Shown here: piece by piece, positions 1-64,000 of the stretch
Position numbering within the stretch: the stretch's first letter is position 1
How the letters are laid out: the number at the start of each line of letters is the position of its first letter
IMG/VR virus record: IMGVR_UViG_3300027836_000006
Origin: a virus
Taxonomy: Duplodnaviria > Heunggongvirae > Uroviricota > Caudoviricetes
Reading direction: 5' to 3' (one strand)
Length of the DNA: 64,000 nt
The notes under the pieces: generated by a model
What the model was told of the DNA's origin: nothing
The model's database searches: none
Seen by the model: only the letters and a program-made list of their open reading frames with translations
Program-made: the position numbers and the translations under genes

Positions 1-25
1 GAGTGCGCTTAAAGAGAAGGCTCGT

Positions 26-721
26 GTGTCAGGTAGCTTGAAAAACGTTACTGTACTGAGTTTACAAGAACGCAATAGCGGCGGTTACTATCGTTCACGC
101 GAAATGGTGTGGCGTGATGCCGGCAAAGCCGATAGTTTTGATACTAACACAACATTCTACTATTTGCCATTGAGTGGATTCAATCCAATCAGCAAAGTAA
201 GTAGTGGATTTGATGTCAAACGTTTCTTCAACGACTTGAAAGAGTGCGGTGTTGATACATTGCGTAGTAAGACTATCTACGGTGTTCGTAAAGGCGACAT
301 TGAGTTTATTCAAACTCAAAAGAACTGGATCAACATCGAGGATCATATTGCTAAAGAGTTGTCGGCGATTGACAATAAATTAGTTATGAGTTTGGTGTTG
401 CAGGCTGTTGACAGTTTTAACTTGCTCAGCTATAATAGTAATATTACCTATCATGTAGAAGCTACAGATAGTCCTTATGTCAAATTGGTAAAACAGTTTG
501 CGGGGTTTGAGAAGATCAAATATAGTGAACAAAGTTTGAAAAATCTGTGCCGTATGTATGCTAAGAATGTTACATTCAACCCGCAAGACACAGTAGACAC
601 GTTTGTAGCACAATGTAAGGTTGTCTATGATCGTTATCCGTTGTTGCAGTACCTGCGTAGTGCACCAAATGAGCAAGTAGCAGAGTATATTAACTTAATT
701 GACAAGAAAGAAGGCGTATGA
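26..721 (+). CDS. hypothetical protein; reading frame is open back to the window edge, so it may be 5'-truncated
   Basis: 231-aa ORF with a GTG start in the ORF track. There is no in-frame stop upstream within the window. Its stop overlaps the next start in an ATGA. Confidence 0.45.
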   Translation: MSGSLKNVTVLSLQERNSGGYYRSREMVWRDAGKADSFDTNTTFYYLPLSGFNPISKVSSGFDVKRFFNDLKECGVDTLRSKTIYGVRKGDIEFIQTQKNWINIEDHIAKELSAIDNKLVMSLVLQAVDSFNLLSYNSNITYHVEATDSPYVKLVKQFAGFEKIKYSEQSLKNLCRMYAKNVTFNPQDTVDTFVAQCKVVYDRYPLLQYLRSAPNEQVAEYINLIDKKEGV

Positions 722-1530
722 TGGCTTATCCATTTATTATTCAAGGCAAAAACATTGTAGTCGTTATTGGCAACAAGAGCCACACAATCAGTTCAACCCA
801 TATTACCTATACAAAGGTATTGGATGCTATTAAAGCACAAGATTGGGAAACTGTTAAAGACGTAATCGAACCTAAAAAGGTTGTGCTCAATTACGGCAAA
901 GGCAATGTAAGCGTACAAGGCGAAACATTGTTTTGGAAGGGCGCAGAAATGCATAACAGTTTGAGCAAGCGTATGATCCAAATGTTACAGGACGGTTTCC
1001 CAGTTGAACCGCTTGTTAACTTTATGGAGAATCTTTTGGAGAATCCAAGTTTCCGAGCAGTTAATGAACTGTATGGCTTTTTGGAAAAGAACAGCTTGCC
1101 AATTACTCCAGACGGTTGCTTCCTTGCTTACAAAAAAGTTCGCAATGACTACATGGATATCCATAGTGGCACTTTCAACAACTCAGTTGGAATGGTTTGT
1201 GAAATGGAACGTAATAAGGTAGACGACAACCAAAATAACACTTGTAGCTCAGGCTTGCACTTCTGCTCACAAGAGTATTTGGGTTCGTTTGGTAGCAGTG
1301 ATAGCCGCACAATGATCCTTAAGATCAGTCCGCGCGATGTTGTAAGCATTCCAACTGACTACAACAACAGCAAAGGTCGTGCTTGCCGCTATGAAGTTAT
1401 TGGTGAGTTGGGTGTAGATCCAGAGGAAGCGTTTACTGCTCCTGTACAAGAAATGGCTAACCAGCCTGTGCCTGCCGGAACACAGCCAATGTATGGCGAC
1501 ATGGGTGCTTGGCCTAATTCGCCAGTCTAA
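718..1530 (+). CDS. hypothetical protein (270 aa)
   Basis: Long ORF, coupled to the upstream gene by an ATGA overlap. It is followed by a hairpin terminator. Confidence 0.55.
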   Translation: MMAYPFIIQGKNIVVVIGNKSHTISSTHITYTKVLDAIKAQDWETVKDVIEPKKVVLNYGKGNVSVQGETLFWKGAEMHNSLSKRMIQMLQDGFPVEPLVNFMENLLENPSFRAVNELYGFLEKNSLPITPDGCFLAYKKVRNDYMDIHSGTFNNSVGMVCEMERNKVDDNQNNTCSSGLHFCSQEYLGSFGSSDSRTMILKISPRDVVSIPTDYNNSKGRACRYEVIGELGVDPEEAFTAPVQEMANQPVPAGTQPMYGDMGAWPNSPV

Positions 1531-1552
1531 ATCGTTGTATTAATACAACATC

Positions 1553-1588
1553 AGTCCAGTTGATTTGTAGTTGACTGGACTTCTTTTT
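1553..1588 (+). terminator. rho-independent terminator-like hairpin
   Basis: agtccagt (1553-1560) pairs with actggact (1574-1581) around a 13-nt loop, followed by tctttttg. Confidence 0.45.
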
Positions 1589-1599
1589 GACTGTATAAT
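1571..1599 (+). promoter_or_regulatory. sigma70-like promoter: TTGACT-N17-TATAAT
   Basis: TTGACT at 1571-1576, an exact 17-nt spacer, and TATAAT at 1594-1599. It sits about 30 nt upstream of the 1630 gene. Confidence 0.6.
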
Positions 1600-1629
1600 A
1601 TACACATACTAGCAAAACAGGAGCATGAA

Positions 1630-1830
1630 ATGGGTTATAAAGTTATCGCAGACAAATCGCAAATGGACGAGATGCGTACCAAATACGGCCCACGTGCAGG
1701 ACTTGAAGGTCCATTCAACTTTGGTGGCCGTGTTGTTTACTACGATCCAAAAGAAGGTCAGTACTATGACCCAACTACAGATTTTTATGTTCCAAAAGAC
1801 GAAGTGTTTCGCTTGTATGGAATGATTTAA
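1630..1830 (+). CDS. hypothetical small protein (66 aa, Tyr/Gly-rich)
   Basis: AGGAG at 1619-1623 lies 6 nt before the ATG. The overlapping frame at 1625 looks less protein-like. Confidence 0.5.
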   Translation: MGYKVIADKSQMDEMRTKYGPRAGLEGPFNFGGRVVYYDPKEGQYYDPTTDFYVPKDEVFRLYGMI

Positions 1831-1839
1831 GGAGCTATT

Positions 1840-2307
1840 ATGCCGTGGATTGAAAATGTAGCCGCAAGTGATATTCCAATTGGATTCCATCACGATGCCG
1901 GCCCTAACAGTATGCTGATCAGCATCGTGGATCCAGCCAGCTGGCGCCCCGAAGCCAAGCATCAATTTAAAGAGCGTCATAACTTTGAGTTCTTGGACAT
2001 CGAAGAAAAAGACTTTGCTCTAGACGAAGAAATGCGTTGTAGTCATGAGCAGGCCGCAGAGCTTGTTCGCTTGCTACAACACGCATTGGAAAATCGTATG
2101 AATGTGGTTGTTCATTGCTATGCTGGCATTTGCCGTTCGGGTGCGGTTTGTGAAGTTGGAGTTATGATGGGCTTCAATGATACAGAGCGTTTCCGTAGTC
2201 CTAACTTGCTAGTCAAGCATCGCATGATGAAGGTGCTAGGTTGGACTTATGATGAAAACGAAAAGCCCAATATTGACGATTGGCGCACATTTAGATCGGT
2301 TGACTAA
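1840..2307 (+). CDS. Cys-based protein phosphatase (dual-specificity / tyrosine-phosphatase fold)
   Basis: CX5R active-site signature VVHCYAGICRSG. SD sequence aaggag before the ATG. Confidence 0.7.
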   Translation: MPWIENVAASDIPIGFHHDAGPNSMLISIVDPASWRPEAKHQFKERHNFEFLDIEEKDFALDEEMRCSHEQAAELVRLLQHALENRMNVVVHCYAGICRSGAVCEVGVMMGFNDTERFRSPNLLVKHRMMKVLGWTYDENEKPNIDDWRTFRSVD

Positions 2308-2328
2308 CACCTGAGTTGATGTTATAAT
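2300..2328 (+). promoter_or_regulatory. sigma70-like promoter: TTGACT-N17-TATAAT
   Basis: TTGACT at 2300-2305 overlaps the TAA stop of the phosphatase. TATAAT at 2323-2328. Confidence 0.6.
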
Positions 2329-2355
2329 TATACATTAAACAGTGAAAGGTACAAA

Positions 2356-2526
2356 ATGGCTGGTAAAGCGAAATCGATTTATCTCACAGTAACTACGTTG
2401 GATCACAAATCAGTTTTCCATCGTATGTTTTTTAATGCTAAAGAATTTAATGAGTTTGTTAAAACTGATGAATTCAAAGCAAAGTACCCGACAACAGAAT
2501 TTAAAATTGTAAAAGAAACTTATTAA
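2356..2526 (+). CDS. small hypothetical protein (56 aa); below the ORF-track size cutoff
   Basis: ATG with an aaagg SD upstream; translated by hand as MAGKAKSIYLTVTTLDHKS...KETY. It lies directly downstream of the 2300 promoter. Confidence 0.4.
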   Translation: MAGKAKSIYLTVTTLDHKSVFHRMFFNAKEFNEFVKTDEFKAKYPTTEFKIVKETY

Positions 2527-2541
2527 AGAAAGGAGCATAAT

Positions 2542-3147
2542 ATGCCAAGTGTATTCTTAGTAAGCGACACACACTTTGGACACACAGGTGTATGCCGCTT
2601 CACACGTAACGATGGTGTTACAAAACTTCGCCCATGGGACTCCGCAGAGGAAATGGACGAAGCTATGGTTAAGGCGTGGAACGAACGGGTAAAGCCCACT
2701 GACAAGGTCTACCACTTAGGCGATGTTGTCATTAACCGTAAAGCGTTAAAAATCATGTCGAGATTAAACGGCGACAAAGTTTTAATTCGTGGTAACCACG
2801 ATATCTTTAGGGACGACGAGTATCGTATGTACTTTAGAGAGCTTAGAGCTTATCACGTTATGAACGGTATGATCCTTAGCCATATTCCATTACACTCAGA
2901 TTCAATGGGTCGTTTTGGTGTTAACATCCACGGACATACTCACGCAAACCGTGTGCGTAAAGCTCGTGGAGTTGATGCTAGGACTGGGGAAGTCTTGTAT
3001 AGTGATGAAATTGATCCGCGCTACCATTGCGTTTGTGTGGAACAAACTCCAGACTTTGCTCCTATCTTATTTGAAGATGTCATTGCCCGCATCGAAGCTG
3101 AAGGTGGCAGTGTAGGTTTTAAAAATGGCAATGGCCCAACGATGTAA
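2542..3147 (+). CDS. Ser/Thr protein phosphatase, calcineurin/lambda-PPase-like metallophosphoesterase
   Basis: Metallophosphatase motifs in order: SDTHFGH (DxH), LGDVV (GD), GNHD and GHTH. Confidence 0.7.
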   Translation: MPSVFLVSDTHFGHTGVCRFTRNDGVTKLRPWDSAEEMDEAMVKAWNERVKPTDKVYHLGDVVINRKALKIMSRLNGDKVLIRGNHDIFRDDEYRMYFRELRAYHVMNGMILSHIPLHSDSMGRFGVNIHGHTHANRVRKARGVDARTGEVLYSDEIDPRYHCVCVEQTPDFAPILFEDVIARIEAEGGSVGFKNGNGPTM

Positions 3148-3155
3148 GGAGTAGT

Positions 3156-3617
3156 ATGCCAAAGTGTTATCAATTGATTGGTGTTCCTGCCGCAGGAAAA
3201 AGTACTTGGATTAACAGCCAAAACTGGATCGGCGGCATGGAATACGTTAGCACAGATCATCATGTTCATGCGTATGCTAAGGAACAAGGTAAGACTTACG
3301 AAGAAGTTTTTAAGGATTACATGCCCACAGCAGTAGACTTGATGGCCGCAGAAGTTGTTGCCGCTAGAGAAGCTGGACGTGATGTACTTTGGGATCAAAC
3401 TAGCACTACCGTTAAAAGTCGTGCTCGTAAGTTCAATATGCTTCCTAACTACGAGCATATTGCTGTGGTTTTTACAACTCCAGCAATAGCAGTATTAAAG
3501 GAACGTTTAGCCAATCGTGTAGGACAACCGATTCCTTGGGAAGTTGTACAAGGTATGATTGATAACTTTGAATATCCTACTAACGAAGAGGGTTTCAAAG
3601 AGATATGGCGGGTATAA
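3156..3617 (+). CDS. P-loop NTPase / kinase-like protein
   Basis: Walker A motif GVPAAGKST near the N-terminus. It is about the size of a small AAA_33-type kinase (153 aa). Confidence 0.55.
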   Translation: MPKCYQLIGVPAAGKSTWINSQNWIGGMEYVSTDHHVHAYAKEQGKTYEEVFKDYMPTAVDLMAAEVVAAREAGRDVLWDQTSTTVKSRARKFNMLPNYEHIAVVFTTPAIAVLKERLANRVGQPIPWEVVQGMIDNFEYPTNEEGFKEIWRV

Positions 3618-3630
3618 AATACGCAGTTTA

Positions 3631-3656
3631 ATAGGGCCTTTGGGCCCTATTTTTTT
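3631..3656 (+). terminator. rho-independent terminator
   Basis: Perfect 8-bp stem atagggcc/ggccctat with a tttg loop, followed by a T6 run. Confidence 0.75.
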
Positions 3657-3753
3657 GACTTAAAATACGCACATTTTGCGAGTGCGGTTTTCTCCGATTG
3701 AATAAATACACTATAACAATCTAGCATTAGATTAAAGTATATGGAGATAGCAC

Positions 3754-4827
3754 ATGTCGCTACGAATTAGACGCGGAACAGAAGCCCAACGAACAGGCGT
3801 AACCTTTGAACCTGGTGAATTAGTATACACTACTGACACAAAACAACTGTGGGTTGGAGACGGAGTCACATCAGGCGGAAGCCCTGCTGTTGGCAGTAAT
3901 ATTACTGGCTACGGACTAACATTTAACGCCAGTTCTAAAAGAATTGAAGTAGCTGGCCTAACTGCTGATGATATATCCAACGGGATTAACAATAAGTTTT
4001 TCAGTACAGATTTAGCCCAGGATGCGACAGCTGCATTGTTTGCGGCAGGTTCACATACTAATATTACTTTTCAATATGATGACGCATTAAATAAAATTAA
4101 TGCTACTGTAACTTTAGACGGCATTGGTCTTACTGATATTGTAAACGATACATCTCCAAGTCTTGGCGGCAATTTAGATATTAATTCATTCGATGTTACA
4201 GGAACAGGTAACATCAGTATTACAGGCGGAGTTACCGCTACGGCTGGATTCAAAGGCGACCTACTTGCTAATGACAACACTATAATTTTTGAGGCTAGTA
4301 ATGGACGTATTAGCGCAAACATCCAAGACGCAAACGGAAATATTCTATTTGATAAAGATGAGCAACGTATTACATTGTATAACGTAACATCTGCGTTTGG
4401 ACGTTTCTATGGTAATCAAGCTGGCGACCACACATCATGGTTAGAATTTTATTCATCTAACGGCACGTTTGCTTCTCCTTCAGCTGTTAATCCAGGCGAC
4501 AAACTAAGTGGTATGATTTTAAATTCCTGGAATGGCACAACGTACGACAAGTCTGTTGTTATTGGTGGACTAGTAGACGGCGCTGTCATTAACAACCAAA
4601 TACCTGGCCTATTTGCTGTTCAAAATACCAACTCAACTGGCAACGGCTTTGTAACATTAACATTTAATAGTAAAGGTGTACTAAGTGTTCCTGCTCTTCA
4701 AACAGGTGTATATGTAACTACACCAGCAGACACCCGCCCAACACCTGCCAAAGGCATGATTATTTTCAACGACACTTCTGGTGTTTTTGAAGGCTATAAC
4801 GGCACTGCCTGGGTCACATTAGGCTAA
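3754..4827 (+). CDS. tail-fibre-like structural protein
   Basis: N-terminal motif RIRRGTxAQR...GELVYTTDTKQLWVGDGVTSGG, which I recall from phage fibre proteins but cannot verify here. Beyond it the sequence is Gly/Thr/Asn-rich and beta-rich. Confidence 0.5.
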   Translation: MSLRIRRGTEAQRTGVTFEPGELVYTTDTKQLWVGDGVTSGGSPAVGSNITGYGLTFNASSKRIEVAGLTADDISNGINNKFFSTDLAQDATAALFAAGSHTNITFQYDDALNKINATVTLDGIGLTDIVNDTSPSLGGNLDINSFDVTGTGNISITGGVTATAGFKGDLLANDNTIIFEASNGRISANIQDANGNILFDKDEQRITLYNVTSAFGRFYGNQAGDHTSWLEFYSSNGTFASPSAVNPGDKLSGMILNSWNGTTYDKSVVIGGLVDGAVINNQIPGLFAVQNTNSTGNGFVTLTFNSKGVLSVPALQTGVYVTTPADTRPTPAKGMIIFNDTSGVFEGYNGTAWVTLG

Positions 4828-4885
4828 TACTATCCTTACAAAAAGATAACTACTAAGTCTATAAAGGCTTAAAGGTTATCTTTTT

Positions 4886-5641
4886 ATGAGAATTTGTATT
4901 ATTGGGCACCCCCGTTCGCGAAGTACTTACCTACTTAATGTAATTGCGGACTATTTCAAAATACCTGAAATCCCACACCACCAAATTAAAAATGTGTATA
5001 ACGTACTCCCAGTGGAGTGTTATCACTCATCGCAATGGGAACCAATTTGGGATCCTAACTTCCCTACATCTATTAAAGAAGAATTTTTAATCAAGTTCAA
5101 CGAGTTCCAGTCTAAGATAAAAAATAAAGCTAGTTTTATTATCAAAGTTCACCCATCGCAGTTAGCTTACTTTCCAGCAAGCGGTCAGCTAATAGATTTT
5201 GACTTGTTTGGTTTTCAACAATACAATCAAATTTACTTTACTGTACGTAAGAATCACATTGATGCAATTTGTAGTTACTTCATTGCTAACAAAACAGACA
5301 AGTGGCACTACGGCCGTGGCGACAAACCTATGGCTATTGAAGCGCAACCTATGTCTAATAATATTGCTGTTATGATTTATATTTGGCACGACTTGATAAG
5401 TCAAGAGCTAAAGAAGTACCTAGACAATAAAAATATAGCATGGAGTGAAATCTATTACGAAGACATGACTGATTACGTAAAAGACCATTATCCAACAGGA
5501 TTAGCTAACACTATAGAAACTGGGTACGACTATAAACAACTTATAACCAACTACGACGAGTTGACTGACACATATAATATACTTAAAGATAAAGTTACAG
5601 CATTGTTTTACGAACATAATCCGGATTTGAAGAATGTTTAA
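4886..5641 (+). CDS. sulfotransferase (PAPS-dependent, Sulfotransfer_3-like)
   Basis: N-terminal 5'-PSB loop IIGHPRSRSTYLLNVI, compared with the consensus IVGmPRSGTTLL. Confidence 0.6.
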   Translation: MRICIIGHPRSRSTYLLNVIADYFKIPEIPHHQIKNVYNVLPVECYHSSQWEPIWDPNFPTSIKEEFLIKFNEFQSKIKNKASFIIKVHPSQLAYFPASGQLIDFDLFGFQQYNQIYFTVRKNHIDAICSYFIANKTDKWHYGRGDKPMAIEAQPMSNNIAVMIYIWHDLISQELKKYLDNKNIAWSEIYYEDMTDYVKDHYPTGLANTIETGYDYKQLITNYDELTDTYNILKDKVTALFYEHNPDLKNV

Positions 5642-6731
5642 ATTTAGCGAGCTAAAACAATTACACTTAGAAATAACAAACAACTGCCAAGCCAGTTGTC
5701 CTATGTGTGCGAGGAATGTTCGCGGGGGTGTTGATAATCCGCTGTTGACTATTAACAACTGGACCTTAGATACATTTAAAATAATCGTATCTCCAGAAGT
5801 ACTATCACAAATCGATGTGTTTTATTTTTGCGGTAACTTTGGAGATCCAATACTAAACAATGAATTGATAGACATGTGCGAGTATGCTGTTAGCGTTGAT
5901 CCAACAGTTACTATTAACATACACACAAATGGCGGAGCCCGTAATGTCGATTGGTGGATAAAGTTAGCAAAGACATTGCCAGTAAATCATCGTGTAGTGT
6001 TTGCCATTGACGGCTTAGAAGATACTCATTCTATCTATCGCATCGGTACATCATTTAATAAAGTAATAGAAAATGCTCGAGCATTTATCAATGCCGGTGG
6101 TAAAGCAGAGTGGGCATTTATAAGATTTAAGCACAACGAACATCAAGTAAATGATGTAAGACAGATGGCAACTGAGCTAGGGTTTGAAAATTTTACTATG
6201 AAAGATAGCTCACGCTTCTTTGATAGCGAGAAATATGCTGTATTAAACAAACAAGGATCTGTAATTTATAATTTAGAGCCTTCGACGTACAGCGAAATTA
6301 AATTTATTAGTACAGACATTATTAAACAACATAAGAAATTAGTAGCCGAAAGTGAAATACAATGTCAGGCATTGGATTTAAAAGAAGTATATATAGATGC
6401 GTTTGGTAGGATTTTTCCGTGTTGTTGGATTGCTAGTACACCATATACTTCCTTCGACGAGGACATTAGATTTGCTCCAGTGCGTTATCAAATGCTAGAC
6501 GAATACAATGAACTGATTAACGCATTAGGCGGGATAGATAAATTAGATGCTACTCAGCATACAATTAAAGATATTGTTGATTCGCCGGAGTATCAATCAG
6601 TGTGGTACAAGTTTTGGGCTGAGAAGAAATTAACTGTATGTGCTAGAGCTTGTGGTGTTCTTAAGACGCCAGTATTTTCAAAACCTTCAGAGCAATATAC
6701 TAGTAAAGAAATACTTCACCAGCGTCCGTAA
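5634..6731 (+). CDS. radical SAM enzyme, family A (paralog of 19678..20757)
   Basis: CxxxCxxC motif in ITNNCQASCPMC. FCGNFGDP is GGEP-like. Shared block NARAFI(N/A)AGG...HNEHQV. C-terminal CC...C cluster. Confidence 0.7.
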   Translation: MFKFSELKQLHLEITNNCQASCPMCARNVRGGVDNPLLTINNWTLDTFKIIVSPEVLSQIDVFYFCGNFGDPILNNELIDMCEYAVSVDPTVTINIHTNGGARNVDWWIKLAKTLPVNHRVVFAIDGLEDTHSIYRIGTSFNKVIENARAFINAGGKAEWAFIRFKHNEHQVNDVRQMATELGFENFTMKDSSRFFDSEKYAVLNKQGSVIYNLEPSTYSEIKFISTDIIKQHKKLVAESEIQCQALDLKEVYIDAFGRIFPCCWIASTPYTSFDEDIRFAPVRYQMLDEYNELINALGGIDKLDATQHTIKDIVDSPEYQSVWYKFWAEKKLTVCARACGVLKTPVFSKPSEQYTSKEILHQRP

Positions 6732-7270
6732 GTTTCAAGTTGATTCAAAAATACAACTGGGTTTAATTTCCAAAACGTTTGTTCGTGCCCTCTATATATC
6801 ATTGCACAATGTTTGGATAAAGCACCAGTCTCAACAAGCGCAGGACAATAAATCTTATGTACCAGGCGTTGACTAGCAACTGGGGATTCATTGGTTGAAA
6901 TGTACATGTTGCTATCAACACCACACCACTCAATACATGCTGGTATAAAAAATTGTGCTGTTGCGTTTTGGTGTTGTTGTATTGTTCTTCCTCTAGCACG
7001 TAATGTTGATATAGGAAGTCTATCAGTGAACACACACGTTCTCGCACATATACGATAAGCATTCTCACCCAACTCAGGTAGGCTATGCGCTGCAACACTA
7101 CCTACAGCTTCATCATTATAATATAAAATCCATACTTGGCTTTTAGTTTCTTTGCGGAAACTATCTACTAGAATCTTTTGATTAGCGTTGTTTTCAAAGC
7201 CACGGCTTGCCGCACTATCGTAAAAGGATGTTAAGTCTAGCTCTTGTGTCCACGGAACTAGTTTATACAT
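6716..7270 (-). CDS. hypothetical protein (184 aa)
   Basis: ORF convergent with 5634..6731, overlapping it by 16 nt. It is the first gene of a minus-strand run of four. Confidence 0.45.
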   Translation of the reverse strand: MYKLVPWTQELDLTSFYDSAASRGFENNANQKILVDSFRKETKSQVWILYYNDEAVGSVAAHSLPELGENAYRICARTCVFTDRLPISTLRARGRTIQQHQNATAQFFIPACIEWCGVDSNMYISTNESPVASQRLVHKIYCPALVETGALSKHCAMIYRGHEQTFWKLNPVVFLNQLETYGRW

Positions 7271-8037
7271 TATATTCCAATCTTTTTCTTAAACTCTTCA
7301 GTGAAGTGACCTTCTATATTAAAAGTTAATGTCGCATACGGCAACGTCTTAGTTAGATTACCGTGCCAGTCGTGATAGTTAAATGTAGCAATATGCCCTT
7401 CTACAGGAATACACTGTACTACGTTACCAGCGTCGTCAAAATCGTATAGATTCATTTCACGCTCTTTATCAAATCTAAACCATAGCACATCATGAGGTTT
7501 TTCAAGTTGTTCAAAAGTTAACACACCTTCCTCGAATGGATAGTAGTTAAAATCTCTATGGCAAGCCTGAGGCATGTAATGGTCTATATAAAAGAAGGAT
7601 ACTTGTTTTATTTCTTTAAACGGCCAAGTTTTAACCCATTGTTTAATATCTTCGTCAACCCAATCTTTAAACTGGCCAGTACCGTAGTTAAACAAGTGCA
7701 TTGTTCTGTAAGGACTGAATACTTTATGTTGTAATTGTAGATATCGCATGAGTCCATATCTATCGTTATTATCTTCAAAATACGCAATGCGTTCTTTTTC
7801 TTTATCTGTGCCGTTTTGTTTTAAATCGTGTAATACATAATATGCTAACTTAGCCATTTTAAATGCGGGCTTGTTTAGATCTTCAAAGTTAATACCGGCA
7901 GCAGTATTCGATTCGCTATGTTGCGGCCAGTTTTTAGCAAAGAAGAAATAAAAGTCATCCTTCTTATCCAGTAACTCATTAATGTTAAGATACTGTTCTA
8001 AATTCATAAACGGTTTGCCGTTAGCTAATTTTAGCAT
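7270..8037 (-). CDS. hypothetical protein with a cupin-like HxD...H signature (paralog of 18164..18943)
   Basis: CHRD...H and HDWH elements. The C-terminus GHFTEEFKKKIGI matches GKFTEEFRQRVGI of the 18164 gene. Confidence 0.4.
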   Translation of the reverse strand: MLKLANGKPFMNLEQYLNINELLDKKDDFYFFFAKNWPQHSESNTAAGINFEDLNKPAFKMAKLAYYVLHDLKQNGTDKEKERIAYFEDNNDRYGLMRYLQLQHKVFSPYRTMHLFNYGTGQFKDWVDEDIKQWVKTWPFKEIKQVSFFYIDHYMPQACHRDFNYYPFEEGVLTFEQLEKPHDVLWFRFDKEREMNLYDFDDAGNVVQCIPVEGHIATFNYHDWHGNLTKTLPYATLTFNIEGHFTEEFKKKIGI

Positions 8038-8938
8038 TGTTGCTCTCTAAATATCTTAGTAAAGGTGATAACCCAAGATTCTTAACACCAGATGTTGCCA
8101 TGTGAATAGCATCTGTTGGACTCAGATTAAAATCTTTACAAATTTTGTTGTAATGTTGTTCGTGTGTATTCCACAAATGATCAGCTGGCACATTATCTAA
8201 GAAATAATTACCTATTGCTACACACATGGTATTTATTTGGAGGTAGTCGTTGAGTATTGTAATAGGATCTTCGTACATTACATTAGACCACCGTACTCCA
8301 ATACGATTCCATCCAGCTAGTCCGTACCCTTTACTTAGACTTGAAGAAAAACTCCATATAGCTGGATGTGTTAAATCTAAATCAATATTGCGACACGCTG
8401 TGATCCATGCTCCGTCAATATGTACTGGTATTTTTAATTCTAAGCAACGATTTAAAATTTCATTCATTTGCGGATGTACTTTACCTATCCTAGCAAACGG
8501 AACAGAAATAATTAAATGCTTACGTGGCTCTAGCGTGTCAATTGTTTTAGGAATCAACTTAGGGTTAATCAGTGTATGATATCTGTATTCATCCTGTAGT
8601 ACTTGAACATTTTGTGTAGCATGTAGTGTATCCATATAGTGGGCAACACCCAGACAAATATCAGCACGTTTAAACTTGTTGAAACCTCTAATTGAATTTA
8701 ACTTAGATTGTTCTAACCGTTGTCTAAATGTATTCTTAAACTTTTCAAATATAGGACTAGTAACTTCGTTAGTTACATCAGCCGCAGTAAATGAACTATC
8801 TAAAAAATCTAATTTAACTTTATTAGTCCTAACGTTTTCCATCAACTGCTCGTGTAGCGAATCAATAAACGGGTGGCACTTAACTGTTTGTAGATAATTG
8901 TCTGAATAGTCAGGCGCTGGTAAAAATATGTTACTCAT
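8021..8938 (-). CDS. PLP-dependent aminotransferase-fold protein (class I/II-like, short)
   Basis: SSLSKGYGLAGWNRIG matches the SxSKxxGxxGxRxG PLP-lysine motif. It is preceded by HIDGAW (DEAY-like) and ISVPFA. Confidence 0.6.
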   Translation of the reverse strand: MSNIFLPAPDYSDNYLQTVKCHPFIDSLHEQLMENVRTNKVKLDFLDSSFTAADVTNEVTSPIFEKFKNTFRQRLEQSKLNSIRGFNKFKRADICLGVAHYMDTLHATQNVQVLQDEYRYHTLINPKLIPKTIDTLEPRKHLIISVPFARIGKVHPQMNEILNRCLELKIPVHIDGAWITACRNIDLDLTHPAIWSFSSSLSKGYGLAGWNRIGVRWSNVMYEDPITILNDYLQINTMCVAIGNYFLDNVPADHLWNTHEQHYNKICKDFNLSPTDAIHMATSGVKNLGLSPLLRYLESNNAKIS

Positions 8939-9620
8939 AGTTTACCTTAAAAAACAGGCCAGCTAAGTTTTTTATATGATCAAAATGCTGATTGTCAACT
9001 GTAAAATAAATTCCAGTATCATCAAATCTAAAATTTGCTATCTGCCCTTCTTTGCTTTTATAATTTAGCCACGGACTATATATCTGGTCAAAGTTATATC
9101 TAAAAATATCAGCAGGAATGTTGTTAGGTGTAATTCTAATATTAACAGGGTTATCAATGTTACCATGCAACAACAACTGTCTTATCACTAATTGATATCG
9201 AACATGCGATCCAAAATTTATTGCTGAATGTACTCGGCCAGCATCCATGTTCCACCAAGTGTAATCTTTTTCTGTAGAGTGAAGTTTGTGTGTATCCAAA
9301 TCAACTAAAAAACAGTTGTTACCCGATAAGTTTAAGTGCCACCTATCATCTATGTCAGCATGTAGTGTATAGCAAGTTTCCTGATCTAATTTCATTAACC
9401 GTGCTTCACCTTTTTCAAACGGCAATGTATCCAATACTCTTTGCCAAACTGTATTCTTATATTCGTCTTTGATTTGCCAAGCATCGTAAAAGAAATTACC
9501 AGTTGGCTGATTTAATATTATTCTGCGCTCACCGCCTGGAAACTGCGACAAGTTCATTATTTGGGCAAATGCTTCGTCAAATAGTTCTTTCGGCAATTGA
9601 AATTGTGTCTTAGTTAACAT
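8931..9620 (-). CDS. hypothetical protein; possible cupin/2OG-oxygenase-like (HADIDD...VHSAINFG)
   Basis: 229-aa ORF. Its start codon lies inside the left arm of the 14-bp inverted repeat at 9618-9631. Confidence 0.4.
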   Translation of the reverse strand: MLTKTQFQLPKELFDEAFAQIMNLSQFPGGERRIILNQPTGNFFYDAWQIKDEYKNTVWQRVLDTLPFEKGEARLMKLDQETCYTLHADIDDRWHLNLSGNNCFLVDLDTHKLHSTEKDYTWWNMDAGRVHSAINFGSHVRYQLVIRQLLLHGNIDNPVNIRITPNNIPADIFRYNFDQIYSPWLNYKSKEGQIANFRFDDTGIYFTVDNQHFDHIKNLAGLFFKVNYE

Positions 9621-9664
9621 AGAAATATTTATGTGCTACTATAACTATGGTAAATATTTCTATG
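9618..9664. promoter_or_regulatory. perfect 14-bp inverted repeat (19-nt spacer) spanning two divergent start codons; candidate operator
   Basis: catagaaatattta (9618-9631) is the exact reverse complement of taaatatttctatg (9651-9664). The left arm contains the CAT start of the minus gene and the right arm contains the ATG at 9662. Confidence 0.5.
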
Positions 9665-10519
9665 TTAAATACTCGCATTGCCACATCGTACACTACTGAA
9701 TGGTTACAAACAGATAGACCTAGTCCGTTGGACGACAATCAAATTGAGCAGTTAATACAAGATGTATTGTGTGGGAAGCTAGATAAGGATATTACTGATA
9801 ACGTTTATACTAGTTTTAAACAAGAGACAACGAATTGGATTTTTAACTCAAAATTAAATACCTTAACAGGGTTTGATAGTTTTAATCGTGTTGATATTAT
9901 AAACGGATGTACACAGTTTATAGATAATTTGTATATGCAAGGGCCTGTACAAGTATTGCGAGGCGATTACAGATACCATGAAAGATTAGAATTAGCGTAT
10001 GTAAAAGATGTGGGCTCGCTAATTCCAGACATTCCTTTAATTATAGCAATGCCGTTCCCTAGCATTGGTGCTCCACATCAGGATATGGAGGAGATTTTAC
10101 ATGAGTGTAAAATTAAAAACATTGCAGTACATATTGACGGTGCTTGGATTAGTTGTTGCCGTGACATTACTTTTGACTTTAGCCATGTGGCTATTAGATC
10201 CGTTGGCATCAGTCTTAGCAAAGGTCTTGGTCTCGGGTGGAACAGGATAGGATTACGTTGGACCAAAGATAGCAAGGCAGATTCGATTACAATAATGAAC
10301 GATTTCAAAATGAACAATCGTGCGCTGGCAATGATTGGATTGCATTTTATTCGTAACTTGCCAACGGACTACTTGTGGTTGACACACGGCGATAGATATT
10401 ATACAATATGTAAAGACTTCGGCTTGACTCCCACTAACAGTATATATTTGGCACTACAAAATGGACAGCCTGTTGGAGTCAGTCCACTGATAAGGTATTT
10501 GGAAAATGAATCAAGTTAG
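9647..10519 (+). CDS. PLP-dependent aminotransferase-fold protein (paralog of 8021..8938); the start may instead be the ATG at 9662
   Basis: SLSKGLGLGWNRIG and HIDGAW. The ATG at 9662 mirrors the divergent gene's start within the inverted repeat. Confidence 0.6.
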   Translation: MVNISMLNTRIATSYTTEWLQTDRPSPLDDNQIEQLIQDVLCGKLDKDITDNVYTSFKQETTNWIFNSKLNTLTGFDSFNRVDIINGCTQFIDNLYMQGPVQVLRGDYRYHERLELAYVKDVGSLIPDIPLIIAMPFPSIGAPHQDMEEILHECKIKNIAVHIDGAWISCCRDITFDFSHVAIRSVGISLSKGLGLGWNRIGLRWTKDSKADSITIMNDFKMNNRALAMIGLHFIRNLPTDYLWLTHGDRYYTICKDFGLTPTNSIYLALQNGQPVGVSPLIRYLENESS

Positions 10520-11225
10520 CATACCGTTTGATAAGACGTGGACAGATGTTGCTGTAAGTCTAAGCGGTGGCGCAGATAGTGCCTTACTAGCCTACATGGT
10601 GTGCGAGCTTGCTAAAGAACATAATGTCACAGTACACATTATTAATCATGTGCGTATGTGGAAAACACGCCCGTGGCAACAACATGATGCTGATCGAGTT
10701 TACAATTGGTTATTCCAGCGTTTCTATCATACAACATTTAGACGGCATACTAACTTCATTGCCCCAGACATAGAATACGGTAATATAGGACCCAATCTAA
10801 CTGATGAGTATGGCAAGAAGGTAAGTGGTGATAATATACAACAACGTGCCTATGCTGAATTTATTTGCCATAAACATAATGTAAGTGCTTATTTTAATGC
10901 AGTAACACGTAATCCTAGGCAAGCAATGTTTAACGGTATGCTTGAACGTGATTTAGAACCAACCGAAGAAAATAAACATTTAGAATACATGATTCATATG
11001 GGTCGTGTTGCCAGTCATCCTTTTCGATTCGTAGATAAATCGTGGGTACTAGCACAATATAAAAAATTAGAAATTATGGATTTGTTTGAGCTGACAAGAA
11101 GTTGTGAAGGCGAATTCAAAGAAATTAACTACGCAACATATACACCTGGTCAATACGTACCAGTATGCGGGGAATGTTTTTGGTGTAAAGAAAGAGATTG
11201 GGCTATAGCATGTCAAGACTCGTAA
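10506..11225 (+). CDS. PP-loop ATP pyrophosphatase, QueC-like
   Basis: SLSGGADSA matches the SGGxDS PP-loop. The C-terminal Cys cluster CGECFWC resembles the QueC zinc site. 239 aa. Confidence 0.6.
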   Translation: MNQVSIPFDKTWTDVAVSLSGGADSALLAYMVCELAKEHNVTVHIINHVRMWKTRPWQQHDADRVYNWLFQRFYHTTFRRHTNFIAPDIEYGNIGPNLTDEYGKKVSGDNIQQRAYAEFICHKHNVSAYFNAVTRNPRQAMFNGMLERDLEPTEENKHLEYMIHMGRVASHPFRFVDKSWVLAQYKKLEIMDLFELTRSCEGEFKEINYATYTPGQYVPVCGECFWCKERDWAIACQDS

Positions 11226-11839
11226 CGTTTGGATGTTCTTATACCTATGGCAAGGGATTAGAAGATTGCCAGGATTGGCCATTACTACATAAAAGTATGC
11301 ACAGTTCTAAGCCAAGTCAGTTAGGTTGGCCAAATCAACTAAGTGACAAGTTAGGTGTAGAGCTAGTGAACAAGTCTTACCCAGGATCAAGTAATTTAGA
11401 AATACTGTATGAGATACTACAATTTGATTTTAAACAAGATGATATAGTAGTTATAATGTGGTCTCACTACTTACGTGATATGCTGTTCACACGATTCTTC
11501 AAATGGATATTTTTAAGACGTAGGTTAGGTGCTTGGAAGAATACAGGTGTAGCAAAGAAATGGGTGGAGCAGATGAGTGAGCGAGATTACTCTATGCGTA
11601 CATGGATTTACCTACAACACGCTAGTCTATACTTAAACAGTAAAGGTATAAAATATATACACTACCCTGCGGCACCACACGAGTTACGTGAATACGAATT
11701 TCCAAGAATCCATGTAGACAATTTACACATGGATGGTATAGAATGGATTGACAATGCGTTAGATGGTAGTCATCCTGGACCGGCAACACATGCTAAATTA
11801 ACGGATAAGATTTTTAATATTTTAAATGAATCAAAGTAA
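11210..11839 (+). CDS. hypothetical protein, possibly an SGNH/GDSL-like hydrolase fold
   Basis: N-terminal TFGCSYTYG is GDS(L)-like but with Cys in place of Asp. Start moved to the ATG at 11210; the ORF track gives 11198. Confidence 0.35.
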   Translation: MSRLVTFGCSYTYGKGLEDCQDWPLLHKSMHSSKPSQLGWPNQLSDKLGVELVNKSYPGSSNLEILYEILQFDFKQDDIVVIMWSHYLRDMLFTRFFKWIFLRRRLGAWKNTGVAKKWVEQMSERDYSMRTWIYLQHASLYLNSKGIKYIHYPAAPHELREYEFPRIHVDNLHMDGIEWIDNALDGSHPGPATHAKLTDKIFNILNESK

Positions 11840-13073
11840 AACATTTTGTATGCATCCTTTTACAGGATTAGCAACTAGAGAAGACGGAGCAATTTGTGCT
11901 TGTTGTCGTAGCCACCCTGTTGGCAATATACAGTACCAGAGCTTAGAAGAGATTTGGAATAATAGTACAATGCGCCGCATACGGCGACAAGTGTTAAATG
12001 ACGAGCGTCCTAAAGAATGCGAACCTTGCTTTAGTTTAGAAGACCAGGGTGTTGAAAGTTTGCGTATGCGACATATAGCAGGCAAAATACCAGAAGCACG
12101 TATTAACTTGTATCCTAATACTCCATTACAAGAAGTAATGCCATTTGAGATTCCTACTATGGAACTTAAACTAAACAACTTGTGTAATCTAAAATGCCGG
12201 ATGTGCCATCCAATGGATAGTACTAGCTGGAATGACTGGAGTGAAGTTAAAGACTTTTACAAAGCAGAAGGCAACATCATGTATGCTATTGTGGAAGAAC
12301 ATAACTTAGAACAGAAGCCACACCTTGATAAGTTTCAAGACAATCCTGAATGGTGGGCTAGTTTAGAAAAACTACTTCCGTACTTTAGACGTGTAGAGTT
12401 TGCTGGCGGCGAACCTCTAATGGATCCACAGCACTATCGCATACTAGATATGCTTGCTCCTTACGGTGATCAAATTGAGATTAAGTACGCAACTAACTTA
12501 ACCACATTAGGTAAGAGTAATCGTACCATTTGGGAATATTGGCCTAAGTTTAAATCAGTAGCAGTCAATGTAAGCATTGACGGCATTTGGGCAAGTTATG
12601 ATTACATACGGGGTAACGGTAGCTTTATTGAAATCGTAAACAACATTAAACAGGTACAGACTATTACAAACATTAGTCGTATTGTTGGCGCGGTAACTGT
12701 ACAAGTTAGTAATGTGCTTATACTAGACAAGATGATAGAATATTTCTTAAATGATTTAGGAATTGTATTTCATACGCATCGTGTAGAATATCCTAAAGTA
12801 TTATCAGCACAAGTATTACCTGCTGAATTAAAACTATTGGCTATACAACGATTAGAAGCAGTAAAGTCCCGTATTCCAGAATTTAAGATGGTTAAAGAAC
12901 ATCCTGAGCTATATGGTTACACACTTGGGCAGATACAGGATAACATCAACTACTTGAGGGCAAGAGATCAAAGCGACAAGTGGACAGATTGTATAGAATT
13001 TAATCGACGTTTAGATAAAACTAGAGACCAAGACTTTGTACAAGTTACACCAGAATTTAAGGATTACGTATAA
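11826..13073 (+). CDS. radical SAM enzyme, family B, with an N-terminal Cys-rich extension
   Basis: CNLKCRMC (CxxxCxxC) and FAGGEPL. The N-terminus has FCMHPF...GAICACC...CEPC. Paralogs are at 15561 and 39183. Confidence 0.7.
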   Translation: MNQSKTFCMHPFTGLATREDGAICACCRSHPVGNIQYQSLEEIWNNSTMRRIRRQVLNDERPKECEPCFSLEDQGVESLRMRHIAGKIPEARINLYPNTPLQEVMPFEIPTMELKLNNLCNLKCRMCHPMDSTSWNDWSEVKDFYKAEGNIMYAIVEEHNLEQKPHLDKFQDNPEWWASLEKLLPYFRRVEFAGGEPLMDPQHYRILDMLAPYGDQIEIKYATNLTTLGKSNRTIWEYWPKFKSVAVNVSIDGIWASYDYIRGNGSFIEIVNNIKQVQTITNISRIVGAVTVQVSNVLILDKMIEYFLNDLGIVFHTHRVEYPKVLSAQVLPAELKLLAIQRLEAVKSRIPEFKMVKEHPELYGYTLGQIQDNINYLRARDQSDKWTDCIEFNRRLDKTRDQDFVQVTPEFKDYV

Positions 13074-13690
13074 TGGCAACAATGCATCTTACTACACCTC
13101 ATGCTGAGTTAACGTTTATTCACATAACTAAAACAGGCGGTACAAGTGTAACTCACTGGTTAGACGAACTGCCTAATATTACATCTTATAAAAAGTGGAA
13201 GCATCACGAAAGTTCTGAAATGCTAGTCCAGGACAATCACGTATCTCCTTTTATTTTTACAGTAGTACGAAATCCGTGGGATAGAGTTGTCAGCGGCTAT
13301 CATTACTTAACACAACGTAAAGGAATGTATTTTCCAAAGTCGCACGATTACTTTTGGGAAACTGTTGAGAAGTTAACAGGCAATACTGATTTATCATTTG
13401 ATGACTGGGTTAAGTATCTGCCTGAATTTAAAATGCATCCTAATGACTGGTCAAGTGCTGGCACACCACAGTCTGATTACATACGTCCTGGAATTGACCA
13501 CGTAGTTAAATTTGAAAGCATTGACAGCGACTTTGTAGTTGTACAAGAGCTATGTAATGACTTTCGCCCGTTGCCAAAAACTAACGAGTCGCAACGTGAT
13601 TTACATCACGGCTATTATTCCGATGCTAATAGAATGTTAGTTGCTAAGATGTTTGAAAAAGATATCGACTTGTGGAAGTACTCATTCTAA
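13073..13690 (+). CDS. sulfotransferase (Sulfotransfer_2-like)
   Basis: HITKTGGTS compared with IPKTGGTS. RNPWDRVVSGYHY compared with RdPveRlvSay. Confidence 0.55.
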   Translation: MATMHLTTPHAELTFIHITKTGGTSVTHWLDELPNITSYKKWKHHESSEMLVQDNHVSPFIFTVVRNPWDRVVSGYHYLTQRKGMYFPKSHDYFWETVEKLTGNTDLSFDDWVKYLPEFKMHPNDWSSAGTPQSDYIRPGIDHVVKFESIDSDFVVVQELCNDFRPLPKTNESQRDLHHGYYSDANRMLVAKMFEKDIDLWKYSF

Positions 13691-14580
13691 TGGAACACGT
13701 AACTAGCCGCTGGCCACATCAAGACAGTATTAAGATCGAATGGAATCTTGGTAAGCGTTGTAATTACGACTGTAGTTACTGCCCTAGTAGCATACATGAT
13801 AACTCTAGTCCACATACTGATATAGAAATTCTCAAAGCAACTGTGGACAAACTAATGACACTGGGCAAACCTATACGTTTAAGTTTTACAGGCGGAGAAC
13901 CTACAGTACATCCTAAGTTTCCAGAACTTATTAAGTATTGTAATCATGTTGGCATTAGTTGGATCAGTGTAACAACTAATGGAACATTACCTTACGAATT
14001 TTACGCTAGTCTAAATGTAGATCAATACGTCTTTAGTCTACATTTAGAATACAATTGGCAACGTGTTTACGATACTATGAGTAAAGTTGCCGACCGTACT
14101 AATTTTAGAATCGTAGCACAGATCATGTGCCATCATGATCATATGCCTGCGGCTTATACGTTATTTGCTAGATGCTTGACTGCTCATATTCCAGCTACAT
14201 TAAGACGAATACGTTGGACAGAAGGTGATCATGATTTGTTTGACGACATGCGGTATCACCCTGACGACTTAAACTGGATTAAGAAACAAGAAGCCACTGT
14301 TGAAGGAAATTGTGTTATAGATGGCAAGCAAATTATACATGCCAATGACGTCATTAAACTACATTTAAACAAGTTTAAAGATTGGTCTTGTAATGCCGGG
14401 ATTGAAAGTCTAATGATAAATTGGGATGGCGAAGTACATCGTGCTACTTGCCGTGTTGGCGGTAGCTTAGGTAACATATACTCAGGGGCACTTAGTATTA
14501 ACGTAGACCCTGTAATCTGTGATAGGAATTATTGTACGTGTGCCGCTGACATTCCTCTCACTAAGATTAAACTTGGTTAA
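13690..14580 (+). CDS. radical SAM enzyme, family C (SPASM/twitch-like C-terminus)
   Basis: CNYDCSYC, FTGGEP, and a C-terminal W.CNAG...C...C motif. Start placed at the ATG overlapping the upstream TAA (TAATG); the ORF track gives 13672. Confidence 0.7.
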   Translation: MEHVTSRWPHQDSIKIEWNLGKRCNYDCSYCPSSIHDNSSPHTDIEILKATVDKLMTLGKPIRLSFTGGEPTVHPKFPELIKYCNHVGISWISVTTNGTLPYEFYASLNVDQYVFSLHLEYNWQRVYDTMSKVADRTNFRIVAQIMCHHDHMPAAYTLFARCLTAHIPATLRRIRWTEGDHDLFDDMRYHPDDLNWIKKQEATVEGNCVIDGKQIIHANDVIKLHLNKFKDWSCNAGIESLMINWDGEVHRATCRVGGSLGNIYSGALSINVDPVICDRNYCTCAADIPLTKIKLG

Positions 14581-15564
14581 ATGTGTCTCAGGCATACACC
14601 AGCAAGCAGTATTAGGACATTTGGTTGACTTTAATGGCGGATTAAATTCTGTTGTAAAATTAGGACTTGTTATATTAAAGTAAGTGTCTAACCCAAATAG
14701 TTTAGCATTACAGGCTCCTGTAATGTTACCAGTCCAGTTCATATAAATTCTGTCTAAGCCAATAGCACAATCCCAGTCTTTAAAACTATTCCAACCACGA
14801 TTGAAGTACGCACCTGGAGATGCTCGCATAGTTGAGCCGTCTTCTAAAGTAGCAGTACTGTCAAAGAATCTAAGCTCGTCTTTAATCAAGTGTCTATTGC
14901 GCCAGAACCATAATAGGTTAGGCAAACGTTTTAAGTCACGTTTTAAATACTTTAACTGTTCTGGTGTGTAGCGAGGCACAGATGGATCGGCAGTATTATC
15001 AATAACTTCGGCAGTCATAATAAACCATCTGTTACGACTGTGCTTTTTCATTAGCTCGATGTCGCGTATTCCTTTGTCCCAATGATTAGGATCCATCAAT
15101 ACTTTAACAGTAGTCTTTGTGCCGCGTTCGTGTAATGCGTCGGCTACTGCTATAATGTGTGTTACATCACCTTGGGCAATATGATGTGTTAAATGTGCGT
15201 TGTCAATAAGATGAGCATTCTCTTCCCACCATCGTAAGGTTCTAGATCCATTCGATATCAAAGAAAAATATACGTTATTGTCTTGTTTTATTTTGGCAAT
15301 GAATTCTGCCAAGTGCCTCCATAAAGTCGGCTCTCCGCCAGCCATAGACAAATGTACTTTGTCCTTGCCTAACTTCTCTTTGTAAAAATTAATCAAATGT
15401 CGAAAATTTCCTACTACCAAATCTAAGTCATCGGAAAATTTATGTGTTCCTGCGTTGCTACCAGGAAAACAATATTCACATTTAAAATTACAATAGTTAC
15501 TAGGATCCCAACCTATCTCTAAAACGTTGGATGATTTGTTAGATACAATCTTAACTGGTTTCAT
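14482..15564 (-). CDS. radical SAM enzyme, family C
   Basis: CNFKCEYC, MAGGEP, and a C-terminal DWDCAIG...C...CWC motif. It overlaps the convergent paralog by 99 nt. Confidence 0.7.
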   Translation of the reverse strand: MKPVKIVSNKSSNVLEIGWDPSNYCNFKCEYCFPGSNAGTHKFSDDLDLVVGNFRHLINFYKEKLGKDKVHLSMAGGEPTLWRHLAEFIAKIKQDNNVYFSLISNGSRTLRWWEENAHLIDNAHLTHHIAQGDVTHIIAVADALHERGTKTTVKVLMDPNHWDKGIRDIELMKKHSRNRWFIMTAEVIDNTADPSVPRYTPEQLKYLKRDLKRLPNLLWFWRNRHLIKDELRFFDSTATLEDGSTMRASPGAYFNRGWNSFKDWDCAIGLDRIYMNWTGNITGACNAKLFGLDTYFNITSPNFTTEFNPPLKSTKCPNTACWCMPETHLTKFNLSERNVSGTRTIIPITDYRVYVNTKCP

Positions 15565-16982
15565 AGTAAATGGGCTAGCTCAGGAAATGTTTCTTTAAAG
15601 TCGGTGCCACGTTGTTTGTCCATAGTACTAATATATTCGCCAAAATCTGGCAACAAGTTAGTATGGTCTTCAGCGTCCATCCAATCTAATATACCCTCCC
15701 AACGCTTCCAACCGTATGGGTTAGTTACCCAGAACTCCCTGTCCTGCGTATAGTTAATCCACAACCAAGATTTAAGTTCTTCAAACAATTCACGTACATG
15801 TTGCTTGTCTTCTAGGGGGAGCACACGCAAACTTAACCAGGTAGGTATCCATAACAAGTGTACACCAATTAGGCCGCCACCCATTACTTGCCCACTGGCA
15901 TTTTTGTCAAAGTTAATCTTCTTAAAGCCTTGTTCAACCTTCCATTTAATAAATTCAGGAACGTGCTTAATGTTTAATATTTGTACAGCAAACGCAATAT
16001 TTGTTTGTATGTTGTCTGGAGCAGTATCTAGTATTTGTAAATTTTTAACAATAGTTTGCCATTCGCTTGGATAGCGTATGTAATGATTACGTTTACCCAT
16101 TCCATCTAAGCTAAACCCTACTTTGACTTTTTTGAATTGCTTCCATATATCTATAATAGCATCGTTAATTAACAAACCGTTTGTGTTATATCTTAATGTG
16201 ATATTGTTTGCGTAACCACGTTTAATAATTTCTTCTAAGAACATCTTATGCTCTTTAATTAATAAAGGCTCGCCACCGGCAAAGTATAATTGCTTAATGT
16301 TAGGAATCTGGTCAAATATTTCTTCCCAGAATTTTGGATTTTCATGCCAGTAATTATTAAAGTCGCTAGCAGTCCAATCCATTTGTTTTTTAATTAAAGG
16401 ACTTTGTATCAGTGGATAAATCTTTTTATGTTCAGGCACCCACATGCTAGAATCATGCGGGCTACACATGATACATTTTAAATTACATGTATGGCCTAAT
16501 CTTAGATCAAGGTACTGTAATTTGTAAGGTACAGATCCATCTTCTTCTGTTTCGCGAATAAGCTGTTCTATATCTATCTTTTCTTCTAAATGCCAAGTGC
16601 CGGTTTCCCAAATGCGCTTACTAGCAATACCTTCTTGCTCTTCTTTAAAACATTTAGTACATGACGCAGGAACTTCACCAGCTAACATAGTCTTACGTAC
16701 ACTGCGCATATAGTCATTATTAAATGCTTCTGTAGGCAGATCGTGGGCAAAATTAGCGGGTTTGCCATCTTCCATCTTAACAAGTCCAACAGTGTAGTCT
16801 CCACTATCAGCGCCGCTGGCATTAGCTACACAGCATATACGCATATCGCCGTTGGGCCGAGTTGCTAAGTGTATCCAAGGAAGTACACAAAAACTTTTGC
16901 TACCTGAGATACTTTCAATTTGTTTTTGCCAAGTACCTATTTGTGTTTCTTCTGGTTGTAACCAAAATACCTTTTGTGTCAT
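15561..16982 (-). CDS. radical SAM enzyme, family B
   Basis: CNLKCIMC and FAGGEPLL. N-terminal FCVLPWIHL...RICC...CTKC extension. Confidence 0.7.
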   Translation of the reverse strand: MTQKVFWLQPEETQIGTWQKQIESISGSKSFCVLPWIHLATRPNGDMRICCVANASGADSGDYTVGLVKMEDGKPANFAHDLPTEAFNNDYMRSVRKTMLAGEVPASCTKCFKEEQEGIASKRIWETGTWHLEEKIDIEQLIRETEEDGSVPYKLQYLDLRLGHTCNLKCIMCSPHDSSMWVPEHKKIYPLIQSPLIKKQMDWTASDFNNYWHENPKFWEEIFDQIPNIKQLYFAGGEPLLIKEHKMFLEEIIKRGYANNITLRYNTNGLLINDAIIDIWKQFKKVKVGFSLDGMGKRNHYIRYPSEWQTIVKNLQILDTAPDNIQTNIAFAVQILNIKHVPEFIKWKVEQGFKKINFDKNASGQVMGGGLIGVHLLWIPTWLSLRVLPLEDKQHVRELFEELKSWLWINYTQDREFWVTNPYGWKRWEGILDWMDAEDHTNLLPDFGEYISTMDKQRGTDFKETFPELAHLL

Positions 16983-17623
16983 AGTTGTTTCTTAATGTTG
17001 TCTATTAGTTGTTGGTCATCTGTAGGGATCCACGATAACACTTCGTCAATATTTTCTACCGCTTGCCAGCTAGTAGTTGGACCTAGCTCCATCAACGCTT
17101 CTGTGTTAGTCCAATCCCAGTTGTTGATTAATTTTCCGGCTCCTGACCAATCGCTGATCAAATCATCAAAATCTATTCTTATAACTCTTCCAAAATCAAA
17201 AGTATCTGCTTGCTCGTATACTGCTTTTTCCCAGCACTTATAATTCCAATAAGCTAACATAAACTGTTCTTTGTTAAATGCTAGATTTTTAATTACATAG
17301 TCTTTACCAGGATGTGATTTATTAGTGGTATTGTAGGAACCATTGCTCAATAGCCAAGCGGCAAAGTCCTTTCGGGATACTAGCAACAAACACCACTCGC
17401 TATGATCCTTGAGTTCTTCTTGTAGTTTCTTGACCTTAGTAGCATTAAAGAATGTAAACACACTATGGCTAGCATCATTAAACTGTTGCCATTCGTGTCT
17501 TTCGTAGATTCCTCTATCAATGCCTAAGGCAGTTGGAGAGTCCGCTTTAAGACTATTAAAAATACAATTGAACGTACTAGTACTAGCCGTTCTTCCAAGG
17601 GTAAACAAAATAAACTTATTCAT
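16979..17623 (-). CDS. sulfotransferase-like protein
   Basis: N-terminal FTLGRTASTSTF is PSB-loop-like. About 214 aa. It heads the minus-strand run sulfotransferase, family-B radical SAM, family-C radical SAM. Confidence 0.45.
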   Translation of the reverse strand: MNKFILFTLGRTASTSTFNCIFNSLKADSPTALGIDRGIYERHEWQQFNDASHSVFTFFNATKVKKLQEELKDHSEWCLLLVSRKDFAAWLLSNGSYNTTNKSHPGKDYVIKNLAFNKEQFMLAYWNYKCWEKAVYEQADTFDFGRVIRIDFDDLISDWSGAGKLINNWDWTNTEALMELGPTTSWQAVENIDEVLSWIPTDDQQLIDNIKKQL

Positions 17624-17662
17624 ATAATTAATTAGCCTTTAAACTGCACACTAAATATTTTT

Positions 17663-18178
17663 ATGACTATAAAATACTTGGGCAACTATCCAAATTGGGT
17701 GAATCCACATCATCTCAAAATCATTTTGGAAAGTGAAGGCGATAAACGTACTGCATATAAAACTGAGAAAGAGATAGAGAAACAAGAACAAGTATCTATA
17801 TGGTCGTCACTAGGGCATGAGCTTAAAGGCGCAGAATGGTTTATGTATTACTACGGGCACTTAGGTATGTCTGCTGTGACTGACTTACAAATACCAATAG
17901 ATATAGACGGGCCGTTTAACTGGTGGTACTCTAAAATAAATCCTGGATCAGTATTCCCATTACACGTAGATACGTTTGATGTAACTAGCAACAAGACACG
18001 CAGACTTTGGATCCCTATGCAAGATTATCAGCCTGGCCACATCTTTATATATGAAGGTAAAATGTTGGATGATTATCGTGCTGGAGATGTTTACGAGTTT
18101 GAAAATCCTAAGGCATGGCACGGTGCTGCCAACATTGGATTTGAACCAAAGATTAGTTTACAATTAGTAATTCGCTAA
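17663..18178 (+). CDS. hypothetical protein, cupin-like (LHVDT...WHGAAN)
   Basis: HxD...H spacing typical of a 2-His-1-carboxylate oxygenase. Confidence 0.35.
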   Translation: MTIKYLGNYPNWVNPHHLKIILESEGDKRTAYKTEKEIEKQEQVSIWSSLGHELKGAEWFMYYYGHLGMSAVTDLQIPIDIDGPFNWWYSKINPGSVFPLHVDTFDVTSNKTRRLWIPMQDYQPGHIFIYEGKMLDDYRAGDVYEFENPKAWHGAANIGFEPKISLQLVIR

Positions 18179-18943
18179 GTGAGCAATGCCAACACGTTGC
18201 CTAAACTCTTCGGTAAACTTTCCATCTATTCTAATACTAAAAGTTTGTACGTTTGAACATCCACCGTTGTGCCAGTCCTGGTCGTTGAAAAAGATAGCAT
18301 AAGATGTTGTTGTGACTTTAGTATCTGTTTCAGAATCCCATATATAGAAGTCCCTGTCTAATCGTGTGCGTAAGTGTATGAACTCGTGTCTGTGATCAAA
18401 ATAATCAGTTTCATTTGGATAAATTAAATCTCTATGTAAAGCAGTCTGCCCATCGTGTTCTGCTTTAAAGATAATTATTCTTCCTATATGATCAAATACT
18501 GTGCCTTGTAATTTTTCAATCCACTGTTTAAATTCAGGAAAATATTCAGCGTCAGGTGTCCATGCTTTTTCTTCGAAACGTGATTCCCAACCGCCTTCTT
18601 CAGTTTTAAGAAAAATAAACTGATACGGATCATAAGCGCCTAGTGTTAATTTTAAGAACAATACAAATTCATCACGATTATCCCATTCGCCAATTTCTTT
18701 TCCTAATCTTCTAATCTCGTGATCTTCTGGCAGGGCAAAGTATTCATCTACTGCTTGGAATGTTGGTTTAAAGTTAAGCTCGTAAGCATCGTTAAAGCCA
18801 CCTGGTCTAACAATGTTGCCTTCTTTCTTGTGTTTGGATCGTACAATACCCTTACAAATTTTGTAATGGAGATCTAGCAAGCCTTGTATATCAAGGTAAG
18901 GATCTAAATCAATGTAGGGTTGAGAATTTATTCCGCGGATCAT
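18164..18943 (-). CDS. hypothetical protein, cupin/hydroxylase-like (paralog of 7270..8037)
   Basis: ALHRD...DHRHEFIH. Shares its C-terminal block with the 7270 gene. Confidence 0.4.
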   Translation of the reverse strand: MIRGINSQPYIDLDPYLDIQGLLDLHYKICKGIVRSKHKKEGNIVRPGGFNDAYELNFKPTFQAVDEYFALPEDHEIRRLGKEIGEWDNRDEFVLFLKLTLGAYDPYQFIFLKTEEGGWESRFEEKAWTPDAEYFPEFKQWIEKLQGTVFDHIGRIIIFKAEHDGQTALHRDLIYPNETDYFDHRHEFIHLRTRLDRDFYIWDSETDTKVTTTSYAIFFNDQDWHNGGCSNVQTFSIRIDGKFTEEFRQRVGIAHLANY

Positions 18944-18986
18944 AATAAAGGCTAATTAAGTAATACTAGTAGTTATCAGAAATCAT

Positions 18987-19694
18987 ATGACAAATTTAAA
19001 AAATTGGAACCATTATTACAACTTAGAAGGCACTGAGCAAGTTCGTGCCAATTTGGTATATACTCCGTATGTTAGTCCAGACAAGAAAACATTTTGTATG
19101 AGCTTTAACCGTGAAGAAGGATACCACATTTATGTACATGAGAATTTTAAATGGACAGACGAACTGCTATCAGACCGTTTTAACAGAGAACTGCTATTCT
19201 ATGCTCGAGCATCCAAAGTTGTGCCAACATTAGATCTAGTTGACGTAGATACAGCAAACAGACGAATATTTTTAAAATGGCACGGTGATGATTTTTATAT
19301 GCAAGGCTTAACAGCCAATGGCTACGATAACGTACTACCTAATTGGCAAGAGCAATGGACTAATCTTATTACTACTATGTGGGACACTAACATTTTGAAA
19401 TGTAGTTTACATCCAAATAGTTGGGTTGCAGTTGACGGTGTTCTAACGCCATTCAACTGGTTCTTTTGCTTTGACAAAGCTGAGACTGGAATTACCATAC
19501 GAAGTTTGTTATTACAAATAAGCGACAGCCGACAGGATAAACTAATAGAAGTGCTGAACAGCGCAGGCTTAGATATCGATAAACCATACGCAAGTGTTGA
19601 TTTACAAAAAGTTGCGTTAGAGAGTTTTAAAAGCAATTACCCAGAAGAATTAATCAACAACCTTATAAAGAAATATAATGACCTTCTATCATAA
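18987..19694 (+). CDS. hypothetical protein (235 aa)
   Basis: ORF overlaps the next gene by 17 nt (19678-19694); no motif recognised. Confidence 0.45.
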   Translation: MTNLKNWNHYYNLEGTEQVRANLVYTPYVSPDKKTFCMSFNREEGYHIYVHENFKWTDELLSDRFNRELLFYARASKVVPTLDLVDVDTANRRIFLKWHGDDFYMQGLTANGYDNVLPNWQEQWTNLITTMWDTNILKCSLHPNSWVAVDGVLTPFNWFFCFDKAETGITIRSLLLQISDSRQDKLIEVLNSAGLDIDKPYASVDLQKVALESFKSNYPEELINNLIKKYNDLLS

Positions 19695-20757
19695 AATTAG
19701 AGAAATCGAAGTAGAGAATAGCGGTATATGTAATGCCGCTTGCCCGCAGTGTATTCGTGAAATTAAACCAGGAGATCATTCTTGGTTTGAGGAAGGCTAC
19801 TTACAAGCAGATGTGTTTGATAGAATACCATCTACTGTTTACGAGAATTTAGAAATATTACGATTTGCTGGATCTATAGGCGATCCGTGTGCCGCTCCAA
19901 ACTTTATTGAGGTAGTCAAAAAAGTCCGTGCCAAAGGTAAATTTAAAATTAACGTAAGCACAAACGGCGGTATGAAAAGTCCTGATTGGTGGACTAGGCT
20001 TGCCCACGCACTAGGGCCTGATGACGAAGTACAATTTGCGTTAGACGGATTAGAAGATACTAACAACATATATCGTGTAAATGTAAGTTGGAAGAAGGCG
20101 ATGGAAAATGCTCGAGCATTTATTGCCGCAGGCGGTACTGCGTTATGGCAATTTATTGTGTTTCAACATAACGAACATCAAGTTGAAGATGGACGTACAC
20201 TTGCTGAGCAAATGGGATTTAAGAAATTCATAGTTAAACCTAGTCATAGATTTTTAATGGATGACATCATGGGTGTACAGCGTTACGGCACTGGCGGGGT
20301 ACTTATACAACCCCCAGGACAGAAAGAGATGATACACAAAGTAATGTTCCAACCTAAAGTTGTTAAAGTCGATGATTTATTAAAGAATTCGAACAATAGT
20401 TGTATTAAGTGTTATGCTAAAGAGCATCAAGATGTTTATATAGATTTTACAGGTCATGTGTTTCCTTGTTGTTTTATGGCTTCAAACTTTTGGGCACAGA
20501 AACACGTATCAGTTCCAGATGGTTGGAAACAGTTATGGAACGATGCCGGCGGTGATTTAATAGACTTACACAAACAAGACTGGGATACTATTGTACAAGG
20601 CGAATTTTTTAACCAAGTTGAGAAACGATGGGACAAGGATTACAACAATGGTCGCTTGTTAATATGTTCTGGAGTGTGTTCTTCCTTTGAAGGAAGATTT
20701 AATGACCCTGCCGAATTTGGCAAGTTAGCTACTACGGAATTTAAACAGTCCCAATAA
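19678..20757 (+). CDS. radical SAM enzyme, family A
   Basis: GICNAACPQC and FAGSIGDP. Shared NARAFIAAGG...HNEHQV block. C-terminal CCF...C...C. Confidence 0.7.
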   Translation: MTFYHKIREIEVENSGICNAACPQCIREIKPGDHSWFEEGYLQADVFDRIPSTVYENLEILRFAGSIGDPCAAPNFIEVVKKVRAKGKFKINVSTNGGMKSPDWWTRLAHALGPDDEVQFALDGLEDTNNIYRVNVSWKKAMENARAFIAAGGTALWQFIVFQHNEHQVEDGRTLAEQMGFKKFIVKPSHRFLMDDIMGVQRYGTGGVLIQPPGQKEMIHKVMFQPKVVKVDDLLKNSNNSCIKCYAKEHQDVYIDFTGHVFPCCFMASNFWAQKHVSVPDGWKQLWNDAGGDLIDLHKQDWDTIVQGEFFNQVEKRWDKDYNNGRLLICSGVCSSFEGRFNDPAEFGKLATTEFKQSQ

Positions 20758-21334
20758 TCATATAGCGGGTGTAAAGTGGCAATTCCAATTCACCAGCCCA
20801 CTTTACAGTACCGAGATTACATTGTTGTTTAAACTCATCTAAACTGTTGGCAATTCTTATATGTTCAGGTATGTTATAGTTGTTACTTTGTAATACAAAT
20901 AATGTGTTATGCGGCATGCCACTTAACCACAAGTCGTATTGGTCCTGTGTAATATGTTCACAGCTAGTGTTTATAACTACATCAGCATCACTACGGATAG
21001 CACACATATCAGCAGTAACAGCACGAAACTTGCCGTATATCTCCTCTGCTTTATTCATCATATTAGCAATAGGCTCACATGCCGGATCAATGTCTACACT
21101 GCGAATACTAGTAACTGGCACATCGCTTTGGAACAGCATACTAGCAAGTACACCATTCCAGCCGCCGTGTATGTCCACCGTAACAAACTTATTGACATGT
21201 TTGCGTAATTGTTTACACAACCAATCTTTGCTTTTCATCTGCCCTGCCCAGAAACAATCTAATGTTCGCATTGGGTCAGGACTTTGCCTTACGGCTTGCA
21301 TCCAATAGTGAAAGTGATCTAAATTAATATTCAA
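20741..21334 (-). CDS. SAM-dependent methyltransferase-like protein
   Basis: Class-I methyltransferase motif order: VDIHGGWNG (motif I), SVDIDP (acidic post-I), ADVVINT (motif II). Confidence 0.45.
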   Translation of the reverse strand: MNINLDHFHYWMQAVRQSPDPMRTLDCFWAGQMKSKDWLCKQLRKHVNKFVTVDIHGGWNGVLASMLFQSDVPVTSIRSVDIDPACEPIANMMNKAEEIYGKFRAVTADMCAIRSDADVVINTSCEHITQDQYDLWLSGMPHNTLFVLQSNNYNIPEHIRIANSLDEFKQQCNLGTVKWAGELELPLYTRYMIIGTV

Positions 21335-21531
21335 TTACGTCCCCATTTAATTCGATCCCATACTCGTTCATGAATAAAGTATAGTACGGTATTTGTAATT
21401 AATTGTATACTTGCTATACTACCAGCAACAACAAAATTTCCAGATATTAAATAACTAATTCCAAACGTAGCACCACTACCTGTTATACGCCAGGTAATGG
21501 TTTTTACTAAGCTACGGCTGGGCTTATCCAT
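21331..21531 (-). CDS. small membrane protein (66 aa), DUF2061-like
   Basis: Two predicted transmembrane helices. From memory (not verified), the LYFIHERVWDRIKW motif resembles DUF2061, a family I recall seeing next to sulfate-activation genes. Confidence 0.4.
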   Translation of the reverse strand: MDKPSRSLVKTITWRITGSGATFGISYLISGNFVVAGSIASIQLITNTVLYFIHERVWDRIKWGRN

Positions 21532-22391
21532 TATTTCAAACCTAGTTCCTTGCGGATTTTTGTAGCAGAGATAGAGTGTGTAGCGTCATCAAATGTTTCT
21601 TGTTCGATTTTATAACCTACATCTCGACCATAGGTAATGTTTACAATGTTGGGTACAACTTGTATTTCATACTGTCCTTGGAATAGCGGATCTAAGTCAC
21701 GTTTAATATAACTCTTAACTTGATCTATAGCAAACGGGTTGCTTCCTTGCCAGCCTTGGCAATCACGTATTTGAATAACTACTTGACCTGTTTTGGCAAT
21801 AGAACGTTCAAATAATTTACGATGGCCTTCATGCCAAGGTTGCCACCTACCTAACATTTGTACCGTCTCTTTTTGCCAATCAAATGTAGGACGACGTTTA
21901 TTTTCTAAAATGTGCTGGCCCACAAACTCGACCCACTTTTCAGCATTTTGTTCGATTATCCTAAAATCATATTGCTCGGGTGGAACGAATGCTTTGTTAG
22001 TATCGTCAAAGCGGCCAGCGTCGATTGTGTCGATCCAGATAGTCCAGTCGGCTTTAAAGTTGTTACGCATTTCAACTAGCGGTGCTACAAAATCACAGAT
22101 AACAAAATCACCTGTACAGTTGATAGCAAAATCAAACATTCTGATACTTTGACGAATGCGCCCTTCACGGCTAAAATCCCAGTCGTTGAATCTTTTACGA
22201 ACATCATCGGCATTGAACCAATCCACTCCTACTTTCAACATGTCAGGGCCCGGGATGCCTTCATAATTTAACAACCTATTTGGATTTACTTTATATAAAT
22301 CCCCATTTTCTTCTATGTATTTTTTAAGTCGTTCAGCAAAATAGGTTTTGCCCGAACCAGGTAATCCCATAATTAAGATTCTTTTAGCCAT
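21531..22391 (-). CDS. PAPS-synthase-like fusion: N-terminal APS kinase-like P-loop domain plus C-terminal minimal HxxH sulfurylase/nucleotidyltransferase domain
   Basis: GLPGSGKTYFA Walker A. ADDVRKRF...DWDFSREGRIRQSIR compares with the CysC block LDGDNVRHGL...DLGFSDADRKENIRRV. C-terminal QPWHEGHRKL compares with the ATP-sulfurylase QTRNPMHRAHREL. The protein ends ...SATKIRKEL. Confidence 0.55.
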   Translation of the reverse strand: MAKRILIMGLPGSGKTYFAERLKKYIEENGDLYKVNPNRLLNYEGIPGPDMLKVGVDWFNADDVRKRFNDWDFSREGRIRQSIRMFDFAINCTGDFVICDFVAPLVEMRNNFKADWTIWIDTIDAGRFDDTNKAFVPPEQYDFRIIEQNAEKWVEFVGQHILENKRRPTFDWQKETVQMLGRWQPWHEGHRKLFERSIAKTGQVVIQIRDCQGWQGSNPFAIDQVKSYIKRDLDPLFQGQYEIQVVPNIVNITYGRDVGYKIEQETFDDATHSISATKIRKELGLK

Positions 22392-23362
22392 TTTATTTCC
22401 TTTGGTATCTTACTGTCAGCACTACTGACACATGTATTAGTTATACATTCTTGCGGGCTGTCAAATAATTTAAAGTTCGAAAGTGTACCTAATGGTTGGT
22501 CGTGACAACTATAACTACGTTTTACTTCCGTTCCTCTAATTATAACACTTTGGTATCCAGCGTTACAATTCCACCCACTAAACTTATTGAATCCAAATGC
22601 GTTAAATCGCTCGGCTTGATCAAATAAGTGTTCTGTTCCATCTGCTTCGTATAATGCTATTTGATAAAGTTCCTCACCATTAGCACGTTGCGGAAATCCT
22701 TCACGCATCTTGTGTATCATATCATCAGTATAACCCTCAACAACCGCACTCGCTGTCGGATCACTTTGAGGCTTTAAAGTAACGTTGATTCCACGGTTGT
22801 GAAAACGTTCCATGCGTTCATAGAGTTCGTAGAACTTTTCTGGCACCATAACTTGATTGATTGTAACGTGTACTAGCTCGTATTGTAATTGTAAACACTT
22901 GTCGCCGAACTCTTGTTCCTTGGCAAACTCATCGTGGAAGCTGGCCGTAATACTACGGCGTTGTAATAGTTCAGTATTCTTACACCAAGTGTTCCACCAT
23001 TTGCTTCCCGGTGACAAATTGGTAGTCATGTGTATACTTTGGTAGGTACTTTCCTTTTCGTCCAAATGTTTAACTAAGTCTGGCAATTGTTTATAAGCAG
23101 TAGGCTCACCTCCGCTGAACGACCAATGGAACTGGTTAAACCCATTAGCTCGTGCTTGACGCTTAATCTCGTCTACAGTAGATTTATACACTTCAAGCGG
23201 CTGGTGATCCAATTTGTCGCTACGGGCATATGGCCAACAATAGCTACAACTATAATTACAGAATCTACCCAAAATCCAACTGGTAGAAAATAATGGTTTG
23301 GCTAGCATTGTGCGTTGCCCAAACCGTACAATATTTTGGAAAGGAATGGTTGAAAAGCTCAT
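22373..23362 (-). CDS. radical SAM enzyme, family C
   Basis: CNYSCSYC, FSGGEP, and a C-terminal GWNCNAG...C...C motif. Confidence 0.7.
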   Translation of the reverse strand: MSFSTIPFQNIVRFGQRTMLAKPLFSTSWILGRFCNYSCSYCWPYARSDKLDHQPLEVYKSTVDEIKRQARANGFNQFHWSFSGGEPTAYKQLPDLVKHLDEKESTYQSIHMTTNLSPGSKWWNTWCKNTELLQRRSITASFHDEFAKEQEFGDKCLQLQYELVHVTINQVMVPEKFYELYERMERFHNRGINVTLKPQSDPTASAVVEGYTDDMIHKMREGFPQRANGEELYQIALYEADGTEHLFDQAERFNAFGFNKFSGWNCNAGYQSVIIRGTEVKRSYSCHDQPLGTLSNFKLFDSPQECITNTCVSSADSKIPKEIKWLKES

Positions 23363-23390
23363 TGACAGTATTTACAAATAAGTATATAAT
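23362..23390 (+). promoter_or_regulatory. consensus sigma70 promoter: TTGACA-N17-TATAAT
   Basis: TTGACA at 23362-23367, a 17-nt spacer, and TATAAT at 23385-23390. The predicted start site (~23397) coincides with the 5' end of the tRNA-like acceptor stem. Confidence 0.65.
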
Positions 23391-23396
23391 ACAATG

Positions 23397-23507
23397 GTAG
23401 ACGTGAGTGGAACATGGTATACCTCCTCCTAGTAGCTTCGGCGAACGGAGGGACAGGGCCTAGCCCATTGGGCGGCTTTGTAGGTTCGAATCCTACCGTC
23501 TACACCA
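23397..23507 (+). ncRNA. tRNA-like structured RNA (111 nt with encoded CCA); non-canonical, possibly a tRNA with an insertion or a viral tRNA-like element
   Basis: Perfect 7-bp acceptor stem GTAGACG/CGTCTAC. Discriminator A followed by CCA. T-arm GTAGG-TTCGAAT-CCTAC. Internal hairpins at 29-33/51-55 (UUCG-capped) and 60-82. I could not fold a canonical D-arm or anticodon arm. Confidence 0.45.
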
Positions 23508-23536
23508 TTTTTAACACAGGCACAGAAAGGCAGTTT

Positions 23537-23857
23537 ATGAAAAAGGCACTTTTGGTACTACTACTTATTACTAATACAGCTATGGCACAAACTTGGGATT
23601 GGAAAAATCCAGAATCCAAATTTGACGCTACAAAAAATGAAGTGATGGATGTCAAATTGCGGTGGGTTGTAGTCAAAGACATCGATGCCGCTTGTAACGC
23701 AGAAAGTAAAAAACGGGGCGGAGGAGTTTTCCGTTTTAACGTACAGGCTTGTTCGTTTTGGGAAGGTAAGGAATGTATTATTATGACGCCTAAAATGGCT
23801 AGTATTCATAATTTAGGACACGAAGTTTTACATTGTTTTAGGGGCGCATACCATTGA
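23537..23857 (+). CDS. secreted hypothetical protein (signal peptide MKKALLVLLLITNTAMA)
   Basis: Start moved to the internal ATG, which has an aaagg SD 6 nt upstream. The upstream part of the ORF-track frame covers the RNA gene. Confidence 0.5.
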   Translation: MKKALLVLLLITNTAMAQTWDWKNPESKFDATKNEVMDVKLRWVVVKDIDAACNAESKKRGGGVFRFNVQACSFWEGKECIIMTPKMASIHNLGHEVLHCFRGAYH

Positions 23858-24255
23858 AATACGATTTAGTTGAGGACATACGCAACTGTCCTGAAATGAT
23901 GGCAAAGATTCGTGCGGATGACGGACGCTATGCTCAAAACTTATATGCCGCATGGTGTAATATGCAATGGTGTCCAAAAGAACTTTGGCCTACGTTGCGA
24001 CAGGACCCAGATAAAGATTTGTGGTCAGCTAGTTGGCGTGGCGCTGGCGGCATTGTAGCAAACCTTAGAAATAAGGGTGAAGACTACATGAACTATTACT
24101 GTAGTGGTATGGGCGGAGTAGCAATGAGCTATGAAGAAGACCCTGAATGGAAAAAACTTGGGCATGTTGGCGAAGGACATGTTACAGATGAGATTGCCAC
24201 AGATCTTGACAGACTAGGCTGGTTTCCTGTACCATGGGAAGATGACGGAATTTAA
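23854..24255 (+). CDS. hypothetical protein (133 aa)
   Basis: ORF coupled to the upstream gene by an ATGA overlap; no motif recognised. Confidence 0.45.
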   Translation: MKYDLVEDIRNCPEMMAKIRADDGRYAQNLYAAWCNMQWCPKELWPTLRQDPDKDLWSASWRGAGGIVANLRNKGEDYMNYYCSGMGGVAMSYEEDPEWKKLGHVGEGHVTDEIATDLDRLGWFPVPWEDDGI

Positions 24256-24267
24256 AGTAAATACATT

Positions 24268-24444
24268 ATGACAAAAACAACATATACAGTCGAAGAACTA
24301 TTTGAAGACATTCCTGATGATCCAGATAATGTCATTATGAAACTACCTCCAGAAATTTGCGAAGCTCAGGGTTGGGTAGAAGGCGATACTATTAACATTA
24401 AAGTAGAAGATGGTGCTATGGTACTATCTAAGGTAAATGGCTAA
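24268..24444 (+). CDS. small AbrB/MazE (SpoVT-AbrB)-like DNA-binding protein (58 aa); not in the ORF track
   Basis: Translated by hand as ...LPPEICEAQGWVEGDTINIKVEDGAMVLSKVNG, resembling a swapped-hairpin AbrB motif. Its stop overlaps the infA start. Confidence 0.4.
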   Translation: MTKTTYTVEELFEDIPDDPDNVIMKLPPEICEAQGWVEGDTINIKVEDGAMVLSKVNG

Positions 24445-24655
24445 AGACGACATTATTGAACTAGTAGGAACTGTTGAAGAAGTATTACCTGGAAATATGT
24501 TTAGGGTTAAGATAGATCAAGCACCAAATCCAATTTTGTGCTACATGGGTGGTAAACTAAAACAACACAAGATTAGGATAATTTTGGGTGATAAGGTTAA
24601 GTTGGAAGTCAGTCCGTACGACCTTACAAAGGGCAGAGTAACTTATAGGTTGTAA
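24437..24655 (+). CDS. infA: translation initiation factor IF-1
   Basis: 72 aa. MAKDDIIELVGTVEEVLPGNMFRV...IRIILGDKVKLEVSPYDLTKGRV aligns along its length with E. coli IF-1 (S1-like OB fold). Confidence 0.8.
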   Translation: MAKDDIIELVGTVEEVLPGNMFRVKIDQAPNPILCYMGGKLKQHKIRIILGDKVKLEVSPYDLTKGRVTYRL

Positions 24656-24657
24656 CT

Positions 24658-25332
24658 ATGAACTCAATAATGGAAACTGTATGTTTGATTTGTACACAAG
24701 TTAGACACAAGACTAAACAAGATACTAGTTTTCCAAAGTTGTTAGTAGAATTACGCCGTGGGTTTCGTAGGGCCGGATTAGATTTAAAAATAAAGTCGCA
24801 AATAAAAAAGTTTCTTGCTACGGAAGAATTTTATGTAAACGCATATTATGATCCCGAAGACGATCAAAATAAAGAAACCCCAATTGAAGTAATAATATAT
24901 CATAATTTTGATAAAGACGTTATTTGGAGCCATGCTCAGATAACAGATTTACTTGTTCAAATATTTGATGCTACTATACACGAGTACAAACATCAGCGAC
25001 AAAGCCGAAAACGTAAACATAAAGAGTTTTGGGAACGAGCGGATGCTGAACAAGAATTTCACGAATACTTACAAGACCCGGACGAACTAGATGCTTACGC
25101 ATTGAGCATAGCCATTGAACTTTGCCGAACCGTTGGTAAATATCGAGCATTACGTTATATGCCCAAATTCACAACATTGGCTAGACTTAAGGTCAAAGAG
25201 GAATTTGTCAGCCCAAATCTTAATGCTTATGTTAGCCATTTTGAAAAACCCATAAGTCCGTTGTTAAGACGACTTGCCAAAAAGATTTATGTGCGCCTAA
25301 TGAAAGTTGACACTGACTTCATCTTCATGTAA
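24658..25332 (+). CDS. hypothetical protein (224 aa)
   Basis: ORF only; no motif recognised. Confidence 0.45.
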   Translation: MNSIMETVCLICTQVRHKTKQDTSFPKLLVELRRGFRRAGLDLKIKSQIKKFLATEEFYVNAYYDPEDDQNKETPIEVIIYHNFDKDVIWSHAQITDLLVQIFDATIHEYKHQRQSRKRKHKEFWERADAEQEFHEYLQDPDELDAYALSIAIELCRTVGKYRALRYMPKFTTLARLKVKEEFVSPNLNAYVSHFEKPISPLLRRLAKKIYVRLMKVDTDFIFM

Positions 25333-25366
25333 AATACAAAGTATATTAACCCACACAGAGCGTAAC

Positions 25367-26053
25367 ATGAAAGAGTACCCCACCCAACAAGTTCTAGAGC
25401 TAGCTTGTGCGGCGCAACGAATTAACGGTAACTACATTAAAGAAAGTGCAAGTGTATTTGCCGACGACAATACTTACATGTACACCAATCATACAAACAA
25501 AATGATGATGCTGTGTACAGTAAATCCTGGCAACTGGACAGCTGATCCAAAAGAAGCTCCTATGCCTCTTAAAGTCTTGCCAGAAGACATTCTCCTTTCA
25601 GAAGAAATTAAACGACATTTTCGAAAATTTATGTTTAGCGCCATTGAAGGTGAAAACGATTTTCAAACCAATATAAACACAATACTAAGCGGCGAAACCG
25701 TCAAAGCAAACCAATTTGGTTATGTGGCATGTTTGCCCAGCGTGTATGTTAGAGATATTGCCCAGACTAAAGTTAAGCGAGCGGCACAACAAGTTGAAGA
25801 AGGCGCATTGGCAGAAATTGGTTCTACTCTCAAAGATTTAGATGCTGAAATAATTTCCTCAGTTAAGTCAAAAAACTTTGAAGGTTACAATATAGATGCT
25901 ATAATTAACAATAGGATGGTATCCTGGATGAATAAAACGCATCTTAATTTGGGGCCTGCTGTTATAGTTAAAGCCAAAGTTAAAGATTGTAACAAACACT
26001 GGAAACATCAAAATGATGTGACTAGACTACATTATGTAAAGGCCGCACAATGA
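25367..26053 (+). CDS. hypothetical protein
   Basis: Start placed at the internal ATG (MKEYPTQQ), downstream of the previous stop. Confidence 0.4.
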   Translation: MKEYPTQQVLELACAAQRINGNYIKESASVFADDNTYMYTNHTNKMMMLCTVNPGNWTADPKEAPMPLKVLPEDILLSEEIKRHFRKFMFSAIEGENDFQTNINTILSGETVKANQFGYVACLPSVYVRDIAQTKVKRAAQQVEEGALAEIGSTLKDLDAEIISSVKSKNFEGYNIDAIINNRMVSWMNKTHLNLGPAVIVKAKVKDCNKHWKHQNDVTRLHYVKAAQ

Positions 26054-26268
26054 CTCATTCGTGGATTTTGATTATTGCTATGCATAGTCCAGCTGGAGAC
26101 TTTATGAATAAAGAAACTATCGGCTTTGAATCTAAACGAGCATGTGAAGCAGTAAAGGCACAATTGCCTAACTTAGATAATCCCATGCGTGTAAAACATA
26201 AAGGACTATGCGTAACTCGAGATCATTGGGAAGGTAAGAAACAAATGCCAGGAGTAGCGTATGACTAA
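26050..26268 (+). CDS. hypothetical small protein
   Basis: ATGA overlap with the upstream gene. Confidence 0.4.
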   Translation: MTHSWILIIAMHSPAGDFMNKETIGFESKRACEAVKAQLPNLDNPMRVKHKGLCVTRDHWEGKKQMPGVAYD

Positions 26269-26515
26269 AGAGAAACATAAGAAGTATCAATGGATTGACG
26301 GCGAAACTGCAGATCGTATTACTAGTCTTAATTTAAAAGACTATCGTGCGTATCTCAAGAAAGAAATCAAGCAGTGGAAGAAGAATCCAAAATCAGATGC
26401 TAACCCTACCGGCTATTGGCTACATCCAGAAGATGTAGGACTTAACATTCAAACTATTGCAGCACTGGATTTGATTATTAGTCATTTTCCAGAAACATCG
26501 GATGAGATAAAATGA
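26261..26515 (+). CDS. hypothetical small protein
   Basis: Overlapping, translationally coupled ORF. Confidence 0.4.
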   Translation: MTKEKHKKYQWIDGETADRITSLNLKDYRAYLKKEIKQWKKNPKSDANPTGYWLHPEDVGLNIQTIAALDLIISHFPETSDEIK

Positions 26516-27126
26516 AACTAGAACTAGATAAGTTGTTGTGTGAGAAGTATCCAAAGATGATGGTTAACCGCACTAAGAACATGCAGGAAACTGCTATGTG
26601 TTGGGGCTTCGATTGTGGCGATGGTTGGTATAATATCCTAGATCAGCTTATGGGTAATATTCAGCATCACATTGATTGGAAAGAGAAACAGCGTAACTGG
26701 GCTATTGATCATAATGCTATGGTCGCACAATGTCGAGAAGGCATTTTTGACCTGTTTGAAAAAAGCATGGAAACTGTTACTAATCAAGAATACAAAGAAA
26801 AACGTCTAGAAGAAATTCTTGCTAACGGTTTTAGAGAAGTGCCTGAACTTATTCCGCAAGTAACGTTGGACCAAGTTAAAGAAAAGTTTGGTACACTACG
26901 GTTTTACTACACTGGCGGAGACGATTATATCAGCGGTATGGTGTCATTAGCAGAAAGCATGACTGGAGTTACTTGCGAAAGCTGTGGTAACATTGGTGAA
27001 CGCCGGGGCGGCGGATGGGTACACACTTATTGTACACCTTGTGAAGAAGCACGTGAACTAGCACGTAAGCAAGCGGATGAAGAATGGGAAATGAAAAAAT
27101 TACTCAAGGAAGGAAACGAGCAATGA
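26512..27126 (+). CDS. hypothetical protein with a C-terminal zinc-ribbon (CESCGN...CTPC)
   Basis: ATGA coupling; Cys4 cluster. Confidence 0.45.
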   Translation: MKLELDKLLCEKYPKMMVNRTKNMQETAMCWGFDCGDGWYNILDQLMGNIQHHIDWKEKQRNWAIDHNAMVAQCREGIFDLFEKSMETVTNQEYKEKRLEEILANGFREVPELIPQVTLDQVKEKFGTLRFYYTGGDDYISGMVSLAESMTGVTCESCGNIGERRGGGWVHTYCTPCEEARELARKQADEEWEMKKLLKEGNEQ

Positions 27127-27740
27127 TTACAATGAAAGAATGGATGGAATTGGTTGACTATAAAATTACCGAAGGTGGTGATTATGGTTGGAGTTGTTAC
27201 GGCCCAAATGCCTACACACTGGATTCATGGAATGGTGTTCACGGCAAGGGTGGGTATAGTTTTAGTATTGTGTTCAGTACTAAAACTCAAAAGGTCTACG
27301 AAGTTAGCATGTGCGATTATACCAATGACCGTGCTTATCGAATGATTAATCCAAAGAATCAAAAGAAGCATGAAAAAGAAGCATTGGAACGTGGTGTTAA
27401 TTTGAATGAAGCGTGGGACGAAGTAGACTATGTTGATTTGGATGTAGTAGATGACTTTATCCAAAAAGCACTGGCTATTCGGGCAGGCGAAGAATATGAT
27501 ACCCGTGTACAAATACCGGTTGACTTTTCGGACGAAGACCTGTTACAATACATGAAACTAGCGCACGAGCGTGATATGACCTTTAACGAACTTGTTGAAG
27601 AAGCATTGCGCTTTGCTATTGAAGAATACGAAATGGGAAATCTTACTAAAGAAGATGCTCAAAAGTGGAAATTAGAAAGTCAGGGAAAACCTTGGCCATT
27701 TGAGAAAGAAGAAAGCAATGAAGATAAAGTTGGTCAGTGA
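27123..27740 (+). CDS. hypothetical acidic protein
   Basis: Start at the ATGA overlap with the upstream stop; the ORF track starts at 27084. Confidence 0.45.
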   Translation: MITMKEWMELVDYKITEGGDYGWSCYGPNAYTLDSWNGVHGKGGYSFSIVFSTKTQKVYEVSMCDYTNDRAYRMINPKNQKKHEKEALERGVNLNEAWDEVDYVDLDVVDDFIQKALAIRAGEEYDTRVQIPVDFSDEDLLQYMKLAHERDMTFNELVEEALRFAIEEYEMGNLTKEDAQKWKLESQGKPWPFEKEESNEDKVGQ

Positions 27741-28572
27741 TTTACATTTGGAATTTTCGGATTGTTTTATTAACAATAACGAAGGTGCCGATGTATTGAT
27801 TTTAGGTGGCGATATTATGATTGCCCAAGATCTCCACGACCATCATGCCGCTGACTTTAATCCTTACAGCAATGGCGCATTGGCAGACCTTAGCCGTAAA
27901 ATGCAACGGGTTGCTCGCTTTCGTGATTTCTTAAAGCGTTGCTCGTTTCAGTTCAAGGATGTTATCTACATTGCCGGCAACCATGAGTTTTACAATGGAA
28001 AGTTTTACGCTGGTATTGATTACCTGCGTGACGAGTGCTCTAAGTATCCTAACGTCCACTTCTTAGAGTGCGACACTAAAGTTATTGATGATGTAACATT
28101 CATCGGTGCTACATTGTGGACTGACATGAACAAGGGCGACCCTTTGACGATGCATGCCATTGAAGGTATGATGAACGACTTCCGTATCATTCGTAACGAC
28201 TATAGAAACTATGCGTGTATGAGTGCTCGAGATGTTGTTAGTCGTCACGCTAGAACTTTGCAATACTTTAGAACGGTGCTAGCAGAACAGCATGATAAGA
28301 AGTTTGTTGTAGTTGGACATCACAGTCCAAGTTTCCAAAGTGTAAATCCAATTTACGCACATGAAACTTTGATGAACGGTGGTTACCACAGTGACTTGAG
28401 TGAGTTCATTTTGGATCACCCACAGATTAAACTGTGGACACATGGTCACACCCATCATCCGTTTGATTACATGATTGGTGAGACTAGGATTGTATGTAAC
28501 CCACGTGGTTATGAAAACGACGGATACAGCGAAAACACAGGCTGGGATCCTACTAAAATTTTGGAGATTTAA
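27718..28572 (+). CDS. metallophosphoesterase (calcineurin-like)
   Basis: LVSDLHLEF, GGDI, GNHEFY, GHHS and GHTHH motifs. Start placed at the ATG giving MKIKLVSDLH. Confidence 0.65.
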   Translation: MKIKLVSDLHLEFSDCFINNNEGADVLILGGDIMIAQDLHDHHAADFNPYSNGALADLSRKMQRVARFRDFLKRCSFQFKDVIYIAGNHEFYNGKFYAGIDYLRDECSKYPNVHFLECDTKVIDDVTFIGATLWTDMNKGDPLTMHAIEGMMNDFRIIRNDYRNYACMSARDVVSRHARTLQYFRTVLAEQHDKKFVVVGHHSPSFQSVNPIYAHETLMNGGYHSDLSEFILDHPQIKLWTHGHTHHPFDYMIGETRIVCNPRGYENDGYSENTGWDPTKILEI

Positions 28573-28743
28573 ATGACAGAAGAAAAACGCCCCACAGTTG
28601 TTGAAATGCTGAGAACCACTGGCATGAATACTGCTGAATTTATGGATAAGGTTGCAGCTCATATTGAAACATTAGAGCAAGAAGTTATCCGCTTACGTCA
28701 ACGTGTTCAAGAAATGGAATTGAGTAATGACAACTCTAAGTGA
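28573..28743 (+). CDS. small hypothetical protein (56 aa, coiled-coil-like); not in the ORF track
   Basis: ATG directly after the upstream stop; translated by hand as MTEEKRPTVVEML... Confidence 0.3.
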   Translation: MTEEKRPTVVEMLRTTGMNTAEFMDKVAAHIETLEQEVIRLRQRVQEMELSNDNSK

Positions 28744-29044
28744 AAAAGACTTTAAGCTATTTAAAAAATGGCTTAAAAGCCATCTAGCATACGGGCCCGT
28801 AACTATTACCTTTACCAAAAAAGATGGTAGTGAACGAGTGATGGAGTGTACTACTAGTCCATCGCTTGTTCCATTTGTTGAAGAACCGATACACGTAACT
28901 AACACAGATAATCCAATAGATTTTCCAGTTCCAAAAAAGGAAAAGAAAGTCAACGAAGATATATGTCCAGTTTACGATTTAGAATCACAACACTGGAAGA
29001 GTTTTCGATGGGACAGTGTTAAACAAGTTACCCTTACTATTTGA
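28727..29044 (+). CDS. hypothetical protein
   Basis: 105-aa ORF only. Confidence 0.4.
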   Translation: MTTLSEKDFKLFKKWLKSHLAYGPVTITFTKKDGSERVMECTTSPSLVPFVEEPIHVTNTDNPIDFPVPKKEKKVNEDICPVYDLESQHWKSFRWDSVKQVTLTI

Positions 29045-29053
29045 AAGAATAAA

Positions 29054-29494
29054 ATGAAAATTGGACTAAGTTATAGCCGTTGCGTTCGAGACATTGTAGA
29101 CGGCGTAGTAGACATCGATGATGTTTTGGTACTTATCACTCGCACAGATTTTGATCCGCGAGATGCTGATCAATGGCAAGGAATTTGGATTGGCTACGGT
29201 GGTGGCACTGAAAATGCCTACTTGAATGGATTTTTTAGTCATAGCAATCCAGAGTGGGCTGGCTATGATGATGAGGATCAGTTCCGTAGTGTTAGTATCG
29301 AACTTTGGGAAACTGGTCGACTACACCAACCACGTAAGTTTGGCGCACATCCTAGTCGACGTCCTGAAATTTGGCTAGAAGCGGTGCTACCTAGCAGTGA
29401 GCTCGAAACTAATCCAGCCGCAAAAGCCGCTTGGGATAAGTTCCAAATGATTGCTGGATTGACTAACGTAAATCTAGACGACCAGTATCGTTGA
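29054..29494 (+). CDS. hypothetical protein
   Basis: 146-aa ORF. Its stop lies within the -35 of the next promoter. Confidence 0.45.
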   Translation: MKIGLSYSRCVRDIVDGVVDIDDVLVLITRTDFDPRDADQWQGIWIGYGGGTENAYLNGFFSHSNPEWAGYDDEDQFRSVSIELWETGRLHQPRKFGAHPSRRPEIWLEAVLPSSELETNPAAKAAWDKFQMIAGLTNVNLDDQYR

Positions 29495-29519
29495 CATTTT
29501 ATAGTTGTGGTGCTATACT
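29491..29519 (+). promoter_or_regulatory. sigma70-like promoter: TTGACA-N17-TATACT
   Basis: TTGACA at 29491-29496 overlaps a TGA stop. The -10 element TATACT is at 29514-29519. Confidence 0.55.
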
Positions 29520-29525
29520 ACGACT

Positions 29526-30053
29526 ATGAAGAAACTGTTACCTATACTGATACTTTTGGCACAACCTGCTTTGGCAGACGACTGCCGATTAGAATTGACT
29601 AGCCAAATGACTAGCCAGCGTACAGTTGGCGCAGTTGTCGATTTAGTTAAAAATAAATCTGAAAATTCTTGCCAAGTTAAATTTCGTATCAAAGTAAACG
29701 ACGAATGGCATAATGTAGATTGGACACAAACTGGATTTTATCAAACTGAGGTACTTTGCCAAATGGCAATACGGCAGGGTACTAGCGACTTGCTAGTCCA
29801 ATTGCCGGGCAAGTTTAAATCCGAATCCAAAATGGTTTGTAAATCAAAAGAGCCAAAGCCACTTGTATTAGGCTACGAAGGTAAAGAAACAGAATTTGGA
29901 TTGGATCAAAAAAATCCAATGTATTTCAAAATTGGCAAGGTATCCAAATGCCGTATGTTCAAAGGACATCATGCCGATGGTGTTGCCAATCCAATTTCAG
30001 GAGTTATTTGTTTGAACAATAATGAACTTTGGACATTCGTGGACAAGTTTTGA
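29526..30053 (+). CDS. secreted hypothetical protein (signal peptide MKKLLPILILLAQPALA)
   Basis: Start moved to the internal Met that begins the signal peptide. Confidence 0.5.
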   Translation: MKKLLPILILLAQPALADDCRLELTSQMTSQRTVGAVVDLVKNKSENSCQVKFRIKVNDEWHNVDWTQTGFYQTEVLCQMAIRQGTSDLLVQLPGKFKSESKMVCKSKEPKPLVLGYEGKETEFGLDQKNPMYFKIGKVSKCRMFKGHHADGVANPISGVICLNNNELWTFVDKF

Positions 30054-30054
30054 C

Positions 30055-30083
30055 TTGACTGAATAACAGTTTGATTGTATAAT
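30055..30083 (+). promoter_or_regulatory. sigma70-like promoter: TTGACT-N17-TATAAT
   Basis: TTGACT at 30055-30060 and TATAAT at 30078-30083. Confidence 0.6.
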
Positions 30084-30113
30084 TAACTTACATTAACACA
30101 CAGAGAGGCAGAT

Positions 30114-30242
30114 ATGAAAGGCTATTTAATTGCGTTTGTTTTGGGAATGGTTGTAGCAACTGTTGGAGTTTCCGGCATTGCTCGCATTTTTGATAAAGGT
30201 ATTGATACAGTTAAAACACACAGTCAGGAGTTGGCAAAATGA
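30114..30242 (+). CDS. small membrane protein (42 aa); not in the ORF track
   Basis: Translated by hand as MKGYLIAFVLGMVVATVGVSGIARIF..., one transmembrane helix. SD gagagg upstream. Confidence 0.35.
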   Translation: MKGYLIAFVLGMVVATVGVSGIARIFDKGIDTVKTHSQELAK

Positions 30243-30374
30243 GAATTTTCGTAGCACTTATTTTGGCTAGTAACATAGCCGCTTGTAGTACATCAGCTGG
30301 TTTAGTAAAAGGACTTGGTGAAGATATCAAGTCTGGAACTGACTGGACTGCTTCTAAAATCAAATCCAACTAAG
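30240..30374 (+). CDS. entericidin-like small lipoprotein (44 aa); not in the ORF track
   Basis: Lipobox IAAC. VKGLGEDIKSGTDW resembles the entericidin EcnA/B core, compare RGFGEDIKHLGNSI. Confidence 0.4.
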
Positions 30375-30382
30375 GACTTAAA

Positions 30383-30940
30383 ATGAAAAAGACTTTATTT
30401 CTACTACCAATCGTAGCCGCATTAGCCGCTTGTGGTACTACTGACCCGTACGGAAAACGTGCTGAACAAGAACGTGCTATTCAAACTAAAAGCGTTGAAC
30501 GTACAATTGACAAAGCACCGGACTGGATGGTTAAACTTCCTACTAGCTCGTCAGCTGTTTATTCCGCAGGTACTAGCTCAAGTGGTGACTACTCAATGGC
30601 TGTACACAAAGCCAAAGCAGAAGCATACGGTAAAATTTGTATGACTGCTGGTGGTACTGTTAGCCAACGTACTAAAATTTATAAAGCAGATACTGCCGAT
30701 GTTAGCTCAGAGTTGAGTGAGTTGGTTATTCGTACTGCTTGTAAAGAAGTCGACATTACAGGTGTCGAAGTAGCTGATAGAAAAATCATTGCTGATGGCG
30801 GACGTTATCGTGCGTATGTTCTTGTAGCACTTCCTACAGGTGATGCTAACATTTTGAAGAAGGCTAAAGATCAACAAAAGATTAATGAACTGGCCGCAAA
30901 ACGTGCTCCAGAAGCATTTAAAGAATTGGACGCACAATGA
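30383..30940 (+). CDS. lipoprotein (lipobox LAACGT), hypothetical
   Basis: Signal peptide plus Cys lipobox; 185 aa. Confidence 0.55.
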   Translation: MKKTLFLLPIVAALAACGTTDPYGKRAEQERAIQTKSVERTIDKAPDWMVKLPTSSSAVYSAGTSSSGDYSMAVHKAKAEAYGKICMTAGGTVSQRTKIYKADTADVSSELSELVIRTACKEVDITGVEVADRKIIADGGRYRAYVLVALPTGDANILKKAKDQQKINELAAKRAPEAFKELDAQ

Positions 30941-31383
30941 TTAGAGAGTACATTAACATCGTAGAATCGTTAGGCAAAGGCATTACTGACGAATGGTTTA
31001 AGGACGGTGGATTCAAAACCTACAAACGTCCTGCCAAAGAAAAATACGAAGTTGCGTCTGAGCCTGGAACTATTAATACCCTTGAAGGACCAGTTAATTA
31101 CCCAAAAGGGTTTTATATTATGACTGGGCCAAAAAGCGAGCAATATCCAATTAGTCCTGAAAAGTTTAATGAACTCAAAGACGATTTGGGTAACGGTATT
31201 TGTACACCTAAAAAAATCATAAAGATTGCTAAGTTAGCAGATCACTCAGGAACAGTCGATACCAGCTGGGGTGAGAAGTTACACTACAATCCTAATGAAG
31301 ATGTTATTGTACGACACGGTGAAAACGATTACGGTGTTGTAAAGAAAGACATCTTTGCTCAAACTTACGAGATGCCAAAATGA
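30937..31383 (+). CDS. hypothetical protein
   Basis: 148-aa ORF with an ATGA overlap to the upstream gene. Confidence 0.45.
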   Translation: MIREYINIVESLGKGITDEWFKDGGFKTYKRPAKEKYEVASEPGTINTLEGPVNYPKGFYIMTGPKSEQYPISPEKFNELKDDLGNGICTPKKIIKIAKLADHSGTVDTSWGEKLHYNPNEDVIVRHGENDYGVVKKDIFAQTYEMPK

Positions 31384-31556
31384 TTAAAATTATATTAGCA
31401 TTTTTAGTTGTATTTGGTGTTTGTTATTTTGGTATTAAAGGTTACAGAGATTTGTCTGGAAAGGACAAATGGGCATTGACAAAATTACTAGGTTATAGTA
31501 TACTTGTCGCAGTACTTACACTAGTGGTACTGACTGTATTCGTAATTGTTTTTTAA
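31380..31556 (+). CDS. small membrane protein (58 aa, two transmembrane helices); not in the ORF track
   Basis: ATGA overlap with the upstream gene; hydrophobic throughout. Confidence 0.3.
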   Translation: MIKIILAFLVVFGVCYFGIKGYRDLSGKDKWALTKLLGYSILVAVLTLVVLTVFVIVF

Positions 31557-31652
31557 GGATGTATATGGTTAATGATCGTTATCTTCGCCCACTGTATTTT
31601 GCTTTGGGTTTTGCTGTTTGCTTTTTTCTTTTTTCACAAGGTATTATTTAAA

Positions 31653-32447
31653 ATGAAACGTATTTTTACTCTCTCTATTCTCGCCGCCGCAATTCTTGCT
31701 ACAGGTTGTACCCGTATCGAAACTGGTGAAGTTGGTGTTCGCGTTGGCTTTGACAAGCAAGTTCAAAGTGGTGAATTATTGCCTGGCTCATTCAATCAGG
31801 TATTGATTGGCGATGTGTTGACATTTCCTATCAAGGATGTCAATGTTACATTAGAGAACATGACTCCAGTAGCTAAAGACAACTCTACCATGAAAGACTT
31901 TGATGCTGTAGTTGTTTACAACATCAACCCACAACAAGTGTCAGAACTGTACGCTACAAAAAACAAGGCTTTTCACGCTGACTTCAAGGGTGACACGTAT
32001 GTGATGTACAATTACATTGTGCAAAATGCTCGCAATGCTATCTACAAGGCTGCACGTAAGTACGATGCATTGGACATGGCAGACAGCCGCGGTGAAATGG
32101 AAAAGTTCATCCAAGACGAGATTGTACGTAACTTGGCAGAAGAAAAGTTGGACGGCACTATTATGATTAGCCAAGTGTTGATTCGTAATGTTGTGCCGGC
32201 TGACACTGTAGTTGAAAGTGCAAACGCATTGGTCCGTAGTAAAAACGAATTGAAACAAAAAGAAGTTGAAGTTAAGACTGCTGAAGCTGAAAGCCGTCGT
32301 ATGGCAGCATTGGCTAACAACAGTGGTAGTTCAATTGCGTTCATGCAAGCACAGGCTATGTTGAACATCTCCGAAGGTATTAAGAACGGCCGAGTGCAGA
32401 CCATTGTTGTTCCAAGTAACTTCAACGCATTGATGATGAACAAGTAA
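31653..32447 (+). CDS. SPFH/band-7-like lipoprotein
   Basis: Start moved to MKRIFTLSILAAAILATGCT (lipobox). TGEVGVRVGF is the SPFH N-terminal motif, followed by coiled-coil-like sequence. Confidence 0.5.
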   Translation: MKRIFTLSILAAAILATGCTRIETGEVGVRVGFDKQVQSGELLPGSFNQVLIGDVLTFPIKDVNVTLENMTPVAKDNSTMKDFDAVVVYNINPQQVSELYATKNKAFHADFKGDTYVMYNYIVQNARNAIYKAARKYDALDMADSRGEMEKFIQDEIVRNLAEEKLDGTIMISQVLIRNVVPADTVVESANALVRSKNELKQKEVEVKTAEAESRRMAALANNSGSSIAFMQAQAMLNISEGIKNGRVQTIVVPSNFNALMMNK

Positions 32448-32448
32448 T

Positions 32449-32634
32449 ATGCTCTGGACTCTAATACTATTTGCACACGCCGGGGCATTGAGTAATACGG
32501 ATTCTATGGCCCTGGCTCAGGTACCTGGTTTCCGAACTCAACAAGAGTGTCGTGCTGCTGGTGATGATGCTAAAAAGATGGCACAGTCTACTACCAAAGT
32601 CATGAAGTATACTTGTGTAGAAGTTACCAAATGA
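32449..32634 (+). CDS. small secreted protein
   Basis: 61-aa ORF with a signal-like N-terminus. Confidence 0.4.
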   Translation: MLWTLILFAHAGALSNTDSMALAQVPGFRTQQECRAAGDDAKKMAQSTTKVMKYTCVEVTK

Positions 32635-32789
32635 GTAATCTTTGGTTCAACATCAGATTTGGTGTGCGCCATTTTCAGTGGTCAAGAGACTGGGAAATCA
32701 CATTCCGTGTGAATCCTTACTTCCTTGAGAACCCTCCAACTAAATGGTTTGAGGTTTATTGTTTATTTGGAAAGCAAGTAGGACTATGA
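32631..32789 (+). CDS. small hypothetical protein (52 aa); not in the ORF track
   Basis: ATGA overlaps at both ends. Confidence 0.3.
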   Translation: MSNLWFNIRFGVRHFQWSRDWEITFRVNPYFLENPPTKWFEVYCLFGKQVGL

Positions 32790-33013
32790 AAAAGATACCA
32801 ATGTTAGAAAAGTTTGCCGCACAGAGTCTTGTGGAATCGGATGGGGAACTCGTCTTCAGTAAAGAAAAGTTCGCCCTGTTGATTGTTCGAGAATGTTTAG
32901 GATGTTGCGAGCAAGTTATCAGTGACCCTGTTCCCGAATCAGTTGATACTTGGTTGAATGGTGGCACACAATGTATGGCGGAGATTAAACAACATTTCGG
33001 AGTTGAAGAATGA
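32786..33013 (+). CDS. small hypothetical protein; tandem paralog of 33010..33234
   Basis: Start at the MKKIPML Met. Ends ...IKQHFGVEE inside a repeated 28-nt block. Confidence 0.4.
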   Translation: MKKIPMLEKFAAQSLVESDGELVFSKEKFALLIVRECLGCCEQVISDPVPESVDTWLNGGTQCMAEIKQHFGVEE

Positions 33014-33234
33014 ACGAACGAGCAAATGAACTTATCAAGTCTATCCCAGACTTAAAGTATGATGCCAACACTGGAATGTTTGAAACTGATCGTAGAGCAT
33101 TGTATGACTTGGTTGAGTTGACGATTAGGGAATGTGCTAACATGGCAGAATCTTTCCATCGTCATCAATACGATTTTACAGGCAATTTAGAATTACACGA
33201 ATTTATCAAACAACATTTCGGAGTTGAAGAATGA
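33010..33234 (+). CDS. small hypothetical protein (paralog)
   Basis: Same C-terminal IKQHFGVEE and the same ATGA junction. Confidence 0.4.
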   Translation: MNERANELIKSIPDLKYDANTGMFETDRRALYDLVELTIRECANMAESFHRHQYDFTGNLELHEFIKQHFGVEE

Positions 33235-33428
33235 AACAATATTTTGAACAACAGATTGAGGGTGGTGCCACAGACAACTGGTTCTATGGCACAGAGATTG
33301 ACGGCACAGTGAGGATTGAACGGCACCGTGGTGCTATTGACTCACTGAGATTGACAGGACTGGAGTTTGATAGAATGATGGGATCTACTCCGTTCTTTCG
33401 ACCCTGTGTTTACGATGAACAGGTATGA
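33231..33428 (+). CDS. small hypothetical protein
   Basis: ATGA-coupled ORF. Confidence 0.35.
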   Translation: MKQYFEQQIEGGATDNWFYGTEIDGTVRIERHRGAIDSLRLTGLEFDRMMGSTPFFRPCVYDEQV

Positions 33429-33554
33429 ATGAACAAATTAAAGAACTTTCAGACAGGATTACAGCTTACCTAGCAATGGGTGGATTGTTTAATCCTGAAC
33501 TCGCCAATCATCTTGCAGTAAGAGATTTGTTGATAGAATGTAGAGAGGCACTGA

Positions 33555-33812
33555 ATGATATTTGATTGGTTTAAAAAGCGTGACTATAGTAACGTGATTC
33601 CCTTTCCAGAAGTTAAGACTCCTTACGTTGAACCTCCAGCACCAAAGAAAGAATCCAAAACATATTACACGTTTGGTCTTACAGATGACAATCGTTTGGC
33701 ATTTACAATGGGGTATACCACACTCACTATGAACCGTCCAGGCGTACAGAATTTGATTAATCAACTTGAGTTTTTTAGAGATCAGCTAAATGAGGAACAA
33801 GATGAAGACTGA
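33555..33812 (+). CDS. small hypothetical protein
   Basis: 85-aa ORF only. Confidence 0.35.
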   Translation: MIFDWFKKRDYSNVIPFPEVKTPYVEPPAPKKESKTYYTFGLTDDNRLAFTMGYTTLTMNRPGVQNLINQLEFFRDQLNEEQDED

Positions 33813-33981
33813 ACTGTGGACAGTTGGTGTCAGTACTGATCAAAGAGTTTATCTAGAAACCGATGACTTTACTCACGATGTGAGGTTGTACGTTAATGGC
33901 GATTTTGAAAACAAAGAACAAGAAATTAAATATGCCAGTGTCTTAGCAAGAAAATTAAATGGGACAATAGGCAATGTATAA
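33790..33981 (+). CDS. small hypothetical protein
   Basis: 63-aa ORF only. Confidence 0.35.
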   Translation: MRNKMKTELWTVGVSTDQRVYLETDDFTHDVRLYVNGDFENKEQEIKYASVLARKLNGTIGNV

Positions 33982-34198
33982 CGAAATCGAACTTATGGAA
34001 ATGGCTCGTGATTACGAAGCCATGGAACTAGTAGCATTACAGGACGCAGAAGAATTGCGTCAATTACGTAGCGGTGAAAAATTAGTTAAATTTGTAAGCA
34101 TGGATCATGCTATACAGATGTTACATCACGCACAGCGTTATGTTAGCGCAGAGCGTCGAGAATTAATGGATAAAATTAAAGGAAAAGAATATGCCTAA
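33974..34198 (+). CDS. small hypothetical protein
   Basis: 74-aa ORF only. Confidence 0.35.
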
Positions 34199-34811
34199 TT
34201 TGGTACCAATGGTAATTGAAAGTGAGCCCAAGGGCGAAAGAGCATATGACATTTATAGTCGTCTGCTCAAAGACCGTGTAATTATGTTGGACACGGATGT
34301 TAACGAGCATACATCGAGCTTGCTAGTTGCTCAGTTGCTCTTTTTAGAGAGTCAGGGTAATGAAGACATTAACTTGTTTATTAATAGCCCTGGGGGCTCC
34401 GTTACTGCTGGCCTTGCTATTTACGATACCATGCAGTTTATTAGACCCGACGTCGCCACATACGTTATGGGACAAGCCTGTAGTATGGGTTCATTCCTTG
34501 CTCAAGCCGGCGCCGCTGGAAAGCGTTTTGTACTGCCCGAAGCCCGGACTATGATTCATCGTGTTAGTTCAGGAACTCCAGGAACCCGCGGCACAGTACA
34601 CGTACAGGAACTGGAATTTGAAGACGCAAGACGTAGTTTTGAAGAATCTAAGCGTATTAACGAACGCCTAACTGAGCTATATGTCAAGCATAATACCGCT
34701 GGAAAAACGTATGAACAGCTATATGAAGCTATGAAATTTGATACGTTTTTGAGTGCTAAAGAAGCGGTAGAATACGGACTGGCTGACAAAGTTATAGAAA
34801 AACGCCCGTAA
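34191..34811 (+). CDS. clpP: ATP-dependent Clp protease proteolytic subunit
   Basis: [16 protein letters not shown]...[21 protein letters not shown]...[10 protein letters not shown]...MIHR, with the Ser-His-Asp triad positions conserved. Confidence 0.85.
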
Positions 34812-34825
34812 AACACGGGTTTTTT
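34803..34825 (+). terminator. rho-independent terminator
   Basis: Stem cccgt/acggg with an aaaac loop, followed by a T6 run. It overlaps the clpP stop codon. Confidence 0.55.
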
Positions 34826-34842
34826 GAAAAGCCGTAGTACAC

Positions 34843-34850
34843 TATAAATA
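34843..34850 (+). promoter_or_regulatory. T4-late-like TATAAATA motif 20 nt upstream of the start codon
   Basis: Exact TATAAATA. The same motif and spacing recur at 41864 and 43375. Confidence 0.35.
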
Positions 34851-34869
34851 CTAATGATAGGAGTGTGCT

Positions 34870-35598
34870 ATGGCCCGTTCAGCCTTTAATTGGTCCGCAT
34901 TGGATCGCAGTACCTTGTACTCTATGCTTTATCAGCTAAAATCAGAAATAGTTGATAAACGGCTATCCATAGGCGAAATTACCAGTACAATAAGTAAGCA
35001 TATTAAAGCCCATCTTCCTGTTAAAGTAACCAGCAGTAGATACAAACCTGTTAAACCAGGCGAAGTTTGGATAGGGGGTGCTTATCACAGCTACCTCGAT
35101 AGCGCAGGAAATAAACGATTTATTGAAGTAGAGCTAGCATTTCCAACAAGTGCCAATACTATGAAAACTAGTTTGTATCGTTGGGAACGTATGTGTCATT
35201 TATTTGCCGATACTATATTACACGAAATTATTCACACTCGCCAATATCGTGCTAGAAACTTTAAAGATATTCCTGGATTTGAAAGCACAGCTTATTATGC
35301 CAAAGATCGGCGCGAGCAAGAGTACTACGGGCACCGTGATGAAATGGGCGCACACTCATTTAATCTAGCACAAGACATGATTGATAAATTTGGATTTGAT
35401 ACCAAAGCTATCAAAGACTATTTAGACAGCCCTTTGCCAAAACGTGTTCGTCCAAACGGTTGGGGACGCTTTATGAAGGCATTTGAGTACGATCACACAC
35501 ATCCAAAAGTTATCCAAATGAAGCGTAAAATAATGAGCCAACTAGAATATGCTTACGCAGGTAAACCATTTAAGACAACAAATCACTTGACATACTGA
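34870..35598 (+). CDS. putative zinc metallopeptidase (HExxH)
   Basis: TILHEIIHTRQY contains an HExxH motif. It lies directly downstream of clpP. Confidence 0.45.
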   Translation: MARSAFNWSALDRSTLYSMLYQLKSEIVDKRLSIGEITSTISKHIKAHLPVKVTSSRYKPVKPGEVWIGGAYHSYLDSAGNKRFIEVELAFPTSANTMKTSLYRWERMCHLFADTILHEIIHTRQYRARNFKDIPGFESTAYYAKDRREQEYYGHRDEMGAHSFNLAQDMIDKFGFDTKAIKDYLDSPLPKRVRPNGWGRFMKAFEYDHTHPKVIQMKRKIMSQLEYAYAGKPFKTTNHLTY

Positions 35599-35615
35599 TA
35601 TATAGACTGTATAAT
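35587..35615 (+). promoter_or_regulatory. consensus sigma70 promoter: TTGACA-N17-TATAAT
   Basis: TTGACA at 35587-35592 and TATAAT at 35610-35615. Confidence 0.6.
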
Positions 35616-35649
35616 TAACACTTAAACAGTTAATTAAAAAGGTCTAAAA

Positions 35650-36978
35650 ATGAGCGATCCTTGCCAGTATGTAATTTCAACTTTAGAAGATCACAATAGC
35701 CGTTTGGATAAAGAGGCTATTATTTTGGCGCAAGCTGAAGCAGGTAATAGTGAATTCTTTGAAGGATTAAATTTAGCTTACAACGCAATGATTACGTTTG
35801 GACTTAAACAAATCCCGGAGAAAAAAGATGAAGATGGTCCTGGGCTACCTTGGGATAGTTTTACTCTCGCTCTTACTGGCTTTACTACTCGCAACGTCAC
35901 CGGTAATACAGCGAGGGATATGATTGACGCTATGATGAAATCAGCCACTAAGAGTCAGTGGAATGGTTGGTATCGTCGAATCCTTATCAAAGACATGCGA
36001 GCTGGCTTTAGTGAAAACACAGTAAATAAAGTCGTAGAGAAGAAATTTCCCCAATACATAATTCCAGTTTTTAGTTGCCAACTGGCTCACGACAGTGCTA
36101 ATCACGAATCAAAAGTCGCAGGCAAAAAACTTATTGAAGTTAAACTTGACGGTGTGCGTGTTATCACTATTGCCTACGCCGATGGACGTGTGGACATGTT
36201 TAGTCGTAATGGTAAAGAGCTGGCTAACTTTCCGCACATCAAAGAACAGATTAGTAATGTTGTTAAACAAAAAGGTTCTAGCAAAAGTATGGACATTGTA
36301 TTGGACGGTGAAATCATGTCCAGCAGTTTCCAAGACTTGATGAAGCAAGTACACCGCAAAGACAATGTTGAAGCGGGTGATGCTGTTCTTAACTTGTTCG
36401 ATGTATTGCCTTTGGAAGACTTTGAAAAAGGTAGTTACGACAAAGATCAAACTACCCGTAGCAGTATGGTTAGCTTTTGGGTAGAACAAAATAAAGAACT
36501 GTTGCCTAACGTAACAGCATTGTCCAATGAGCTTGTTGATTTGGATACAGAAGAAGGTCAAAAACGTTTTAAAGAGATTAATGCCAAGGCAGTGGCTGGC
36601 GGGTACGAAGGTATTATGATTAAAGAACCCAGTGCCAAATATGAATGTAAACGTAGTGTAGCATGGTTGAAGTTAAAACCATTCATCGAAGTTAGTCTAG
36701 CAGTGGTAGCAGTAGAAGAAGGTACAGGTAAAAATGTAGGTAAACTTGGTGCGCTAGTGTGCGAAGGAGAAGATGATGGACGACAAATCAGAGTCAATGT
36801 TGGAAGTGGCTTTACCGATAGTAATCGTGATACTTACTGGAGCGGTCGTGATACTCTTATCGGAAATATTGTTGAGGTTCGTGCTGACGCCGTAACACAA
36901 AATCAAGACAGCACGTATAGTTTGCGCTTTCCACGTTTCAAAGGCTTTCGTGGCTTTGTGGCAGGAGAGAAAATTTAA
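35650..36978 (+). CDS. ATP-dependent DNA ligase
   Basis: Motif I KLDGVR, in the sequence EVKLDGVRV. 442 aa, with adenylation and OB-domain spacing. Confidence 0.8.
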   Translation: MSDPCQYVISTLEDHNSRLDKEAIILAQAEAGNSEFFEGLNLAYNAMITFGLKQIPEKKDEDGPGLPWDSFTLALTGFTTRNVTGNTARDMIDAMMKSATKSQWNGWYRRILIKDMRAGFSENTVNKVVEKKFPQYIIPVFSCQLAHDSANHESKVAGKKLIEVKLDGVRVITIAYADGRVDMFSRNGKELANFPHIKEQISNVVKQKGSSKSMDIVLDGEIMSSSFQDLMKQVHRKDNVEAGDAVLNLFDVLPLEDFEKGSYDKDQTTRSSMVSFWVEQNKELLPNVTALSNELVDLDTEEGQKRFKEINAKAVAGGYEGIMIKEPSAKYECKRSVAWLKLKPFIEVSLAVVAVEEGTGKNVGKLGALVCEGEDDGRQIRVNVGSGFTDSNRDTYWSGRDTLIGNIVEVRADAVTQNQDSTYSLRFPRFKGFRGFVAGEKI

Positions 36979-36993
36979 TTTGGAAACATTAAT

Positions 36994-37263
36994 GTGAGCC
37001 CGGTTATTCGTTACATTTTTATACTATGGGTAGTGGGTATTACCTTAATATTAACCCTGGTTAATAAACACACTCCACGCACGACACATACTAGAACATT
37101 CTGTGCTTACGGAAATGTTTTTGTTGAATTTGACGAAGACGGATACCGATGGGGTACCGTATTGCTCAATCGAAACGGCAAACCTATTCCGTGTAAAGAA
37201 GATGAAGATATAACAGAACCGGCTAACGATAGAACAACAGAATTTAAAGGAATTAATATATGA
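36994..37263 (+). CDS. hypothetical protein with an N-terminal transmembrane helix
   Basis: 89-aa ORF only. Confidence 0.4.
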   Translation: MSPVIRYIFILWVVGITLILTLVNKHTPRTTHTRTFCAYGNVFVEFDEDGYRWGTVLLNRNGKPIPCKEDEDITEPANDRTTEFKGINI

Positions 37264-37622
37264 CGAATCCGTTTCGCGATCAAGCAAAATTTATGAAAGC
37301 CTGCGACCAAACAGTCGGTGGTGAGTTTGATGAAGATCAATTTAATTTGTACGTTACATTGATTGAAGAAGAAGCAAATGAACTTGCTGATGCCATTAGA
37401 GCCCACGACCAAGTAGAAACACTCGATGCACTTATTGACATCCTAGTGGTTACTATTGGCGCTATTCATAGCATGGGCAGTGATGCCGAGGGTGCTTGGA
37501 AAGAAGTAATGAGTACAAACTTTGCTAAAATTGGTGAAGATGGTAAAGTGCGTAAACGTGAAGATGGTAAAGTGTTAAAACCCGTGGGCTGGGTATCGCC
37601 CGATCTCAAACCGTTTGTTTAA
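37260..37622 (+). CDS. MazG-like nucleoside triphosphate pyrophosphohydrolase
   Basis: All-alpha protein with EEANELADA...LDALIDILVVTIGAIHSMG, resembling the EExxE/D motifs of phage MazG. Confidence 0.55.
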   Translation: MTNPFRDQAKFMKACDQTVGGEFDEDQFNLYVTLIEEEANELADAIRAHDQVETLDALIDILVVTIGAIHSMGSDAEGAWKEVMSTNFAKIGEDGKVRKREDGKVLKPVGWVSPDLKPFV

Positions 37623-37635
37623 AAAGGAGAATGAT

Positions 37636-38331
37636 ATGTTTGGTTCAAATTATACAGGTGGCGGTGTACTGAGTTACCGCAGTGCTAGTGAAATTAATTC
37701 AGCAATGGGTCGTGTTTATGGACATATGAGCCTGGCTGTAGTTGTGTCAATGTTTGTCAGTTACTTTGTAGGTACTAGTCCAGAGTTGATACAATTCTTT
37801 TTTACAGGTGTACTAAAGTGGATTGTGATTTTTGCTCCGCTGGCGGCCATTTTTGGTGTCAGTTATGTGTTGGGTAATAACCCTAGTAAAGGTGTAGCAC
37901 AGTTATGCCTACATGGATTTGCGGCACTCATGGGCTTGAGTTTTTCTATGATATTTGCTGTGTTCAATATGGGCAGTATTGTTAGTGCGTTCATGGGAGC
38001 GGCAATCTTGTTTAGTGTAATGAGTGTGTATGGTTATTTTACCAAAAAAGATCTAAGCTCGATGGGTCAAATGATGTTTGTTGGTTTAATTGCCATCATC
38101 ATTGCCAGCATTGTTAATATCTTTATTGGCTCAACAGTATTACAGATGGTAATTAGTGCGTTAGCAATCATTATCTTCCTTGGCTTAACTGCGTATGACA
38201 CACAACAGATTCGTGAAGCTGTCAGTGTTGACACTAGCCCAGCTGTGGAAGTAACAGGTGCGTTGACGCTGTATATGGACTTTATCAACTTGTTCTTAAA
38301 CTTGTTACAGTTGTTTGGCGAACGAAAATAA
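37636..38331 (+). CDS. Bax-inhibitor-1 / YccA family membrane protein (FtsH modulator family)
   Basis: Seven predicted transmembrane helices. C-terminal GLTAYDTQQI signature. AAGGAG SD 6 nt before the ATG at 37636; the ORF track extends to a TTG at 37615. Confidence 0.65.
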   Translation: MFGSNYTGGGVLSYRSASEINSAMGRVYGHMSLAVVVSMFVSYFVGTSPELIQFFFTGVLKWIVIFAPLAAIFGVSYVLGNNPSKGVAQLCLHGFAALMGLSFSMIFAVFNMGSIVSAFMGAAILFSVMSVYGYFTKKDLSSMGQMMFVGLIAIIIASIVNIFIGSTVLQMVISALAIIIFLGLTAYDTQQIREAVSVDTSPAVEVTGALTLYMDFINLFLNLLQLFGERK

Positions 38332-38344
38332 TTAAGGAATAAAA

Positions 38345-39175
38345 ATGCGCAGTCATTATTGGACTATTGGAAAATTTGCCGACTGGCTTCGCGGTACGCC
38401 CAAACTCAAGTGCGGCACTAGCGAAGAATGGCACGAATGGGAAGACAAGGCTAAAGCCGCACATCCTGTTCGTTGGTGGATTGCTGAAGAAGGGCTGGAC
38501 CACCTTCAAAAATTTGTTTATTATGTTCCGGACAAACTAAATGACATACGCTATTATATTAACAATCGCTGGGTTAGTCACAGCCATGCTCTTACAGCCC
38601 ATCCTCGAGACATACAACCGGGTAACTGGAGTGACGTTGGCAATCGCTTTCTTCCTTGTATGTTCAATGAGCTTGTGGACTTTGTGGAAATAGAACAAGC
38701 GTGGCATCACTGTATTTGGAGCGATGACGCTAAGACTAAATTTGAAACTCCATGGTGGCGCAAGGGGTGGTTACGTTGGCGTACTTGGCGCTGTCCAGAA
38801 GCTGGACTAGAGTACTTACGGTGGGCTGAAACACTAACTAACGAAGAGTTTTTAGAAGACGGCGAAAAGCACAAAGCAGAATCAACTTACCAAGCTAAGA
38901 GTGCTAAAGAAATTATAGAGCTATATACTTGGTGGACTGTTACCTATCGTAATCGTCCTGACGCATATGAAGCAAGTGGCTGGACAGCGGCATGTGAAGC
39001 AAGTCGCATTGCTAATGGCGGACGTTTAAGTTTTAGCAGTGATAAAGATCCGGTAATTAAAAAGGCCAGCGATAAAGCTCACAAGTTACTTCAAAAAATC
39101 GAAGCGGCTTACGAGGCAGAAGATGAAGCTATGATGATTCGTCTTATTAAAATTAGACAGAGCTTGTGGACATAA
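38345..39175 (+). CDS. hypothetical Trp-rich protein
   Basis: 276-aa ORF only. Confidence 0.45.
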   Translation: MRSHYWTIGKFADWLRGTPKLKCGTSEEWHEWEDKAKAAHPVRWWIAEEGLDHLQKFVYYVPDKLNDIRYYINNRWVSHSHALTAHPRDIQPGNWSDVGNRFLPCMFNELVDFVEIEQAWHHCIWSDDAKTKFETPWWRKGWLRWRTWRCPEAGLEYLRWAETLTNEEFLEDGEKHKAESTYQAKSAKEIIELYTWWTVTYRNRPDAYEASGWTAACEASRIANGGRLSFSSDKDPVIKKASDKAHKLLQKIEAAYEAEDEAMMIRLIKIRQSLWT

Positions 39176-39182
39176 GTACACG

Positions 39183-40550
39183 ATGACTGATAAAACAATA
39201 TGGCTCAAAGAAGCTAAAACGATATTAGATCGAACAGGGCCTGGGATGTGTCTAGCAAAGTGGCTCCAAGTCACTTTGCATTTACAAAACGGCCATACGC
39301 ATAGTTGCCATCATCCTAATACTCATAAGATTCCTTTAGAAGAAATACAAGAAGATCCAAGTGCGCTTCATAATACTAAGTTTAAAAAAGAACAACGTAA
39401 GATGATGATGACCGGCAGTAGGCCGGAAGAATGCCATTTTTGTTGGAACGTTGAAGACAATGCTCCTGTAGACGCAGAAGTATATAGTGATAGAATTTAC
39501 AAAAGCACTGATGATTGGGCAGGTAGGGCTCAATACTTTAATGTAATGTATGCTGGCTGGGAACAAAACATCAAACCGACTTACTTAGAAGTTAGTTTTA
39601 GTCATGCGTGTAATTTTAAATGCTCGTATTGTAGCCCTCATATTTCAAGTAAATGGATGGAAGAAATTGAAAAGTTTGGCGGATACCCAACTACCCTTCA
39701 ATATAATAATTTAGAGCACACTAAGCATCAAGACAAAATGCCAATTCCGGTTAAGGAATACAACCCATATGTTGAAGCATTCTGGAAGTGGTGGCCTGAC
39801 ATTTATAATACGTTGCATACTTTCCGTATTACAGGTGGCGAACCGTTAATGAGTAAAGATACTTTTAAAGTATTAGACTACATTATTGAAAATCCAAACC
39901 CTAAATTAGAACTTGCTATCAACAGTAATTGTGTATTGCCCGATAAACTATTTGATAAATTTATCGAAAAAATTAAAATAATTCAAGATAATAACTGTGT
40001 CAAAAAGTTTACACTGTTCACCAGTGCCGAAGCATACGGTGCTAAAGCAGAGTATATCAGACACGGTATGGATTACGATATATGGCTTGATAATTGTCAT
40101 AAATTTTTAGAAGCAGTACCTACAGCAAATTTTAGTATCATGTCAACATATAATGCTTTGTCAATTACATCTTACATGGAATTTTTAAAAGATGTATTGA
40201 TTATGAAATTGAAACATCATAATGCGGATCGTTCAATTAGTTTAGATATTCCATATTTGGATAACCCAAAATGGATGAGTGTTAGAATATTGCCAATGTC
40301 ATATAAAGAACAATTGATTAAACAAGTTAAATTTATGAGAGACAACCATTGTAGTGGGATTGGATTCCAGGGATGGGAAGCTGACAAATTAGATAGGATT
40401 CAATATTTGCTCGAAGAAGATAGAGAAAAAACTTATATGAAAGATTTTGCTTTGTTTTTTGATGAGCACGATAAGCGTAGAAATACAAACTTTTTGGCTA
40501 CATTTCCCGAAATGATTGAATTATACACCGAATGCAAGAACTTGACATAA
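39183..40550 (+). CDS. radical SAM enzyme, family B (third paralog)
   Basis: CNFKCSYC and ITGGEPLM. N-terminal MCLAKWLQVTLHL...SCHHP...CHFC extension. Confidence 0.7.
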   Translation: MTDKTIWLKEAKTILDRTGPGMCLAKWLQVTLHLQNGHTHSCHHPNTHKIPLEEIQEDPSALHNTKFKKEQRKMMMTGSRPEECHFCWNVEDNAPVDAEVYSDRIYKSTDDWAGRAQYFNVMYAGWEQNIKPTYLEVSFSHACNFKCSYCSPHISSKWMEEIEKFGGYPTTLQYNNLEHTKHQDKMPIPVKEYNPYVEAFWKWWPDIYNTLHTFRITGGEPLMSKDTFKVLDYIIENPNPKLELAINSNCVLPDKLFDKFIEKIKIIQDNNCVKKFTLFTSAEAYGAKAEYIRHGMDYDIWLDNCHKFLEAVPTANFSIMSTYNALSITSYMEFLKDVLIMKLKHHNADRSISLDIPYLDNPKWMSVRILPMSYKEQLIKQVKFMRDNHCSGIGFQGWEADKLDRIQYLLEEDREKTYMKDFALFFDEHDKRRNTNFLATFPEMIELYTECKNLT

Positions 40551-40570
40551 GCACCGGCTGGTGCTATAAT
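40542..40570 (+). promoter_or_regulatory. consensus sigma70 promoter: TTGACA-N17-TATAAT
   Basis: TTGACA at 40542-40547 overlaps the TAA stop. TATAAT at 40565-40570. Confidence 0.6.
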
Positions 40571-40600
40571 ATGTATATTGTTTAATAAACAGGAGCAGAA

Positions 40601-41806
40601 ATGGCTACTAAAGCACCAGCAAAAAAATCTCGTATTACCAAAGCACAAGTAACTGCGCACCGTACTCGTGCGGTTAAGGATCATAGCCCAGTTTGGGAAG
40701 GTTGTGAAACTTGGGACGCAGACACATTCCATCGTTTCTTCAAACGTGCTATGGACTATTACCGTTTGGAAAGCGACATTAAAACTTACAAACCTGCGGT
40801 AGCAAAATGGATGGAAACTGTTGGCTGTACCAAAGCAGACATTACAGCGTTCAAAAAAGTTAGAGATGCTCGTGTTGGTACAACAATGGGCGCAGTTGCC
40901 TGCTGTTTGAATCGTGGTATGACTCCTCAACGTGCTGATTTTAATCAAGGACGTGACTCGGCCGTATGGTTGCGAGCTGAAATTGTTAAAGTTATTTCTG
41001 CTGGTAAGGATGACATTGACGAAGTTGAAGCTAAGGCATTGGAAGCTGCAAAGCCTGCGGTGTATACGCCTTCTATTCAAGAGCGTGTTAAAGAAGCCGC
41101 ACTACGAATGACTGAAGAAATTGAAGATGCTATTGAAGGCTTTCAAGTAGATCCTGAAAACTTTGATCCCAAAGCGTTTAAGATGCTTAACTTGCTCAAA
41201 GGTAAAGAAGTCAAAGCTGCACATGCTAGAATCATTAAAACCCTCTACAGCAGGGATTTAGCAGAGCTTGAAGAGTTGGCTAGCGGCAAGGCAGATGAAC
41301 AGCTTAAAGAGGGTTATAGCCACCGTAGCAAAAAGCAAATTAAGAACTTGATTGCGTTCTATCAAGAGATTATGAGTGCGTGTGACATGTTGGCACAAGA
41401 AGCCAAAGTTAATCGTGCGCCACGTGCTAAAAAAGCTGTTCCTGCGGAGAAGATTGTTGCTAAACTCAAGTATATGAAGACTAACGAGCCTTTGAAACTT
41501 GTAAGTATTAATCCTGCTGACATTATTGGCACTGGAGAACTGTGGATCTTTAACACTAAAACACGTAAACTTGGCAAGTATGTTGCTAAAGAGTTTAACA
41601 CTTTAGGCGTAAAAGGCACTACGATTACAAACTTTGACGAGTTTAAGAGCGTACAAAAGACTATTCGTAAGCCTGAAGAAAAGCTCAAAGAGTTTAAAGC
41701 GGCCGGTAAGGTACAGCTACGTAAGTTTCTAGACGATATCAACGCTACAGACACTATGATGAATGGACGAATTAACGAAGATATTATCTTACTTAAAGTA
41801 GTATAA
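40601..41806 (+). CDS. hypothetical Lys/Ala-rich protein (401 aa)
   Basis: ORF with the SD caggag upstream. Confidence 0.5.
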   Translation: MATKAPAKKSRITKAQVTAHRTRAVKDHSPVWEGCETWDADTFHRFFKRAMDYYRLESDIKTYKPAVAKWMETVGCTKADITAFKKVRDARVGTTMGAVACCLNRGMTPQRADFNQGRDSAVWLRAEIVKVISAGKDDIDEVEAKALEAAKPAVYTPSIQERVKEAALRMTEEIEDAIEGFQVDPENFDPKAFKMLNLLKGKEVKAAHARIIKTLYSRDLAELEELASGKADEQLKEGYSHRSKKQIKNLIAFYQEIMSACDMLAQEAKVNRAPRAKKAVPAEKIVAKLKYMKTNEPLKLVSINPADIIGTGELWIFNTKTRKLGKYVAKEFNTLGVKGTTITNFDEFKSVQKTIRKPEEKLKEFKAAGKVQLRKFLDDINATDTMMNGRINEDIILLKVV

Positions 41807-41812
41807 ATTAAA

Positions 41813-41839
41813 AAGCGGCTTAATAGGCCGCTTTTTTTT
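41813..41839 (+). terminator. rho-independent terminator
   Basis: 7-bp stem aagcggc/gccgctt with a 7-nt loop, followed by a T8 run. Confidence 0.7.
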
Positions 41840-41871
41840 GACTTGTAGTTAGGCTTAGTCTAAGATAAATA
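41838..41871 (+). promoter_or_regulatory. promoter region: TTGACT-N17-TAAGAT, overlapping a late-like GATAAATA motif at 41864-41871
   Basis: TTGACT at 41838-41843 and TAAGAT at 41861-66. ATAAATA ends 20 nt before the ATG at 41891. Confidence 0.4.
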
Positions 41872-41890
41872 CTGGATAAGAGACCCTATT

Positions 41891-43345
41891 ATGAGCCAAA
41901 TTTTTAACATTCAAGACGACAAAGTCGTTATCAAAAAACTAGCCCTAGAAACCCTAGAGGGTAATCTAACTGTAACCGGCACCCTAACTGTTGACAATCT
42001 AATTGTTAATAACGCACCCGTAGCGGCAGTTCAATCTGACGCAGACTTTGGTAATTGGGTAGTTAGTGATGAAGCTGACTTACTAGGTAAAGGACTTAAC
42101 TGGTCATGGGGTCATGGTAATGTTCAACTAGCATATCGTTCTGGTAACAGGCTGTGGGCTAACAGCGACATTGATTTAGAACCAAGCAAGTCATATAAAA
42201 TTGATAATGCCGAGGTGCTCAGTCGAGATACACTTGGGTCGCAAATTACAAAAAGTAGTTTAAAACAAGTTGGCACATTAAAAACTCTGTCAGTGTCTGG
42301 CGATACCGCACTCGCCGAATTCGCTTATTTTAATTCTGCTTTTGGTCGATTAGGCATTAATACTGAAAGCCCAAACGGAACTTTAAGTGTTTCTGAAAAC
42401 AATGTGGAAATTATTGCTGGCGCATCGCGTGACGGTGTTGGACAGTTCGGAACTTATACCAGTCACGACTTAGAAATTATTACGGATAACACAGCACGAA
42501 TTACACTAAAGAACAACGGACAAGTTATCTTTGGCAATGAATCTACACACAACGCTGACGTTAGAATTTACGGTACATTACATGTCGAGACAATTGTAGC
42601 TGATAATAGAATTGATAGATATCAACCATTAGAATTTAAAACATCTCGTGAGAGAGGTATTTATGGCCAAGGATTAGTTTGGACAGGTACTGGCAGTATG
42701 CGTCAGTTGATCATGCGAGCTGAACCAGATAGATTGTGGACTACCGAATCATTTGATTTGGCCGCTGACCGTAGCTATCACGTTGACGGTGTTCCTGTTT
42801 TATCACAGATAGCATTAGGTTCATCTGTTACTAAATCGAACTTATCTAAATTAGGCACACTGGAAGATTTAACAGTGGACGGTGAAGCAACATTCATGAC
42901 ACGTATTAATGCCAGTCGTGCTGTGATTAATGCTAAAACAATCCTGTTTAATGATGCTGAAGAATTTACTATTACAAACAGTCAATTATCTGCTCAAAGT
43001 AAATTGTCATTCAAGGTAGCAGGCGATGAAACTTATTACGCAGACAGTCAAGAAATTGCTATTGGTAATAAACAAAATACCCGCAGACCAGTCAAAGTAT
43101 TTGGACCATTAACTGTAGGTGTTAACACACCAGAAGAAGGTGTTGACTTATCTGTTAAAGGTAATATTAAATTTGCCAATAAGAAATTTGCCACAGGTAC
43201 AGACAAACCAACAGCTGGCGAGTTTAATAAAGGCGATATTGTTTGGAATTCAAATCCAACACAAGATAATTTTGTTGGATGGGTTTGTATTGAAGCAGGT
43301 GCTCCCGGCGCTTGGCTACCATTTGGTGCTATTGCTCGTCAATAA
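41891..43345 (+). CDS. tail-fibre-like structural protein
   Basis: 484 aa. N-terminal LTVTGTLTVDNLIVNN beta-helix-like repeats, Thr/Gly/Asn-rich. Confidence 0.5.
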   Translation: MSQIFNIQDDKVVIKKLALETLEGNLTVTGTLTVDNLIVNNAPVAAVQSDADFGNWVVSDEADLLGKGLNWSWGHGNVQLAYRSGNRLWANSDIDLEPSKSYKIDNAEVLSRDTLGSQITKSSLKQVGTLKTLSVSGDTALAEFAYFNSAFGRLGINTESPNGTLSVSENNVEIIAGASRDGVGQFGTYTSHDLEIITDNTARITLKNNGQVIFGNESTHNADVRIYGTLHVETIVADNRIDRYQPLEFKTSRERGIYGQGLVWTGTGSMRQLIMRAEPDRLWTTESFDLAADRSYHVDGVPVLSQIALGSSVTKSNLSKLGTLEDLTVDGEATFMTRINASRAVINAKTILFNDAEEFTITNSQLSAQSKLSFKVAGDETYYADSQEIAIGNKQNTRRPVKVFGPLTVGVNTPEEGVDLSVKGNIKFANKKFATGTDKPTAGEFNKGDIVWNSNPTQDNFVGWVCIEAGAPGAWLPFGAIARQ

Positions 43346-43374
43346 TATCAGTTGTTAATAACCTAATTGTGTCC

Positions 43375-43382
43375 TATAAATA
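43375..43382 (+). promoter_or_regulatory. T4-late-like TATAAATA motif 21 nt upstream of the start codon
   Basis: Exact TATAAATA. Confidence 0.35.
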
Positions 43383-43402
43383 TTAGCTCAAGGGCTAATA
43401 CT

Positions 43403-43741
43403 ATGGGACCAATTACATCAGAATTGTACAAACAAATTAAGGGCTGGAGAATTTATTCGGTGATCGCACCGGCAGTATTCTGCGCGACAGCGGCATTCAT
43501 GTACCTTCATTACGGTACAGAATGGAAAATTATTTTTTACACAGGGCTAATTATTTTATCAGCGACTTGTATCAGCTGGTGGCACTGGAGCCTTTCAACT
43601 ATGGTTACTATGTTGGCCATTATGAAAGATACCGACAATCACTTTGAAGACGTGGCTAAGAAACTGGAAGAACTTAGAATTCAAAATGGCGGACGGCCTG
43701 ATTTAAAAATAGTTACCAATACAGTTGACAAGGATAAGTAG
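43403..43741 (+). CDS. small membrane protein (about three transmembrane helices)
   Basis: Start moved to the ATG downstream of the late motif; the ORF track starts at 43367. Confidence 0.45.
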   Translation: MGPITSELYKQIKGWRIYSVIAPAVFCATAAFMYLHYGTEWKIIFYTGLIILSATCISWWHWSLSTMVTMLAIMKDTDNHFEDVAKKLEELRIQNGGRPDLKIVTNTVDKDK

Positions 43742-43827
43742 AAGAGTATATTATTACTATATGCGGACTTAGACGCTCATCCCGCAATATAAACTCTGCG
43801 TGTCATTGTTAACAAGGAAAAACAACA

Positions 43828-44352
43828 ATGGCAAAATACATTTCAACAAAAACATACGGTAACGACCGCGGACTTTCATGCTGTTTTAGACAGTGGCGTA
43901 GCACTCATTCACATTGCTCATTACTACACGGATACTCAATTGGAATCAAATTAATTTTTGAATCTGAAACACTAGATGATCGCAATTGGGTCATGGACTT
44001 TGGTGGACTCAAAGCATTTAAAGAGTGGAGCGAATACATGTTCGATCACACTTTGGTAATTGCTCACGACGATCCACATTTAGAAAAGTTCCAAGCTCTA
44101 GCATCACTAGGTCTTAATGATGTAGGCGGCGTATGCGACATTCGTGTTGTAGAAGCTGTAGGCTGTGAGAAGTTTAGTGAAGTAGCATACAACACAATGA
44201 AAGACATTTTGGAAACCTTCCAAGCAGGAAAAGCGTATACTTTACCAAATGGAAAATCTTTTGAATGTCGTTACCCAGTCGGACAAGGTGTTAAATTACG
44301 TTCGGTAGAAGTATTTGAACACAATGCTAACTCGGCAGTTTACGAAGGTTAA
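43828..44352 (+). CDS. 6-pyruvoyl-tetrahydropterin synthase family protein (PTPS/QueD-like)
   Basis: HSHCSLLHGYS compares with the C-x3-HGH zinc/catalytic motif, here HGY. Typical ~170-aa size. Confidence 0.6.
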   Translation: MAKYISTKTYGNDRGLSCCFRQWRSTHSHCSLLHGYSIGIKLIFESETLDDRNWVMDFGGLKAFKEWSEYMFDHTLVIAHDDPHLEKFQALASLGLNDVGGVCDIRVVEAVGCEKFSEVAYNTMKDILETFQAGKAYTLPNGKSFECRYPVGQGVKLRSVEVFEHNANSAVYEG

Positions 44353-44506
44353 ATCAATTGTGGCGTCTTTGGGCTAAGGCATTGGGCGAAAAATCAGGCA
44401 GTTCGGACGAGGAATCGGACCGAATTGCTTGCGTTAGAACGCTAATTGTGTTAATATACATTATCACAAACTTTTTTATAATCGCAGGCGTCATAAGGCA
44501 TTGGTA

Positions 44507-44920
44507 ATGAAAATTGGATTTACTTGTTCAACTTTTGATTTGTTTCATGCAGGGCATATTATGATGCTTAAAGAATCAAAAGAACAATGTGAATATCTAA
44601 TTGTAGGGCTTCAAACAGATCCTACACTAGACCGCGCTAACAAAAATAAACCCGTACAGGGTGTATTTGAACGTTATGTACAGTTAAAAGCGTGTGTGTA
44701 TGTCGATGAAGTTGTAGTGTACGCTACTGAAAAAGAACTTAGAGACATACTGCTTTCTTATAAAATTGATGTAAGAATTTTAGGCGAAGAATATCAAGGC
44801 AAAGATTTCACAGGATATGATATTCCTATGGAATTTTATTTTAATCAACGTAGGCATAGCTTTTCAACATCCGAACTAAGACAGCGGGTTATGGAAGCAG
44901 AAAGAGACAAAAATGGGTAA
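44507..44920 (+). CDS. cytidylyltransferase-like nucleotidyltransferase (HxGH)
   Basis: GFTCSTFDLFHAGH matches the G-x-F-D-x-x-H-x-G-H motif. The ATG at 44507 has an aagg SD upstream. Confidence 0.6.
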   Translation: MKIGFTCSTFDLFHAGHIMMLKESKEQCEYLIVGLQTDPTLDRANKNKPVQGVFERYVQLKACVYVDEVVVYATEKELRDILLSYKIDVRILGEEYQGKDFTGYDIPMEFYFNQRRHSFSTSELRQRVMEAERDKNG

Positions 44921-45941
44921 AATAGGCTTCGCATGTAAATGGATTGACAATCCTGGACAAGTTAACGGCATCCACAAAGACGACGATGCTAAACAATACA
45001 ACACCGGCACAACTACTATTAGTTGGTTAAATAGACAGACAAAAGACGTAGCTGAACAACGGCTATGGGACCTAATGGTCCAAAACTTAACCGCTACTAA
45101 AAAACTAGTAGACCGTGTAGGAGAACAAGATGAAAACTTACGAATGGTTCGCCTTAGCAGTGATATCCTTCCTGCTTATACTGAGCCAACATGGAGTTAT
45201 TTCTGGCAACGAGCCGATGTGGTTCAGTATCTCGAACGCAATTTTAGCCTTATTGGTGATAGTGCTCGCAAAAGCGGCACTCGTCTTTCTATGCATCCTG
45301 GCCAGTTTGTTGTTCTTGCTAGTATTAACGAAGGCATTGTTGGGCGAAGTATAGAGGAATTTGAATATCATGCAGACATGGCCCGGTACATGGGATACGG
45401 AAAAACATTCCAAGACTTTAAAATCAATGTACATATATCAGGAAAACAAGGACCCGAAGGAATTCGCAATGCGTATAAGAAACTGTCGAATGAAGCACGT
45501 AATTGCATCACTATCGAAAACGAAGAAAACTCTTGGGGACTAGATGACTGTCTTACTATTAGCGATATCGTTCCTATTGTGCTCGATATTCACCATCATT
45601 GGATTCGTGAAGGGGAGTATATCCTTCCGACAGACAATCGTGTTAAGCGTGTTGTGGATAGTTGGCGTGGTGTGCGCCCTACTATGCATTATTCAGTATC
45701 TCGTGAAGATTATCTCGTGGAGCATGACAAACTTGTCGCACCTGTCCACAACCAACTTCTTCTAGACGGTTATAAGAAACAAAAGCTGAGGGCACACAGC
45801 GACTTTTATTGGAATCAAAAAACAAACGAATGGGCAATAACTTTTCTAAACCAGTTCGACATAATGTGCGAAAGCAAGGGCAAAAACCTCGCCAGCATGG
45901 AACTGTACAATCAAGCCAAAAGCTATCTCGAGAACAACTAA
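44913..45941 (+). CDS. UV-damage endonuclease
   Basis: KIGFACKWID N-terminus and ITIENEENSW...LDIHHHW, a TIM-barrel endonuclease motif of the UvdE type. Confidence 0.7.
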   Translation: MGKIGFACKWIDNPGQVNGIHKDDDAKQYNTGTTTISWLNRQTKDVAEQRLWDLMVQNLTATKKLVDRVGEQDENLRMVRLSSDILPAYTEPTWSYFWQRADVVQYLERNFSLIGDSARKSGTRLSMHPGQFVVLASINEGIVGRSIEEFEYHADMARYMGYGKTFQDFKINVHISGKQGPEGIRNAYKKLSNEARNCITIENEENSWGLDDCLTISDIVPIVLDIHHHWIREGEYILPTDNRVKRVVDSWRGVRPTMHYSVSREDYLVEHDKLVAPVHNQLLLDGYKKQKLRAHSDFYWNQKTNEWAITFLNQFDIMCESKGKNLASMELYNQAKSYLENN

Positions 45942-46060
45942 TACATCGGTTGGAAACTCTTAGAGAAGAGCTAGAAGAAAATCCTAATTTAAATGAAGAC
46001 CGTAAGGTTCGAATTCAAGAGGATATGGCTCGTTACTCTGAGCAACTAAGCAAGTTTTAA
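45809..46060 (+). CDS. possible small coiled-coil protein; overlaps the uvdE 3' end in another frame
   Basis: ORF only; 133-nt overlap with UvdE. Confidence 0.25.
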   Translation: MESKNKRMGNNFSKPVRHNVRKQGQKPRQHGTVQSSQKLSREQLIHRLETLREELEENPNLNEDRKVRIQEDMARYSEQLSKF

Positions 46061-46090
46061 TATAAGGGCACAAGGCCCTTATATTATTTT
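46061..46090. terminator. hairpin terminator between convergent genes
   Basis: 9-bp stem tataagggc/gcccttata with an acaag loop, followed by ttatttt. Confidence 0.55.
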
Positions 46091-46338
46091 GCCGCTTTTG
46101 GAGTACGAGGCTTTTTGGCCGCGGGCTTTTTAGCTGCAACTTTTTTAGCTGGTGCTTTTTTAGCTGGAGCAATAGATTCAACAACTGCTTGCGTAGCTTG
46201 TTCAGCAACAGGTGTTGGACGTTGAGCAAGAGCAATATCTGATGTATCCTCCCATGATTTTGTCTCCACCTTATACGGTACTTCTGAAACTGTTTCTACT
46301 GGTTTGCTACCAAATAGGTTCTTAATAAAATTAATCAT
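46084..46338 (-). CDS. histone-H1-like basic protein with AKKP repeats
   Basis: C-terminal PAKKAPAKKVAAKKPAAKKPRTPKAAK low-complexity basic tail. Confidence 0.5.
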   Translation of the reverse strand: MINFIKNLFGSKPVETVSEVPYKVETKSWEDTSDIALAQRPTPVAEQATQAVVESIAPAKKAPAKKVAAKKPAAKKPRTPKAAK

Positions 46339-46390
46339 GAATGATCTCCTTGTAGATTATTTATAATTAAATATACTACTATATTACATT

Positions 46391-47311
46391 ATGACTGAAA
46401 AACTACCAATTATTACTGTAACTTGCTTGAGAGACCTTGCTTTGCTAGATTTACAAGCTCAAGGTGTAAGCCAATATCTTGATACAGAATGCCCTGTATA
46501 CCTAATAGTAAACGAAGAAAATCCAACGGAATGGAATAATTATTTCAACGAGTATTTGCGCCACTACTACGACAAACATCACTTAACCATATTATACAGA
46601 GCAGATTTTGAAGCAGAATGGAATCAGTGGATTCCTAGTCCAATTAATCCATGGGCAGTTGGATGGGAAACACAACAGATACTAAAACTAGCAATAGCCA
46701 AGATGATTAATAGTGTCGGTTATGTAATACTCGACAGTCAGAATTTTTTAATACGGGCGTGGAATCCAAACTCATACAATATTGAAAATAATCAACTTCC
46801 ATATCGCTCTGGACACTTTACAATGCCTTTAGACATCTGGAAGCAATATAGCGATAGTTTAAAAATTGATGTGCCGCTGCCGACATCAGAATCCATGTCA
46901 ATGTGTACTCCTATCTTTATGCATACTGGATTAGTACAAGGATTATTAGATACACAAAACGGAGTATTGGAATTCAGTAAGTGGTTCAAGTGTGCTAGCA
47001 AAACAAAAAGCGAATTTATTTTGTATGCGCTATGGGCTGAAAAAAACAGCGGCATTAGTAAGTGGCATTATAAAGTTGAAGACTACGCTAATCCTTATCT
47101 GCGTGATAGCAATAACTTTGAAGCAGACTTTGAGTACTTTATAGGATTTATCGGCGAGCATCGACCACACGTATGGGCTAGTGCTAATCATAGAAGCTGG
47201 GGCGATATGACTGACGAACAATATTTAAGATTAAAGACAAAACTATTAGAATATAACTTAGTTCCTCATTTTGACGAATATCGAGCAACATATACAGACA
47301 TTAAAATCTAA
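46391..47311 (+). CDS. hypothetical protein (306 aa)
   Basis: ORF only. Confidence 0.5.
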   Translation: MTEKLPIITVTCLRDLALLDLQAQGVSQYLDTECPVYLIVNEENPTEWNNYFNEYLRHYYDKHHLTILYRADFEAEWNQWIPSPINPWAVGWETQQILKLAIAKMINSVGYVILDSQNFLIRAWNPNSYNIENNQLPYRSGHFTMPLDIWKQYSDSLKIDVPLPTSESMSMCTPIFMHTGLVQGLLDTQNGVLEFSKWFKCASKTKSEFILYALWAEKNSGISKWHYKVEDYANPYLRDSNNFEADFEYFIGFIGEHRPHVWASANHRSWGDMTDEQYLRLKTKLLEYNLVPHFDEYRATYTDIKI

Positions 47312-47312
47312 G

Positions 47313-47415
47313 TGTCAGGCGCCAATTCGCCGGTGAGCTACATTAGCTGTGATGAGAAGAAATAGGGAAAATTCTCAACTTGCGGATCCTTGGATACCCT
47401 ATTGATCGCCTGACA
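47313..47415 (+). other. structured intergenic element closed by a 9-bp long-range inverted repeat
   Basis: tgtcaggcg (47313-21) pairs with cgcctgaca (47407-15). The enclosed ~85 nt include the hairpins agcta-cat-tagct and ataggg...ccctat. A T-run follows. Confidence 0.4.
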
Positions 47416-47440
47416 TTTTATTTACACTAAATATTAGACT

Positions 47441-47998
47441 ATGTATAATTTTATCAAATGGACCTTAAACGAAGGCAAAACAACTAAGACATTAGAACAG
47501 ACTCCGCTGCCTTATGGAAGAACCGAGCTTGGACGTAGTTTAAGTAAGCAATCTCTAGATTATCATTATGGTAAGTTATACAAGGCGTATGTAGATCGCT
47601 ATAATGCCAGTGAAGGAGATACTGACTTCAACGAGGCGGGTGCGTTTTTACATGATTTATTGTTTACGCAATACCAAGCACCTACAGGTTCTAACAAACC
47701 CTCTGGAACATCTGCTGAATTTATAACAAAACATTTTAAAGATTTTGACAAATTCAAAAAAGAATTTGAAAAAACAGCAATGGGTATACAAGGTAGTGGA
47801 TGGGTTTATCTAGCTCGAGATGGTAAAATTAAAACTATTGTAAACCACGAAATTAAAATGGATGTTGTATTAATAATCGACTGGTGGGAACACGCATGGG
47901 TCTTGGACTATCAAGCTGACAAGAAAAGTTACCTTAATAACCAGTGGAAGATTATCAACTGGAACGTTATTAGTTCTCGAATTGGTCTATCGTCTTAA
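47441..47998 (+). CDS. Fe/Mn superoxide dismutase family protein
   Basis: Hand alignment to MnSOD places PLPY near the N-terminus. LDYHYGKLYKAYV compares with EIHHTKHHQTYV. FLHD carries the second His. DWWEHAWVLDY compares with DVWEHAYYL. The four metal ligands appear conserved. Confidence 0.6.
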   Translation: MYNFIKWTLNEGKTTKTLEQTPLPYGRTELGRSLSKQSLDYHYGKLYKAYVDRYNASEGDTDFNEAGAFLHDLLFTQYQAPTGSNKPSGTSAEFITKHFKDFDKFKKEFEKTAMGIQGSGWVYLARDGKIKTIVNHEIKMDVVLIIDWWEHAWVLDYQADKKSYLNNQWKIINWNVISSRIGLSS

Positions 47999-48266
47999 GA
48001 CTGCTTACAGGCATATCCCAAACCTTACGTGATTCAACTCCCTTTTCCTGGGCAAATCTTTTAGCATCACAGTCGCCACATACATGGTAGTAATTATTGT
48101 TTAACCTCTTAGGATCCATGTTACCTTTTTCACGGTTAAACACTCCTTGGCAACAGTCGCAACGAAACACAACCACAGTTTTCTTTCGGTTATATACATG
48201 CATTGTACCGTATTTGCTTTTACGATAATGCTGGGTTTGTCTAAATTCTGTTCCTAAGTACATCAT
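47970..48266 (-). CDS. hypothetical zinc-ribbon protein
   Basis: Cys cluster CDCC...CGDC. Convergent with sod, overlapping it by 29 nt. Confidence 0.4.
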   Translation of the reverse strand: MMYLGTEFRQTQHYRKSKYGTMHVYNRKKTVVVFRCDCCQGVFNREKGNMDPKRLNNNYYHVCGDCDAKRFAQEKGVESRKVWDMPVSSLKTIDQFEN

Positions 48267-48330
48267 GTATTTACTAGTTTACATTAAGGTTATAAAATGT
48301 CTTTGATAAATATCATATCGAGGGCACAAC

Positions 48331-48654
48331 GTGATCACAATTTCAGAATCAGCAAAGACAAAAATCAAAGATTTACTCTATGAAGAGGGTAATCCTAACC
48401 TAGCATTACGTACATTTGTTCAAGGCGGCGGCTGTAGTGGATTTAGCTATGGTTTCACGTTTGACGAAATAATGAACGAAGACGATTTTGAAATACCCTT
48501 AGACGAATTTAAAGTGCTTGTAGATGCGATGAGTATGACATATCTACAAGGGGCAGAAATAGACTACAAGGAAGAGATCATGGGATCTTCTTTTACAATC
48601 AAAAACCCAAACGCAAGTACAACTTGCGGTTGCGGATCAAGTTTCGGAGTATAA
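48331..48654 (+). CDS. IscA/ErpA/HesB-family Fe-S cluster insertion protein
   Basis: GGGCSGFSY and a C-terminal TCGCGSSF motif. Typical 107-aa A-type carrier. Confidence 0.8.
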
Positions 48655-48659
48655 TATAA

Positions 48660-51600
48660 ATGGCAAAGCAAATAATCGATATCGGCGTACAAGGTAATGA
48701 CGGAACTGGTGACAGTATCCGCGAATCGTTCCGTAAAGTAAATGATAATTTTACAGAGATGTATGCTGTATTTGGCGTAGATGGAGCAATTAACTTTACT
48801 AATCTAAGTGATGCTCCAGCTAGTTACGGTGCTGATCAATTAATCATTGCTAACAATGCCGGTAACGGATTAACTGCAAGAACTATTATTGGTGAAGGAG
48901 CATTATCCGTTGACCTTACCGATGAAACAGAAATTCGACTAACTGTTGATACTGTTGGACTAGCGTCAGACAACGCACCAAGTTTAGCTAATAGTTTAAA
49001 TGCTAACGGATTGTCAATTTTCAATTTAGCTGAACCCACTATTGAACGTGCTGGGTTTATTAGAGAGGACAATCCAACTCTTGGAACTGCTGAAGATGTA
49101 TTTGGCAAAATGGTTATCAATAAAAATTATGCCGATAATCATTATTTACAAGTTGATCAAGGCCAAGTTAGCACAGTTTTACGTGTTCGCGACGAACCAA
49201 ACTTTCCAAATTTTGAAGATCCAGAGTACGATCCAACCCTAACTGGTAACTATAGTTCAACCGAAGCTGTACAACGTAAATTTATTGTAAGCCGCAAAGG
49301 CGATACAATGACTGGGCCGTTAACTCTTAGTGATCACCCAACTCCATTAAGCGGATACGGTACTCCAAACGGAGCCGATGATTTACAAGCCGCTACTAAA
49401 TTCTATGTTGATAATCAGATTTTCTCAAGTGCGGTAAACTTATTTGTTTCACAAGCAACAGGCGATGATCTGCAACAAAATACTCCTATTGGAAAAGAAG
49501 GACGTTTTTGGCAATATGCTTACAAGACTATCGGTGCTGCAGCACTAGCCGCTGAAAACTTAATTGCTCTTGCTAATCAAGAACCTGGACCTTATCGTCA
49601 GAAATTAAGTTACACCGTTGGACCCGATCAAACATTTAGTACAATTCTCAGTGCTCCAGTTTTACAAGATGGTAACACTAATGTCGAAGGATATCAAGAA
49701 GCGTTTGACTTACTACAGATAAACAAAGCATTTATTCAAGCTGAAACTATTGCTTATATCAACAACAAATATGTTAACTCATTTACATACGATCGAGTAA
49801 AGTATCAGACTAACATTGAAAATATTTTAAATGCTGTTGGGGACGATATTGTTTTAGATACAACTTTTAATAGTAATCGTGTAGCTGGTCTTTATTTTGA
49901 CGGAACTAACGAACTAATATTAGGAACACAATTAAGTCAAACTATTGAATCTATCAAATATGCTCGTGACTTAGTGCTTAATTTTTCATACGACGATACA
50001 GCATTAAGTTCTTACATGGGTAAAGTTATTGATGCGCTTAGTTACGACCTAGTTCTTCAATCTAACTATCAGTCTATTCAAGCTGGAATATACTTTAGCT
50101 CGGCTGGAACAAGTCTTAGTGTTCCACAAATAGTTGAGATATTAATTGATTTAAAAGATAAAATTGTTGGTAGAACAACTCCGCTACCTGCTGTAGCAGG
50201 CATAACATCAGTTAAAACAATTGGTGTTGCAAAAGCATCTATCGAATCTAACATTCTTAATATTATTAATATTATTAGCGGTAACGGATTACCTGAGGTT
50301 GTATTTTCTAGCCAACCTGATACAACCACTGGCAAAGCAAGCGCCAGAGATTTATTGCTAAACAATATTTTATTTTTACAAGCAGAAACTGTAGCATTTT
50401 TAGGATCTGAATATCCAAATCTAGCATACAATCGTACTGACTACAAACGAAATATTAAGTATATTGTATGGAGTTTAATTTATGACTTCATGTACAGCGG
50501 TAATAGTCAAAGCGTATACATTGGATCGACATATTGGAATAATGCTGTTCGACAAATACAAGAATATGAGGTAGTACCATTTACTTCAGTATTAACTTAC
50601 ATTGATACATTAATGGGAGATATTGTTCGAAGTGATAGTCCAGCAACTATCTATCAGCAGAGCGTAAAGCAATATCGTAATGAAACATTACTAAATGGTG
50701 GCGACGTAGAAGCCACTATAACTACTAATATTGGTTATATTAAAAATATCATTCAAAACCAATCAAGTGCCCCTACAGTTGTTCAACCATCATTTTCGTC
50801 AGCATCATCATTCTTAAAAACTGCTCGAAGCGATATTCAACTAGAAAAGTCAGGATTCCAGGACGACTCTATTACCTATGTTGAAGACAATTTTCCTGTT
50901 ATTAATGATACTGGAATATTAACATCAATTAGTAACAAATTTCAAGTTGTAATTGACTTACTAACGTTTGATATTAATAGTAGAACTAATACTATAATCA
51001 ACGAGCCGGCTGGCACTAGTGCGGCTTACATTGACACTAAAGATTTAGCACTGTTAAACGTTAATTATATTGCTGAAGAAACTGCCGCGTGGTTGGCTAC
51101 GGCCGAACCTACCTATACATTCGATGCTGAAATACTTAAACAACATGTAATCGATTGTGTTGAAGCATCATTATACGATTTGATTTACGGCGGTAATAGC
51201 GCATCTTTGCGAAAAGGAACACATTTATTTACAAATAGCGAACTTGGTTACAACACTGGAGATGCTGAATTTATCAGTGCTCTATTATTTGCTTCAGAAC
51301 TATTAACAAACGATGTTATTCAAAACTTAGCAGGTTCAGCATTTTCAAGCGAACCGCAATTTATTGACGGAGTTGCTTATCCGGCAGCAGGTACTAGCGG
51401 TGTTAGTACATTATTATCTAACTCGTTTACAAACATTACAGAAATTGCCGTTGGCAATGAAGGCCCAGCAGTATTAGTTCCAGTACTAACTGGATACAAT
51501 TCTAGTTTAAGAACTGCAAGAACAATTATTAATCTTAATGCGGCCGGCGGTGGTGGCATTAATATAGCCCAACTAACAACCGATTGGTTGGATGCCAATT

Positions 51601-54600
51601 ATCAAGGCGGCTTTAACTATGATGAAGCTCTTTGCTATCGTGATATTGGATTGATCATCGATGCCATGTCTATCGATATTCTTACCGGCGGTACATATCA
51701 AACTATTGGTGCCGGTAAGAGCTATTATAGAAATGCCAGTGCCAGAGCTGTTGCCATTGGAACACAATTAACAGAAACACTCGATGCTATTATATTTGCT
51801 AGAGACCTAGCAGTTCAATCATTAGAACAAACAACTGCTAGTCGTTATCAAACATTAGTACAACAAGATTTTAACGAAGGAATTACAGCTAGTCCGTTAG
51901 CTGTTCAAGATTTGTTAACCAACATGAACACTATTGTATCTATTATACAAGGCGGTGTTGGTGTTGCTCCTACTCCAACATTTGGTACAGGTATTTGGAA
52001 TATCTATATTGATAACGGCGGTAACGGGTTTGTTGACCAAGGAGCAACTGGTAACAACGATATTATTCCAGCCAAGGTATTAGTCGGTGTTAATTCTGCT
52101 GCCTACGGTACGATTGTAAAATATATACCAGGGGCAACTATTGGCTCTGATATTATTCAAGTTCGATTGACCAAACCTGGATTTTTTGCTATTGGCGAAC
52201 AAATTGAATTTGGAGAAACTGTTCGAGATGTAAACATTGTTATACAAGTTGAAGCTGGTATTTACTATGAAGATTATCCGATACGTGTGTCGGCAAACGT
52301 TTCCGTTCGCGGAGATGAATTCCGTAGAACTATAGTGCGTCCACGTGACAGGGTTAGTCAAAGTCCGTGGCGTAAAATATTCTTCTATCGTGATTCTGTT
52401 ATAGATGCGTTAGAATTAGGTCCTATTGGCTACAATTTAGATTTTGCATCTAATAGCACAATTAATTTAGGCGGAACTACTAATAAGATTGTAATAACAC
52501 TTAGCACAGGTCAAGTACCGGCAGCGTGGGTTGGCAAAATACTTATGGACGATTTTGGTTCTGTAGAAGCCACTACCACTACAGCATCTAATAATCGAAT
52601 AACAACAGATACTCTACACGGTTTTAGTGTTGGTAATCCTGTTATTTTCCGGGGAACAACATTTGGTAATATAAATCCTGGACAGGTTTATTATGTTCTA
52701 ACTACGCCAACTACATCTTCATTTACATTATCTACTAAGAAAAATTCTACTACTGTAGTTACATTAGCCGATGATTCTGGTAGTGTATTAGTCATGCGTT
52801 CTGATCGCAGAGGTAAAGCAGTTGTTGACAGTGTGTCCGGTAACTTTATGAATTGTAGTGTTATCTATCCTTTCAATGAAGCTGGAAATCTTGTTGCTGG
52901 TGAGTGGCATTTATATGACCCAACTAACTATGGTAGACATTACTTAACAAACCCATTAGATGTCACTGCAGAAGCAAAGAATAATAAAGAAATTGATGTT
53001 TTTATAACTAACGATGCTGTTCGTATTAGTAACCTAACTATGCAAGGACATGGCGGTTTTGCCATGGTACTTGACCCAGAAGGTCAAATTAAAACAAAAT
53101 CCCCTTACGGACAAGTTTGTACATCGTTCTCTCAATCAATTAACCGCAAACGTTTTGCCGGTGGACAATTTGTTGACGGATTTACTGGACGCTTACGCGG
53201 TACAATTACTGCTATCGAATATGACGGCATTGAAAACTTTGACTTAACTAATATCACTTTTGGAAGTGGTTATGCTCCAATAGCTAACAGCTATACATAC
53301 ACCAATGTTCCTGTCCAAGGATTAACTGCCACTGCTTCGGGTACAAATGCTACAGGTGATTGGATTCGTTTAAATACCACTACTAATTTTACAGTTGGCA
53401 GTGCTATTAGATTTACTGGAACTGCATTTGGTAATTTAGAATCAGGTACATTATTTTATATTGCTGAAATTGATACTCTTAATAACGATATTAAGATTAG
53501 TAGAACCCAAGGCGGCGATTTTCTAGAATTAACTACTGCCAGCGGATCAATGTCTGTAGTAACAGGCGGCCTCGGCGCAACTGCTGATATCACAGTTATT
53601 AACGGTATTGTAACAAACGTTATACGCAATACTACTGGCGAATATTATAAAACAGGCGAGTATATCACTGTTAACGCAAGCGACTTGACTATAGATTTTA
53701 CTGGAGATACTACAAGCGGTAATGCTGTTATTAGCAATGTTAGTAGTTTATCTGGATTAACTATCGGTGATCAAGTTAGCGGAACAGGAATTCCTGTTGG
53801 CTCAACAATTACGTTTATTAATGAAACTGCGTCTAGTATTACTATTAACAATACTGCAACAGCAACTGGTGCTGCAGTATCCTTAGTCTACGGCGGTACT
53901 GGAAGCGGTTTTAAAATACCAATTTTTGGTGTTAACGGTAAAGGTCAAATTGTTACTGTTGTTGGTGAAGTTAACAGCGGACTAGATGTTCGTCCGCCAG
54001 AACCACCATGCGCATTCTTTGTGGAAGGCGGACGTTATCAAATTAATGATATTGTAAGTTTTAATGCATCGACTGCTACAGTAGTTTTAAAATTAGATTC
54101 AGCAACACCATATAATGCCGCTGGCGCATATGATAACCAAATATGTTCTCGAGATGTTGGATATATTTTAGATGCGGTCAGTTACGACTTAGTCCTTGGT
54201 TCAAATTATCAAGCAACCAAAGCAGGTATTTCCTACACTAGAGGAACTGCTAGTGTAGTGCTTACCAGTCAAAAGGGCCAAACATTAGCTGGCTTAAACA
54301 AAGCAAGAGATTTAGCTCTTGGTGCGTTGACCGATGTTGGAGCTGAAGCTAGTCTTGCAAATAGCATGGCTACTATTAACATTATTGTTGAGCAAGGCGT
54401 AACTGCAGCTCCAACTTTAGTGTATCCTTCAAGTACATCAACTTCCACTGAAGCTGAAAATTTACGTGATAATTTAATTGCTAACAGATTATTCTTAACT
54501 AGCGAAATCGTTTCATTCATTGCTTCAACATATAATTTAAAAAATTATCCATCATACAACGCAGTTAAGGCGGCACGTGATACTGGTTATGTAGTCGACG

Positions 54601-57600
54601 CTATGATATACGATATTGTATACGGCGGCAACTCTATGACGTATGATGAAGCATTATCATATTATAGTTTTGGAATTAGTTATCTTACGCTTGGTATAGC
54701 TCCGGTGTATGTTGCTGCCATGGAACGATTAAAAGTCGTTGCTAGACAAGTTGCGTTAGGAACTACAGTAACTAAATCTGCTGGTAATAATATTGCTCAA
54801 GAAATTGACGCAGGATTAAACATTCTTAATACTGATCCTGAATATACACAGATCGGAACATTAATCGATATTGTTAAAGACTACATGCTCGACGGTGACT
54901 TTGATGTAGGCACGTCAAGAACTACTCCTACAATATCTGGAGAAAACGCAACACTATTAGCAGAACGACTAGTAATCCAAGGCGCTAAATCAACGATTCA
55001 AACTAGCGTTGTGAGTTATCTAAATGACGGCGGCGGTTTAAGAATTAATATTGAAATGGGCGGTAACAAGTCCATGCTAGCCAATGACTTTGCTATGATT
55101 AACGACTTAGGTTATGCTATTGTTTGTACCAACGGCGGCGTGTCAGAACAAGTTTCAACATTTACATACTACTGTCATACTCACTACTGGGCTAACAACG
55201 GTGGACAGATTCGTTCGGTAGCTGGTTCAAACGCTCACGGTACATACGGTCTACGTGCTACAGGATTTGACGTAACTGAAAAACCAGACGCAGTTAACCT
55301 TGCTTACGATATGGTGCAAGTTGCTCGTGTTTACAAGTCGGGCCAGTTTGCTAGTGATATGACTCCTACTATAAACAAACAAGCATTGAGCGTGTTTATT
55401 TACGGTTATAGTTACATTCCGACTAACACTACCGAATTAGAAATTGATCATGGTATTGCTGGTGGTGGTATTACAAGATACGAAGTTAGTAGCGTTGAAC
55501 ATACAGTAGTTACTATCGGCGGACAAAATATTCTTAAATTGAATTTAAGTTCAGCAGGTAATAATGGAACATCGTCAGTTGGTCTAGCAAATGCGTTGTA
55601 TGACGGCCAAATGGTAACTCTTCGCGCTTTACAAAACATCAAGTTCAATAATATTGCTAACGTTAACCCAACTCGTCCATCAACTGCGTTACAATATACT
55701 GACAACTTGGCAGACATTTATCGTGTCCTTGCTTACAACTTAAACGAAGCCACTGGCGAATTATTGCCAAATAATGTTTCAATACTAGGTAGTGATGCTT
55801 CGTTTAACTATTATAAATTTGTTACAGATTTAAATAACATTACTTCTCTTGATTACGACGAAGCATTAGATGTTACTGGTGTAAGTGGTAGTGGTTCAAC
55901 CGTTACTGTTACATTTGCTACGCAAGAATCTGCTCCGTATGCGGTTGGAGATTTTATTACCTTACAAAATGTAGTAAACACCGGGCCTGTTACTACTTTG
56001 TATAACGGTGCGTATCGAGTTACAAATTGTACAACCACTCAGGTACAGTTTGCTAGTACACAAACTGCAACTTATGAATCAGGCGGCTTAGTTGGAACTA
56101 AAACACAAGGTTCGAGAGTCGGCGATAATAAAATAGCTGTACTTGAAATTAGTCAAGCAACAACAATTAACCAAATTAATAAAGGCACCTATGTTACTGG
56201 ATGGCACGGACGTACTCATTTAGTAACTAGTTACACTGTTCCATTCAAAATTGCTCAAGGTAACGCATTTGCTTGGACTAGCGGAACTAAAACATTAACT
56301 CTTAATGCTGTGTCTGGAACTATTGAAGTAGGCGATATTATAACAGGAACCGGTTTCCCAACAGACGGAAGTGTTACTGTTGAAAGTGTTACTAGTGCTA
56401 GTATATTGTCTACAATTTATTACTATGTAGTAACAAATATTACTACAGGAATTACTGTACCGTCTGGTACTATTGTGTTTGGCACTGACAGAAATGGTTG
56501 GTTAAACATTGCTTCAAACAGTATTAGTAATATTGTCGGTGATGGAACTGAGATTCCTGCGTTGTCATACGTAAGCAAAGTTGTTCCAGAAGAAGGATAT
56601 ACATTAGTTACATACAATGTAGCATGGACTCCTGAAACTCTTCCAATTTCTGATAACTGGTACAAACTTGCCGGGCAATCAAATTTAAATTATAACTACT
56701 GGCGTCAAGTATCAAATGTTGTTAGCGAAACTTTAGTTTCAGTGTCGGATGTTACTGGATTAAATTCTGGTATGATTGTAACTGCTGTCGGAACACCAAC
56801 TGCTTACATTCCGGCAAATGCTATTATTCAAAATGTTGATGCTACAACAAATACATTTACAGTTAGTCCAGCATGTTGGGTTCCGGTAGGTACTGTTGTA
56901 AGTTCAACAGTTGTTGCTACCGTAGCAAGTATTACCATTACTAATGGCGGAACTAATTACACTACACCGCCAGTTATTACAATAGGTGGCACACCAGGCG
57001 CAACAGCGAATGATCCGTTCGTAGCACAAAACGGTGAGACTGCTCAAGCATTTGCAACTTGTACAATTGCAGGCGGAAGTATTGATACTGTTACATTAGT
57101 AAGTCCAGGATACGGATTCACTAGTGTTCCAACAATTTATCTAAGTGCAGGCGATGCTGTACTAACAGTTGTATTAACTGCTACTGCTACTGTTAATACT
57201 ACTGCCCAAGCTGGTATTTCGAGAAATCAAATTACAGTGGCATACGACAGCAACCCTGGTACATTTAACGTAGACGACGTAGCAGTAATAACTGGTGCTA
57301 TTGCCGATACTGTGGGAGGCACCCTTGCTGGTACTGTATTAAATGTACTAACAGTTACTTCTGGTACACTAAGAGTTGGTATGCGAATCATAGGAACCGG
57401 AATTACTGCGGGAACTTATATTTCAGCATTAGGTACAGGTACAGGTGGCACAGGTACATATACTATTAACAACAGTCAACTTATAACGTCTCGAACATTA
57501 ACTGCTAGAGTTGTGGCAACTGGGTTTACTAGTAAAGTCGGGCCAGCTGTATTTCAAGGTAGCATTGCTTCCACAACATTAACAGTATCAAGTGTTACAT

Positions 57601-60533
57601 CTGGAACTATTGCTATAGGACAAAAGATTACAGGCATCGGTGTTGCTTCTAACACGTATATTACTGCCGGCAGTGGATTATCTTGGACGGTTAATAATAC
57701 TCAAACAGTTGGCGCTGGAACTTCATTTGCGGCCCGATATGCAGTTGAACTAGCACTTACTGGTCAAACAACTGCGCCAACAGCAAATGAATGGTATAGT
57801 ATTTCAGGCAGCAATAATCCGTTATACAATGGACTACACTATGCGGCTAAAACTACAACTACTGGTATCACACTAGCATTTGATTATGATCCAGGAACAT
57901 GGAACCCGGCAATTACTATTAGTTTACAAACTGATAAAACAGAAACCGATGGTATATTCTATGTAACATATGAGATTCCAGAACAAAATACAGGACTACC
58001 AGAAGCTGGAACATACTGGACTGTAACAGGTAACGCTACTACTGCTTACAACGGAACATTTACTGTTAGTGAATCAACTAGTACAACTATTGTATTAGCA
58101 TACCCTACTGATCCAGGAGCATACGGAGTCGGTACTACATCATTAACTCCTGTAGTGTTTATACAGAAAGAATTGTTAAGCGGTACCACTAGTCAGCTTG
58201 GACTTAGCAAACCGTTTGCTAGCGATTCGGCAGCAACTTTACGTGTAGGTTACCCTGCTGGAAGTTCAGCACAAATTACAACACGTATTAGTACTTGTCG
58301 TGCTACAGGACATGACTTCTTAGACATCGGTACTGGTAGTTACTCAACTACTAACTATCCGTATCAAATTTATGGTAATCCAACACAGTCACGCCAACAA
58401 GCTAACGAAGTTTACGAAGAAGGCGTTGGACGCTGTTTCTATGTAACATCAGACCAAAATGGTATTTTCCGTGTAGGTCGATTCTTTACAGTTGACCAGG
58501 GTACTGGTACTGTTACATTCTCAGCGTCAATTGCGTTGAGTAACTTAGACGGTATTGGATTTAAGCGCGGTGTTGTTGTAAGTGAGTTCTCAACAGATAG
58601 CTCAATGACTAACAACGCACCTGAAATTGTTCCAGTACAATCAGCAACTCGTGGTTATATTGACAAACGTTTAGGCTTAGACCACGGTGGCGGCCCAGTT
58701 GCGTTAAGCAACTTAATTGGGCCAGGTTTTCTAGCATTGAATGGTGCGTTAACCATGAAAGGTAATCTTAACATGGGTACGTTTGCTATTACTAACGTAG
58801 CAACCCCATTGATTACTGATTCGGGTAATAATGCCGCAAACAAAACATACGTTGATACAGCAATTGCAACGTTCGACGAGTTTGAAGAATTGCGTGATGT
58901 TCAGTGGGTCAATCTTGCTGAAGGTGAAATACCAGTATATGACCAAAGCAAAATTTTAAATGTAATTGGTGGAATTGGTAACGGTACTTCAATAACATTG
59001 AATTTTACAGCAGAGGCAACTATACCTTATCCAGTAGGTTCGATTGTTGTTGTTGCAGGCATTAGCCCTGGTACATACAACGGAACTTACATTGTTAGTG
59101 ATGCTACTGTTAGTAGTATCACTTATCAAAGTACCATTACTACTCCGTACGCCACTGGAGGCACTGTCAAGGCTAACAAGTGGAGAAACATTCAGTTACC
59201 TAACGATAGTGTAACTAGCGATGTGTTGTTAACTTATAACGGAACTACTGGCAAAATTACCAGTGCTATTCAATCTGGTAAGATTGTCAACAGCATGGTT
59301 AGTGGTACAGCGGCCATTGCTCAAAGCAAGTTGGACATGTTTATTGCTACTACTCGTGTTAATGCCACTGGCATTACTCAAGCGGAAAGAGGACTTGCTA
59401 GCTTTAAGAGCATTGAATTCCAAGCAACTAACGGATGGATTGAACTTAAAACCTCAACCAGCAATTCAACAGGTGTGCTACACACCAAGTTACAATGGAT
59501 GAGTCAAGGCACTGTAATCGGACGAGCAGCCACAGCAGGTACCGGCGCCGCAGGCGAAGTTTCGTTTGGTGACGTTGTTGCTAGTGGAGACGGTATTAAA
59601 AATGCTGGCTTCTCAGCAAGTGGCGCAATGACTGTAAACTACGACGGTGCTAGTACAACAAATAATAGTTACGCTGTTACAGCAATTAGTACTACTGGAG
59701 CTGCCAATAGTTTAACTAAAACTGACGGAAGTAGTAATCTAAATATCGCAGGCGGATGGATTAACGCAACAGCGTTACGTGTTAGCACAAATAAAATAAT
59801 TGATGTTAATACCGGTACTAATACTGTTCAGTTATATACCCCAGGGTTGTGGAACTTCTTATCTAGTACAGGTACTGACGGTTCTAATACTACAACTACT
59901 ATAACCGGTACGTTAAATGTTACAAGTGGAACATTAAAATCAACAACACTAAACGCTGGGTCGGCTGCTACTGCTGGTACATTGACAGGTAACTGGACAA
60001 TGGCTGGAGCAAGTAACTTGACTTTAGGTTCAGGTACTGCTGACTTTACTGGTGGTAACTTTAAAACAGATACAATCAGTACTGGAGCAGATACAACAGC
60101 AGGTACTATCCAAGGGTACTGGAGTTTAACTGGTTCAAGTCGTTTACAAGCAACCTACGCTGACTTAGCAGAATACTACGAAGGTGACAGAGAATACAAG
60201 CCAGGAATGGTTTTAGTATTTGGAGGTGATAAAGAAGTTACTACAACTGGACAAATGAACGATACTAGAGTAGCAGGCGTTGTTACAACTAACCCAGCTT
60301 ACGTAATGAACGGGGAACAAACAGGTATTAAAGTTTGTATTGCGCTAGCAGGACGAGTACCGTGTTGGGTAGTTGGGCGGGTTAAGAAAGGTGACTTGTT
60401 AACTACAGCAACTACATCAGGATGTGCTATGAAAGCAATTAATCCTACACTAGGCTCAATTGTTGGTAAGGCACTTGAAGATAAAGATAGCGGCGAAGCT
60501 GGTATCATACAAATTGCTGTAGGGAGAGCATAA
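48660..60533 (+). CDS. giant fibre/structural protein (3957 aa) with internal module repeats
   Basis: Uninterrupted 11.9-kb frame. The N-terminal motif IxIGxxGNDGTGDSIRESFRKVNDNF is shared with the next two genes. An ...YD(L/I)V.GGN... module is repeated at least six times. The C-terminal region YADLAEYYEGD...RVAGVVTTNPAYVMNG...ALAGRVPCWVVG..KGDLL looks like a fibre/spike C-terminal chaperone-type domain. Confidence 0.7.
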   Translation: MAKQIIDIGVQGNDGTGDSIRESFRKVNDNFTEMYAVFGVDGAINFTNLSDAPASYGADQLIIANNAGNGLTARTIIGEGALSVDLTDETEIRLTVDTVGLASDNAPSLANSLNANGLSIFNLAEPTIERAGFIREDNPTLGTAEDVFGKMVINKNYADNHYLQVDQGQVSTVLRVRDEPNFPNFEDPEYDPTLTGNYSSTEAVQRKFIVSRKGDTMTGPLTLSDHPTPLSGYGTPNGADDLQAATKFYVDNQIFSSAVNLFVSQATGDDLQQNTPIGKEGRFWQYAYKTIGAAALAAENLIALANQEPGPYRQKLSYTVGPDQTFSTILSAPVLQDGNTNVEGYQEAFDLLQINKAFIQAETIAYINNKYVNSFTYDRVKYQTNIENILNAVGDDIVLDTTFNSNRVAGLYFDGTNELILGTQLSQTIESIKYARDLVLNFSYDDTALSSYMGKVIDALSYDLVLQSNYQSIQAGIYFSSAGTSLSVPQIVEILIDLKDKIVGRTTPLPAVAGITSVKTIGVAKASIESNILNIINIISGNGLPEVVFSSQPDTTTGKASARDLLLNNILFLQAETVAFLGSEYPNLAYNRTDYKRNIKYIVWSLIYDFMYSGNSQSVYIGSTYWNNAVRQIQEYEVVPFTSVLTYIDTLMGDIVRSDSPATIYQQSVKQYRNETLLNGGDVEATITTNIGYIKNIIQNQSSAPTVVQPSFSSASSFLKTARSDIQLEKSGFQDDSITYVEDNFPVINDTGILTSISNKFQVVIDLLTFDINSRTNTIINEPAGTSAAYIDTKDLALLNVNYIAEETAAWLATAEPTYTFDAEILKQHVIDCVEASLYDLIYGGNSASLRKGTHLFTNSELGYNTGDAEFISALLFASELLTNDVIQNLAGSAFSSEPQFIDGVAYPAAGTSGVSTLLSNSFTNITEIAVGNEGPAVLVPVLTGYNSSLRTARTIINLNAAGGGGINIAQLTTDWLDANYQGGFNYDEALCYRDIGLIIDAMSIDILTGGTYQTIGAGKSYYRNASARAVAIGTQLTETLDAIIFARDLAVQSLEQTTASRYQTLVQQDFNEGITASPLAVQDLLTNMNTIVSIIQGGVGVAPTPTFGTGIWNIYIDNGGNGFVDQGATGNNDIIPAKVLVGVNSAAYGTIVKYIPGATIGSDIIQVRLTKPGFFAIGEQIEFGETVRDVNIVIQVEAGIYYEDYPIRVSANVSVRGDEFRRTIVRPRDRVSQSPWRKIFFYRDSVIDALELGPIGYNLDFASNSTINLGGTTNKIVITLSTGQVPAAWVGKILMDDFGSVEATTTTASNNRITTDTLHGFSVGNPVIFRGTTFGNINPGQVYYVLTTPTTSSFTLSTKKNSTTVVTLADDSGSVLVMRSDRRGKAVVDSVSGNFMNCSVIYPFNEAGNLVAGEWHLYDPTNYGRHYLTNPLDVTAEAKNNKEIDVFITNDAVRISNLTMQGHGGFAMVLDPEGQIKTKSPYGQVCTSFSQSINRKRFAGGQFVDGFTGRLRGTITAIEYDGIENFDLTNITFGSGYAPIANSYTYTNVPVQGLTATASGTNATGDWIRLNTTTNFTVGSAIRFTGTAFGNLESGTLFYIAEIDTLNNDIKISRTQGGDFLELTTASGSMSVVTGGLGATADITVINGIVTNVIRNTTGEYYKTGEYITVNASDLTIDFTGDTTSGNAVISNVSSLSGLTIGDQVSGTGIPVGSTITFINETASSITINNTATATGAAVSLVYGGTGSGFKIPIFGVNGKGQIVTVVGEVNSGLDVRPPEPPCAFFVEGGRYQINDIVSFNASTATVVLKLDSATPYNAAGAYDNQICSRDVGYILDAVSYDLVLGSNYQATKAGISYTRGTASVVLTSQKGQTLAGLNKARDLALGALTDVGAEASLANSMATINIIVEQGVTAAPTLVYPSSTSTSTEAENLRDNLIANRLFLTSEIVSFIASTYNLKNYPSYNAVKAARDTGYVVDAMIYDIVYGGNSMTYDEALSYYSFGISYLTLGIAPVYVAAMERLKVVARQVALGTTVTKSAGNNIAQEIDAGLNILNTDPEYTQIGTLIDIVKDYMLDGDFDVGTSRTTPTISGENATLLAERLVIQGAKSTIQTSVVSYLNDGGGLRINIEMGGNKSMLANDFAMINDLGYAIVCTNGGVSEQVSTFTYYCHTHYWANNGGQIRSVAGSNAHGTYGLRATGFDVTEKPDAVNLAYDMVQVARVYKSGQFASDMTPTINKQALSVFIYGYSYIPTNTTELEIDHGIAGGGITRYEVSSVEHTVVTIGGQNILKLNLSSAGNNGTSSVGLANALYDGQMVTLRALQNIKFNNIANVNPTRPSTALQYTDNLADIYRVLAYNLNEATGELLPNNVSILGSDASFNYYKFVTDLNNITSLDYDEALDVTGVSGSGSTVTVTFATQESAPYAVGDFITLQNVVNTGPVTTLYNGAYRVTNCTTTQVQFASTQTATYESGGLVGTKTQGSRVGDNKIAVLEISQATTINQINKGTYVTGWHGRTHLVTSYTVPFKIAQGNAFAWTSGTKTLTLNAVSGTIEVGDIITGTGFPTDGSVTVESVTSASILSTIYYYVVTNITTGITVPSGTIVFGTDRNGWLNIASNSISNIVGDGTEIPALSYVSKVVPEEGYTLVTYNVAWTPETLPISDNWYKLAGQSNLNYNYWRQVSNVVSETLVSVSDVTGLNSGMIVTAVGTPTAYIPANAIIQNVDATTNTFTVSPACWVPVGTVVSSTVVATVASITITNGGTNYTTPPVITIGGTPGATANDPFVAQNGETAQAFATCTIAGGSIDTVTLVSPGYGFTSVPTIYLSAGDAVLTVVLTATATVNTTAQAGISRNQITVAYDSNPGTFNVDDVAVITGAIADTVGGTLAGTVLNVLTVTSGTLRVGMRIIGTGITAGTYISALGTGTGGTGTYTINNSQLITSRTLTARVVATGFTSKVGPAVFQGSIASTTLTVSSVTSGTIAIGQKITGIGVASNTYITAGSGLSWTVNNTQTVGAGTSFAARYAVELALTGQTTAPTANEWYSISGSNNPLYNGLHYAAKTTTTGITLAFDYDPGTWNPAITISLQTDKTETDGIFYVTYEIPEQNTGLPEAGTYWTVTGNATTAYNGTFTVSESTSTTIVLAYPTDPGAYGVGTTSLTPVVFIQKELLSGTTSQLGLSKPFASDSAATLRVGYPAGSSAQITTRISTCRATGHDFLDIGTGSYSTTNYPYQIYGNPTQSRQQANEVYEEGVGRCFYVTSDQNGIFRVGRFFTVDQGTGTVTFSASIALSNLDGIGFKRGVVVSEFSTDSSMTNNAPEIVPVQSATRGYIDKRLGLDHGGGPVALSNLIGPGFLALNGALTMKGNLNMGTFAITNVATPLITDSGNNAANKTYVDTAIATFDEFEELRDVQWVNLAEGEIPVYDQSKILNVIGGIGNGTSITLNFTAEATIPYPVGSIVVVAGISPGTYNGTYIVSDATVSSITYQSTITTPYATGGTVKANKWRNIQLPNDSVTSDVLLTYNGTTGKITSAIQSGKIVNSMVSGTAAIAQSKLDMFIATTRVNATGITQAERGLASFKSIEFQATNGWIELKTSTSNSTGVLHTKLQWMSQGTVIGRAATAGTGAAGEVSFGDVVASGDGIKNAGFSASGAMTVNYDGASTTNNSYAVTAISTTGAANSLTKTDGSSNLNIAGGWINATALRVSTNKIIDVNTGTNTVQLYTPGLWNFLSSTGTDGSNTTTTITGTLNVTSGTLKSTTLNAGSAATAGTLTGNWTMAGASNLTLGSGTADFTGGNFKTDTISTGADTTAGTIQGYWSLTGSSRLQATYADLAEYYEGDREYKPGMVLVFGGDKEVTTTGQMNDTRVAGVVTTNPAYVMNGEQTGIKVCIALAGRVPCWVVGRVKKGDLLTTATTSGCAMKAINPTLGSIVGKALEDKDSGEAGIIQIAVGRA

Positions 60534-61576
60534 TGGCTAGACTTAATATTAACATTGGAACTACGGCAAATGATCGCACAGGCGATCCGTTACGTGCGGC
60601 ATTTGAAAAAGTTAATTCTAACTTTATTGAGTTATATACTAGCTCTACTCAAGTACAAAGCGATTGGAATGCAGTTACCGGATTAGGAGTCATACTTAAC
60701 AAACCAACTATTCCAGCAGCGCAAGTACAAAGCGATTGGAATGCAGTTACTGGATTAGGTGTTATTCTTAATAAGCCAACCATATTAACTAGTCTCGATC
60801 GTCTTACTAATGGCAGTAATGTAGTTGTTTTAGGAAGCAGTGGCACATTAACATTACCACTAAGCGGAACTATAGATAACTATCTAGATATAACTACTAG
60901 TCAATCTATAGAATTAACACCTAACAATCTAAGCCAAACAACTGCAACTATTATCGTGGATAAGAACGGGCCGCCCAATGCTCAGTGGGCAACTGTACAG
61001 GTAGGATGGACCATCACTGTAGGACTTGTTACTAGAACTGTAGCTTCGATTACTGAAGAATTAACAACTGTAAGTTTTGTATTAAATGGCACTGTTGCAT
61101 TACCTATGACAGGGAGTGTTATATTTCAATCTCTAGGAACGCCATCACTAGCAATTACTCCAAACGGTACAACAGCTTGGACGTTTAGTTCAGATGGTGC
61201 ATTATCTTATCCCAACGGTGCTTTACAACAAGACACCGGTGCTATTAACTGTCAGGGCAATGCCAGCACTGTAGTTTTCACAGCGACAGGTGTAAGTGTA
61301 CACACTATACGATTGTTAATACAAGTTGAAGGTATTGAAGGTATAGGTAGTATTATGGACACACAAGCATGTGAAATGATCGTAGCTAAAAGTTTTAGAG
61401 CCGATGACATAGCCGCGAGTGTTTATGGGATTGTGTATACCAGCGTAGCACCTTTGGCAACATTTACAGCACTATGGAACGGACTGACCAGCAGAATAGA
61501 AGTACTGTGTACTACACCCGGTGCTAACGGCGTAAATGTTAAGATATTCGCTACAGAAATTACAACATCAGATTAA
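60533..61576 (+). CDS. tail-fibre-like protein sharing the N-terminal attachment motif
   Basis: MARLNINIGTTANDRTGDPLRAAFEKVNSNF. Contains an internal 72-nt tandem duplication. Confidence 0.55.
   Translation: MARLNINIGTTANDRTGDPLRAAFEKVNSNFIELYTSSTQVQSDWNAVTGLGVILNKPTIPAAQVQSDWNAVTGLGVILNKPTILTSLDRLTNGSNVVVLGSSGTLTLPLSGTIDNYLDITTSQSIELTPNNLSQTTATIIVDKNGPPNAQWATVQVGWTITVGLVTRTVASITEELTTVSFVLNGTVALPMTGSVIFQSLGTPSLAITPNGTTAWTFSSDGALSYPNGALQQDTGAINCQGNASTVVFTATGVSVHTIRLLIQVEGIEGIGSIMDTQACEMIVAKSFRADDIAASVYGIVYTSVAPLATFTALWNGLTSRIEVLCTTPGANGVNVKIFATEITTSD
60650..60793 (+). repeat. 2 x 72-nt tandem repeat inside the fibre gene
   Basis: caagtacaaagcgattggaatgcagtta... appears twice, each encoding 24 aa (QVQSDWNAVTGLGVILNKPTI...), with a few synonymous differences. 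Confidence 0.7.
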
Positions 61577-61603
61577 CGGTAAATATACTAAACGGAGCAG
61601 AAC

Positions 61604-62194
61604 ATGGCGATACAAACAATTAATGTAGGCGGATATGCTAATGATGGCACAGGCGATGATTTACGCACGGCTTTTGAGAAAGTTAATGCTAATTTTGCTA
61701 CATTAGGAACTTCAGGGCCAGTACAAGACGGCGTTAACCTCGGCGCAGGTGTTGCTGTATTTGCGCAAAGAAATACTATAGATCCCGAGTTAGAATTTAA
61801 AACACTGACTAGTACAGATAGTAGTGTTGAAATTACCAGCACAACAACTACAGTAAATTTAAAAAATAAATCAACATTAGTTAACGATCCTAATCCTACG
61901 TTAGGAGCAGATTTAAAATTAAACGGACACAAGATTACGCTAGGAACAATAGGAGGTGGTGATATAGAAACTCCAGTTTTTGGCATTGATGTCAGAAATT
62001 TAAATGCTCTTATCTCCTTAATGATTACTTCAAATTCTGTGTCGCTGGATTTTGGTTCTATTTTAATTAACATACCTGGAGTTCCAGATCCTGCAAATGT
62101 AACTGTTGATATGAACGGTGTTAATCCAGACTTTGGCGGTTTTAGTGTGGCAGATCCATCGGGGTCATCATTGGACTTCGGAACCATTGTTTAA
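61604..62194 (+). CDS. fibre-like protein sharing the N-terminal motif
   Basis: MAIQTINVGGYANDGTGDDLRTAFEKVNANF. Confidence 0.5.
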   Translation: MAIQTINVGGYANDGTGDDLRTAFEKVNANFATLGTSGPVQDGVNLGAGVAVFAQRNTIDPELEFKTLTSTDSSVEITSTTTTVNLKNKSTLVNDPNPTLGADLKLNGHKITLGTIGGGDIETPVFGIDVRNLNALISLMITSNSVSLDFGSILINIPGVPDPANVTVDMNGVNPDFGGFSVADPSGSSLDFGTIV

Positions 62195-62210
62195 ATAACT
62201 GAGAGCATAA

Positions 62211-64000
62211 ATGTCGCTACAAATATGGACTAAATTATCAGGCTACAATTTTGGGGCCGAACCAGGAAGAAATGAATCTGTTAATTCAGGTAACTTTGTT
62301 GTTGGGAACCAATACATCATTGTCAGTGTAGGTACTACAGATTTTAAAAAAATTGGCGCACCGTTTAACACCGTTGGTACATTATTTACAGCTACTAATA
62401 GTGGCGCTGGTGCCGGGCCGTCGATACAAAATCTAAATAATACTATTGTAGAAACAGCAGGGTCCGGAGTTGCGTCTAAAATAGCATTTCTAGAGCGCCG
62501 GCAACTTGAATTGGCACTACCAGTAAATAGTACTCCAGGAGTTACATATTCTGTAATTTCAGGAAAGCTACCGCCAGGTGTACGTTTAGACAACGGTTCT
62601 ATTATTGGTAGTCCGTTCGAAGTTCCTAGAATTACAGATTTTGCTTTTTGTATCAGGGCTAGTAAAGCTGGACAAATATCAGATAGAACTTTTACTATCA
62701 CTGTAGAAGGCGAAGATATCCCTGAGTTCATTACTCCTGAAGGATTATTATCATTAGGAGATCCTGGCGAGTTATTTGTTATTGATAGTACGTATGTAGA
62801 TTATCAAATAGAAGCATTAGACGCAGATACAGCAACGGGACAACGATTAAGTTATTTCATCGATCGTGACGGCGGCGCTTTACCTCCAGGGTTAGTGTTA
62901 ACAGATGACGGTCGGATTGTTGGATTTGTTCAGCCTACTTTAGCAATCACTCCTGCTGACGGCGATGGCACTTATGATAATAGTTTCTATGACGGTGTAG
63001 CATTTGACTTTGCGTTTGTACCAACTAACGGTTATGACAGTTATATATACGATACTGTATTTTTTGATTTTGCTTTACAAAGCAACAGACCAAAAAAATT
63101 AAACAGAACATATCAATTTACGGTCACTGTTACCGATGGCGATTCTTTTACCAAAAGAACATTTAAAATATTTGTTGTAGGTGATGATTTTTTCCGTGCT
63201 GACAATACTACTTGGTTAGATGGTAACAGTATGTTTACTGCTGACGTTACTTACTTGCGTCCGCCCATGTGGTTAACTAGTAGTTACTTAGGGCTATACA
63301 GAGCAAATAATTATATCACCTTAATACTAGATACGTACGATACAGAAAATATAATTTACAATCTAGAACAAGTTAACGCCGATTGTCGGGCAACAACACG
63401 TCGTAGATTAGAAGCTGATAATATTATTGGTAGTTACACTATTACTACCACGTTAACAACGATTGCTCCAACCGTTGGGCATTTTTTAATATTCAACGGT
63501 TCTACTATAATTAATAGAGTGGATAATGTTAGCTATCTAGGTAATGGTGAATATCGTTTAACAGTTTATTATCCACTGGATGTTAATCTAGAAAACGGTG
63601 TTGAATTCTTAATCGGAACATTAAGTGTTATACCGCCTGGTATGCAATTTGATGAAAATAATGCCGAAATACACGGACTAGTACCGTATCAACCTGCTGT
63701 AACTAAAAATTATAAGTTTACTGTAACAGCAACTCGAATCAGCGACAAGGGTGAAAGATCTAGTACTCCAAAAATATTTACTGTAGATTTACTCGGTGAA
63801 GTTGACAGCGTACTTACATGGAATACTCCTACAGATTTAGGAATCATTAATGCTAATTTTATTTCTACATTAAGTGTTAGCGCAACCAGTACCGTTACAG
63901 GTGCCACACTTCTTTACACAAAGACTAGTGGGCGCCTGCCGCCAGGACTAAGTTTAGATTTAGACGGAGAAATAGTTGGTAAAGTTAATCAGTACGGATT
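62211..64000 (+). CDS. structural protein with putative Ig-like (He_PIG-type) repeats; 3' end beyond the window and absent from the ORF track
   Basis: Frame open from the ATG at 62211 to the window end. Repeated G(K/R)LPPG(V/L)xLDxxGxI(V/I)G motifs. gagag SD upstream. Confidence 0.55.
   Translation, partial: MSLQIWTKLSGYNFGAEPGRNESVNSGNFVVGNQYIIVSVGTTDFKKIGAPFNTVGTLFTATNSGAGAGPSIQNLNNTIVETAGSGVASKIAFLERRQLELALPVNSTPGVTYSVISGKLPPGVRLDNGSIIGSPFEVPRITDFAFCIRASKAGQISDRTFTITVEGEDIPEFITPEGLLSLGDPGELFVIDSTYVDYQIEALDADTATGQRLSYFIDRDGGALPPGLVLTDDGRIVGFVQPTLAITPADGDGTYDNSFYDGVAFDFAFVPTNGYDSYIYDTVFFDFALQSNRPKKLNRTYQFTVTVTDGDSFTKRTFKIFVVGDDFFRADNTTWLDGNSMFTADVTYLRPPMWLTSSYLGLYRANNYITLILDTYDTENIIYNLEQVNADCRATTRRRLEADNIIGSYTITTTLTTIAPTVGHFLIFNGSTIINRVDNVSYLGNGEYRLTVYYPLDVNLENGVEFLIGTLSVIPPGMQFDENNAEIHGLVPYQPAVTKNYKFTVTATRISDKGERSSTPKIFTVDLLGEVDSVLTWNTPTDLGIINANFISTLSVSATSTVTGATLLYTKTSGRLPPGLSLDLDGEIVGKVNQYG

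Follow-up and report, generated by a model that had tools for sequence, protein, structure and literature searches.

Results

Two modules in a phage accessory island

A 23-gene island in the genome of an uncultured T4-like freshwater (lake) phage consists of two modules, a conserved radical-SAM core and a rare, lineage-specific sulfation add-on, and its probable role is the synthesis or modification of a sulfated surface molecule. The island spans positions 4886-23362 of the window, a 64,000-nucleotide stretch of the IMG/VR record IMGVR_UViG_3300027836_000006. It comprises 22 tightly packed ORFs of 171-473 aa and a 66-aa DUF2061 ORF (Table 1), in agreement with the original prediction of a 23-gene block; gene direction switches seven times, not four as claimed. 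The island comes after a fiber gene with an Mtd_N domain. Its assignment as phage-borne accessory DNA is borne out by the T4-type markers of the window (rIIB, a T4-type baseplate/fiber connector and DNA ligase) and by the T4 neck, terminase, sheath and portal genes of its relatives, found on contigs as long as 240-390 kb. The island as a whole is best read as a hyperplastic part of the accessory genome. The arrangement had been thought absent from described phages, and a megablast search of 50,697 GenBank phage records revealed no counterpart, with the N-twitch radical-SAM protein showing at most 28% identity to these records. A proposed tRNA-like RNA at 23397-23504 scored 25.5 bits, under the Rfam threshold of 29, and gave no tRNA call in ARAGORN.

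The radical-SAM protein 15561-16982 served as the marker for tracing the cassette; it has 105 relatives in IMG/VR at 57-83% identity, and its metagenomic homologs number over 5000. The core cassette (radical-SAM, PLP, PP-loop, methyltransferase-like and hydroxylase genes) recurs in more than 100 IMG/VR contigs at 57-84% identity. When the island proteins were compared with 83 related loci by tblastn, core genes were found in 31-83 loci, the three sulfotransferases in 0, 4 and 6, and the kinase fusion in 4; most of the related loci fetched lack the sulfotransferases and the fusion. The island is not the single self-contained pathway that had been proposed but a conserved core to which rare, lineage-specific sulfation genes are added.

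Table 1. Genes of the island, and one related gene elsewhere in the window
Position	Strand	Assignment	Basis
4886..5641	+	Accessory gene; probable sulfotransferase from motifs only	PAPS-binding-like motifs
5634..6731	+	Radical-SAM F1, SPASM/twitch-like Cys-rich C-terminus	C18xxxC22xxC25
6716..7270	-	184-aa protein, weakly GNAT/FeeM-like; semi-conserved	One FeeM match
7270..8037	-	HxD...H protein, paralog of 18164-18943	Oxygenase-like motif only
8021..8938	-	PLP fold-type-I enzyme, paralog of 9647-10519	Paralogy, motifs
8931..9620	-	Fe(II)/2-oxoglutarate beta-hydroxylase, AspH/Cpz10 type; core	Family profile vs PDB
9647..10519	+	Compact (290 aa) PLP fold-type-I enzyme; core	AF2, Foldseek
10506..11225	+	PP-loop ATPase, distantly QueC/TilS-like, C-terminal CxxCxxC	ATP_bind_3 19.9 bits; TilS_N 26 bits
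11198..11839	+	SGNH/GDSL-type hydrolase	Lipase_GDSL E 0.003
11826..13073	+	Radical-SAM F2 (N-terminal twitch); core	NF033640 N_Twi_rSAM 323.7 bits
13073..13690	+	Sulfotransferase (Sulfotransfer_2); accessory	PF03567 39.1 bits (cut-off 22)
13672..14580	+	Radical-SAM F3, C-terminal Cys cluster; core	Radical_SAM 47.5 bits
14482..15564	-	Radical-SAM F3; core	Radical_SAM 50.9 bits
15561..16982	-	Radical-SAM F2 (N-terminal twitch)	NF033640 409.5 bits
16979..17623	-	Accessory gene; possible sulfotransferase from motifs only	5'-PSB/3'-PB-like motifs
17663..18178	+	Double-stranded beta-helix hydroxylase, kin of 8931-9620; core	hhalign
18164..18943	-	HxD...H protein; core in phages	Motif; paralog 7270-8037
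18987..19694	+	Protein-kinase-fold protein, pseudokinase-like; core in phages	Family profile
19678..20757	+	Radical-SAM F1	Radical_SAM 38.7 bits; SPASM weak; W_rSAM_matur 55 bits
20741..21334	-	Methyltransferase-like (Rossmann) protein; cassette-specific core, also in bacteria	Weak family matches
21331..21531	-	DUF2061 small membrane protein, 66 aa	PF09834 via identical gene
21531..22391	-	APS-kinase-like P-loop kinase (~residues 1-170) fused to HxGH/ISxTxxR nucleotidyltransferase (176-286)
22373..23362	-	Radical-SAM F3	Radical_SAM 46.5 bits
39183..40550	+	Eighth radical-SAM of the window, outside the island, distant F2	PHROG radical-SAM families; precomputed Radical_SAM match

Enzymes of the core

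Profile searches and blastp comparison of paralogs agreed with the predicted seven radical-SAM genes in three paralogous families (F1-F3), each with a CxxxCxxC motif and additional Cys clusters. The two F1 proteins share 33% identity; 5634-6731 has a Radical_SAM score of 25.7 bits, under the 29.5 cut-off, a weak SPASM match, and W_rSAM_matur as its top NCBIfam match (53.8 bits). Both F2 proteins exceed the 170-bit cut-off of NF033640 (N_Twi_rSAM), and 11826-13073 contains an N-terminal SPASM-type domain (41.8 bits) and is 62-87% identical across the related viral loci examined. Within F3, 13672-14580 aligns with 22373-23362 (23% identity, E 3e-18), and 14482-15564 with the remaining members (E 1e-10 to 4e-11). 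Best matches to 13672-14580, which may include paralogs, were counted in 77 loci, and 22373-23362 is 66-84% identical across the related viral loci examined. Outside the island, 39183-40550 aligns over its full length with 15561-16982 (blastp, E 5e-26).

The predicted pair of PLP aminotransferase-fold paralogs was supported by structure prediction and by their 42% identity over 295 aa. The AF2 model of 9647-10519 (pLDDT 83.6, pTM 0.83), a protein with no Pfam match, gave more than 400 Foldseek matches in the PDB at E<=1e-3. Among the best 50 matches listed, nearly all are PLP fold-type-I enzymes; PLP matches include aspartate aminotransferase, CobD, NifS/IscS, NtdA and ArnB. Its family invariants include D164 and K192, and invariant HIDGAW and SLSKG(Y/L)G motifs are common to both paralogs. 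The PP-loop ATPase had likewise been described as QueC-like: its SGGxDS motif, read directly from the sequence, is SGGADS, and ATP_bind_3 matched 12 of 13 family members and QueC (weakly) 8 of 13, all under the curated cut-off.

A Pfam scan was carried out on 108 pooled homologs drawn from eleven families lacking annotation. Six Lipase_GDSL matches (best E 4.8e-6) presumably belong to the seven-member family of 11198-11839. Two members matched Methyltransf_25 and one Spermine_synth (E ~0.015), weak matches that presumably belong to the 20741-21334 family; its predicted methyltransferase likeness is thereby retained but weak, as the window copy and family profile have no Pfam or PDB match. Homologs of this protein share 48-84% identity in 75 viral loci and 28-37% in 16 bacterial loci. 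A FeeM match from a single member (E 0.014) is probably attributable to 6716-7270, the window copy of which has no Pfam match and which has homologs in 14 viral loci (40-62% identity). The hydrolase, the GNAT-like gene and a degenerate protein-kinase fold are new relative to the original prediction.

Several HxD...H cupin-like proteins had been predicted. Of the HxD...H proteins, 8931-9620 and 17663-18178 are hydroxylases, whereas 7270-8037 and 18164-18943, in which the HxD...H is invariant, have no detectable homolog in Pfam or the PDB. The 8931-9620 family profile matched Cpz10 (PDB 7v4f, E 1.7e-18; for its function see PMC9814697) and L-proline cis-4-hydroxylase (4p7w, 7.7e-5), with H87, D89, H131 and R141 invariant. 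The 17663-18178 family aligned with it in hhalign (92% probability, E 5.7e-7), matching the HxD and the distal His; its invariants include H101, D103 and H153, and related loci carry up to four copies. The other two proteins are 26% identical (E 1e-14). The 7270-8037 family, with invariant H170, D172, R192 and H225, showed no significant hhalign match to the AspH-like family, and 18164-18943 has homologs in 31 loci (40-73% identity). The 18987-19694 family profile matched the TTK/Mps1 kinase domain (E 4.8e-8), with Ser replacing the catalytic-loop Asp and Asn, and Asn replacing the DFG Asp.

The sulfation module

Of the three predicted sulfotransferases, 13073-13690 was established by profile, while 4886-5641 and 16979-17623 are recognized by PAPS-binding motifs only, neither having a Pfam, PHROG or PDB match. 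The 83 related viral loci contain no homolog of 4886-5641. Its family yielded 108 representative homologs, and in a 58-sequence family alignment the sole invariants are R10, R121 and S130, with R12 near-invariant, all falling in the 5'-PSB (GHPRSRST) and 3'-PB (VRKNHIDAICS) motifs. In 16979-17623, GRTASTS and SRKDFAAWLLS are kept among 3 homologs.

The PAPS-synthase-like fusion was upheld for its N-domain, which is APS-kinase-like by three lines: an APS_kinase score of 20.9 bits (cut-off 21.1), the presence of PF01583 in most of 120 listed homologs, and best Foldseek matches to PAPSS1 (1x6v) and the APS kinases 2yvu, 7yq1, 8a8h, 3uie and 3cr7. Model confidence is modest (pLDDT 61.6 overall, 70-88 in the N-domain) and poor in the C-domain (below 50 across several segments). 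The 110-aa C-domain does not belong to the ATP sulfurylase family as predicted; no ATP-sulfurylase domain aligned, and its profile is nearest to the HxGH-type, NadM-type NMNAT (2qjt, E 8.4e-6). The DUF2061-like neighbor was confirmed by a precomputed PF09834 match on the identical gene in loci L001 and L002.

The kinase fusion and a sulfotransferase-type gene occur together in 5/5 independent phage lineages, with DUF2061 adjoining the fusion in 4/5. Homologs of 13073-13690 directly adjoin the fusion and DUF2061 in L029 and L037, and a 49%-identical homolog of 16979-17623 shares an island with them in L169 and L170. This grouping across lineages makes a function in sulfate activation and transfer plausible. 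A PAPS supply dedicated to a glycan-sulfating enzyme has a precedent in NodH with NodPQ. In other phages the module abuts Peptidase_S74 and Lcl_C fiber genes and T4 neck genes, and in L165 it lies beside a GT2/Methyltransf_24 gene and a CTP_transf_like/MannoseP_isomer gene.

A bacterial counterpart linked to GT2 genes

Among genomes, the proteins closest to 15561-16982 (44-52% identity) come from MAGs of the predatory Bdellovibrionota; the contigs include housekeeping genes as well and are as long as 3 Mb. On these chromosomes the core cassette recurs at about 50% identity. These loci contain homologs of 22373-23362, 5634-6731, 20741-21334, 9647-10519 (24-36% identity) and 13672-14580. The strongest phage-bacteria conservation is that of 22373-23362 (49-53% identity), whose bacterial homologs usually adjoin N-twitch and F1 genes. 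No homologs of the hydroxylases, HxD...H proteins, pseudokinase or sulfotransferases were found in the bacterial loci.

GT2 pairs are interleaved with the bacterial cassette in L095, L100, L102, L103, L105, L115 and L118, often with overlapping gene ends. As a raw count within loci, with no genome-wide control, 28 of 1141 ORFs are GT2, distributed over 14 of 78 loci. In L125, the first gene of an operon with nine radical-SAM genes encodes an NDP-sugar epimerase/dehydratase. The original prediction would have been weakened by finding the same gene set as a known host LPS or capsule locus; the homologous chromosomal cassette beside GT2 genes counts partly against it, but these uncharacterized loci are no known locus of either type.

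Discussion

Our best reading, which we hold tentatively, is that the island encodes a pathway that tailors a sulfated glycoconjugate. Its core comprises 6-7 radical-SAM enzymes of three families, the PLP enzyme (present twice here) and the PP-loop ATPase, together with the methyltransferase-like protein, the AspH/Cpz10-type hydroxylases, both HxD...H proteins and the protein with a degenerate kinase fold. Together these may form an assembly line acting in successive steps on a single scaffold. The steps would combine radical C-H functionalization, epimerization or dehydrogenation with hydroxylation, amination by the PLP enzyme and ATP-driven activation of a carboxylate. A sugar, sugar nucleotide or glycan would be the most likely scaffold, because the Bdellovibrionota cassette is interleaved with GT2 pairs. 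Carbohydrates or cyclitols are the substrates of twitch radical-SAM enzymes such as BtrN, and other viral islands hold an NDP-sugar epimerase/dehydratase, UDP-glucose dehydrogenase, carbamoyltransferase and FkbM methyltransferases. Against a glycan, the 1692 ORFs from 95 related viral sources yielded a glycosyltransferase only in L165, which has the sulfation module only, and no flippase or polymerase was seen.

Alternatively, the substrate may be a peptide, nucleoside or metabolite. Peptides, amino acids and nucleoside-amino-acid conjugates are the more usual targets of AspH, Cpz10 and prolyl-hydroxylase-type enzymes and of the SPASM/twitch radical-SAM group, which counts against the glycan reading. 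In the island itself, searches with Pfam and a GT2 profile recognized no glycosyltransferase, precursor peptide or DNA-transferase. With about half of the island ORFs lacking a Pfam match, completeness of the pathway is not demonstrable.

For the favored glycoconjugate, the kinase fusion and the DUF2061 membrane protein would supply PAPS, and the one proven and two probable sulfotransferases would sulfate the product, probably at hydroxyls, functionally linking the two modules. Counting against this reading are the C-domain of the fusion, which falls outside the ATP sulfurylase family, and the two sulfotransferase calls made from motifs only. As several phage genes have no homologs in the bacterial loci, the phage cassette may have been re-purposed relative to the bacterial one. 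The position of the island behind an Mtd_N fiber gene, and of the sulfation module beside fiber genes in other phages, favors a surface destination, probably the virion fibers or the infected-cell envelope, where the product would alter adsorption or recognition.

Layout and phage context of the island

The island (4886-23362) comprises 22 ORFs of 171-473 aa, tightly packed (neighbours either overlap or stand 27-59 bp apart), and a 66-aa ORF on the minus strand, which carries a precomputed DUF2061 match on an identical public contig and completes the 23-gene block of the original prediction. The strand changes seven times within the island, not four times as first counted. Coordinates of these genes and of other features in the window are collected in the table, and most genes are named in the text by their start.

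Features of the island and its surroundings in the window
Feature	Position	Strand	Remark
rIIB	718-1530		T4-like marker
AAA_33 P-loop kinase	3156-3617	+	just upstream of fibre gene
Fibre gene with N-terminal Mtd_N (major tropism determinant) domain	3754-4827	+	directly upstream of island
Sulfotransferase candidate	4886-5641		
F1 radical-SAM	5634-6731		
Weakly FeeM/GNAT-like	6716-7270		
HxD...H protein	7270-8037		
PLP enzyme, predicted	8021-8938		
Fe/2OG beta-hydroxylase	8931-9620		
PLP enzyme, predicted	9647-10519		
PP-loop ATPase	10506-11225		
SGNH hydrolase	11198-11839		
F2 radical-SAM	11826-13073		NF033640 member
Sulfotransfer_2	13073-13690		
F3 radical-SAM	13672-14580		
F3 radical-SAM	14482-15564		
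F2 radical-SAM	15561-16982		NF033640 member
Sulfotransferase candidate	16979-17623		
Remote relative of 8931-9620	17663-18178		
HxD...H protein	18164-18943		
Protein-kinase fold	18987-19694		
F1 radical-SAM	19678-20757		
Weakly methyltransferase-like	20741-21334		
DUF2061 ORF	21331-21531	-	gene 23
Kinase fusion	21531-22391		
F3 radical-SAM	22373-23362		
tRNA-like element	23397-23504	+	
ORF through tRNA-like element	23414-23857		
Small secreted protein	23537-23857	+	right-hand anchor
Anchor gene	23854-24255		right-hand anchor
Anchor gene	24658-25332		right-hand anchor
Anchor gene	25307-26053		right-hand anchor
ClpP	34191-34811		
ATP-dependent DNA ligase	35650-36978		T4-like context
MazG-like PRA-PH	37260-37622		
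Bax1-I membrane protein	37615-38331		
Eighth radical-SAM gene	39183-40550	+	outside island
PTPS/QueD-family gene	43828-44352	+	
CTP_transf_like nucleotidyltransferase (small)	44501-44920		
3957-aa ORF	48660-60533	+	directly upstream of connector
Baseplate-wedge/fibre connector	60533-61576	+	T4 fibre-connector-like N-terminus

Judged by gene content, the island lies in a T4-like myovirus, and further fibre-like proteins are encoded in the window. A mis-binned bacterial LPS locus was ruled out by the T4-type genes that flank the island on both sides within the window. Against 50,697 GenBank phage records, the DNA ligase reached no more than 34% identity, and a megablast search of the island against the same records did not reveal any match. 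A tblastn search of GenBank phages with the N-twitch radical-SAM protein (family F2, with an N-terminal twitch domain) gave matches only at 21-28% identity, to RsoM2USA, Vibrio K566/K567 and one marine single-cell amplified virus contig. By these comparisons, the source phage is far from cultured phages.

The T4 late promoter TATAAATA was not enriched (3 matches against 8.4 expected), and sigma-70-like and terminator-like sites in the island did not exceed the shuffled expectation. A perfect sigma-70 consensus promoter (TTGACA-17-TATAAT) is present at 23362-23390, ahead of the tRNA-like element. The tRNA and Rfam scans returned no gene above threshold; the tRNA-like RNA proposed at the island edge has an intact acceptor stem and T-arm with large internal insertions, but it scored 25.5 bits in Rfam, below the 29-bit threshold, and was not called by ARAGORN. 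The ORF running through this element probably starts at an internal Met ahead of the signal-peptide-like MKKALLVLLL. A small secreted protein (23537-23857) has a signal peptide and an HEVLH (HExxH-like) motif; in related phages, it and the three genes that follow it in the table make up the conserved anchor on the right-hand side of the island. On the opposite side, the AAA_33 kinase (62 bits) has no homolog in related loci. The single 3957-aa ORF (48660-60533) presumably encodes a giant fibre or structural protein, and would be a candidate substrate for decoration.

Radical-SAM enzymes

As originally predicted, the island encodes seven radical-SAM enzymes in three families: all seven contain CxxxCxxC together with extra Cys clusters, and blastp recovered three paralogous families (F1, F2 and F3). 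Five of the seven exceeded the PF04055 gathering score of 29.5 bits (38.7-50.9 bits), with 5634 (25.7 bits) and 11826 (28.2 bits) falling just under it. Both F2 proteins matched NF033640, "twitch domain-containing radical SAM protein", over the full length (323.7 bits for 11826 and 409.5 bits for 15561, cut-off 170), and their family has invariant Cys residues at C32, C50, C51, C108 and C111. The other five proteins scored 32-43 bits against the same cut-off, and no curated NCBIfam equivalog was found for F1 or F3 (best 37-55 bits, cut-offs 180-380). In combining CxxxCxxC with an auxiliary Cys cluster, the two F2 proteins resemble twitch/SPASM enzymes such as BtrN-type carbohydrate dehydrogenases, anSME and RiPP maturases, but differ from them in that the auxiliary domain is N-terminal. 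We know of no characterised NF033640 member, and our literature searches on twitch-domain radical-SAM proteins in phages found none described.

The eighth radical-SAM gene, outside the island at 39183, is a distant F2 member. The genes around it include ClpP, MazG-like PRA-PH and a Bax1-I membrane protein, the last of which also flanks the cassette in three related loci (L084-L086).

Other enzymes of the island

Genes 9647 and 8021 had no Pfam match, and the PDB profile search with their family reached only threonine aldolases at E ~0.25, so structure prediction was needed. With the AF2 model of 9647 (pLDDT 83.6), over 400 PDB structures matched at E<=1e-3, the best 50 almost all being fold-type-I PLP enzymes, and the invariant K192 (SLSKG) and D164 (HIDGAW) are in place. 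Gene 8021 is a paralog at 42% identity. The modelled fold, the invariant Lys and Asp and this identity bear out the pair of PLP paralogs that had been proposed; no specific Pfam aminotransferase family matched.

Gene 10506 encodes a PP-loop ATPase with SGGADS and a QueC-like C-terminal CxxCxxC (CGECFWC). Of its 13 family members, 8 gave weak QueC (PF06508) matches, with 4.5e-4 as the best E; the copy in the window matched only ATP_bind_3 and TilS_N, both below their cut-offs, and showed weak similarity to NAD synthase.

The Fe/2OG beta-hydroxylase 8931 had no Pfam match in its window copy. Profile comparison matched it to caprazamycin Cpz10 (E 1.7e-18) and to proline 4-hydroxylase (8e-5), with a triad plus Arg at H87, D89, H131 and R141, and it aligns with Cpz10, whose branch includes the Asp/Asn beta-hydroxylases (PF05118), across the HxD...H...R core. 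Unlike in the caprazamycin system, no other caprazamycin-type gene (transaldolase LipK, UMP dioxygenase) was identified. Gene 17663 is a remote relative (hhalign 92%), while 7270 and 18164 are paralogs with an invariant HxD...H; these had no detectable homolog and could not be placed with AspH/Cpz10. Among the HxD...H oxygenase-like proteins of the original prediction, homology places 8931 and 17663 in the Cpz10 branch, but leaves 7270 and 18164 as candidates by their motif.

In the protein-kinase fold of 18987 (TTK, E 4.8e-8), other residues replace both catalytic ones, Asp and Asn, as well as the Asp of DFG. Gene 11198 encodes an SGNH hydrolase, and 6716 is weakly FeeM/GNAT-like. The resemblance of 20741 to methyltransferases is weak, and its family profile found no PDB match; PDB profile searches with the 18164/7270, 17663 and 4886 families likewise returned none. 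Comparison of ten uncharacterised island proteins with PHROGs gave nothing useful.

Sulfotransferases and the kinase fusion

Three sulfotransferases had been predicted. In a test against PF03567, PF00685 and PF13469, profile evidence supported 13073 (Sulfotransfer_2, 39.1 bits, cut-off 22), but 4886 and 16979 are candidates by motif: Pfam, PHROGs and PDB sequences gave no match for either of them, even when a profile of 58 sequences was used. The sole invariant residues of the 4886 family, R10, R121 and S130, with the near-invariant R12, lie within GHPRSRST and VRKNHIDAICS, matching the PAPS-binding motifs 5'-PSB and 3'-PB in position. Analogous conserved motifs, GRTASTS and SRKDxxxWLLS, occur in 16979. 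Co-occurrence with the kinase fusion is a further hint for the two candidates. Comparison of the three candidates by hhalign was uninformative, as two bona fide sulfotransferases also failed to match, and pattern scans of IMG/VR found no relatives of 4886 or 16979.

The fusion (21531-22391) was originally described as PAPS-synthase-like, with an APS-kinase half and a sulfurylase half. The N-domain scored 20.9 bits for APS_kinase (PF01583), at the threshold of 21.1; most of the fusion homologs listed (~80% identity) carry PF01583, as does a copy from the viral locus L169 at 62% identity. In a modest AF2 model (N-domain pLDDT 70-88), the best Foldseek PDB matches were human PAPSS1 and then five APS kinases, and an APS-kinase-like first half is probable. 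The second half does not match a sulfurylase by profile: the C-domain of ~110 aa contains the superfamily motifs HxGH and ISxTxxR, read from sequence, but its best profile matches were NadM-type NMNAT 2qjt (E 8.4e-6), MJ0541 NMNAT and an archaeal PPAT, and no ATP-sulfurylase domain (PF01747, ~200+ aa) aligned to it. The modelled C-domain was of low confidence, so the fold could not separate sulfurylase from NMNAT.

The fusion has the domain order of PAPSS1, with an APS-kinase-like part first and an HxGH domain of the nucleotidyltransferase superfamily second; unlike PAPSS1, its C-domain is short and nearest by sequence to NadM-type NMNAT/PPAT. As predicted, its architecture parallels PAPS synthase, with family membership failing on the sulfurylase domain. 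In silico, a minimal sulfate adenylyltransferase is indistinguishable from a different adenylyl-X/3'-kinase pair, of the CoA-synthase-like or NadR-like kind, and the protein may be either.

The fusion is very common outside the relatives of the island (thousands of metagenomic homologs), and it occurs with a sulfotransferase-type gene in all five independent viral lineages compared (the window lineage, L029/L037, L169/L170, L165/L166 and the Tara contig L167), and with DUF2061 in four of them. In L165-L167, the sulfation module lies beside fibre genes (Peptidase_S74, Lcl_C) and T4 neck genes, and also beside a GT2/methyltransferase gene and a CTP_transf_like/mannose-P-isomerase gene. The genetic linkage of the fusion to dedicated sulfotransferases resembles that of NodPQ with NodH in rhizobial Nod-factor sulfation, a precedent for PAPS supply to a dedicated sulfotransferase.

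Distribution among phages and bacteria

The N-twitch protein 15561 has 105 relatives in IMG/VR at 57-83% identity, on contigs of up to 353 kb, and more than 5000 homologs in a metagenomic protein collection, on contigs of up to 387 kb. A tblastn search of the island proteins against 83 fetched loci showed that a core is kept in 31-83 of them, with shuffled gene order. This core consists of the three radical-SAM families, 20741, 9647, 10506, 8931, 17663 (often multi-copy), 18164 and 18987. The three sulfotransferases were found in 0, 4 and 6 of the loci and the fusion in 4, so that the search for the same neighbourhood in viral metagenomes, proposed with the original prediction, recovered the core but seldom the sulfation genes.

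Other versions of the island contain 6-12 radical-SAM genes, including extra and B12-binding ones, and add TauD, Asp_Arg_Hydrox and 2OG oxygenases, tryptophan halogenase, carbamoyltransferase, FkbM methyltransferases, class-I/II and class-III (Aminotran_3) aminotransferases, NDP-sugar epimerase/dehydratase, UDP-glucose dehydrogenase, HAD and NifU. GT2 genes were absent from the window and from 1692 ORFs of 95 viral sources, with L165 as the sole exception, and no other GT family had a Pfam match among the island proteins. The set expected of a polysaccharide/LPS locus (GTs, sugar-nucleotide enzymes, flippase/polymerase/synthase) was not recognised in the island itself. The strongest evidence-based statement concerns structure: the island is a conserved, horizontally shared radical-SAM tailoring cassette joined by a lineage-specific, putative PAPS/sulfotransferase module.

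The N-twitch profile was also run against 185,579 species genomes. Matches were mostly to Bdellovibrionota MAGs, at 44-52% identity, some on megabase-scale contigs with the housekeeping genes MscL, DnaG and sigma-70. These bacterial loci contain homologs of 22373 (49-53%), 5634, 20741, 9647 and 13672 and many N-twitch paralogs, and no homologs of the hydroxylases, the HxD...H proteins, the pseudokinase or the sulfotransferases. GT2 genes, mostly in pairs, are interleaved with the cassette in seven loci (L095, L100, L102, L103, L105, L115 and L118), often with overlapping ends. Counted within the cassette loci alone, GT2 genes make up 28 of 1141 ORFs, in 14 of 78 loci. With GT2 pairs, an NDP-sugar epimerase and SIS domains, the bacterial counterparts resemble polysaccharide loci in part.

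In one marine gammaproteobacterial MAG (L125, 2069-17594), a one-strand operon begins with an NDP-sugar epimerase/dehydratase, followed by a 2OG oxygenase and a 20741-like gene, and continues with eight consecutive radical-SAM genes, a PNP_UDP_1 phosphorylase/nucleosidase (15751-16305, +) and a 22373-like radical-SAM gene. The nucleosidase would clear 5'-deoxyadenosine, an inhibitory radical-SAM by-product. Bdellovibrionota and a few other MAGs (L087-L164; e.g. L100 at 8048-19121, and L101/L120) hold clusters of 20-35 kb in which the same radical-SAM families are represented by up to nine or more genes, together with GT2 pairs, B12-binding radical-SAM genes and TSP_3-repeat proteins. In the Bacteriovoracaceae operon at L100, F1, N-twitch and F3 genes are followed by two GT2 genes, a PLP gene and three N-twitch genes. 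The literature searched contained no characterisation of bacterial radical-SAM/GT2 clusters. The bacteria that carry them may be phage hosts or gene-exchange partners.

Candidate substrates

Reading the substrate, product and enzyme order of the pathway from gene content, we tentatively favor a carbohydrate or glycoconjugate as the substrate, with somewhat less than even confidence. This preference follows from the linkage of the bacterial cassettes to GT2 and NDP-sugar genes, from the sugar-nucleotide and carbamoyl/methyl tailoring genes of sister islands, from the presence of the Sulfotransfer_2 family, and from two precedents, NodPQ/NodH and the twitch radical-SAM enzymes that act on sugars. 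The position of the island next to fibre genes suggests that the product is destined for a surface.

Modification of proteins or peptides, which we consider rather doubtful, would have virion fibre proteins hydroxylated and then sulfated, with cross-links or epimerisation, or would amount to RiPP maturation. This reading has genuine support. In NCBIfam, peptide maturases (PapB, ScmE/F, mycofactocin, PqqE, cyclophane formers) account for the great majority of the neighbours of F1 and F2, the hydroxylases group with AspH, Cpz10 and proline hydroxylase, and the catalytically dead protein-kinase fold could serve as a substrate-binding scaffold. Fibre genes adjoin both the island and the sulfation module, and operons with a beta-hydroxylase, a sulfotransferase and a PAPS synthetase have been predicted to modify tail-collar/collagen-like proteins by hydroxylation and then sulfation (Iyer et al. 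2010, PMC2938197). However, the island showed neither a conserved short ORF for a precursor nor a recognition element, leader protease or exporter; its proteins gave no protease or transporter match in Pfam, and the short intergenic gaps leave no free ORF slot except that of DUF2061. No collagen-like or repeat-rich substrate gene adjoins the island, and it is GT2 genes, not peptide genes, that interleave the bacterial cassettes.

A diffusible secondary metabolite, similar to an aminoglycoside, aminocyclitol or nucleoside antibiotic, possibly sulfated and directed against competitors or at manipulation of the host, seems distinctly unlikely. The enzyme mix does recall nucleoside and aminoglycoside pathways (twitch radical-SAM, PLP, Cpz10-type hydroxylase, kinase/nucleotidyltransferase), which sulfotransferase and methyl- and acyl-transferase-like genes would also fit. 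The tryptophan halogenase, carbamoyltransferase, TauD, Aminotran_3 and HAD genes of related islands echo the "halogenated amino-acid/sugar metabolite" cluster proposed for cyanophages (Iyer et al. 2021, PMC7824862). Against this, no scaffold-forming enzyme (NRPS, PKS, cyclitol synthase, glycosyltransferase) or exporter was found, the gain for a lytic T4-like phage is unclear, and the neighbourhood of the sulfation module in other phages, next to structural genes, suggests that its target is the virion or the cell surface.

We give little credence to hypermodification of nucleotides or DNA bases, of the 7-deazapurine or thymidine type, as a defense against host restriction. The island shares with the 7-deazaguanine (FolE-QueD-QueE-QueC-DpdA) and thymidine (5-HMUDK, aGPT-Pplase, PLP, radical-SAM) systems a P-loop kinase, PLP enzymes, radical-SAM enzymes of small size and a PP-loop ATPase with weak QueC/TilS likeness, and its F3 proteins align weakly with QueE over the full length. 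A PTPS/QueD-family gene, followed by the CTP_transf_like gene, lies 20 kb off in the same window (43828-44920); the pair may have a link with pterin or 7-deazapurine chemistry, or with the island ATPase. Cpz10 acts on a uridine-amino-acid conjugate (PMC9814697), known thymidine hypermodification depends on kinase, PLP and radical-SAM enzymes (PMC13458397, PMC11472151), and ThyX is present in one related island. However, the QueC and QueE similarities are far below family cut-offs, and neither the island nor the precomputed Pfam annotation of its neighbours gave a Pfam match to DpdA/TGT, aGPT-Pplase or dUMP/dCMP hydroxymethylase. Within the 64-kb window covered, no TGT, FolE or thymidylate-synthase-type domain was reported for the island, nor was one in the precomputed Pfam of related islands, and a known 7-deazaguanine cluster was rejected, its defining genes not being recognised. 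The type of the radical-SAM enzymes does not fit, their number is far above that of any known base-modification pathway, and the chromosomal copies in Bdellovibrionota are linked to GT2.

It is equally improbable that the island holds no single pathway, only unrelated auxiliary metabolic genes such as a cysC-like gene aiding host assimilatory sulfate reduction: gene order is indeed shuffled among phages and the strand changes often, cysC-type genes of large lake phages have been annotated in that way (bioRxiv 10.1101/2020.02.13.942896) and the 12 radical-SAM genes of a T4-like environmental genome have been treated solely as an Fe-S protein load (PMC5332604). However, one set of a dozen families recurs as a group on over 100 viral contigs, at identities as low as 57%, and is partly shared with bacterial operons having overlapping gene ends, while the fusion accompanies sulfotransferases, PAPS consumers being its expected partner, in every lineage, with no cysH/PAPS-reductase Pfam match in the precomputed gene tables of the fusion loci.

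Relation to known systems and implications

The closest described parallels to the putative glycoconjugate-tailoring island are in T4-like cyanophages, which carry tandem 2OG-dioxygenase/halogenase arrays (Syn9), a carbamoyltransferase/halogenase cluster (P-SSM2-like) and LPS-type clusters (PMC2938197, PMC7824862, PMC3037559). Both are accessory islands of T4-like myoviruses near structural or fibre genes, rich in Fe/2OG hydroxylases and cupin-like proteins and with an uncharacterised product, and the relatives of our island share tryptophan halogenase, carbamoyltransferase, HAD and aminotransferases with the cyanophage clusters. Unlike those clusters, the island is dominated by radical-SAM enzymes of three families that are missing there, has an APS-kinase-type module with sulfotransferases, shares its core with Bdellovibrionota rather than cyanobacteria, and has no cultured-phage counterpart of its cassette in GenBank (megablast, N-twitch tblastn). 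In the literature searched, no function has been described for either the cassette or the N-twitch radical-SAM proteins, and there is no account of the Bdellovibrionota counterpart or of the fusion-sulfotransferase-DUF2061 module, in agreement with the original view that this arrangement is no described phage system. Hyperplastic tailoring islands are already known in phages; the cassette, its bacterial counterpart and the sulfation module are undescribed in the literature found.

Because the APS-kinase fusion is linked to sulfotransferases, viral "cysC", which surveys count under assimilatory sulfur metabolism, is on this genomic association more likely to provide PAPS specifically for the sulfation of a phage product. 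Radical-SAM enzymes catalyse some of the hardest reactions in biology, and three uncharacterised families of them, together with PLP, PP-loop and Fe/2OG enzymes, represent untapped enzymology in a cassette that is abundant in lake and marine metagenomes. The Bdellovibrionota operons with their GT2 partners offer a tractable bacterial route to the substrate.

Phages and predatory Bdellovibrionota both need to recognise and breach Gram-negative envelopes. We hypothesize, as a speculation that we regard as unlikely overall, that an unrecognised multi-radical-SAM pathway of Bdellovibrionota and an extensive clade of uncultured T4-like jumbo phages makes a hypermodified (here sulfated) decoration of adhesive fibres or surface glycans. 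If so, the short kinase-nucleotidyltransferase fusion would be a new minimal PAPS synthase, and radical-SAM surface chemistry would be a new determinant of host or prey recognition.

Follow-up and report, generated by a model that had tools for sequence, protein, structure and literature searches.

Results

The window, by which we mean the whole 64-kb stretch of phage DNA analysed here and which is part of a genome probably 300 kb or more in length, carries two operons that diverge from a 41-nt junction. The features at the junction are as follows.

6716..9620, minus strand: leftward operon of four overlapping ORFs (8931..9620, 8021..8938, 7270..8037, and 6716..7270)
8931..9620, minus strand: first leftward gene, 229 aa, similar to solved 'beta-hydroxylase' chains (7v4f), without a Shine-Dalgarno sequence
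9614..9631, minus strand: left arm of an inverted repeat, CA-TAAATA (9631..9626), TTTCT (9625..9621), ATG (9620..9618), TTA A
9632..9640: central box TGTGCTACT, asymmetric; on the minus strand it reads AGTAGCACA and immediately precedes the TAAATA of that strand
9634..9642, plus strand: TG-C-TACTAT, an extended -10-like sigma-70 match in the central box, pointing at the plus-strand gene
9651..9668, plus strand: right arm, TAAATA (9651-9656), TTTCT (9657-9661), ATG (9662-9664), TTAA
9662..10519, plus strand: first rightward gene, 285 aa, of a family of unknown function, without a Shine-Dalgarno sequence
9662..14580, plus strand: rightward operon of six overlapping ORFs

The internal genes of the leftward operon have AAGG/GAGAG-type ribosome sites, and the rightward operon holds a PP-loop ATPase-like gene, a sulfotransferase, and two radical SAM genes, one of them with a SPASM domain. 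The first rightward gene had been called aminotransferase-like in the original prediction, a label that sequence searches of Pfam, NCBIfam, PHROGs, and PDB did not support; a profile of its family found no match among PDB sequences, and the AlphaFold model of the gene was unusable (pLDDT 43.5). The family has 1407 metagenomic homologues; of the 120 listed, most have a called length of 282-286 aa. The protein is 285 aa long from ATG 9662 and would be 290 aa from a second, in-frame ATG at 9647; homologues at related loci lack an ATG, or carry a stop, at the position equivalent to 9647, which identifies 9662 as the conserved start, and one homologue pair (L006/L007) has GTG in place of ATG. No close cultured relative was found by megablast of positions 8000-12000, and tblastn of both flanking proteins against 50,697 phage records gave no match. 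The nearest cultured relative, PA5oct, is distant (48% identity in rIIB and 33-35% in another protein).

The inverted repeat and its arms

As originally described, two 14-mers, catagaaatattta at 9618-9631 and taaatatttctatg at 9651-9664, are exact reverse complements on either side of a 19-nt spacer (9632-9650), the CAT at 9618-9620 being the start codon of the minus-strand ORF and the ATG at 9662 that of the plus-strand ORF. The repeat exceeds the 14 bp first noted: its arms are perfect over 18 bp (9614-9631, TTAACATAGAAATATTTA, and 9651-9668) and extend to 21 nt at 95% identity. When the 64-kb window was shuffled 200 times with dinucleotide content preserved, three shuffles gave a perfect inverted repeat of at least 14 bp with a loop of at most 60 nt, and none gave one of at least 18 bp. 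An inverted duplication of paralogous gene heads was considered and rejected, as the two flanking proteins share no similarity.

The 14-mer itself has four matches in the window: the two arms, one at 17652 with one mismatch, and one in a coding region at 16417 with two. This total is not above that in shuffles, and a genome-wide repeat family of the 14-mer was rejected on that ground; the informative unit is instead the shorter TAAATA-N4-5-ATG. Both arms read TAAATA-TTTCT-ATG, one ahead of each divergent gene. The repeat is present again in related phages, as the original prediction required of a real feature, with the TAAATA core retained in nine of ten aligned relatives of the junction, the right-arm unit conserved ahead of plus-gene homologues in related loci, and the left-arm unit also preceding minus-gene homologues in 45 loci. 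Further copies lie elsewhere in the window.

17652..17665, plus strand: CAC-TAAATA-TTTTT-ATG, without a partner arm, ahead of 17663..18178
23360..23374, minus strand: TG-TAAATA-CTGTCA-ATG, ahead of a radical SAM gene (22373..23362); conserved in L101, L106, L071, and L089
24258..24270, plus strand: TAAATA-CATT-ATG, ahead of a 58-aa ORF (24268-24444)
47428..47443, plus strand: CAC-TAAATA-TTAGACT-ATG, with a 7-nt spacer, ahead of an Fe/Mn superoxide dismutase gene (47441..47998)

The hexamer TAAATA is under-represented in the window (46 occurrences against about 104 expected from composition), and 18 of the 46 fall in intergenic DNA, which makes up 6.8% of the sequence. In the first 70 related IMG/VR loci, the distances from TAAATA to the start codon peak sharply at 4-5 nt, a spacing seen in 81 of 879 ORFs, and these loci yielded 127 unique units (56 with a 4-nt spacer and 57 with a 5-nt spacer). 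Adding loci found by pattern search brought the collection to 192 unique units in 111 related metagenomic phage loci, nearly all with the 4-5 nt spacing, in a search anchored on TAAATA that also required an ATG by construction. The unit heads at least 21 unrelated protein families, often as a single copy, and is thus independent of gene family. For 66 of the 192 units no partner arm was detected, some of these being cut by locus ends; one single unit lies directly 3' of a terminator hairpin.

No selection for complementarity between the arms

Each arm is an independent copy of one unit that is also found alone before other genes, which bears on two explanations that rely on the arms matching one another. 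In the first, a dimeric phage or host regulator would bind the half-sites AAATATTTA ... TAAATATTT and control both operons. The perfection and statistical significance of the repeat point to such an operator, as do the conserved central box, the spacing of the start codons (38-41 nt apart in 36 of 46 two-unit junctions, a clustering that may stem equally from shared ancestry or from a constraint on spacing), and a small AbrB/MazE-fold ORF at 24268-24444. Against it, the distance from box to own ATG is fixed while the intergenic distance from arm to arm in relatives ranges from 11 to 54 nt, down to two start codons only 11 nt apart in L022/L023 (CAT-TAAATATATTT-ATG). The arms of one junction share 6.80 of 15 variable positions, compared with 6.37 +/- 0.33 under random pairing across the 46 two-unit junctions, a value reached in 199 of 2000 permutations. 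Arms of the same junction are therefore no more alike than arms of different junctions, and there is no sign of selection for complementarity; the arms do not covary, and since nothing selects for complementarity, neither an operator nor a hairpin is supported. The site shows no symmetry beyond what each unit needs for itself, its half-sites are not always paired (66 of 192 have no detected partner) or at fixed spacing, its conserved centre is asymmetric rather than palindromic, and the junction has no linked regulator gene. A regulator that binds the promoter boxes themselves is still compatible with these patterns, and we regard an operator as improbable overall.

In the second explanation, the arms would pair within a transcript spanning the junction, and the resulting stem would mask a start codon. 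The 86-nt RNA does fold stably (-21.9 kcal/mol; z-score -4.45 relative to shuffles), but this stability is an automatic consequence of the repeat, and, as the genes diverge, any RNA holding both arms would need a start site within the neighbouring gene, on its antisense strand; both arms are unlikely to share one transcript in this orientation. Relatives show no compensatory changes, and most of them have a box-anchored perfect repeat of just 6-13 bp, all A/U-rich, compared with 18 bp in the window, where the extra perfection is probably due to a local event such as quasipalindrome correction. A hairpin switch is accordingly the explanation to which we give the least credence. Matches to known RNA families in Rfam were confined to sub-threshold, generic miRNA-type hairpins and were set aside. 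Of the original prediction, then, a regulatory feature at the divergent junction and the plus-gene start at 9662 stand, and half-sites or hairpin strands selected to match do not.

The central box and the sequences around TAAATA

The spacer hexamers first proposed as -10 boxes, tataac (9640-9645) and minus-strand tatagt, are both present in the window; they are not conserved in relatives and were rejected in that role. What relatives do conserve is the central box, as TRTGCTACT or TRTGCGCACT, which is not palindromic. The units fall into two classes. In the 'weak' class nothing is conserved upstream of TAAATA, and in the 'strong' class T.A..nTAGCA(C/T)A lies directly upstream, so that one arm has a conserved box beside it (A at -11 in 97%, T at -13 in 88%, and GCA(C/T)A). 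Among 124 unique units, 73-75% have TTT directly after TAAATA, a share that rises to 90-98% within the 'strong' class.

The central box could itself be a bidirectional sigma-70 promoter of the extended -10 type (TRTG-n-TAnnnT), with starts about 12-13 nt upstream of each ATG and TAAATATTTC as a short, A/U-rich leader that lacks a Shine-Dalgarno sequence and supports or regulates translation. In the window, TG-C-TACTAT at 9634-9642 together with TTAACA at 9614-9619, 17 nt upstream, scores 9/12 and would, if used, start transcription near 9649-9650. The pattern TGnTAnnnT is kept at the same offset in 34 of 64 cassettes, with a conserved GG where the start would fall, and in many cassettes a TATAAT overlaps the central box on the other strand, the pseudo-symmetric layout of bacterial bidirectional promoters (PMC12825309, PMC10268837). 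However, another base stands in place of the hexamer's essential A in about a third of cassettes (TGCGCAC variants), TAnnnT occurs on the other strand in only 15 of 64, and sigma-70-like sites in the region are no more numerous than in shuffles. A central promoter would also leave unexplained the single units that have no central box, the 11-nt and 25-nt junctions, and the invariance of TAAATA at 4-5 nt from the ATG across 21 families, and 12-nt leaders without a Shine-Dalgarno sequence would be odd where other genes carry AGGAG. We consider this promoter unlikely as the main explanation, though less so than an operator; it does not exclude a late promoter at the TAAATA boxes, and early and late promoters could be stacked in one cassette.

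Recurrence at shuffled gene borders

The 72 two-unit junctions link 17 protein families in 21 pair combinations, the hydroxylase-like family alone having eight different partner families. Exact copies of the 13+13-nt cassette are present in 41 contigs, two of which carry two copies, and the cassette is far better conserved than the flanking genes. These patterns are what would be expected if the ~44-bp cassette were a homology patch for module swapping, with expression secondary, in the manner of the PeSL (promoter-early stem-loop) cassettes of T4-type phages, which are short conserved regulatory cassettes bordering shuffled ORFs within variable regions (PMC2839356, PMC4122927). The placement is alike, but a PeSL acts in one direction only and is built from a terminator stem-loop and an early sigma-70 promoter, whereas the cassette here is bidirectional, with late-type boxes fused to start codons; between 9300 and 10000 no terminator-like site was found, and the single sigma-70-like match there is not above chance. 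Portable promoters would equally produce shuffling at promoters, and a recombination joint explains neither the fixed distance from box to ATG nor the single units, making it a very improbable primary role, on a par with or barely ahead of the hairpin.

Discussion

The reading that we favour, and hold to be probable, is that the junction is a ~44-bp bidirectional late-promoter cassette predicted to produce leaderless mRNAs. The inverted repeat is best read as an unusually compact use of known parts rather than as a new kind of switch: the unit would consist of TAAATA as its phage promoter box, a sequence that forms the core of T4-type late promoters (TATAAATA), then a pyrimidine-rich spacer of 4-5 nt, and the ATG, and the junction is symmetric because one unit is used twice, the symmetry itself not being under selection. 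On this reading, the 41-nt junction becomes a bidirectional, probably late, promoter cassette that would serve four genes leftward and six rightward in a biosynthetic island.

Several features of the box are consistent with a late promoter. The exact T4 octamer TATAAATA occurs in several relatives, and the arms are close variants of it; they match it at only seven of eight positions (CATAAATA) and six of eight (GGTAAATA), a shortfall that counts against the reading. T4 late promoters consist of an 8-bp box at -13 to -6 with A/T-rich sequence downstream and no -35 element, and variants at -13/-12 are known (PMC2988020), as in Aeh1 and, by prediction, in the jumbo phages CBB and GAP32, for which ATAAATA and a gp55-like sigma have been predicted (PMC5259590). 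The TAAATA core and the A/T-rich downstream sequence are shared with T4-type promoters, which are served by gp55 with gp33 and the gp45 clamp, as are the lack of a -35 element at the 'weak' arm, the use of both strands, and the position ahead of virion genes. In the window, the box precedes the virion-type genes at 41891 (tail-fibre-like), 48331/48660, and 46391, and at 34870, 41891, 46338 (minus strand), 46391, and 48331 it lies 17-19 nt upstream and is followed by a Shine-Dalgarno sequence. Across 100-150 kb of PA5oct, it precedes 10 of 22 proteomics-confirmed virion genes and 7 of 38 others, as counted from listings. The PA5oct gene EST35_0222 has TAAATAcgtgtATG (record position 144985). 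The window also encodes a T4 gp9/10-like baseplate gene and a prohead protease. Differences from T4 late promoters are also apparent: the box here lies against the start codon, with neither a Shine-Dalgarno sequence nor a predicted leader; one arm has a conserved upstream extension; and, besides structural genes, a biosynthetic island is placed under the units. The second of these argues against a late promoter, since T4 late promoters have no such feature, and in half of the cassettes the asymmetric box can be read as an extended -10 sigma-70 promoter, with leaders that would then be 12-13 nt long.

We infer that RNA polymerase carrying a phage gp55-like sigma factor would read the box. Group 2 jumbo phages encode minimal sigmas and gp33 and no RNA polymerase (PMC7824862), and a gp55-like sigma with its partners is reported for relatives in the wider group. 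Among the approximately 60 ORFs scanned of the 64-kb window, no gp55-, gp33-, or gp45-like gene was seen, which counts against this reading. Under the T4 rule, with the box at -13 to -6, transcription would start on the A of each ATG, at 9620 on the minus strand and 9662 on the plus strand, and it is from this rule that the mRNA 5' ends are predicted. With the 4-nt spacer that is common in relatives, the strict rule places +1 on the T of the ATG, and a start-site flexibility of 1 nt must therefore be assumed.

Ribosomes would then read the 5'-terminal AUG directly, so that the first gene of each operon would be translated from a leaderless mRNA and the downstream genes of both operons from ordinary ribosome sites. 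Neither arm has a purine-rich site, and AGGAG stands 4-7 nt upstream of many other genes in the window. Of 124 unique units, 113 have the first T of the box 10-11 nt before the ATG, and in both window arms the distance is 11 nt; the use of AUG within the units is not independent evidence, as ATG was required by the search. The cI gene of phage lambda, transcribed from PRM, is a leaderless gene with a -10 element adjoining the ORF. More generally, the accepted in-silico mark of leaderless genes is a -10-like signal some 10-12 nt ahead of the start codon, and those of Actinobacteria and Deinococcus-Thermus show it without a Shine-Dalgarno sequence, as here (PMC3160421, PMC12340547). Those genes, however, use the TAnnnT of host sigma-70, and TAAATA lacks the final T of that hexamer; a further difference is that the unit here is found only at genes that open phage operons, the rest of the genome using AGGAG.

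Pseudo-symmetric bidirectional promoters of bacteria offer another comparison, in that divergent transcription arises there, as it may here, from symmetric A/T-rich elements (PMC12825309, PMC10268837). The 11-nt junction of L022/L023 is of their overlapping type. In the window, in contrast to overlapping -10 hexamers, the boxes are separate, 24-25 bp apart from centre to centre, with predicted starts 42 bp apart.

A wider reading is possible, though we consider it rather unlikely. The ~44-bp cassette (CAT-g-AAATATTTA / TRTGCTACTATTAnnAGG / TAAATATTTC-ATG) could be a portable element, conserved at the nucleotide level, through which a large clade of uncultured jumbo phages exerts control in both directions, doing more than hosting two late promoters: its central box might be read by a dedicated phage factor or might stack an early, host-type promoter, giving arms that are timed or weighted differently, while the cassette doubles as a homology patch for shuffling radical-SAM/hydroxylase modules between phages and gives a T4-superfamily phage late messages that are leaderless as a systematic class.

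More generally, a striking perfect palindrome is not necessarily an operator. If the predicted starts are true, whole biosynthetic operons would be expressed from 11-44 bp of control DNA, by a minimal late promoter fused to the start codon, and the cassette would constitute a very small bidirectional promoter part. Leaderless translation would then be systematic in a T4-superfamily phage whose other genes use Shine-Dalgarno sites, and TAAATA followed after 4-5 nt by ATG would provide a simple rule by which to place gene starts and delimit operons in hundreds of contigs from uncultured jumbo phages. The radical-SAM/hydroxylase island would be expressed late, and its enzymes may thus act on the virion or on late products.

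A perfect inverted repeat between two divergent genes

The two exact 14-mers lie where the original prediction placed them (9618-9631 and 9651-9664, with 19 nt between), and the perfect arms extend to 18 bp: TTAACATAGAAATATTTA at 9614-9631 is the exact reverse complement of 9651-9668, within a repeat of 21 bp at 95% match. The whole window was shuffled 200 times with dinucleotides preserved and scored for perfect inverted repeats with loops of at most 60 nt: no shuffle reached 18 bp and three reached 14 bp; the repeat is real, not chance. Read toward the genes, both arms are the identical string TAAATA-TTTCT-ATG-TTAA, so that each of two divergent genes is headed by a unit of TAAATA box, short spacer, and start codon:

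Arms of the inverted repeat
9614-9631, minus strand, left-arm string, preceding the ORF 8931..9620
9651-9668, plus strand, right-arm string, preceding the ORF that starts at 9662

Four overlapping ORFs make up the leftward operon (9620 to 6716), six the rightward one (9662 to 14580). Duplication of gene heads can be ruled out as the origin of the repeat, since the two first proteins are unrelated. The minus gene product (229 aa) is similar to 'beta-hydroxylase' chains of known structure (7v4f, E 5e-10). The plus gene falls into a metagenomic family of 1407 proteins, none named and none with Pfam domains; its earlier label, 'aminotransferase-like', found no support in any library search, and its AlphaFold model (pLDDT 43.5) is too poor for use. 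Two motifs invariant in this family, HIDGAW and SLSKG, are, as we take it, reminiscent of PLP-dependent fold-type I enzymes. The proposed start at 9662 rather than at the in-frame ATG 9647 proved right: most of the 120 homologues listed are 282-286 aa long, matching the former, and relatives have no ATG at the position equivalent to the latter.

Recurrence of the unit in related phages

The junction recurs in related phages carrying either flanking gene: almost all of 70 IMG/VR loci with homologues of either share the plan CAT-(g)AAATATTTA, about 19 nt, TAAATATTT(C)-ATG, which persists at flanking-protein identities of only 40-50% and also with a partner gene from a different family. When ten junctions are aligned, the columns CAT, AAATATTTAT, TAAATA, and TG are invariant and the flanking coding sequence is free to vary. 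Of 879 ORFs in the 70 loci, 81 carry TAAATA 4 or 5 nt 5′ of the start codon, with neighbouring distances almost empty; the 127 unique units have spacers of 4 nt (56 units) or 5 nt (57) in most cases. An IMG/VR scan found the exact cassette, two units facing opposite ways around a central box (CATGAAATATTTA-N17-21-TAAATATTTCATG), in 41 contigs. Adding these loci gives 192 unique units, 126 in two-unit junctions and 66 without a detected partner arm, some of these cut by locus ends; the families that they head number at least 21 and are unrelated to each other. Start codons are 38-41 nt apart in 36 of 46 junctions, which may reflect common descent or a spacing constraint. Two related loci have divergent start codons just 11 nt apart (CAT-TAAATATATTT-ATG at L022 3292-3308 and L023 3829-3845), with overlapping opposite-strand TAAATA boxes. 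In another, L110 (~2208-2260), a GC-rich hairpin and T-run (aggaccttcgggtcctattttttt) are followed directly by TAAATA-caag-ATG, packing a putative terminator, promoter, and leaderless ORF into ~40 nt.

The 18 bp of the window are the longest box-anchored perfect repeat, most junctions compared having 6-13 bp; an identical junction occurs in a contig with 90% identity in the plus protein. The extra matched bases in the window (one T 5′ of the ATG, TTA-A 3′) appear to have been copied from the left arm, possibly through quasipalindrome correction.

The regulatory nature claimed for the junction is supported; the two mechanisms offered for it, an operator and a start-codon hairpin, are not borne out. 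Against an operator, the arms do not covary and lie anywhere from 11 to 54 nt apart, the box-to-ATG distance being fixed. The two arms of a junction agree at 6.80 of 15 variable positions versus 6.37 ± 0.33 when randomly re-paired (46 two-unit junctions; observed value matched or exceeded in 199 of 2000 permutations); complementarity is not selected beyond the shared unit. The predicted RNA stem is stable (-21.9 kcal/mol, z = -4.45) as an automatic consequence of the repeat, and a transcript containing it would have to begin within the opposite gene. An Rfam search of the junction gave only noise.

Proposed back-to-back promoters with leaderless first genes

On its sequence, TAAATA is the core of a T4-type late promoter. 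The T4 late promoter is an 8-bp TATAAATA box at -13 to -6 followed by an A/T-rich segment, with no -35 element, and variation at -13/-12 is known in relatives (PMC2988020). In the jumbo phages CBB and GAP32, ATAAATA and a gp55-like sigma factor have been predicted (PMC5259590), and minimal sigma factors and gp33, with no RNA polymerase of their own, have been reported for 'Group 2' jumbo phages (PMC7824862); within the 64-kb window we found no gp55- or gp33-like gene. By the T4 rule, with the box at -11 to -6, transcription would start at the sixth base after the box, which is the A of the ATG in both arms (9620, minus; 9662, plus) and follows a stretch of pyrimidines. Both first genes lack a Shine-Dalgarno sequence; one is present at the operons' internal genes and at many genes elsewhere (AGGAG, 4-7 nt upstream). 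The accepted in silico mark of leaderless genes is a -10-like signal 10-12 nt 5′ of the start codon (PMC3160421, PMC12340547). Given a T4-rule start on the ATG, no Shine-Dalgarno sequence, and a -10-like signal of the leaderless type, the best-supported reading is a pair of back-to-back phage promoters, probably late, each of which would yield a leaderless first cistron; we infer the sigma factor identity, the timing, and the exact 5′ ends.

Conservation extends to the centre of the cassette, which is asymmetric (TRTGCTACTATTAnnAGG(T), variant TRTGCGCACTTAA) and always adjoins one arm. Relative to the adjacent box, 64 cassettes oriented without positions -11 and -13 have A at -11 in 97% and T at -13 in 88%, and the central box may be an extension of this adjacent ('strong') late box, read on one strand. 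The main rival, or complement, is an extended -10 host-type promoter on the other strand, aimed at the 'weak' arm: half of the cassettes spell TRTG-n-TAnnnT, and a conserved GG falls at its predicted start. We consider this unlikely; if true, an early promoter would be stacked on the late one, with leaders of 12-13 nt.

Another sequence, GACTGTATAAT (1589-1599 and 35605-35615, with a 1-mismatch copy at 30073-30083), lies upstream of leadered Shine-Dalgarno genes. It probably corresponds to the class of host-type promoters reported as TATAATA for PA5oct, the nearest cultured relative, in which cTGTATAAT, as in GACTGTATAAT, precedes the tail sheath gene and one other gene. The exact 13-mer AAAGGCTAATTAA occurs at two neighbouring divergent junctions of the biosynthetic island (17628-17640, minus; 18947-18959, plus), with a 1-mismatch copy at 30117; its mismatch-inclusive count is not above shuffles.

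Further copies of the TAAATA box

Copies of the unit elsewhere in the window
17652-17665, plus strand, unit
23360-23374, minus strand, unit
24258-24270, plus strand, TAAATA-catt-ATG before an uncalled 58-aa ORF (24268-24444)
47428-47443, plus strand, CAC-TAAATA with a 7-nt spacer, before a superoxide dismutase gene

The window holds 46 TAAATA on both strands against ~104 expected from composition; 18 of the 46 are intergenic, in 6.8% of the sequence. The hexamer is strongly depleted in coding DNA (28 in ~59.6 kb, both strands, the ~104 expected being for the whole window), as it would be if stray copies did harm. At a distance of 17-19 nt, TAAATA also precedes 34870, 41891 (tail-fibre-like), 46338 (minus), 46391, and 48331, where a Shine-Dalgarno sequence follows it. 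From its overall depletion, its intergenic share, and its copies upstream of other genes, the hexamer is distributed as a functional promoter signal would be. By our own tally of annotated listings for PA5oct (record 100-150 kb), the 45 nt upstream contain TAAATA in 10 of 22 proteomics-confirmed virion genes versus 7 of 38 other genes, and the abutting form TAAATAcgtgtATG occurs at one structural gene of that record. The ORF at 24268-24444 has a MazE/AbrB-type match (PF04014, E 4.9e-5; 23.6 bits, just below the family cut-off of 24.7) and is possibly a small DNA-binding regulator; the phage Fe/Mn superoxide dismutase is encoded at 47441-47998 (Sod_Fe_C, E 3e-24).

Genomic setting and gene shuffling

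The window is a piece of a large phage genome, with genes for rIIB, a T4 gp9/10-like baseplate protein, prohead protease, DNA ligase, and a tail-fibre-like protein; homologous contigs reach 340-370 kb, and the nearest cultured relatives, PA5oct-type Pseudomonas jumbo phages, share only 33-48% protein identity. A 3957-aa ORF (48660-60533) has zero Pfam matches and follows a small gene (48331-48654) with a TAAATA box 18 nt upstream. MazG-like pyrophosphatase, QueD-like 6-pyruvoyl-tetrahydropterin synthase, and cytidylyl/adenylyltransferase-like genes (37260-37622, 43828-44352, and 44501-44920) among the structural genes are a hint of functions in nucleotide or DNA-base modification. A dense biosynthetic island (3754-23362), in which divergent and convergent operons alternate, holds eight radical SAM genes (three with SPASM-domain matches), a sulfotransferase, a PP-loop/TilS-like ATPase, the beta-hydroxylase-like gene, and an APS-kinase/KTI12-like P-loop protein.

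The cassette apparently sits at gene-shuffling joints: 72 two-unit junctions join 17 protein families in 21 distinct pairings, the hydroxylase-like family alone having eight different partner families. This position resembles the role proposed for the PeSL (promoter-early stem-loop) cassettes of T4-type phages (PMC2839356, PMC4122927). PeSLs, however, are composites of terminator stem-loop and early promoter, and the cassette, lacking such a composite, falls outside that definition. The junction element would be a variation on kinds already known (late promoters of the T4 type, leaderless genes, promoters firing both ways) and is notable for its unexplained central box, its compactness, and its conservation at the nucleotide level across a large clade of uncultured phages.

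Follow-up and report, generated by a model that had tools for sequence, protein, structure and literature searches.

The window analysed here, a stretch of DNA of 64,000 nt, belongs to an uncultured aquatic T4-like myovirus of an abundant lineage. It contains three intact genes for radical-SAM proteins, ORF1, ORF2 and ORF3, each with a Cys-rich N-terminal extension ahead of the CxxxCxxC loop. The genes and their main features are as follows.

11826..13073, plus strand: ORF1, N_Twi_rSAM paralog of the P/CC subtype (415 aa; NF033640, 323.7 bits; AF2 model)
11838..12050, plus strand: ORF1 N-terminal twitch domain, residues ~5–75, with C8, C26, C65 and C68 (model secondary structure; BtrN profile alignment)
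12183..12206, plus strand: ORF1 radical-SAM cluster loop C120-x3-C124-x2-C127, invariant in alignments
15561..16982, minus strand: ORF2, N_Twi_rSAM paralog of the P/CC subtype (473 aa; NF033640, 409.5 bits)
16629..16898, minus strand: ORF2 N-terminal twitch domain, residues ~29–118, C32/C50(C51)/C108-x2-C111 (alignment)
16464..16487, minus strand: ORF2 radical-SAM cluster loop C166-x3-C170-x2-C173 (Cys positions)
39183..40550, plus strand: ORF3, N_Twi_rSAM paralog of the K/CH subtype (455 aa; NF033640, 338.9 bits)
39240..39467, plus strand: ORF3 N-terminal twitch domain, residues ~20–95, C23/C42(H43)/C84-x2-C87 (alignment)
39609..39632, plus strand: ORF3 radical-SAM cluster loop C143-x3-C147-x2-C150 (Cys positions)

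A six-frame HMM scan of the whole window detects exactly these three N_Twi_rSAM copies. They were grouped as paralogs in an earlier, sequence-only reading of this DNA, and their pairwise identity of 22–29% bears this out. Each of them matches the NCBIfam model NF033640 (N_Twi_rSAM, twitch domain-containing radical SAM protein) over its full length, well above the curated cutoff of 170 bits, and because the E-values of the HMM matches range from 1e-96 to 1e-122, the motif is not a chance resemblance. NF033640 shares with ORF1–3 the four N-terminal twitch Cys, the CxxxCxxC loop and GGEP; the three proteins are not separable from the family but are divergent, phage-encoded and of two motif subtypes. 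ORF1–3 are almost certainly members of this family, within the SPASM/twitch radical-SAM clade. With 4780 clusters at E ≤ 1e-30 the family is a large one, and ORF2 has >5000 homologs in databases, the best 120 of which show 78–84% identity. The proposal that the paralogs define an uncharacterized subfamily therefore needs amending: the subfamily is already curated, although no solved structure was found for it by PDB comparison and no biochemistry or assigned reaction was found in the literature. Conserved N-terminal Cys motifs have also been noted before in the SPASM/twitch megacluster at RadicalSAM.org (PMC9477430); a literature search for N-terminal twitch or SPASM domains found no paper.

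The extension is 119 residues long in ORF1, 165 in ORF2 and 142 in ORF3, rather than a uniform ~110 residues as first described, and the twitch domain of ORF2 carries a ~20-residue insertion after CC. The four-Cys pattern common to the three proteins is C-x12-18-G-x4-C...C-x2-C. The narrower pattern first proposed, C-x-(L/H)-P-(W/F) followed by (I/S)-C-C, fits ORF1 and ORF2 but not ORF3, which reads C-L-A-K-W ... S-C-H. GGEP follows the cluster loop in all three, as had been described. In ORF2, all eight Cys residues lie in either the twitch or the CxxxCxxC motif. Conservation of the N-terminal Cys in homologs had been set beforehand as a test that could refute the idea of an auxiliary domain, and it was assessed in 195 aligned domains from 150 diverse clusters at 50% identity. 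C8, C26, C65, C68 and G21 (ORF1 numbering) are invariant or nearly so in the ~170–195 domains that align at these positions, and a single Asp at C65 is the only non-Cys residue in the four ligand columns among rows with a residue there; the idea of an auxiliary domain thus survives this test. The second residue of CC varies across the 195 domains (Cys in 96, His in 58, Tyr in 16), and this alternation of Cys with His or Tyr tracks perfectly with Pro versus Lys at the fourth motif position, yielding two subtypes. The alternation between CC and CH/CY hints at subtype-specific cluster environments. Conserved charged residues include R53, R80, R262, D397 and R400, and in the alignment the helical C-terminal region lacks conserved Cys.

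Structural comparison identifies the extension as an ordinary twitch (truncated SPASM) domain that has been relocated; it is homologous to that of BtrN and represents neither a new fold nor a novel type of cluster site. When a profile of the extension only (profile A3) was compared with the PDB, BtrN was the sole match (residues 168–237, E 1.9e-5), and the four family Cys align one-to-one with Cys 169, 187, 232 and 235 of BtrN. The full-length AF2 model of ORF1 (pLDDT 96.5, pTM 0.93) predicts the order C8, a β-hairpin (14–17/22–24), C26, a β strand (31–34), two helices (40–44 and 47–57) and C65-x2-C68. For the model of the isolated domain (pLDDT 90.7), the best PDB neighbour found by Foldseek is again BtrN (probability 1.00, TM 0.58), followed with weak scores by SkfB, anSME, SuiB and PqqE. 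Pfam SPASM matches residues 8–68 of ORF1 (E 1.3e-10) but has no match in ORF2 or ORF3. The conserved Gly stands five residues before the second Cys, which fits the SPASM/twitch signature CX9-15GX4C (PMC6231123). The suggestion of an N-terminal auxiliary Fe-S-type domain thus stands on sequence homology, and that of an N-terminal zinc domain, or of a known Zn-ribbon, does not: a zinc ribbon as the identity of the extension is rejected in view of its homology to the BtrN twitch.

The auxiliary [4Fe-4S] cluster of BtrN has four Cys ligands, all from its twitch domain (PMC9012708; PMC6231123), and the aligned N-terminal Cys of ORF1–3 very probably bind an Fe-S cluster as well. It is very unlikely that they instead form a structural, zinc-ribbon-like Zn(Cys)4 site that serves folding or protein or nucleic-acid binding, with no auxiliary Fe-S cluster. 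The C...C...CxxC spacing is able to bind Zn, and the other, sub-threshold PDB match of profile A3 (2m47, an uncharacterised protein; E 0.18) spans the CxxC stretch alone; against this, the entire 70-residue module is homologous to a [4Fe-4S] twitch with matching ligands and fold, and both the SPASM match in ORF1 and the placement of the conserved Gly favour the Fe-S assignment.

SPASM and twitch domains are described as C-terminal extensions (PMC9012708; PMC6231123), as the sequence-only reading had assumed. In BtrN (butirosin 2-deoxy-scyllo-inosamine dehydrogenase; PDB 4M7S/4M7T), the prototype twitch enzyme, the domain follows the core, whereas in ORF1–3 it precedes it. With the twitch domain ahead of the partial (β/α)6 core, ORF1–3 show a circular-permutation-like rearrangement. 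In SkfB, twitch strand β1' packs beside core β1 (PMC6231123), so that N-terminal attachment is sterically natural. The cores of BtrN and ORF1–3 are distantly related, BtrN being absent from the top core matches; ORF1–3 also have an extra ~110-residue helical C-terminal region, and their genomic context is not aminoglycoside biosynthesis. [quoted passage not shown] Compared with these SPASM enzymes and with the twitch enzymes SkfB, MoaA and BlsE, the domain order is permuted and an RRE is absent.

In the proposed mechanism, the four twitch Cys would ligate a full auxiliary [4Fe-4S] cluster packed beside core strand β1, in the manner of canonical twitch hairpins. The CxxxCxxC cluster would cleave SAM, and the 5'-deoxyadenosyl radical would take an H atom from the substrate. 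The substrate radical may then pass an electron to the auxiliary cluster, a step also put forward for BtrN, anSME and SuiB, and the net result would be a two-electron oxidation (dehydrogenation or oxidative bond formation). By analogy with those enzymes, an oxidative role of the auxiliary cluster as electron sink is about evenly balanced against other roles. Among these, the cluster might position the substrate for a redox-neutral reaction such as cyclisation or rearrangement, as in MoaA, which is unlikely. The structures nearest to the core include MoaA, the conserved fourth Cys of SkfB can sit off the cluster (PMC6231123), and the conserved R53, R80, R262, D397 and R400 would be compatible with an anionic substrate, for instance a nucleotide; however, with only three ligands (PMC9012708), MoaA leaves an iron site open, whereas the ORF1–3 family keeps all four Cys invariant, as at the fully ligated BtrN site, and MoaA HMM scores reach 30–39 bits against a cutoff of 284.

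The three genes, which make up radical-SAM family B, lie within a cassette in which families A, B and C are accompanied by methyltransferase-, QueC-, PLP-, SGNH- and 2OG-oxygenase-like genes and accessory sulfotransferases, and that recurs in IMG/VR contigs and Bdellovibrionota genomes. Co-occurrence was counted over 80 viral and 79 genomic loci; identities of the cassette partners listed below are mostly below curated thresholds or by eye.

5634..6731, plus strand: family A radical-SAM, C-terminal twitch-like motif C244 ... G258-x4-C263-C264 ... C336-x3-C340
10506..11225, plus strand: QueC/PP-loop ATPase-like gene with an SGGADS motif and a C-terminal C-x2-C-x2-C (TilS_N, E 7e-6)
11198..11839, plus strand: GDSL/SGNH-hydrolase-like gene (weak Pfam Lipase_GDSL match), whose end overlaps the start of ORF1
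13073..13690, plus strand: sulfotransferase (Sulfotransfer_2), cassette accessory (Pfam E 1.2e-9; 3/80 related viral loci)
13672..14580, plus strand: family C radical-SAM, C-terminal W-x-C-N-A-G ... C-x4-C (ortholog in 67/80 viral loci)
14482..15564, minus strand: family C radical-SAM paralog, immediately following ORF2 on its downstream side (HMM matches, motif)
19678..20757, plus strand: family A radical-SAM paralog (HMM matches, motif)
20741..21334, minus strand: conserved partner of 197 aa, Rossmann SAM-methyltransferase-like by eye only (VDIHGGWNG ... VDIDP)
22373..23362, minus strand: family C radical-SAM paralog (ortholog in 55/80 viral loci)

The C-terminal motifs first described for families A (CC...C) and C (W-x-C-N-A-G...C...C) are roughly right; family A reads C-x13-G-x4-C-C ... 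C-x3-C, with weak SPASM matches. Bacterial loci with family-A-like genes number 26, and the family C gene at 22373..23362 is 54% identical to a Bdellovibrionales gene. QueC is matched by eight members of the family of the gene at 10506..11225 (best E 2e-5), which has orthologs at ≥45% identity in 38/80 viral loci. Lipase_GDSL is matched by six of ten members of the SGNH-like family (best E 1.8e-5), and in several viral loci such a gene lies directly upstream of the ORF1 ortholog. The 197-aa partner has orthologs in 54/80 viral and 14 bacterial loci, and gave no match in HMM and PDB searches. The cassette also contains a P-loop kinase with a fused nucleotidyltransferase-like region; neither kinase nor sulfotransferase is conserved with the cassette across the 80 viral loci. 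In bacteria, the same radical-SAM families adjoin GT2 glycosyltransferases (17 loci) and, in Paenibacillus, ACP, KS, KR and AMP-ligase genes.

ORF1–3 would act within this conserved multi-enzyme tailoring cassette, and a glycan or small-molecule scaffold is a tentative best guess for the substrate. It is extremely improbable that the N-terminal region is an RRE-like substrate-recognition domain and ORF1–3 are phage RiPP maturases. Among the NCBIfam and PDB entries nearest to the core, many are RiPP maturases (SkfB, CteB, SuiB, PapB, YhhB), and the Asp/Arg-hydroxylase-like neighbours are of a kind whose substrates elsewhere are peptides or proteins; yet the region shows twitch homology without a PqqD/RRE match, no precursor-peptide gene stood out, and SGNH-, QueC- and PLP-like genes are also present in the cassette. 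A peptide or protein substrate without an RRE is possible.

At the pathway level, the cassette might, instead of tailoring a glycan or metabolite, serve to hypermodify the DNA of the phage or a nucleobase precursor and so evade host restriction. DNA modification is common among T4-like phages, and kinases, PLP enzymes and radical-SAM enzymes act together in phage pathways for thymidine hypermodification and for 7-deazaguanine; the QueC-like PP-loop enzyme, the kinase/nucleotidyltransferase-like fusion, and the PLP- and methyltransferase-like genes can be likened to these. This is nonetheless a rather doubtful reading: FolE, QueD, DpdA, hydroxymethylase and glycosylase-type genes were not detected among the ORFs scanned, eight radical-SAM genes exceed the number used by known DNA-modification pathways, pairing with an SGNH hydrolase favours an ester-bearing carbohydrate or lipid, and the bacterial neighbourhoods with GT2 or with ACP, KS, KR and AMP-ligase genes also argue against it.

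The radical-SAM module sits among tail-fibre and host-recognition genes. The same grouping of radical-SAM genes in a T4-like variable module is seen in Campylobacter phages CP220/CPt10 (PMC2853527) and, as several genes in host-recognition clusters, in pelagimyophages (PMC7029224), with function unknown in both. A tblastn search with ORF1 and ORF2 found no match in Campylobacter phages or pelagiphages; the sole GenBank phage matches are in Ralstonia RsoM2USA, Vibrio K566/K567 and one marine single-virus contig (21–28% identity). Radical-SAM enzymes are oxygen-labile, yet the phage lineage is apparently from oxic waters, an observation that counts against the proposed explanation.

NF033640 is an already named subfamily to which ORF1–3 add phage-encoded members. 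Taken as a whole, ORF1–3 are probably N-terminal-twitch radical-SAM enzymes, perhaps with an oxidative role, of a tailoring cassette found in phage and Bdellovibrionota.

The N-terminal Cys-rich extension that a sequence-only reading of this DNA ascribed to a set of three radical-SAM paralogs (here termed family B, or N-twitch) is present in three intact ORFs sharing four Cys residues:

11826–13073, + strand: ORF1, 415 aa
15561–16982, − strand: ORF2, 473 aa
39183–40550, + strand: ORF3, 455 aa

Scanned in six frames with the HMM, the window yields these three family copies and no others, and they are mutually paralogous with 22–29% identity. The CxxxCxxC loop starts at residue 120 in ORF1, 166 in ORF2, and 143 in ORF3, and the N-terminal extension is therefore 119–165 residues long. 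The common Cys residues are Cys8, Cys26, Cys65, and Cys68 in ORF1; Cys32, Cys50, Cys108, and Cys111 in ORF2; and Cys23, Cys42, Cys84, and Cys87 in ORF3. A Gly residue lies five residues ahead of the second Cys in all three, which gives the pattern C-x12-18-G-x4-C … C-x2-C, and this twitch-type motif precedes CxxxCxxC in all three proteins. The more detailed pattern of the earlier reading (C-x-x-P-W/F … C-C) holds for ORF1 and ORF2, but not for ORF3, in which the motif is C-L-A-K-W … S-C-H. With Pfam PF04055 (cutoff, 29.5 bits), ORF2 and ORF3 score 47.6 and 40.6 bits, and ORF1 falls slightly under the cutoff at 28.2 bits; the CxxxCxxC loop and the GGE(P) SAM-binding motif are invariant in the three paralogs and in aligned homologs. 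A gene-fusion or frameshift artefact as the source of the extension is ruled out: the ORFs are continuous, the ATG of ORF1 directly follows an in-frame TAA stop codon (start region, 11826–11852), and the same architecture is kept across thousands of sequences. The position of this ATG bears on annotation. Among 120 database entries for ORF1 orthologs, 66 start at the internal Met9 (MHPFTGL…), so that most calls drop Cys8, the first predicted cluster ligand, and yet the residues upstream of Met9 are conserved in the viral loci.

All three proteins belong to N_Twi_rSAM (NCBIfam NF033640; curated cutoff, 170 bits), with scores of 323.7 (ORF1), 409.5 (ORF2), and 338.9 bits (ORF3) and coverage of profile positions 1–398. 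Pfam SPASM (PF13186) matches ORF1 residues 8–68 (E = 1.3e-10; 41.8 bits versus a gathering score of 21.5), and ORF2 and ORF3 give no match at E ≤ 0.01. When a profile of the N-terminal ~100 residues alone, built from 32 diverse sequences (profile A3), is compared with the whole PDB, the sole match is BtrN, the prototype twitch enzyme (E = 1.9e-5), and the alignment pairs the four family Cys residues with BtrN Cys169, Cys187, Cys232, and Cys235. A four-Cys twitch domain is thus common to BtrN and the N-twitch proteins, and, by sequence alignment, the four invariant Cys residues match those of the cluster-binding twitch domain of BtrN, in which they fully ligate an auxiliary [4Fe-4S] cluster (PMC9012708; PMC6231123). 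The N-twitch Cys motif corresponds to the opening half of the SPASM signature, CX9-15GX4C-gap-CX2CX5CX3C-gap-C (PMC6231123). Its remaining half (CX2CX5CX3C … C), for the second auxiliary cluster, is absent, as only CX2C is found with no further conserved Cys, and ORF2, with 8 Cys in all, contains none outside the twitch and CxxxCxxC motifs. The extension is therefore a twitch domain, with one predicted cluster.

The sequence-only reading was accordingly right to place an auxiliary-cluster domain at the N-terminus, but only in part beyond that: the extension is an ordinary twitch domain relocated N-terminal to the radical-SAM core, and the subfamily has already been catalogued and named by NCBI curators, the phage proteins being new members. 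[quoted passage not shown] A literature search for an N-terminal twitch or SPASM domain, NF033640, or circular permutation involving SPASM found no paper.

An AlphaFold2 model of ORF1 based on 110 sequences (mean pLDDT, 96.5; pTM, 0.93) places the twitch domain at residues ~5–75, ahead of core β1, and hence not in the usual C-terminal position. The modelled order is Cys8, a β-hairpin (residues 14–17/22–24), Cys26, a β strand (31–34), two helices (40–44 and 47–57), and Cys65-x2-Cys68 at the opening of the next helix, followed by a ~40-residue linker, core β1 (111–115), the (β/α)6 core, and a helical, Cys-free C-terminal region (333–407). This agrees with the canonical twitch layout, in which one Cys precedes the β-hairpin, one follows β2′, and two follow α2′ (PMC6231123); the extra β3′ and α1′ of the model are also present in SkfB (PMC6231123). 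In sequential structure searches the full-length model aligns over the ~210-residue core only, as expected for a permuted protein, and the N-terminal domain was therefore modelled and searched separately. The best PDB neighbour of the isolated domain (pLDDT, 90.7) is BtrN (probability, 1.00; TM, 0.58; 84 columns), with SkfB, anSME, SuiB, and PqqE as weaker neighbours. In SkfB, twitch strand β1′ lies alongside core β1 (PMC6231123), and a twitch domain joined to the N-terminus of β1 could therefore plausibly occupy the same place as one attached C-terminally. The N-twitch proteins belong to a radical-SAM family of twitch type in which the order of domains is permuted.

When the three paralogs are used as a profile, 25,924 representatives of 50% identity clusters are retrieved at E ≤ 1e-3, of which 4,780 pass E ≤ 1e-30. 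In an alignment of 195 domains from the best 150 of these representatives, the four predicted ligand positions are Cys in every row occupied there, except for one Asp at the position of Cys65, and the Gly of the motif is conserved at 94%; variability of the N-terminal Cys residues among homologs, which would have refuted the earlier reading, is therefore excluded. No conserved Cys is found in the region after the core, either in the homolog alignment or in the ORF1 model. At the second position of “CC”, 96 domains have C, 58 have H, and 16 have Y, in perfect correlation with whether the fourth position of the motif is Pro or Lys, which defines two subtypes: P/CC (C-x-x-P-W … C-C; ORF1 and ORF2) and K/C[HY] (C-x-x-K-W … C-H/Y; ORF3). 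The motifs span 11847–11906 in ORF1, 16830–16889 in ORF2, and 39249–39311 in ORF3. Beyond the cluster motifs, Asn45, Arg53, Glu72, Ser78, Arg80, Ser132, Trp135, Asn224, Ser250, Tyr260, Arg262, Pro323, Asp397, Arg400, and Pro409 are conserved in the family, which suggests that its members share a mode of binding, perhaps of an anionic group.

Known enzyme identities were also considered. A viperin, QueE, or MoaA identity is rejected for all eight radical-SAM genes of the window, as every score is far under its curated cutoff; for MoaA (GTP 3′,8-cyclase), the three N-twitch proteins reach 30–39 bits against an equivalog cutoff of 284, and four invariant Cys residues contrast with the three-Cys site and open iron of MoaA. 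A RiPP radical-SAM/SPASM maturase is also unsupported, as every RiPP-maturase equivalog score is far under its cutoff and the N-terminal region is a twitch domain; profile searches of the three proteins found no PqqD/RRE match there. When the N-terminal profile is compared by hhalign with the C-terminal twitch-like region of family A, another radical-SAM family of the window, 16 columns around G-x4-C-C align with a probability of 11%, and comparison with the third, family C, gives no meaningful match.

By analogy with BtrN, the four N-terminal Cys residues would hold a fully ligated auxiliary [4Fe-4S] cluster, while the CxxxCxxC cluster would cleave SAM. The resulting 5′-deoxyadenosyl radical would remove a hydrogen atom from the substrate, and the auxiliary cluster would oxidise the substrate radical, for a net two-electron oxidation. 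For BtrN and anSME such oxidation by the auxiliary cluster is a proposal, and for SuiB it has been observed (PMC9012708). The invariance of the fourth Cys in the N-twitch family makes a substrate-binding role for the auxiliary cluster, as in MoaA, less likely. For a BtrN-type dehydrogenase, which converts an alcohol of an aminocyclitol or sugar to a ketone and is paired with an aminotransferase, the evidence is circumstantial: the four-Cys twitch domain and the two PLP-like paralogs of the cassette, with their weak Aminotran_1_2 matches.

Most long family members (≥560 aa; P0241–P0387) consist of two or three complete [twitch-core] modules fused in tandem, and a few (P0265, P0290, P0316, and P0326) instead have a ~230-residue N-terminal extension. 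Tandem [twitch-core][twitch-core] fusions are the intermediate expected on a route to the permuted order through duplication followed by truncation, an origin that is speculative.

The three genes lie in a cassette that spans 4886–23362 and 38345–40550, and that recurs in IMG/VR phage contigs and Bdellovibrionota chromosomes. Its recurrent set consists of radical-SAM families A, B, and C together with 197-aa, QueC-like, PLP-like, and several HxD…H proteins. Features of the cassette and of the host-recognition genes beside it are as follows:

3754–4827: Mtd_N-domain protein
4886–5641: protein with a PAPS-loop-like N-terminus (GHPRSRST), read by eye only
5634–6731, +; 19678–20757, +: family A radical-SAM genes
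7270–8037; 8931–9620; 17663–18178; 18164–18943: four HxD…H proteins (motif typical of 2OG/Fe(II) oxygenases or cupins)
8021–8938, −; 9647–10519, +: PLP-enzyme-like paralog pair, divergent, 42% identity (motifs HIDGAW, SLSKG; weak Aminotran_1_2)
13073–13690: Sulfotransfer_2 protein
13672–14580, +; 14482–15564, −; 22373–23362, −: family C radical-SAM genes
16979–17623: protein with a PAPS-loop-like N-terminus (LGRTASTS), read by eye only
21531–22391: P-loop kinase (phrog_10255, weak APS-kinase match) fused to an HxGH nucleotidyltransferase-like region
41891–43345: tail-fibre-like protein
48660–60533: 3957-aa ORF
60533–61576: baseplate-wedge/tail-fibre connector

The first two family C genes converge, with a 99-nt overlap of their 3′ ends (14482–14580). 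The partner genes mostly have no match in Pfam, NCBIfam, or PHROGs. The GDSL/SGNH-, QueC/PP-loop-, Asp/Arg-hydroxylase (cupin)-, and aminotransferase-like labels are sub-threshold or family-level matches; the methyltransferase-like gene and two further sulfotransferase-like genes are labelled from motifs read by eye. The PLP-like label likewise draws on such motifs, weak family-level matches accompany the PLP-like and methyltransferase-like labels, and phmmer found nothing for these last two groups in the PDB. Homologs of the PLP-like pair are present in 11 bacterial N-twitch loci. The HxD…H proteins at 7270 and 18164 are paralogous (26% identity), and six homologs in related loci match Asp_Arg_Hydrox. 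The sulfotransferase, the kinase, and the two PAPS-loop-like proteins, each encoded beside a radical-SAM gene, may form a sulfation module.

The rIIB homolog, ATP-dependent DNA ligase, UvdE, tail-fibre and baseplate genes, and 3957-aa ORF of the window indicate a T4-like myovirus. Megablast of positions 1–25000 against GenBank phages gave no match, so the source is an uncultured lineage, and even for its DNA ligase the identity to any isolate does not exceed 34%. The contig is also present in an ENA metagenome, and metagenomes contain thousands of orthologs at 78–89% identity on contigs of up to 387 kb. No tRNA gene is found anywhere in the window. Positions 32449–34198 hold about nine short (46–85 aa) head-to-tail + strand ORFs, and no ORF there reaches 100 aa. 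Positions 37615–38331 code for a Bax1-I (BI-1/YccA-type) membrane protein, and such a gene also lies near the radical-SAM cluster of a related 281-kb contig (L005, 1075–1767).

Related loci were sought with the three-paralog alignment, which biases matches to window-like sequences. Among 80 IMG/VR loci picked by ORF1 orthologs, with neighbours counted within 10 kb at ≥45% identity, orthologs are found for ORF2 (63 loci), the family C genes at 13672 (67) and 22373 (55), the 197-aa gene at 20741 (54), the QueC-like gene at 10506 (38), and the family A gene at 5634 (34). The sulfotransferase and kinase are rare in these phages (13073, at any identity, 3/80; 21531, 1/80), and the two PAPS-loop-like proteins have no orthologs in the 80 loci. 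The large majority of 79 loci from species-representative genomes are from Bdellovibrionota, a distribution biased because the search patterns came from the window. Two to seven N-twitch genes occur per locus in 56 of 76 genomic loci, and the 79 loci include family-A-like genes in 26, family-C-like genes in 26–38, GT2 glycosyltransferases in 17, B12-radical-SAM proteins in nine, and Asp/Arg-hydroxylase-like proteins in seven. A Paenibacillus copy has ACP, ketosynthase, ketoreductase, AMP-ligase, and GT2 genes as neighbours. Contigs of the Crocinitomicaceae MAG JBDNIA01 (L007, L019, and L026) carry genes 79–81% identical to ORF1 and ORF2; they are phage contigs placed in the wrong bin, or else a hint of what the host is.

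Radical-SAM-rich modules have been described in other phages: that of Campylobacter phages CP220 and CPt10 has 11–12 genes of unknown function (PMC2853527), and pelagimyophage host-recognition clusters are also rich in such genes (PMC7029224). The cassette, set amid host-recognition genes, resembles the latter; tblastn with ORF1 and ORF2 matches neither group of phages. Cultured phages carry the family and could be used as experimental models. In Vibrio phages K566/K567, four N-twitch radical-SAM genes follow one another (K566, 161.5–168.3 kb), and two of those in K566 have no annotation beyond hypothetical; in Ralstonia phage RsoM2USA there is at least one such gene (gp202, annotated as hypothetical).

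The description that suits the cassette best is that of a multi-step tailoring pathway, as yet uncharacterised, for which a glycan or small-molecule scaffold is the favoured target; a protein, or DNA or a nucleobase, is possible. A broader proposal, offered tentatively and at less than even confidence, is that families A, B, and C, with 2OG-oxygenase-, PLP-, QueC-, SGNH-, and methyltransferase-like and sometimes sulfation genes, form an undescribed conserved multi-radical-SAM pathway common to abundant uncultured aquatic jumbo/T4-like phages and predatory Bdellovibrionota, perhaps using chemistry new to radical-SAM enzymes to build or remodel a molecule of the cell surface, or one associated with the virion, that is connected with host recognition, the permuted order perhaps deriving from tandem fusions.

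The occurrence of the domain ahead of the core across ~4800 clusters (50% identity; E ≤ 1e-30) means that the twitch module tolerates permutation. The N-twitch family is very large and, with neither a solved structure nor a known reaction, is structurally and biochemically unexplored; the cassette conserved in phages and Bdellovibrionota deserves study. In the phages, up to eight radical-SAM genes stand next to tail-fibre genes, and the cassette product could reveal a new phage-encoded modification for host recognition or defence evasion.
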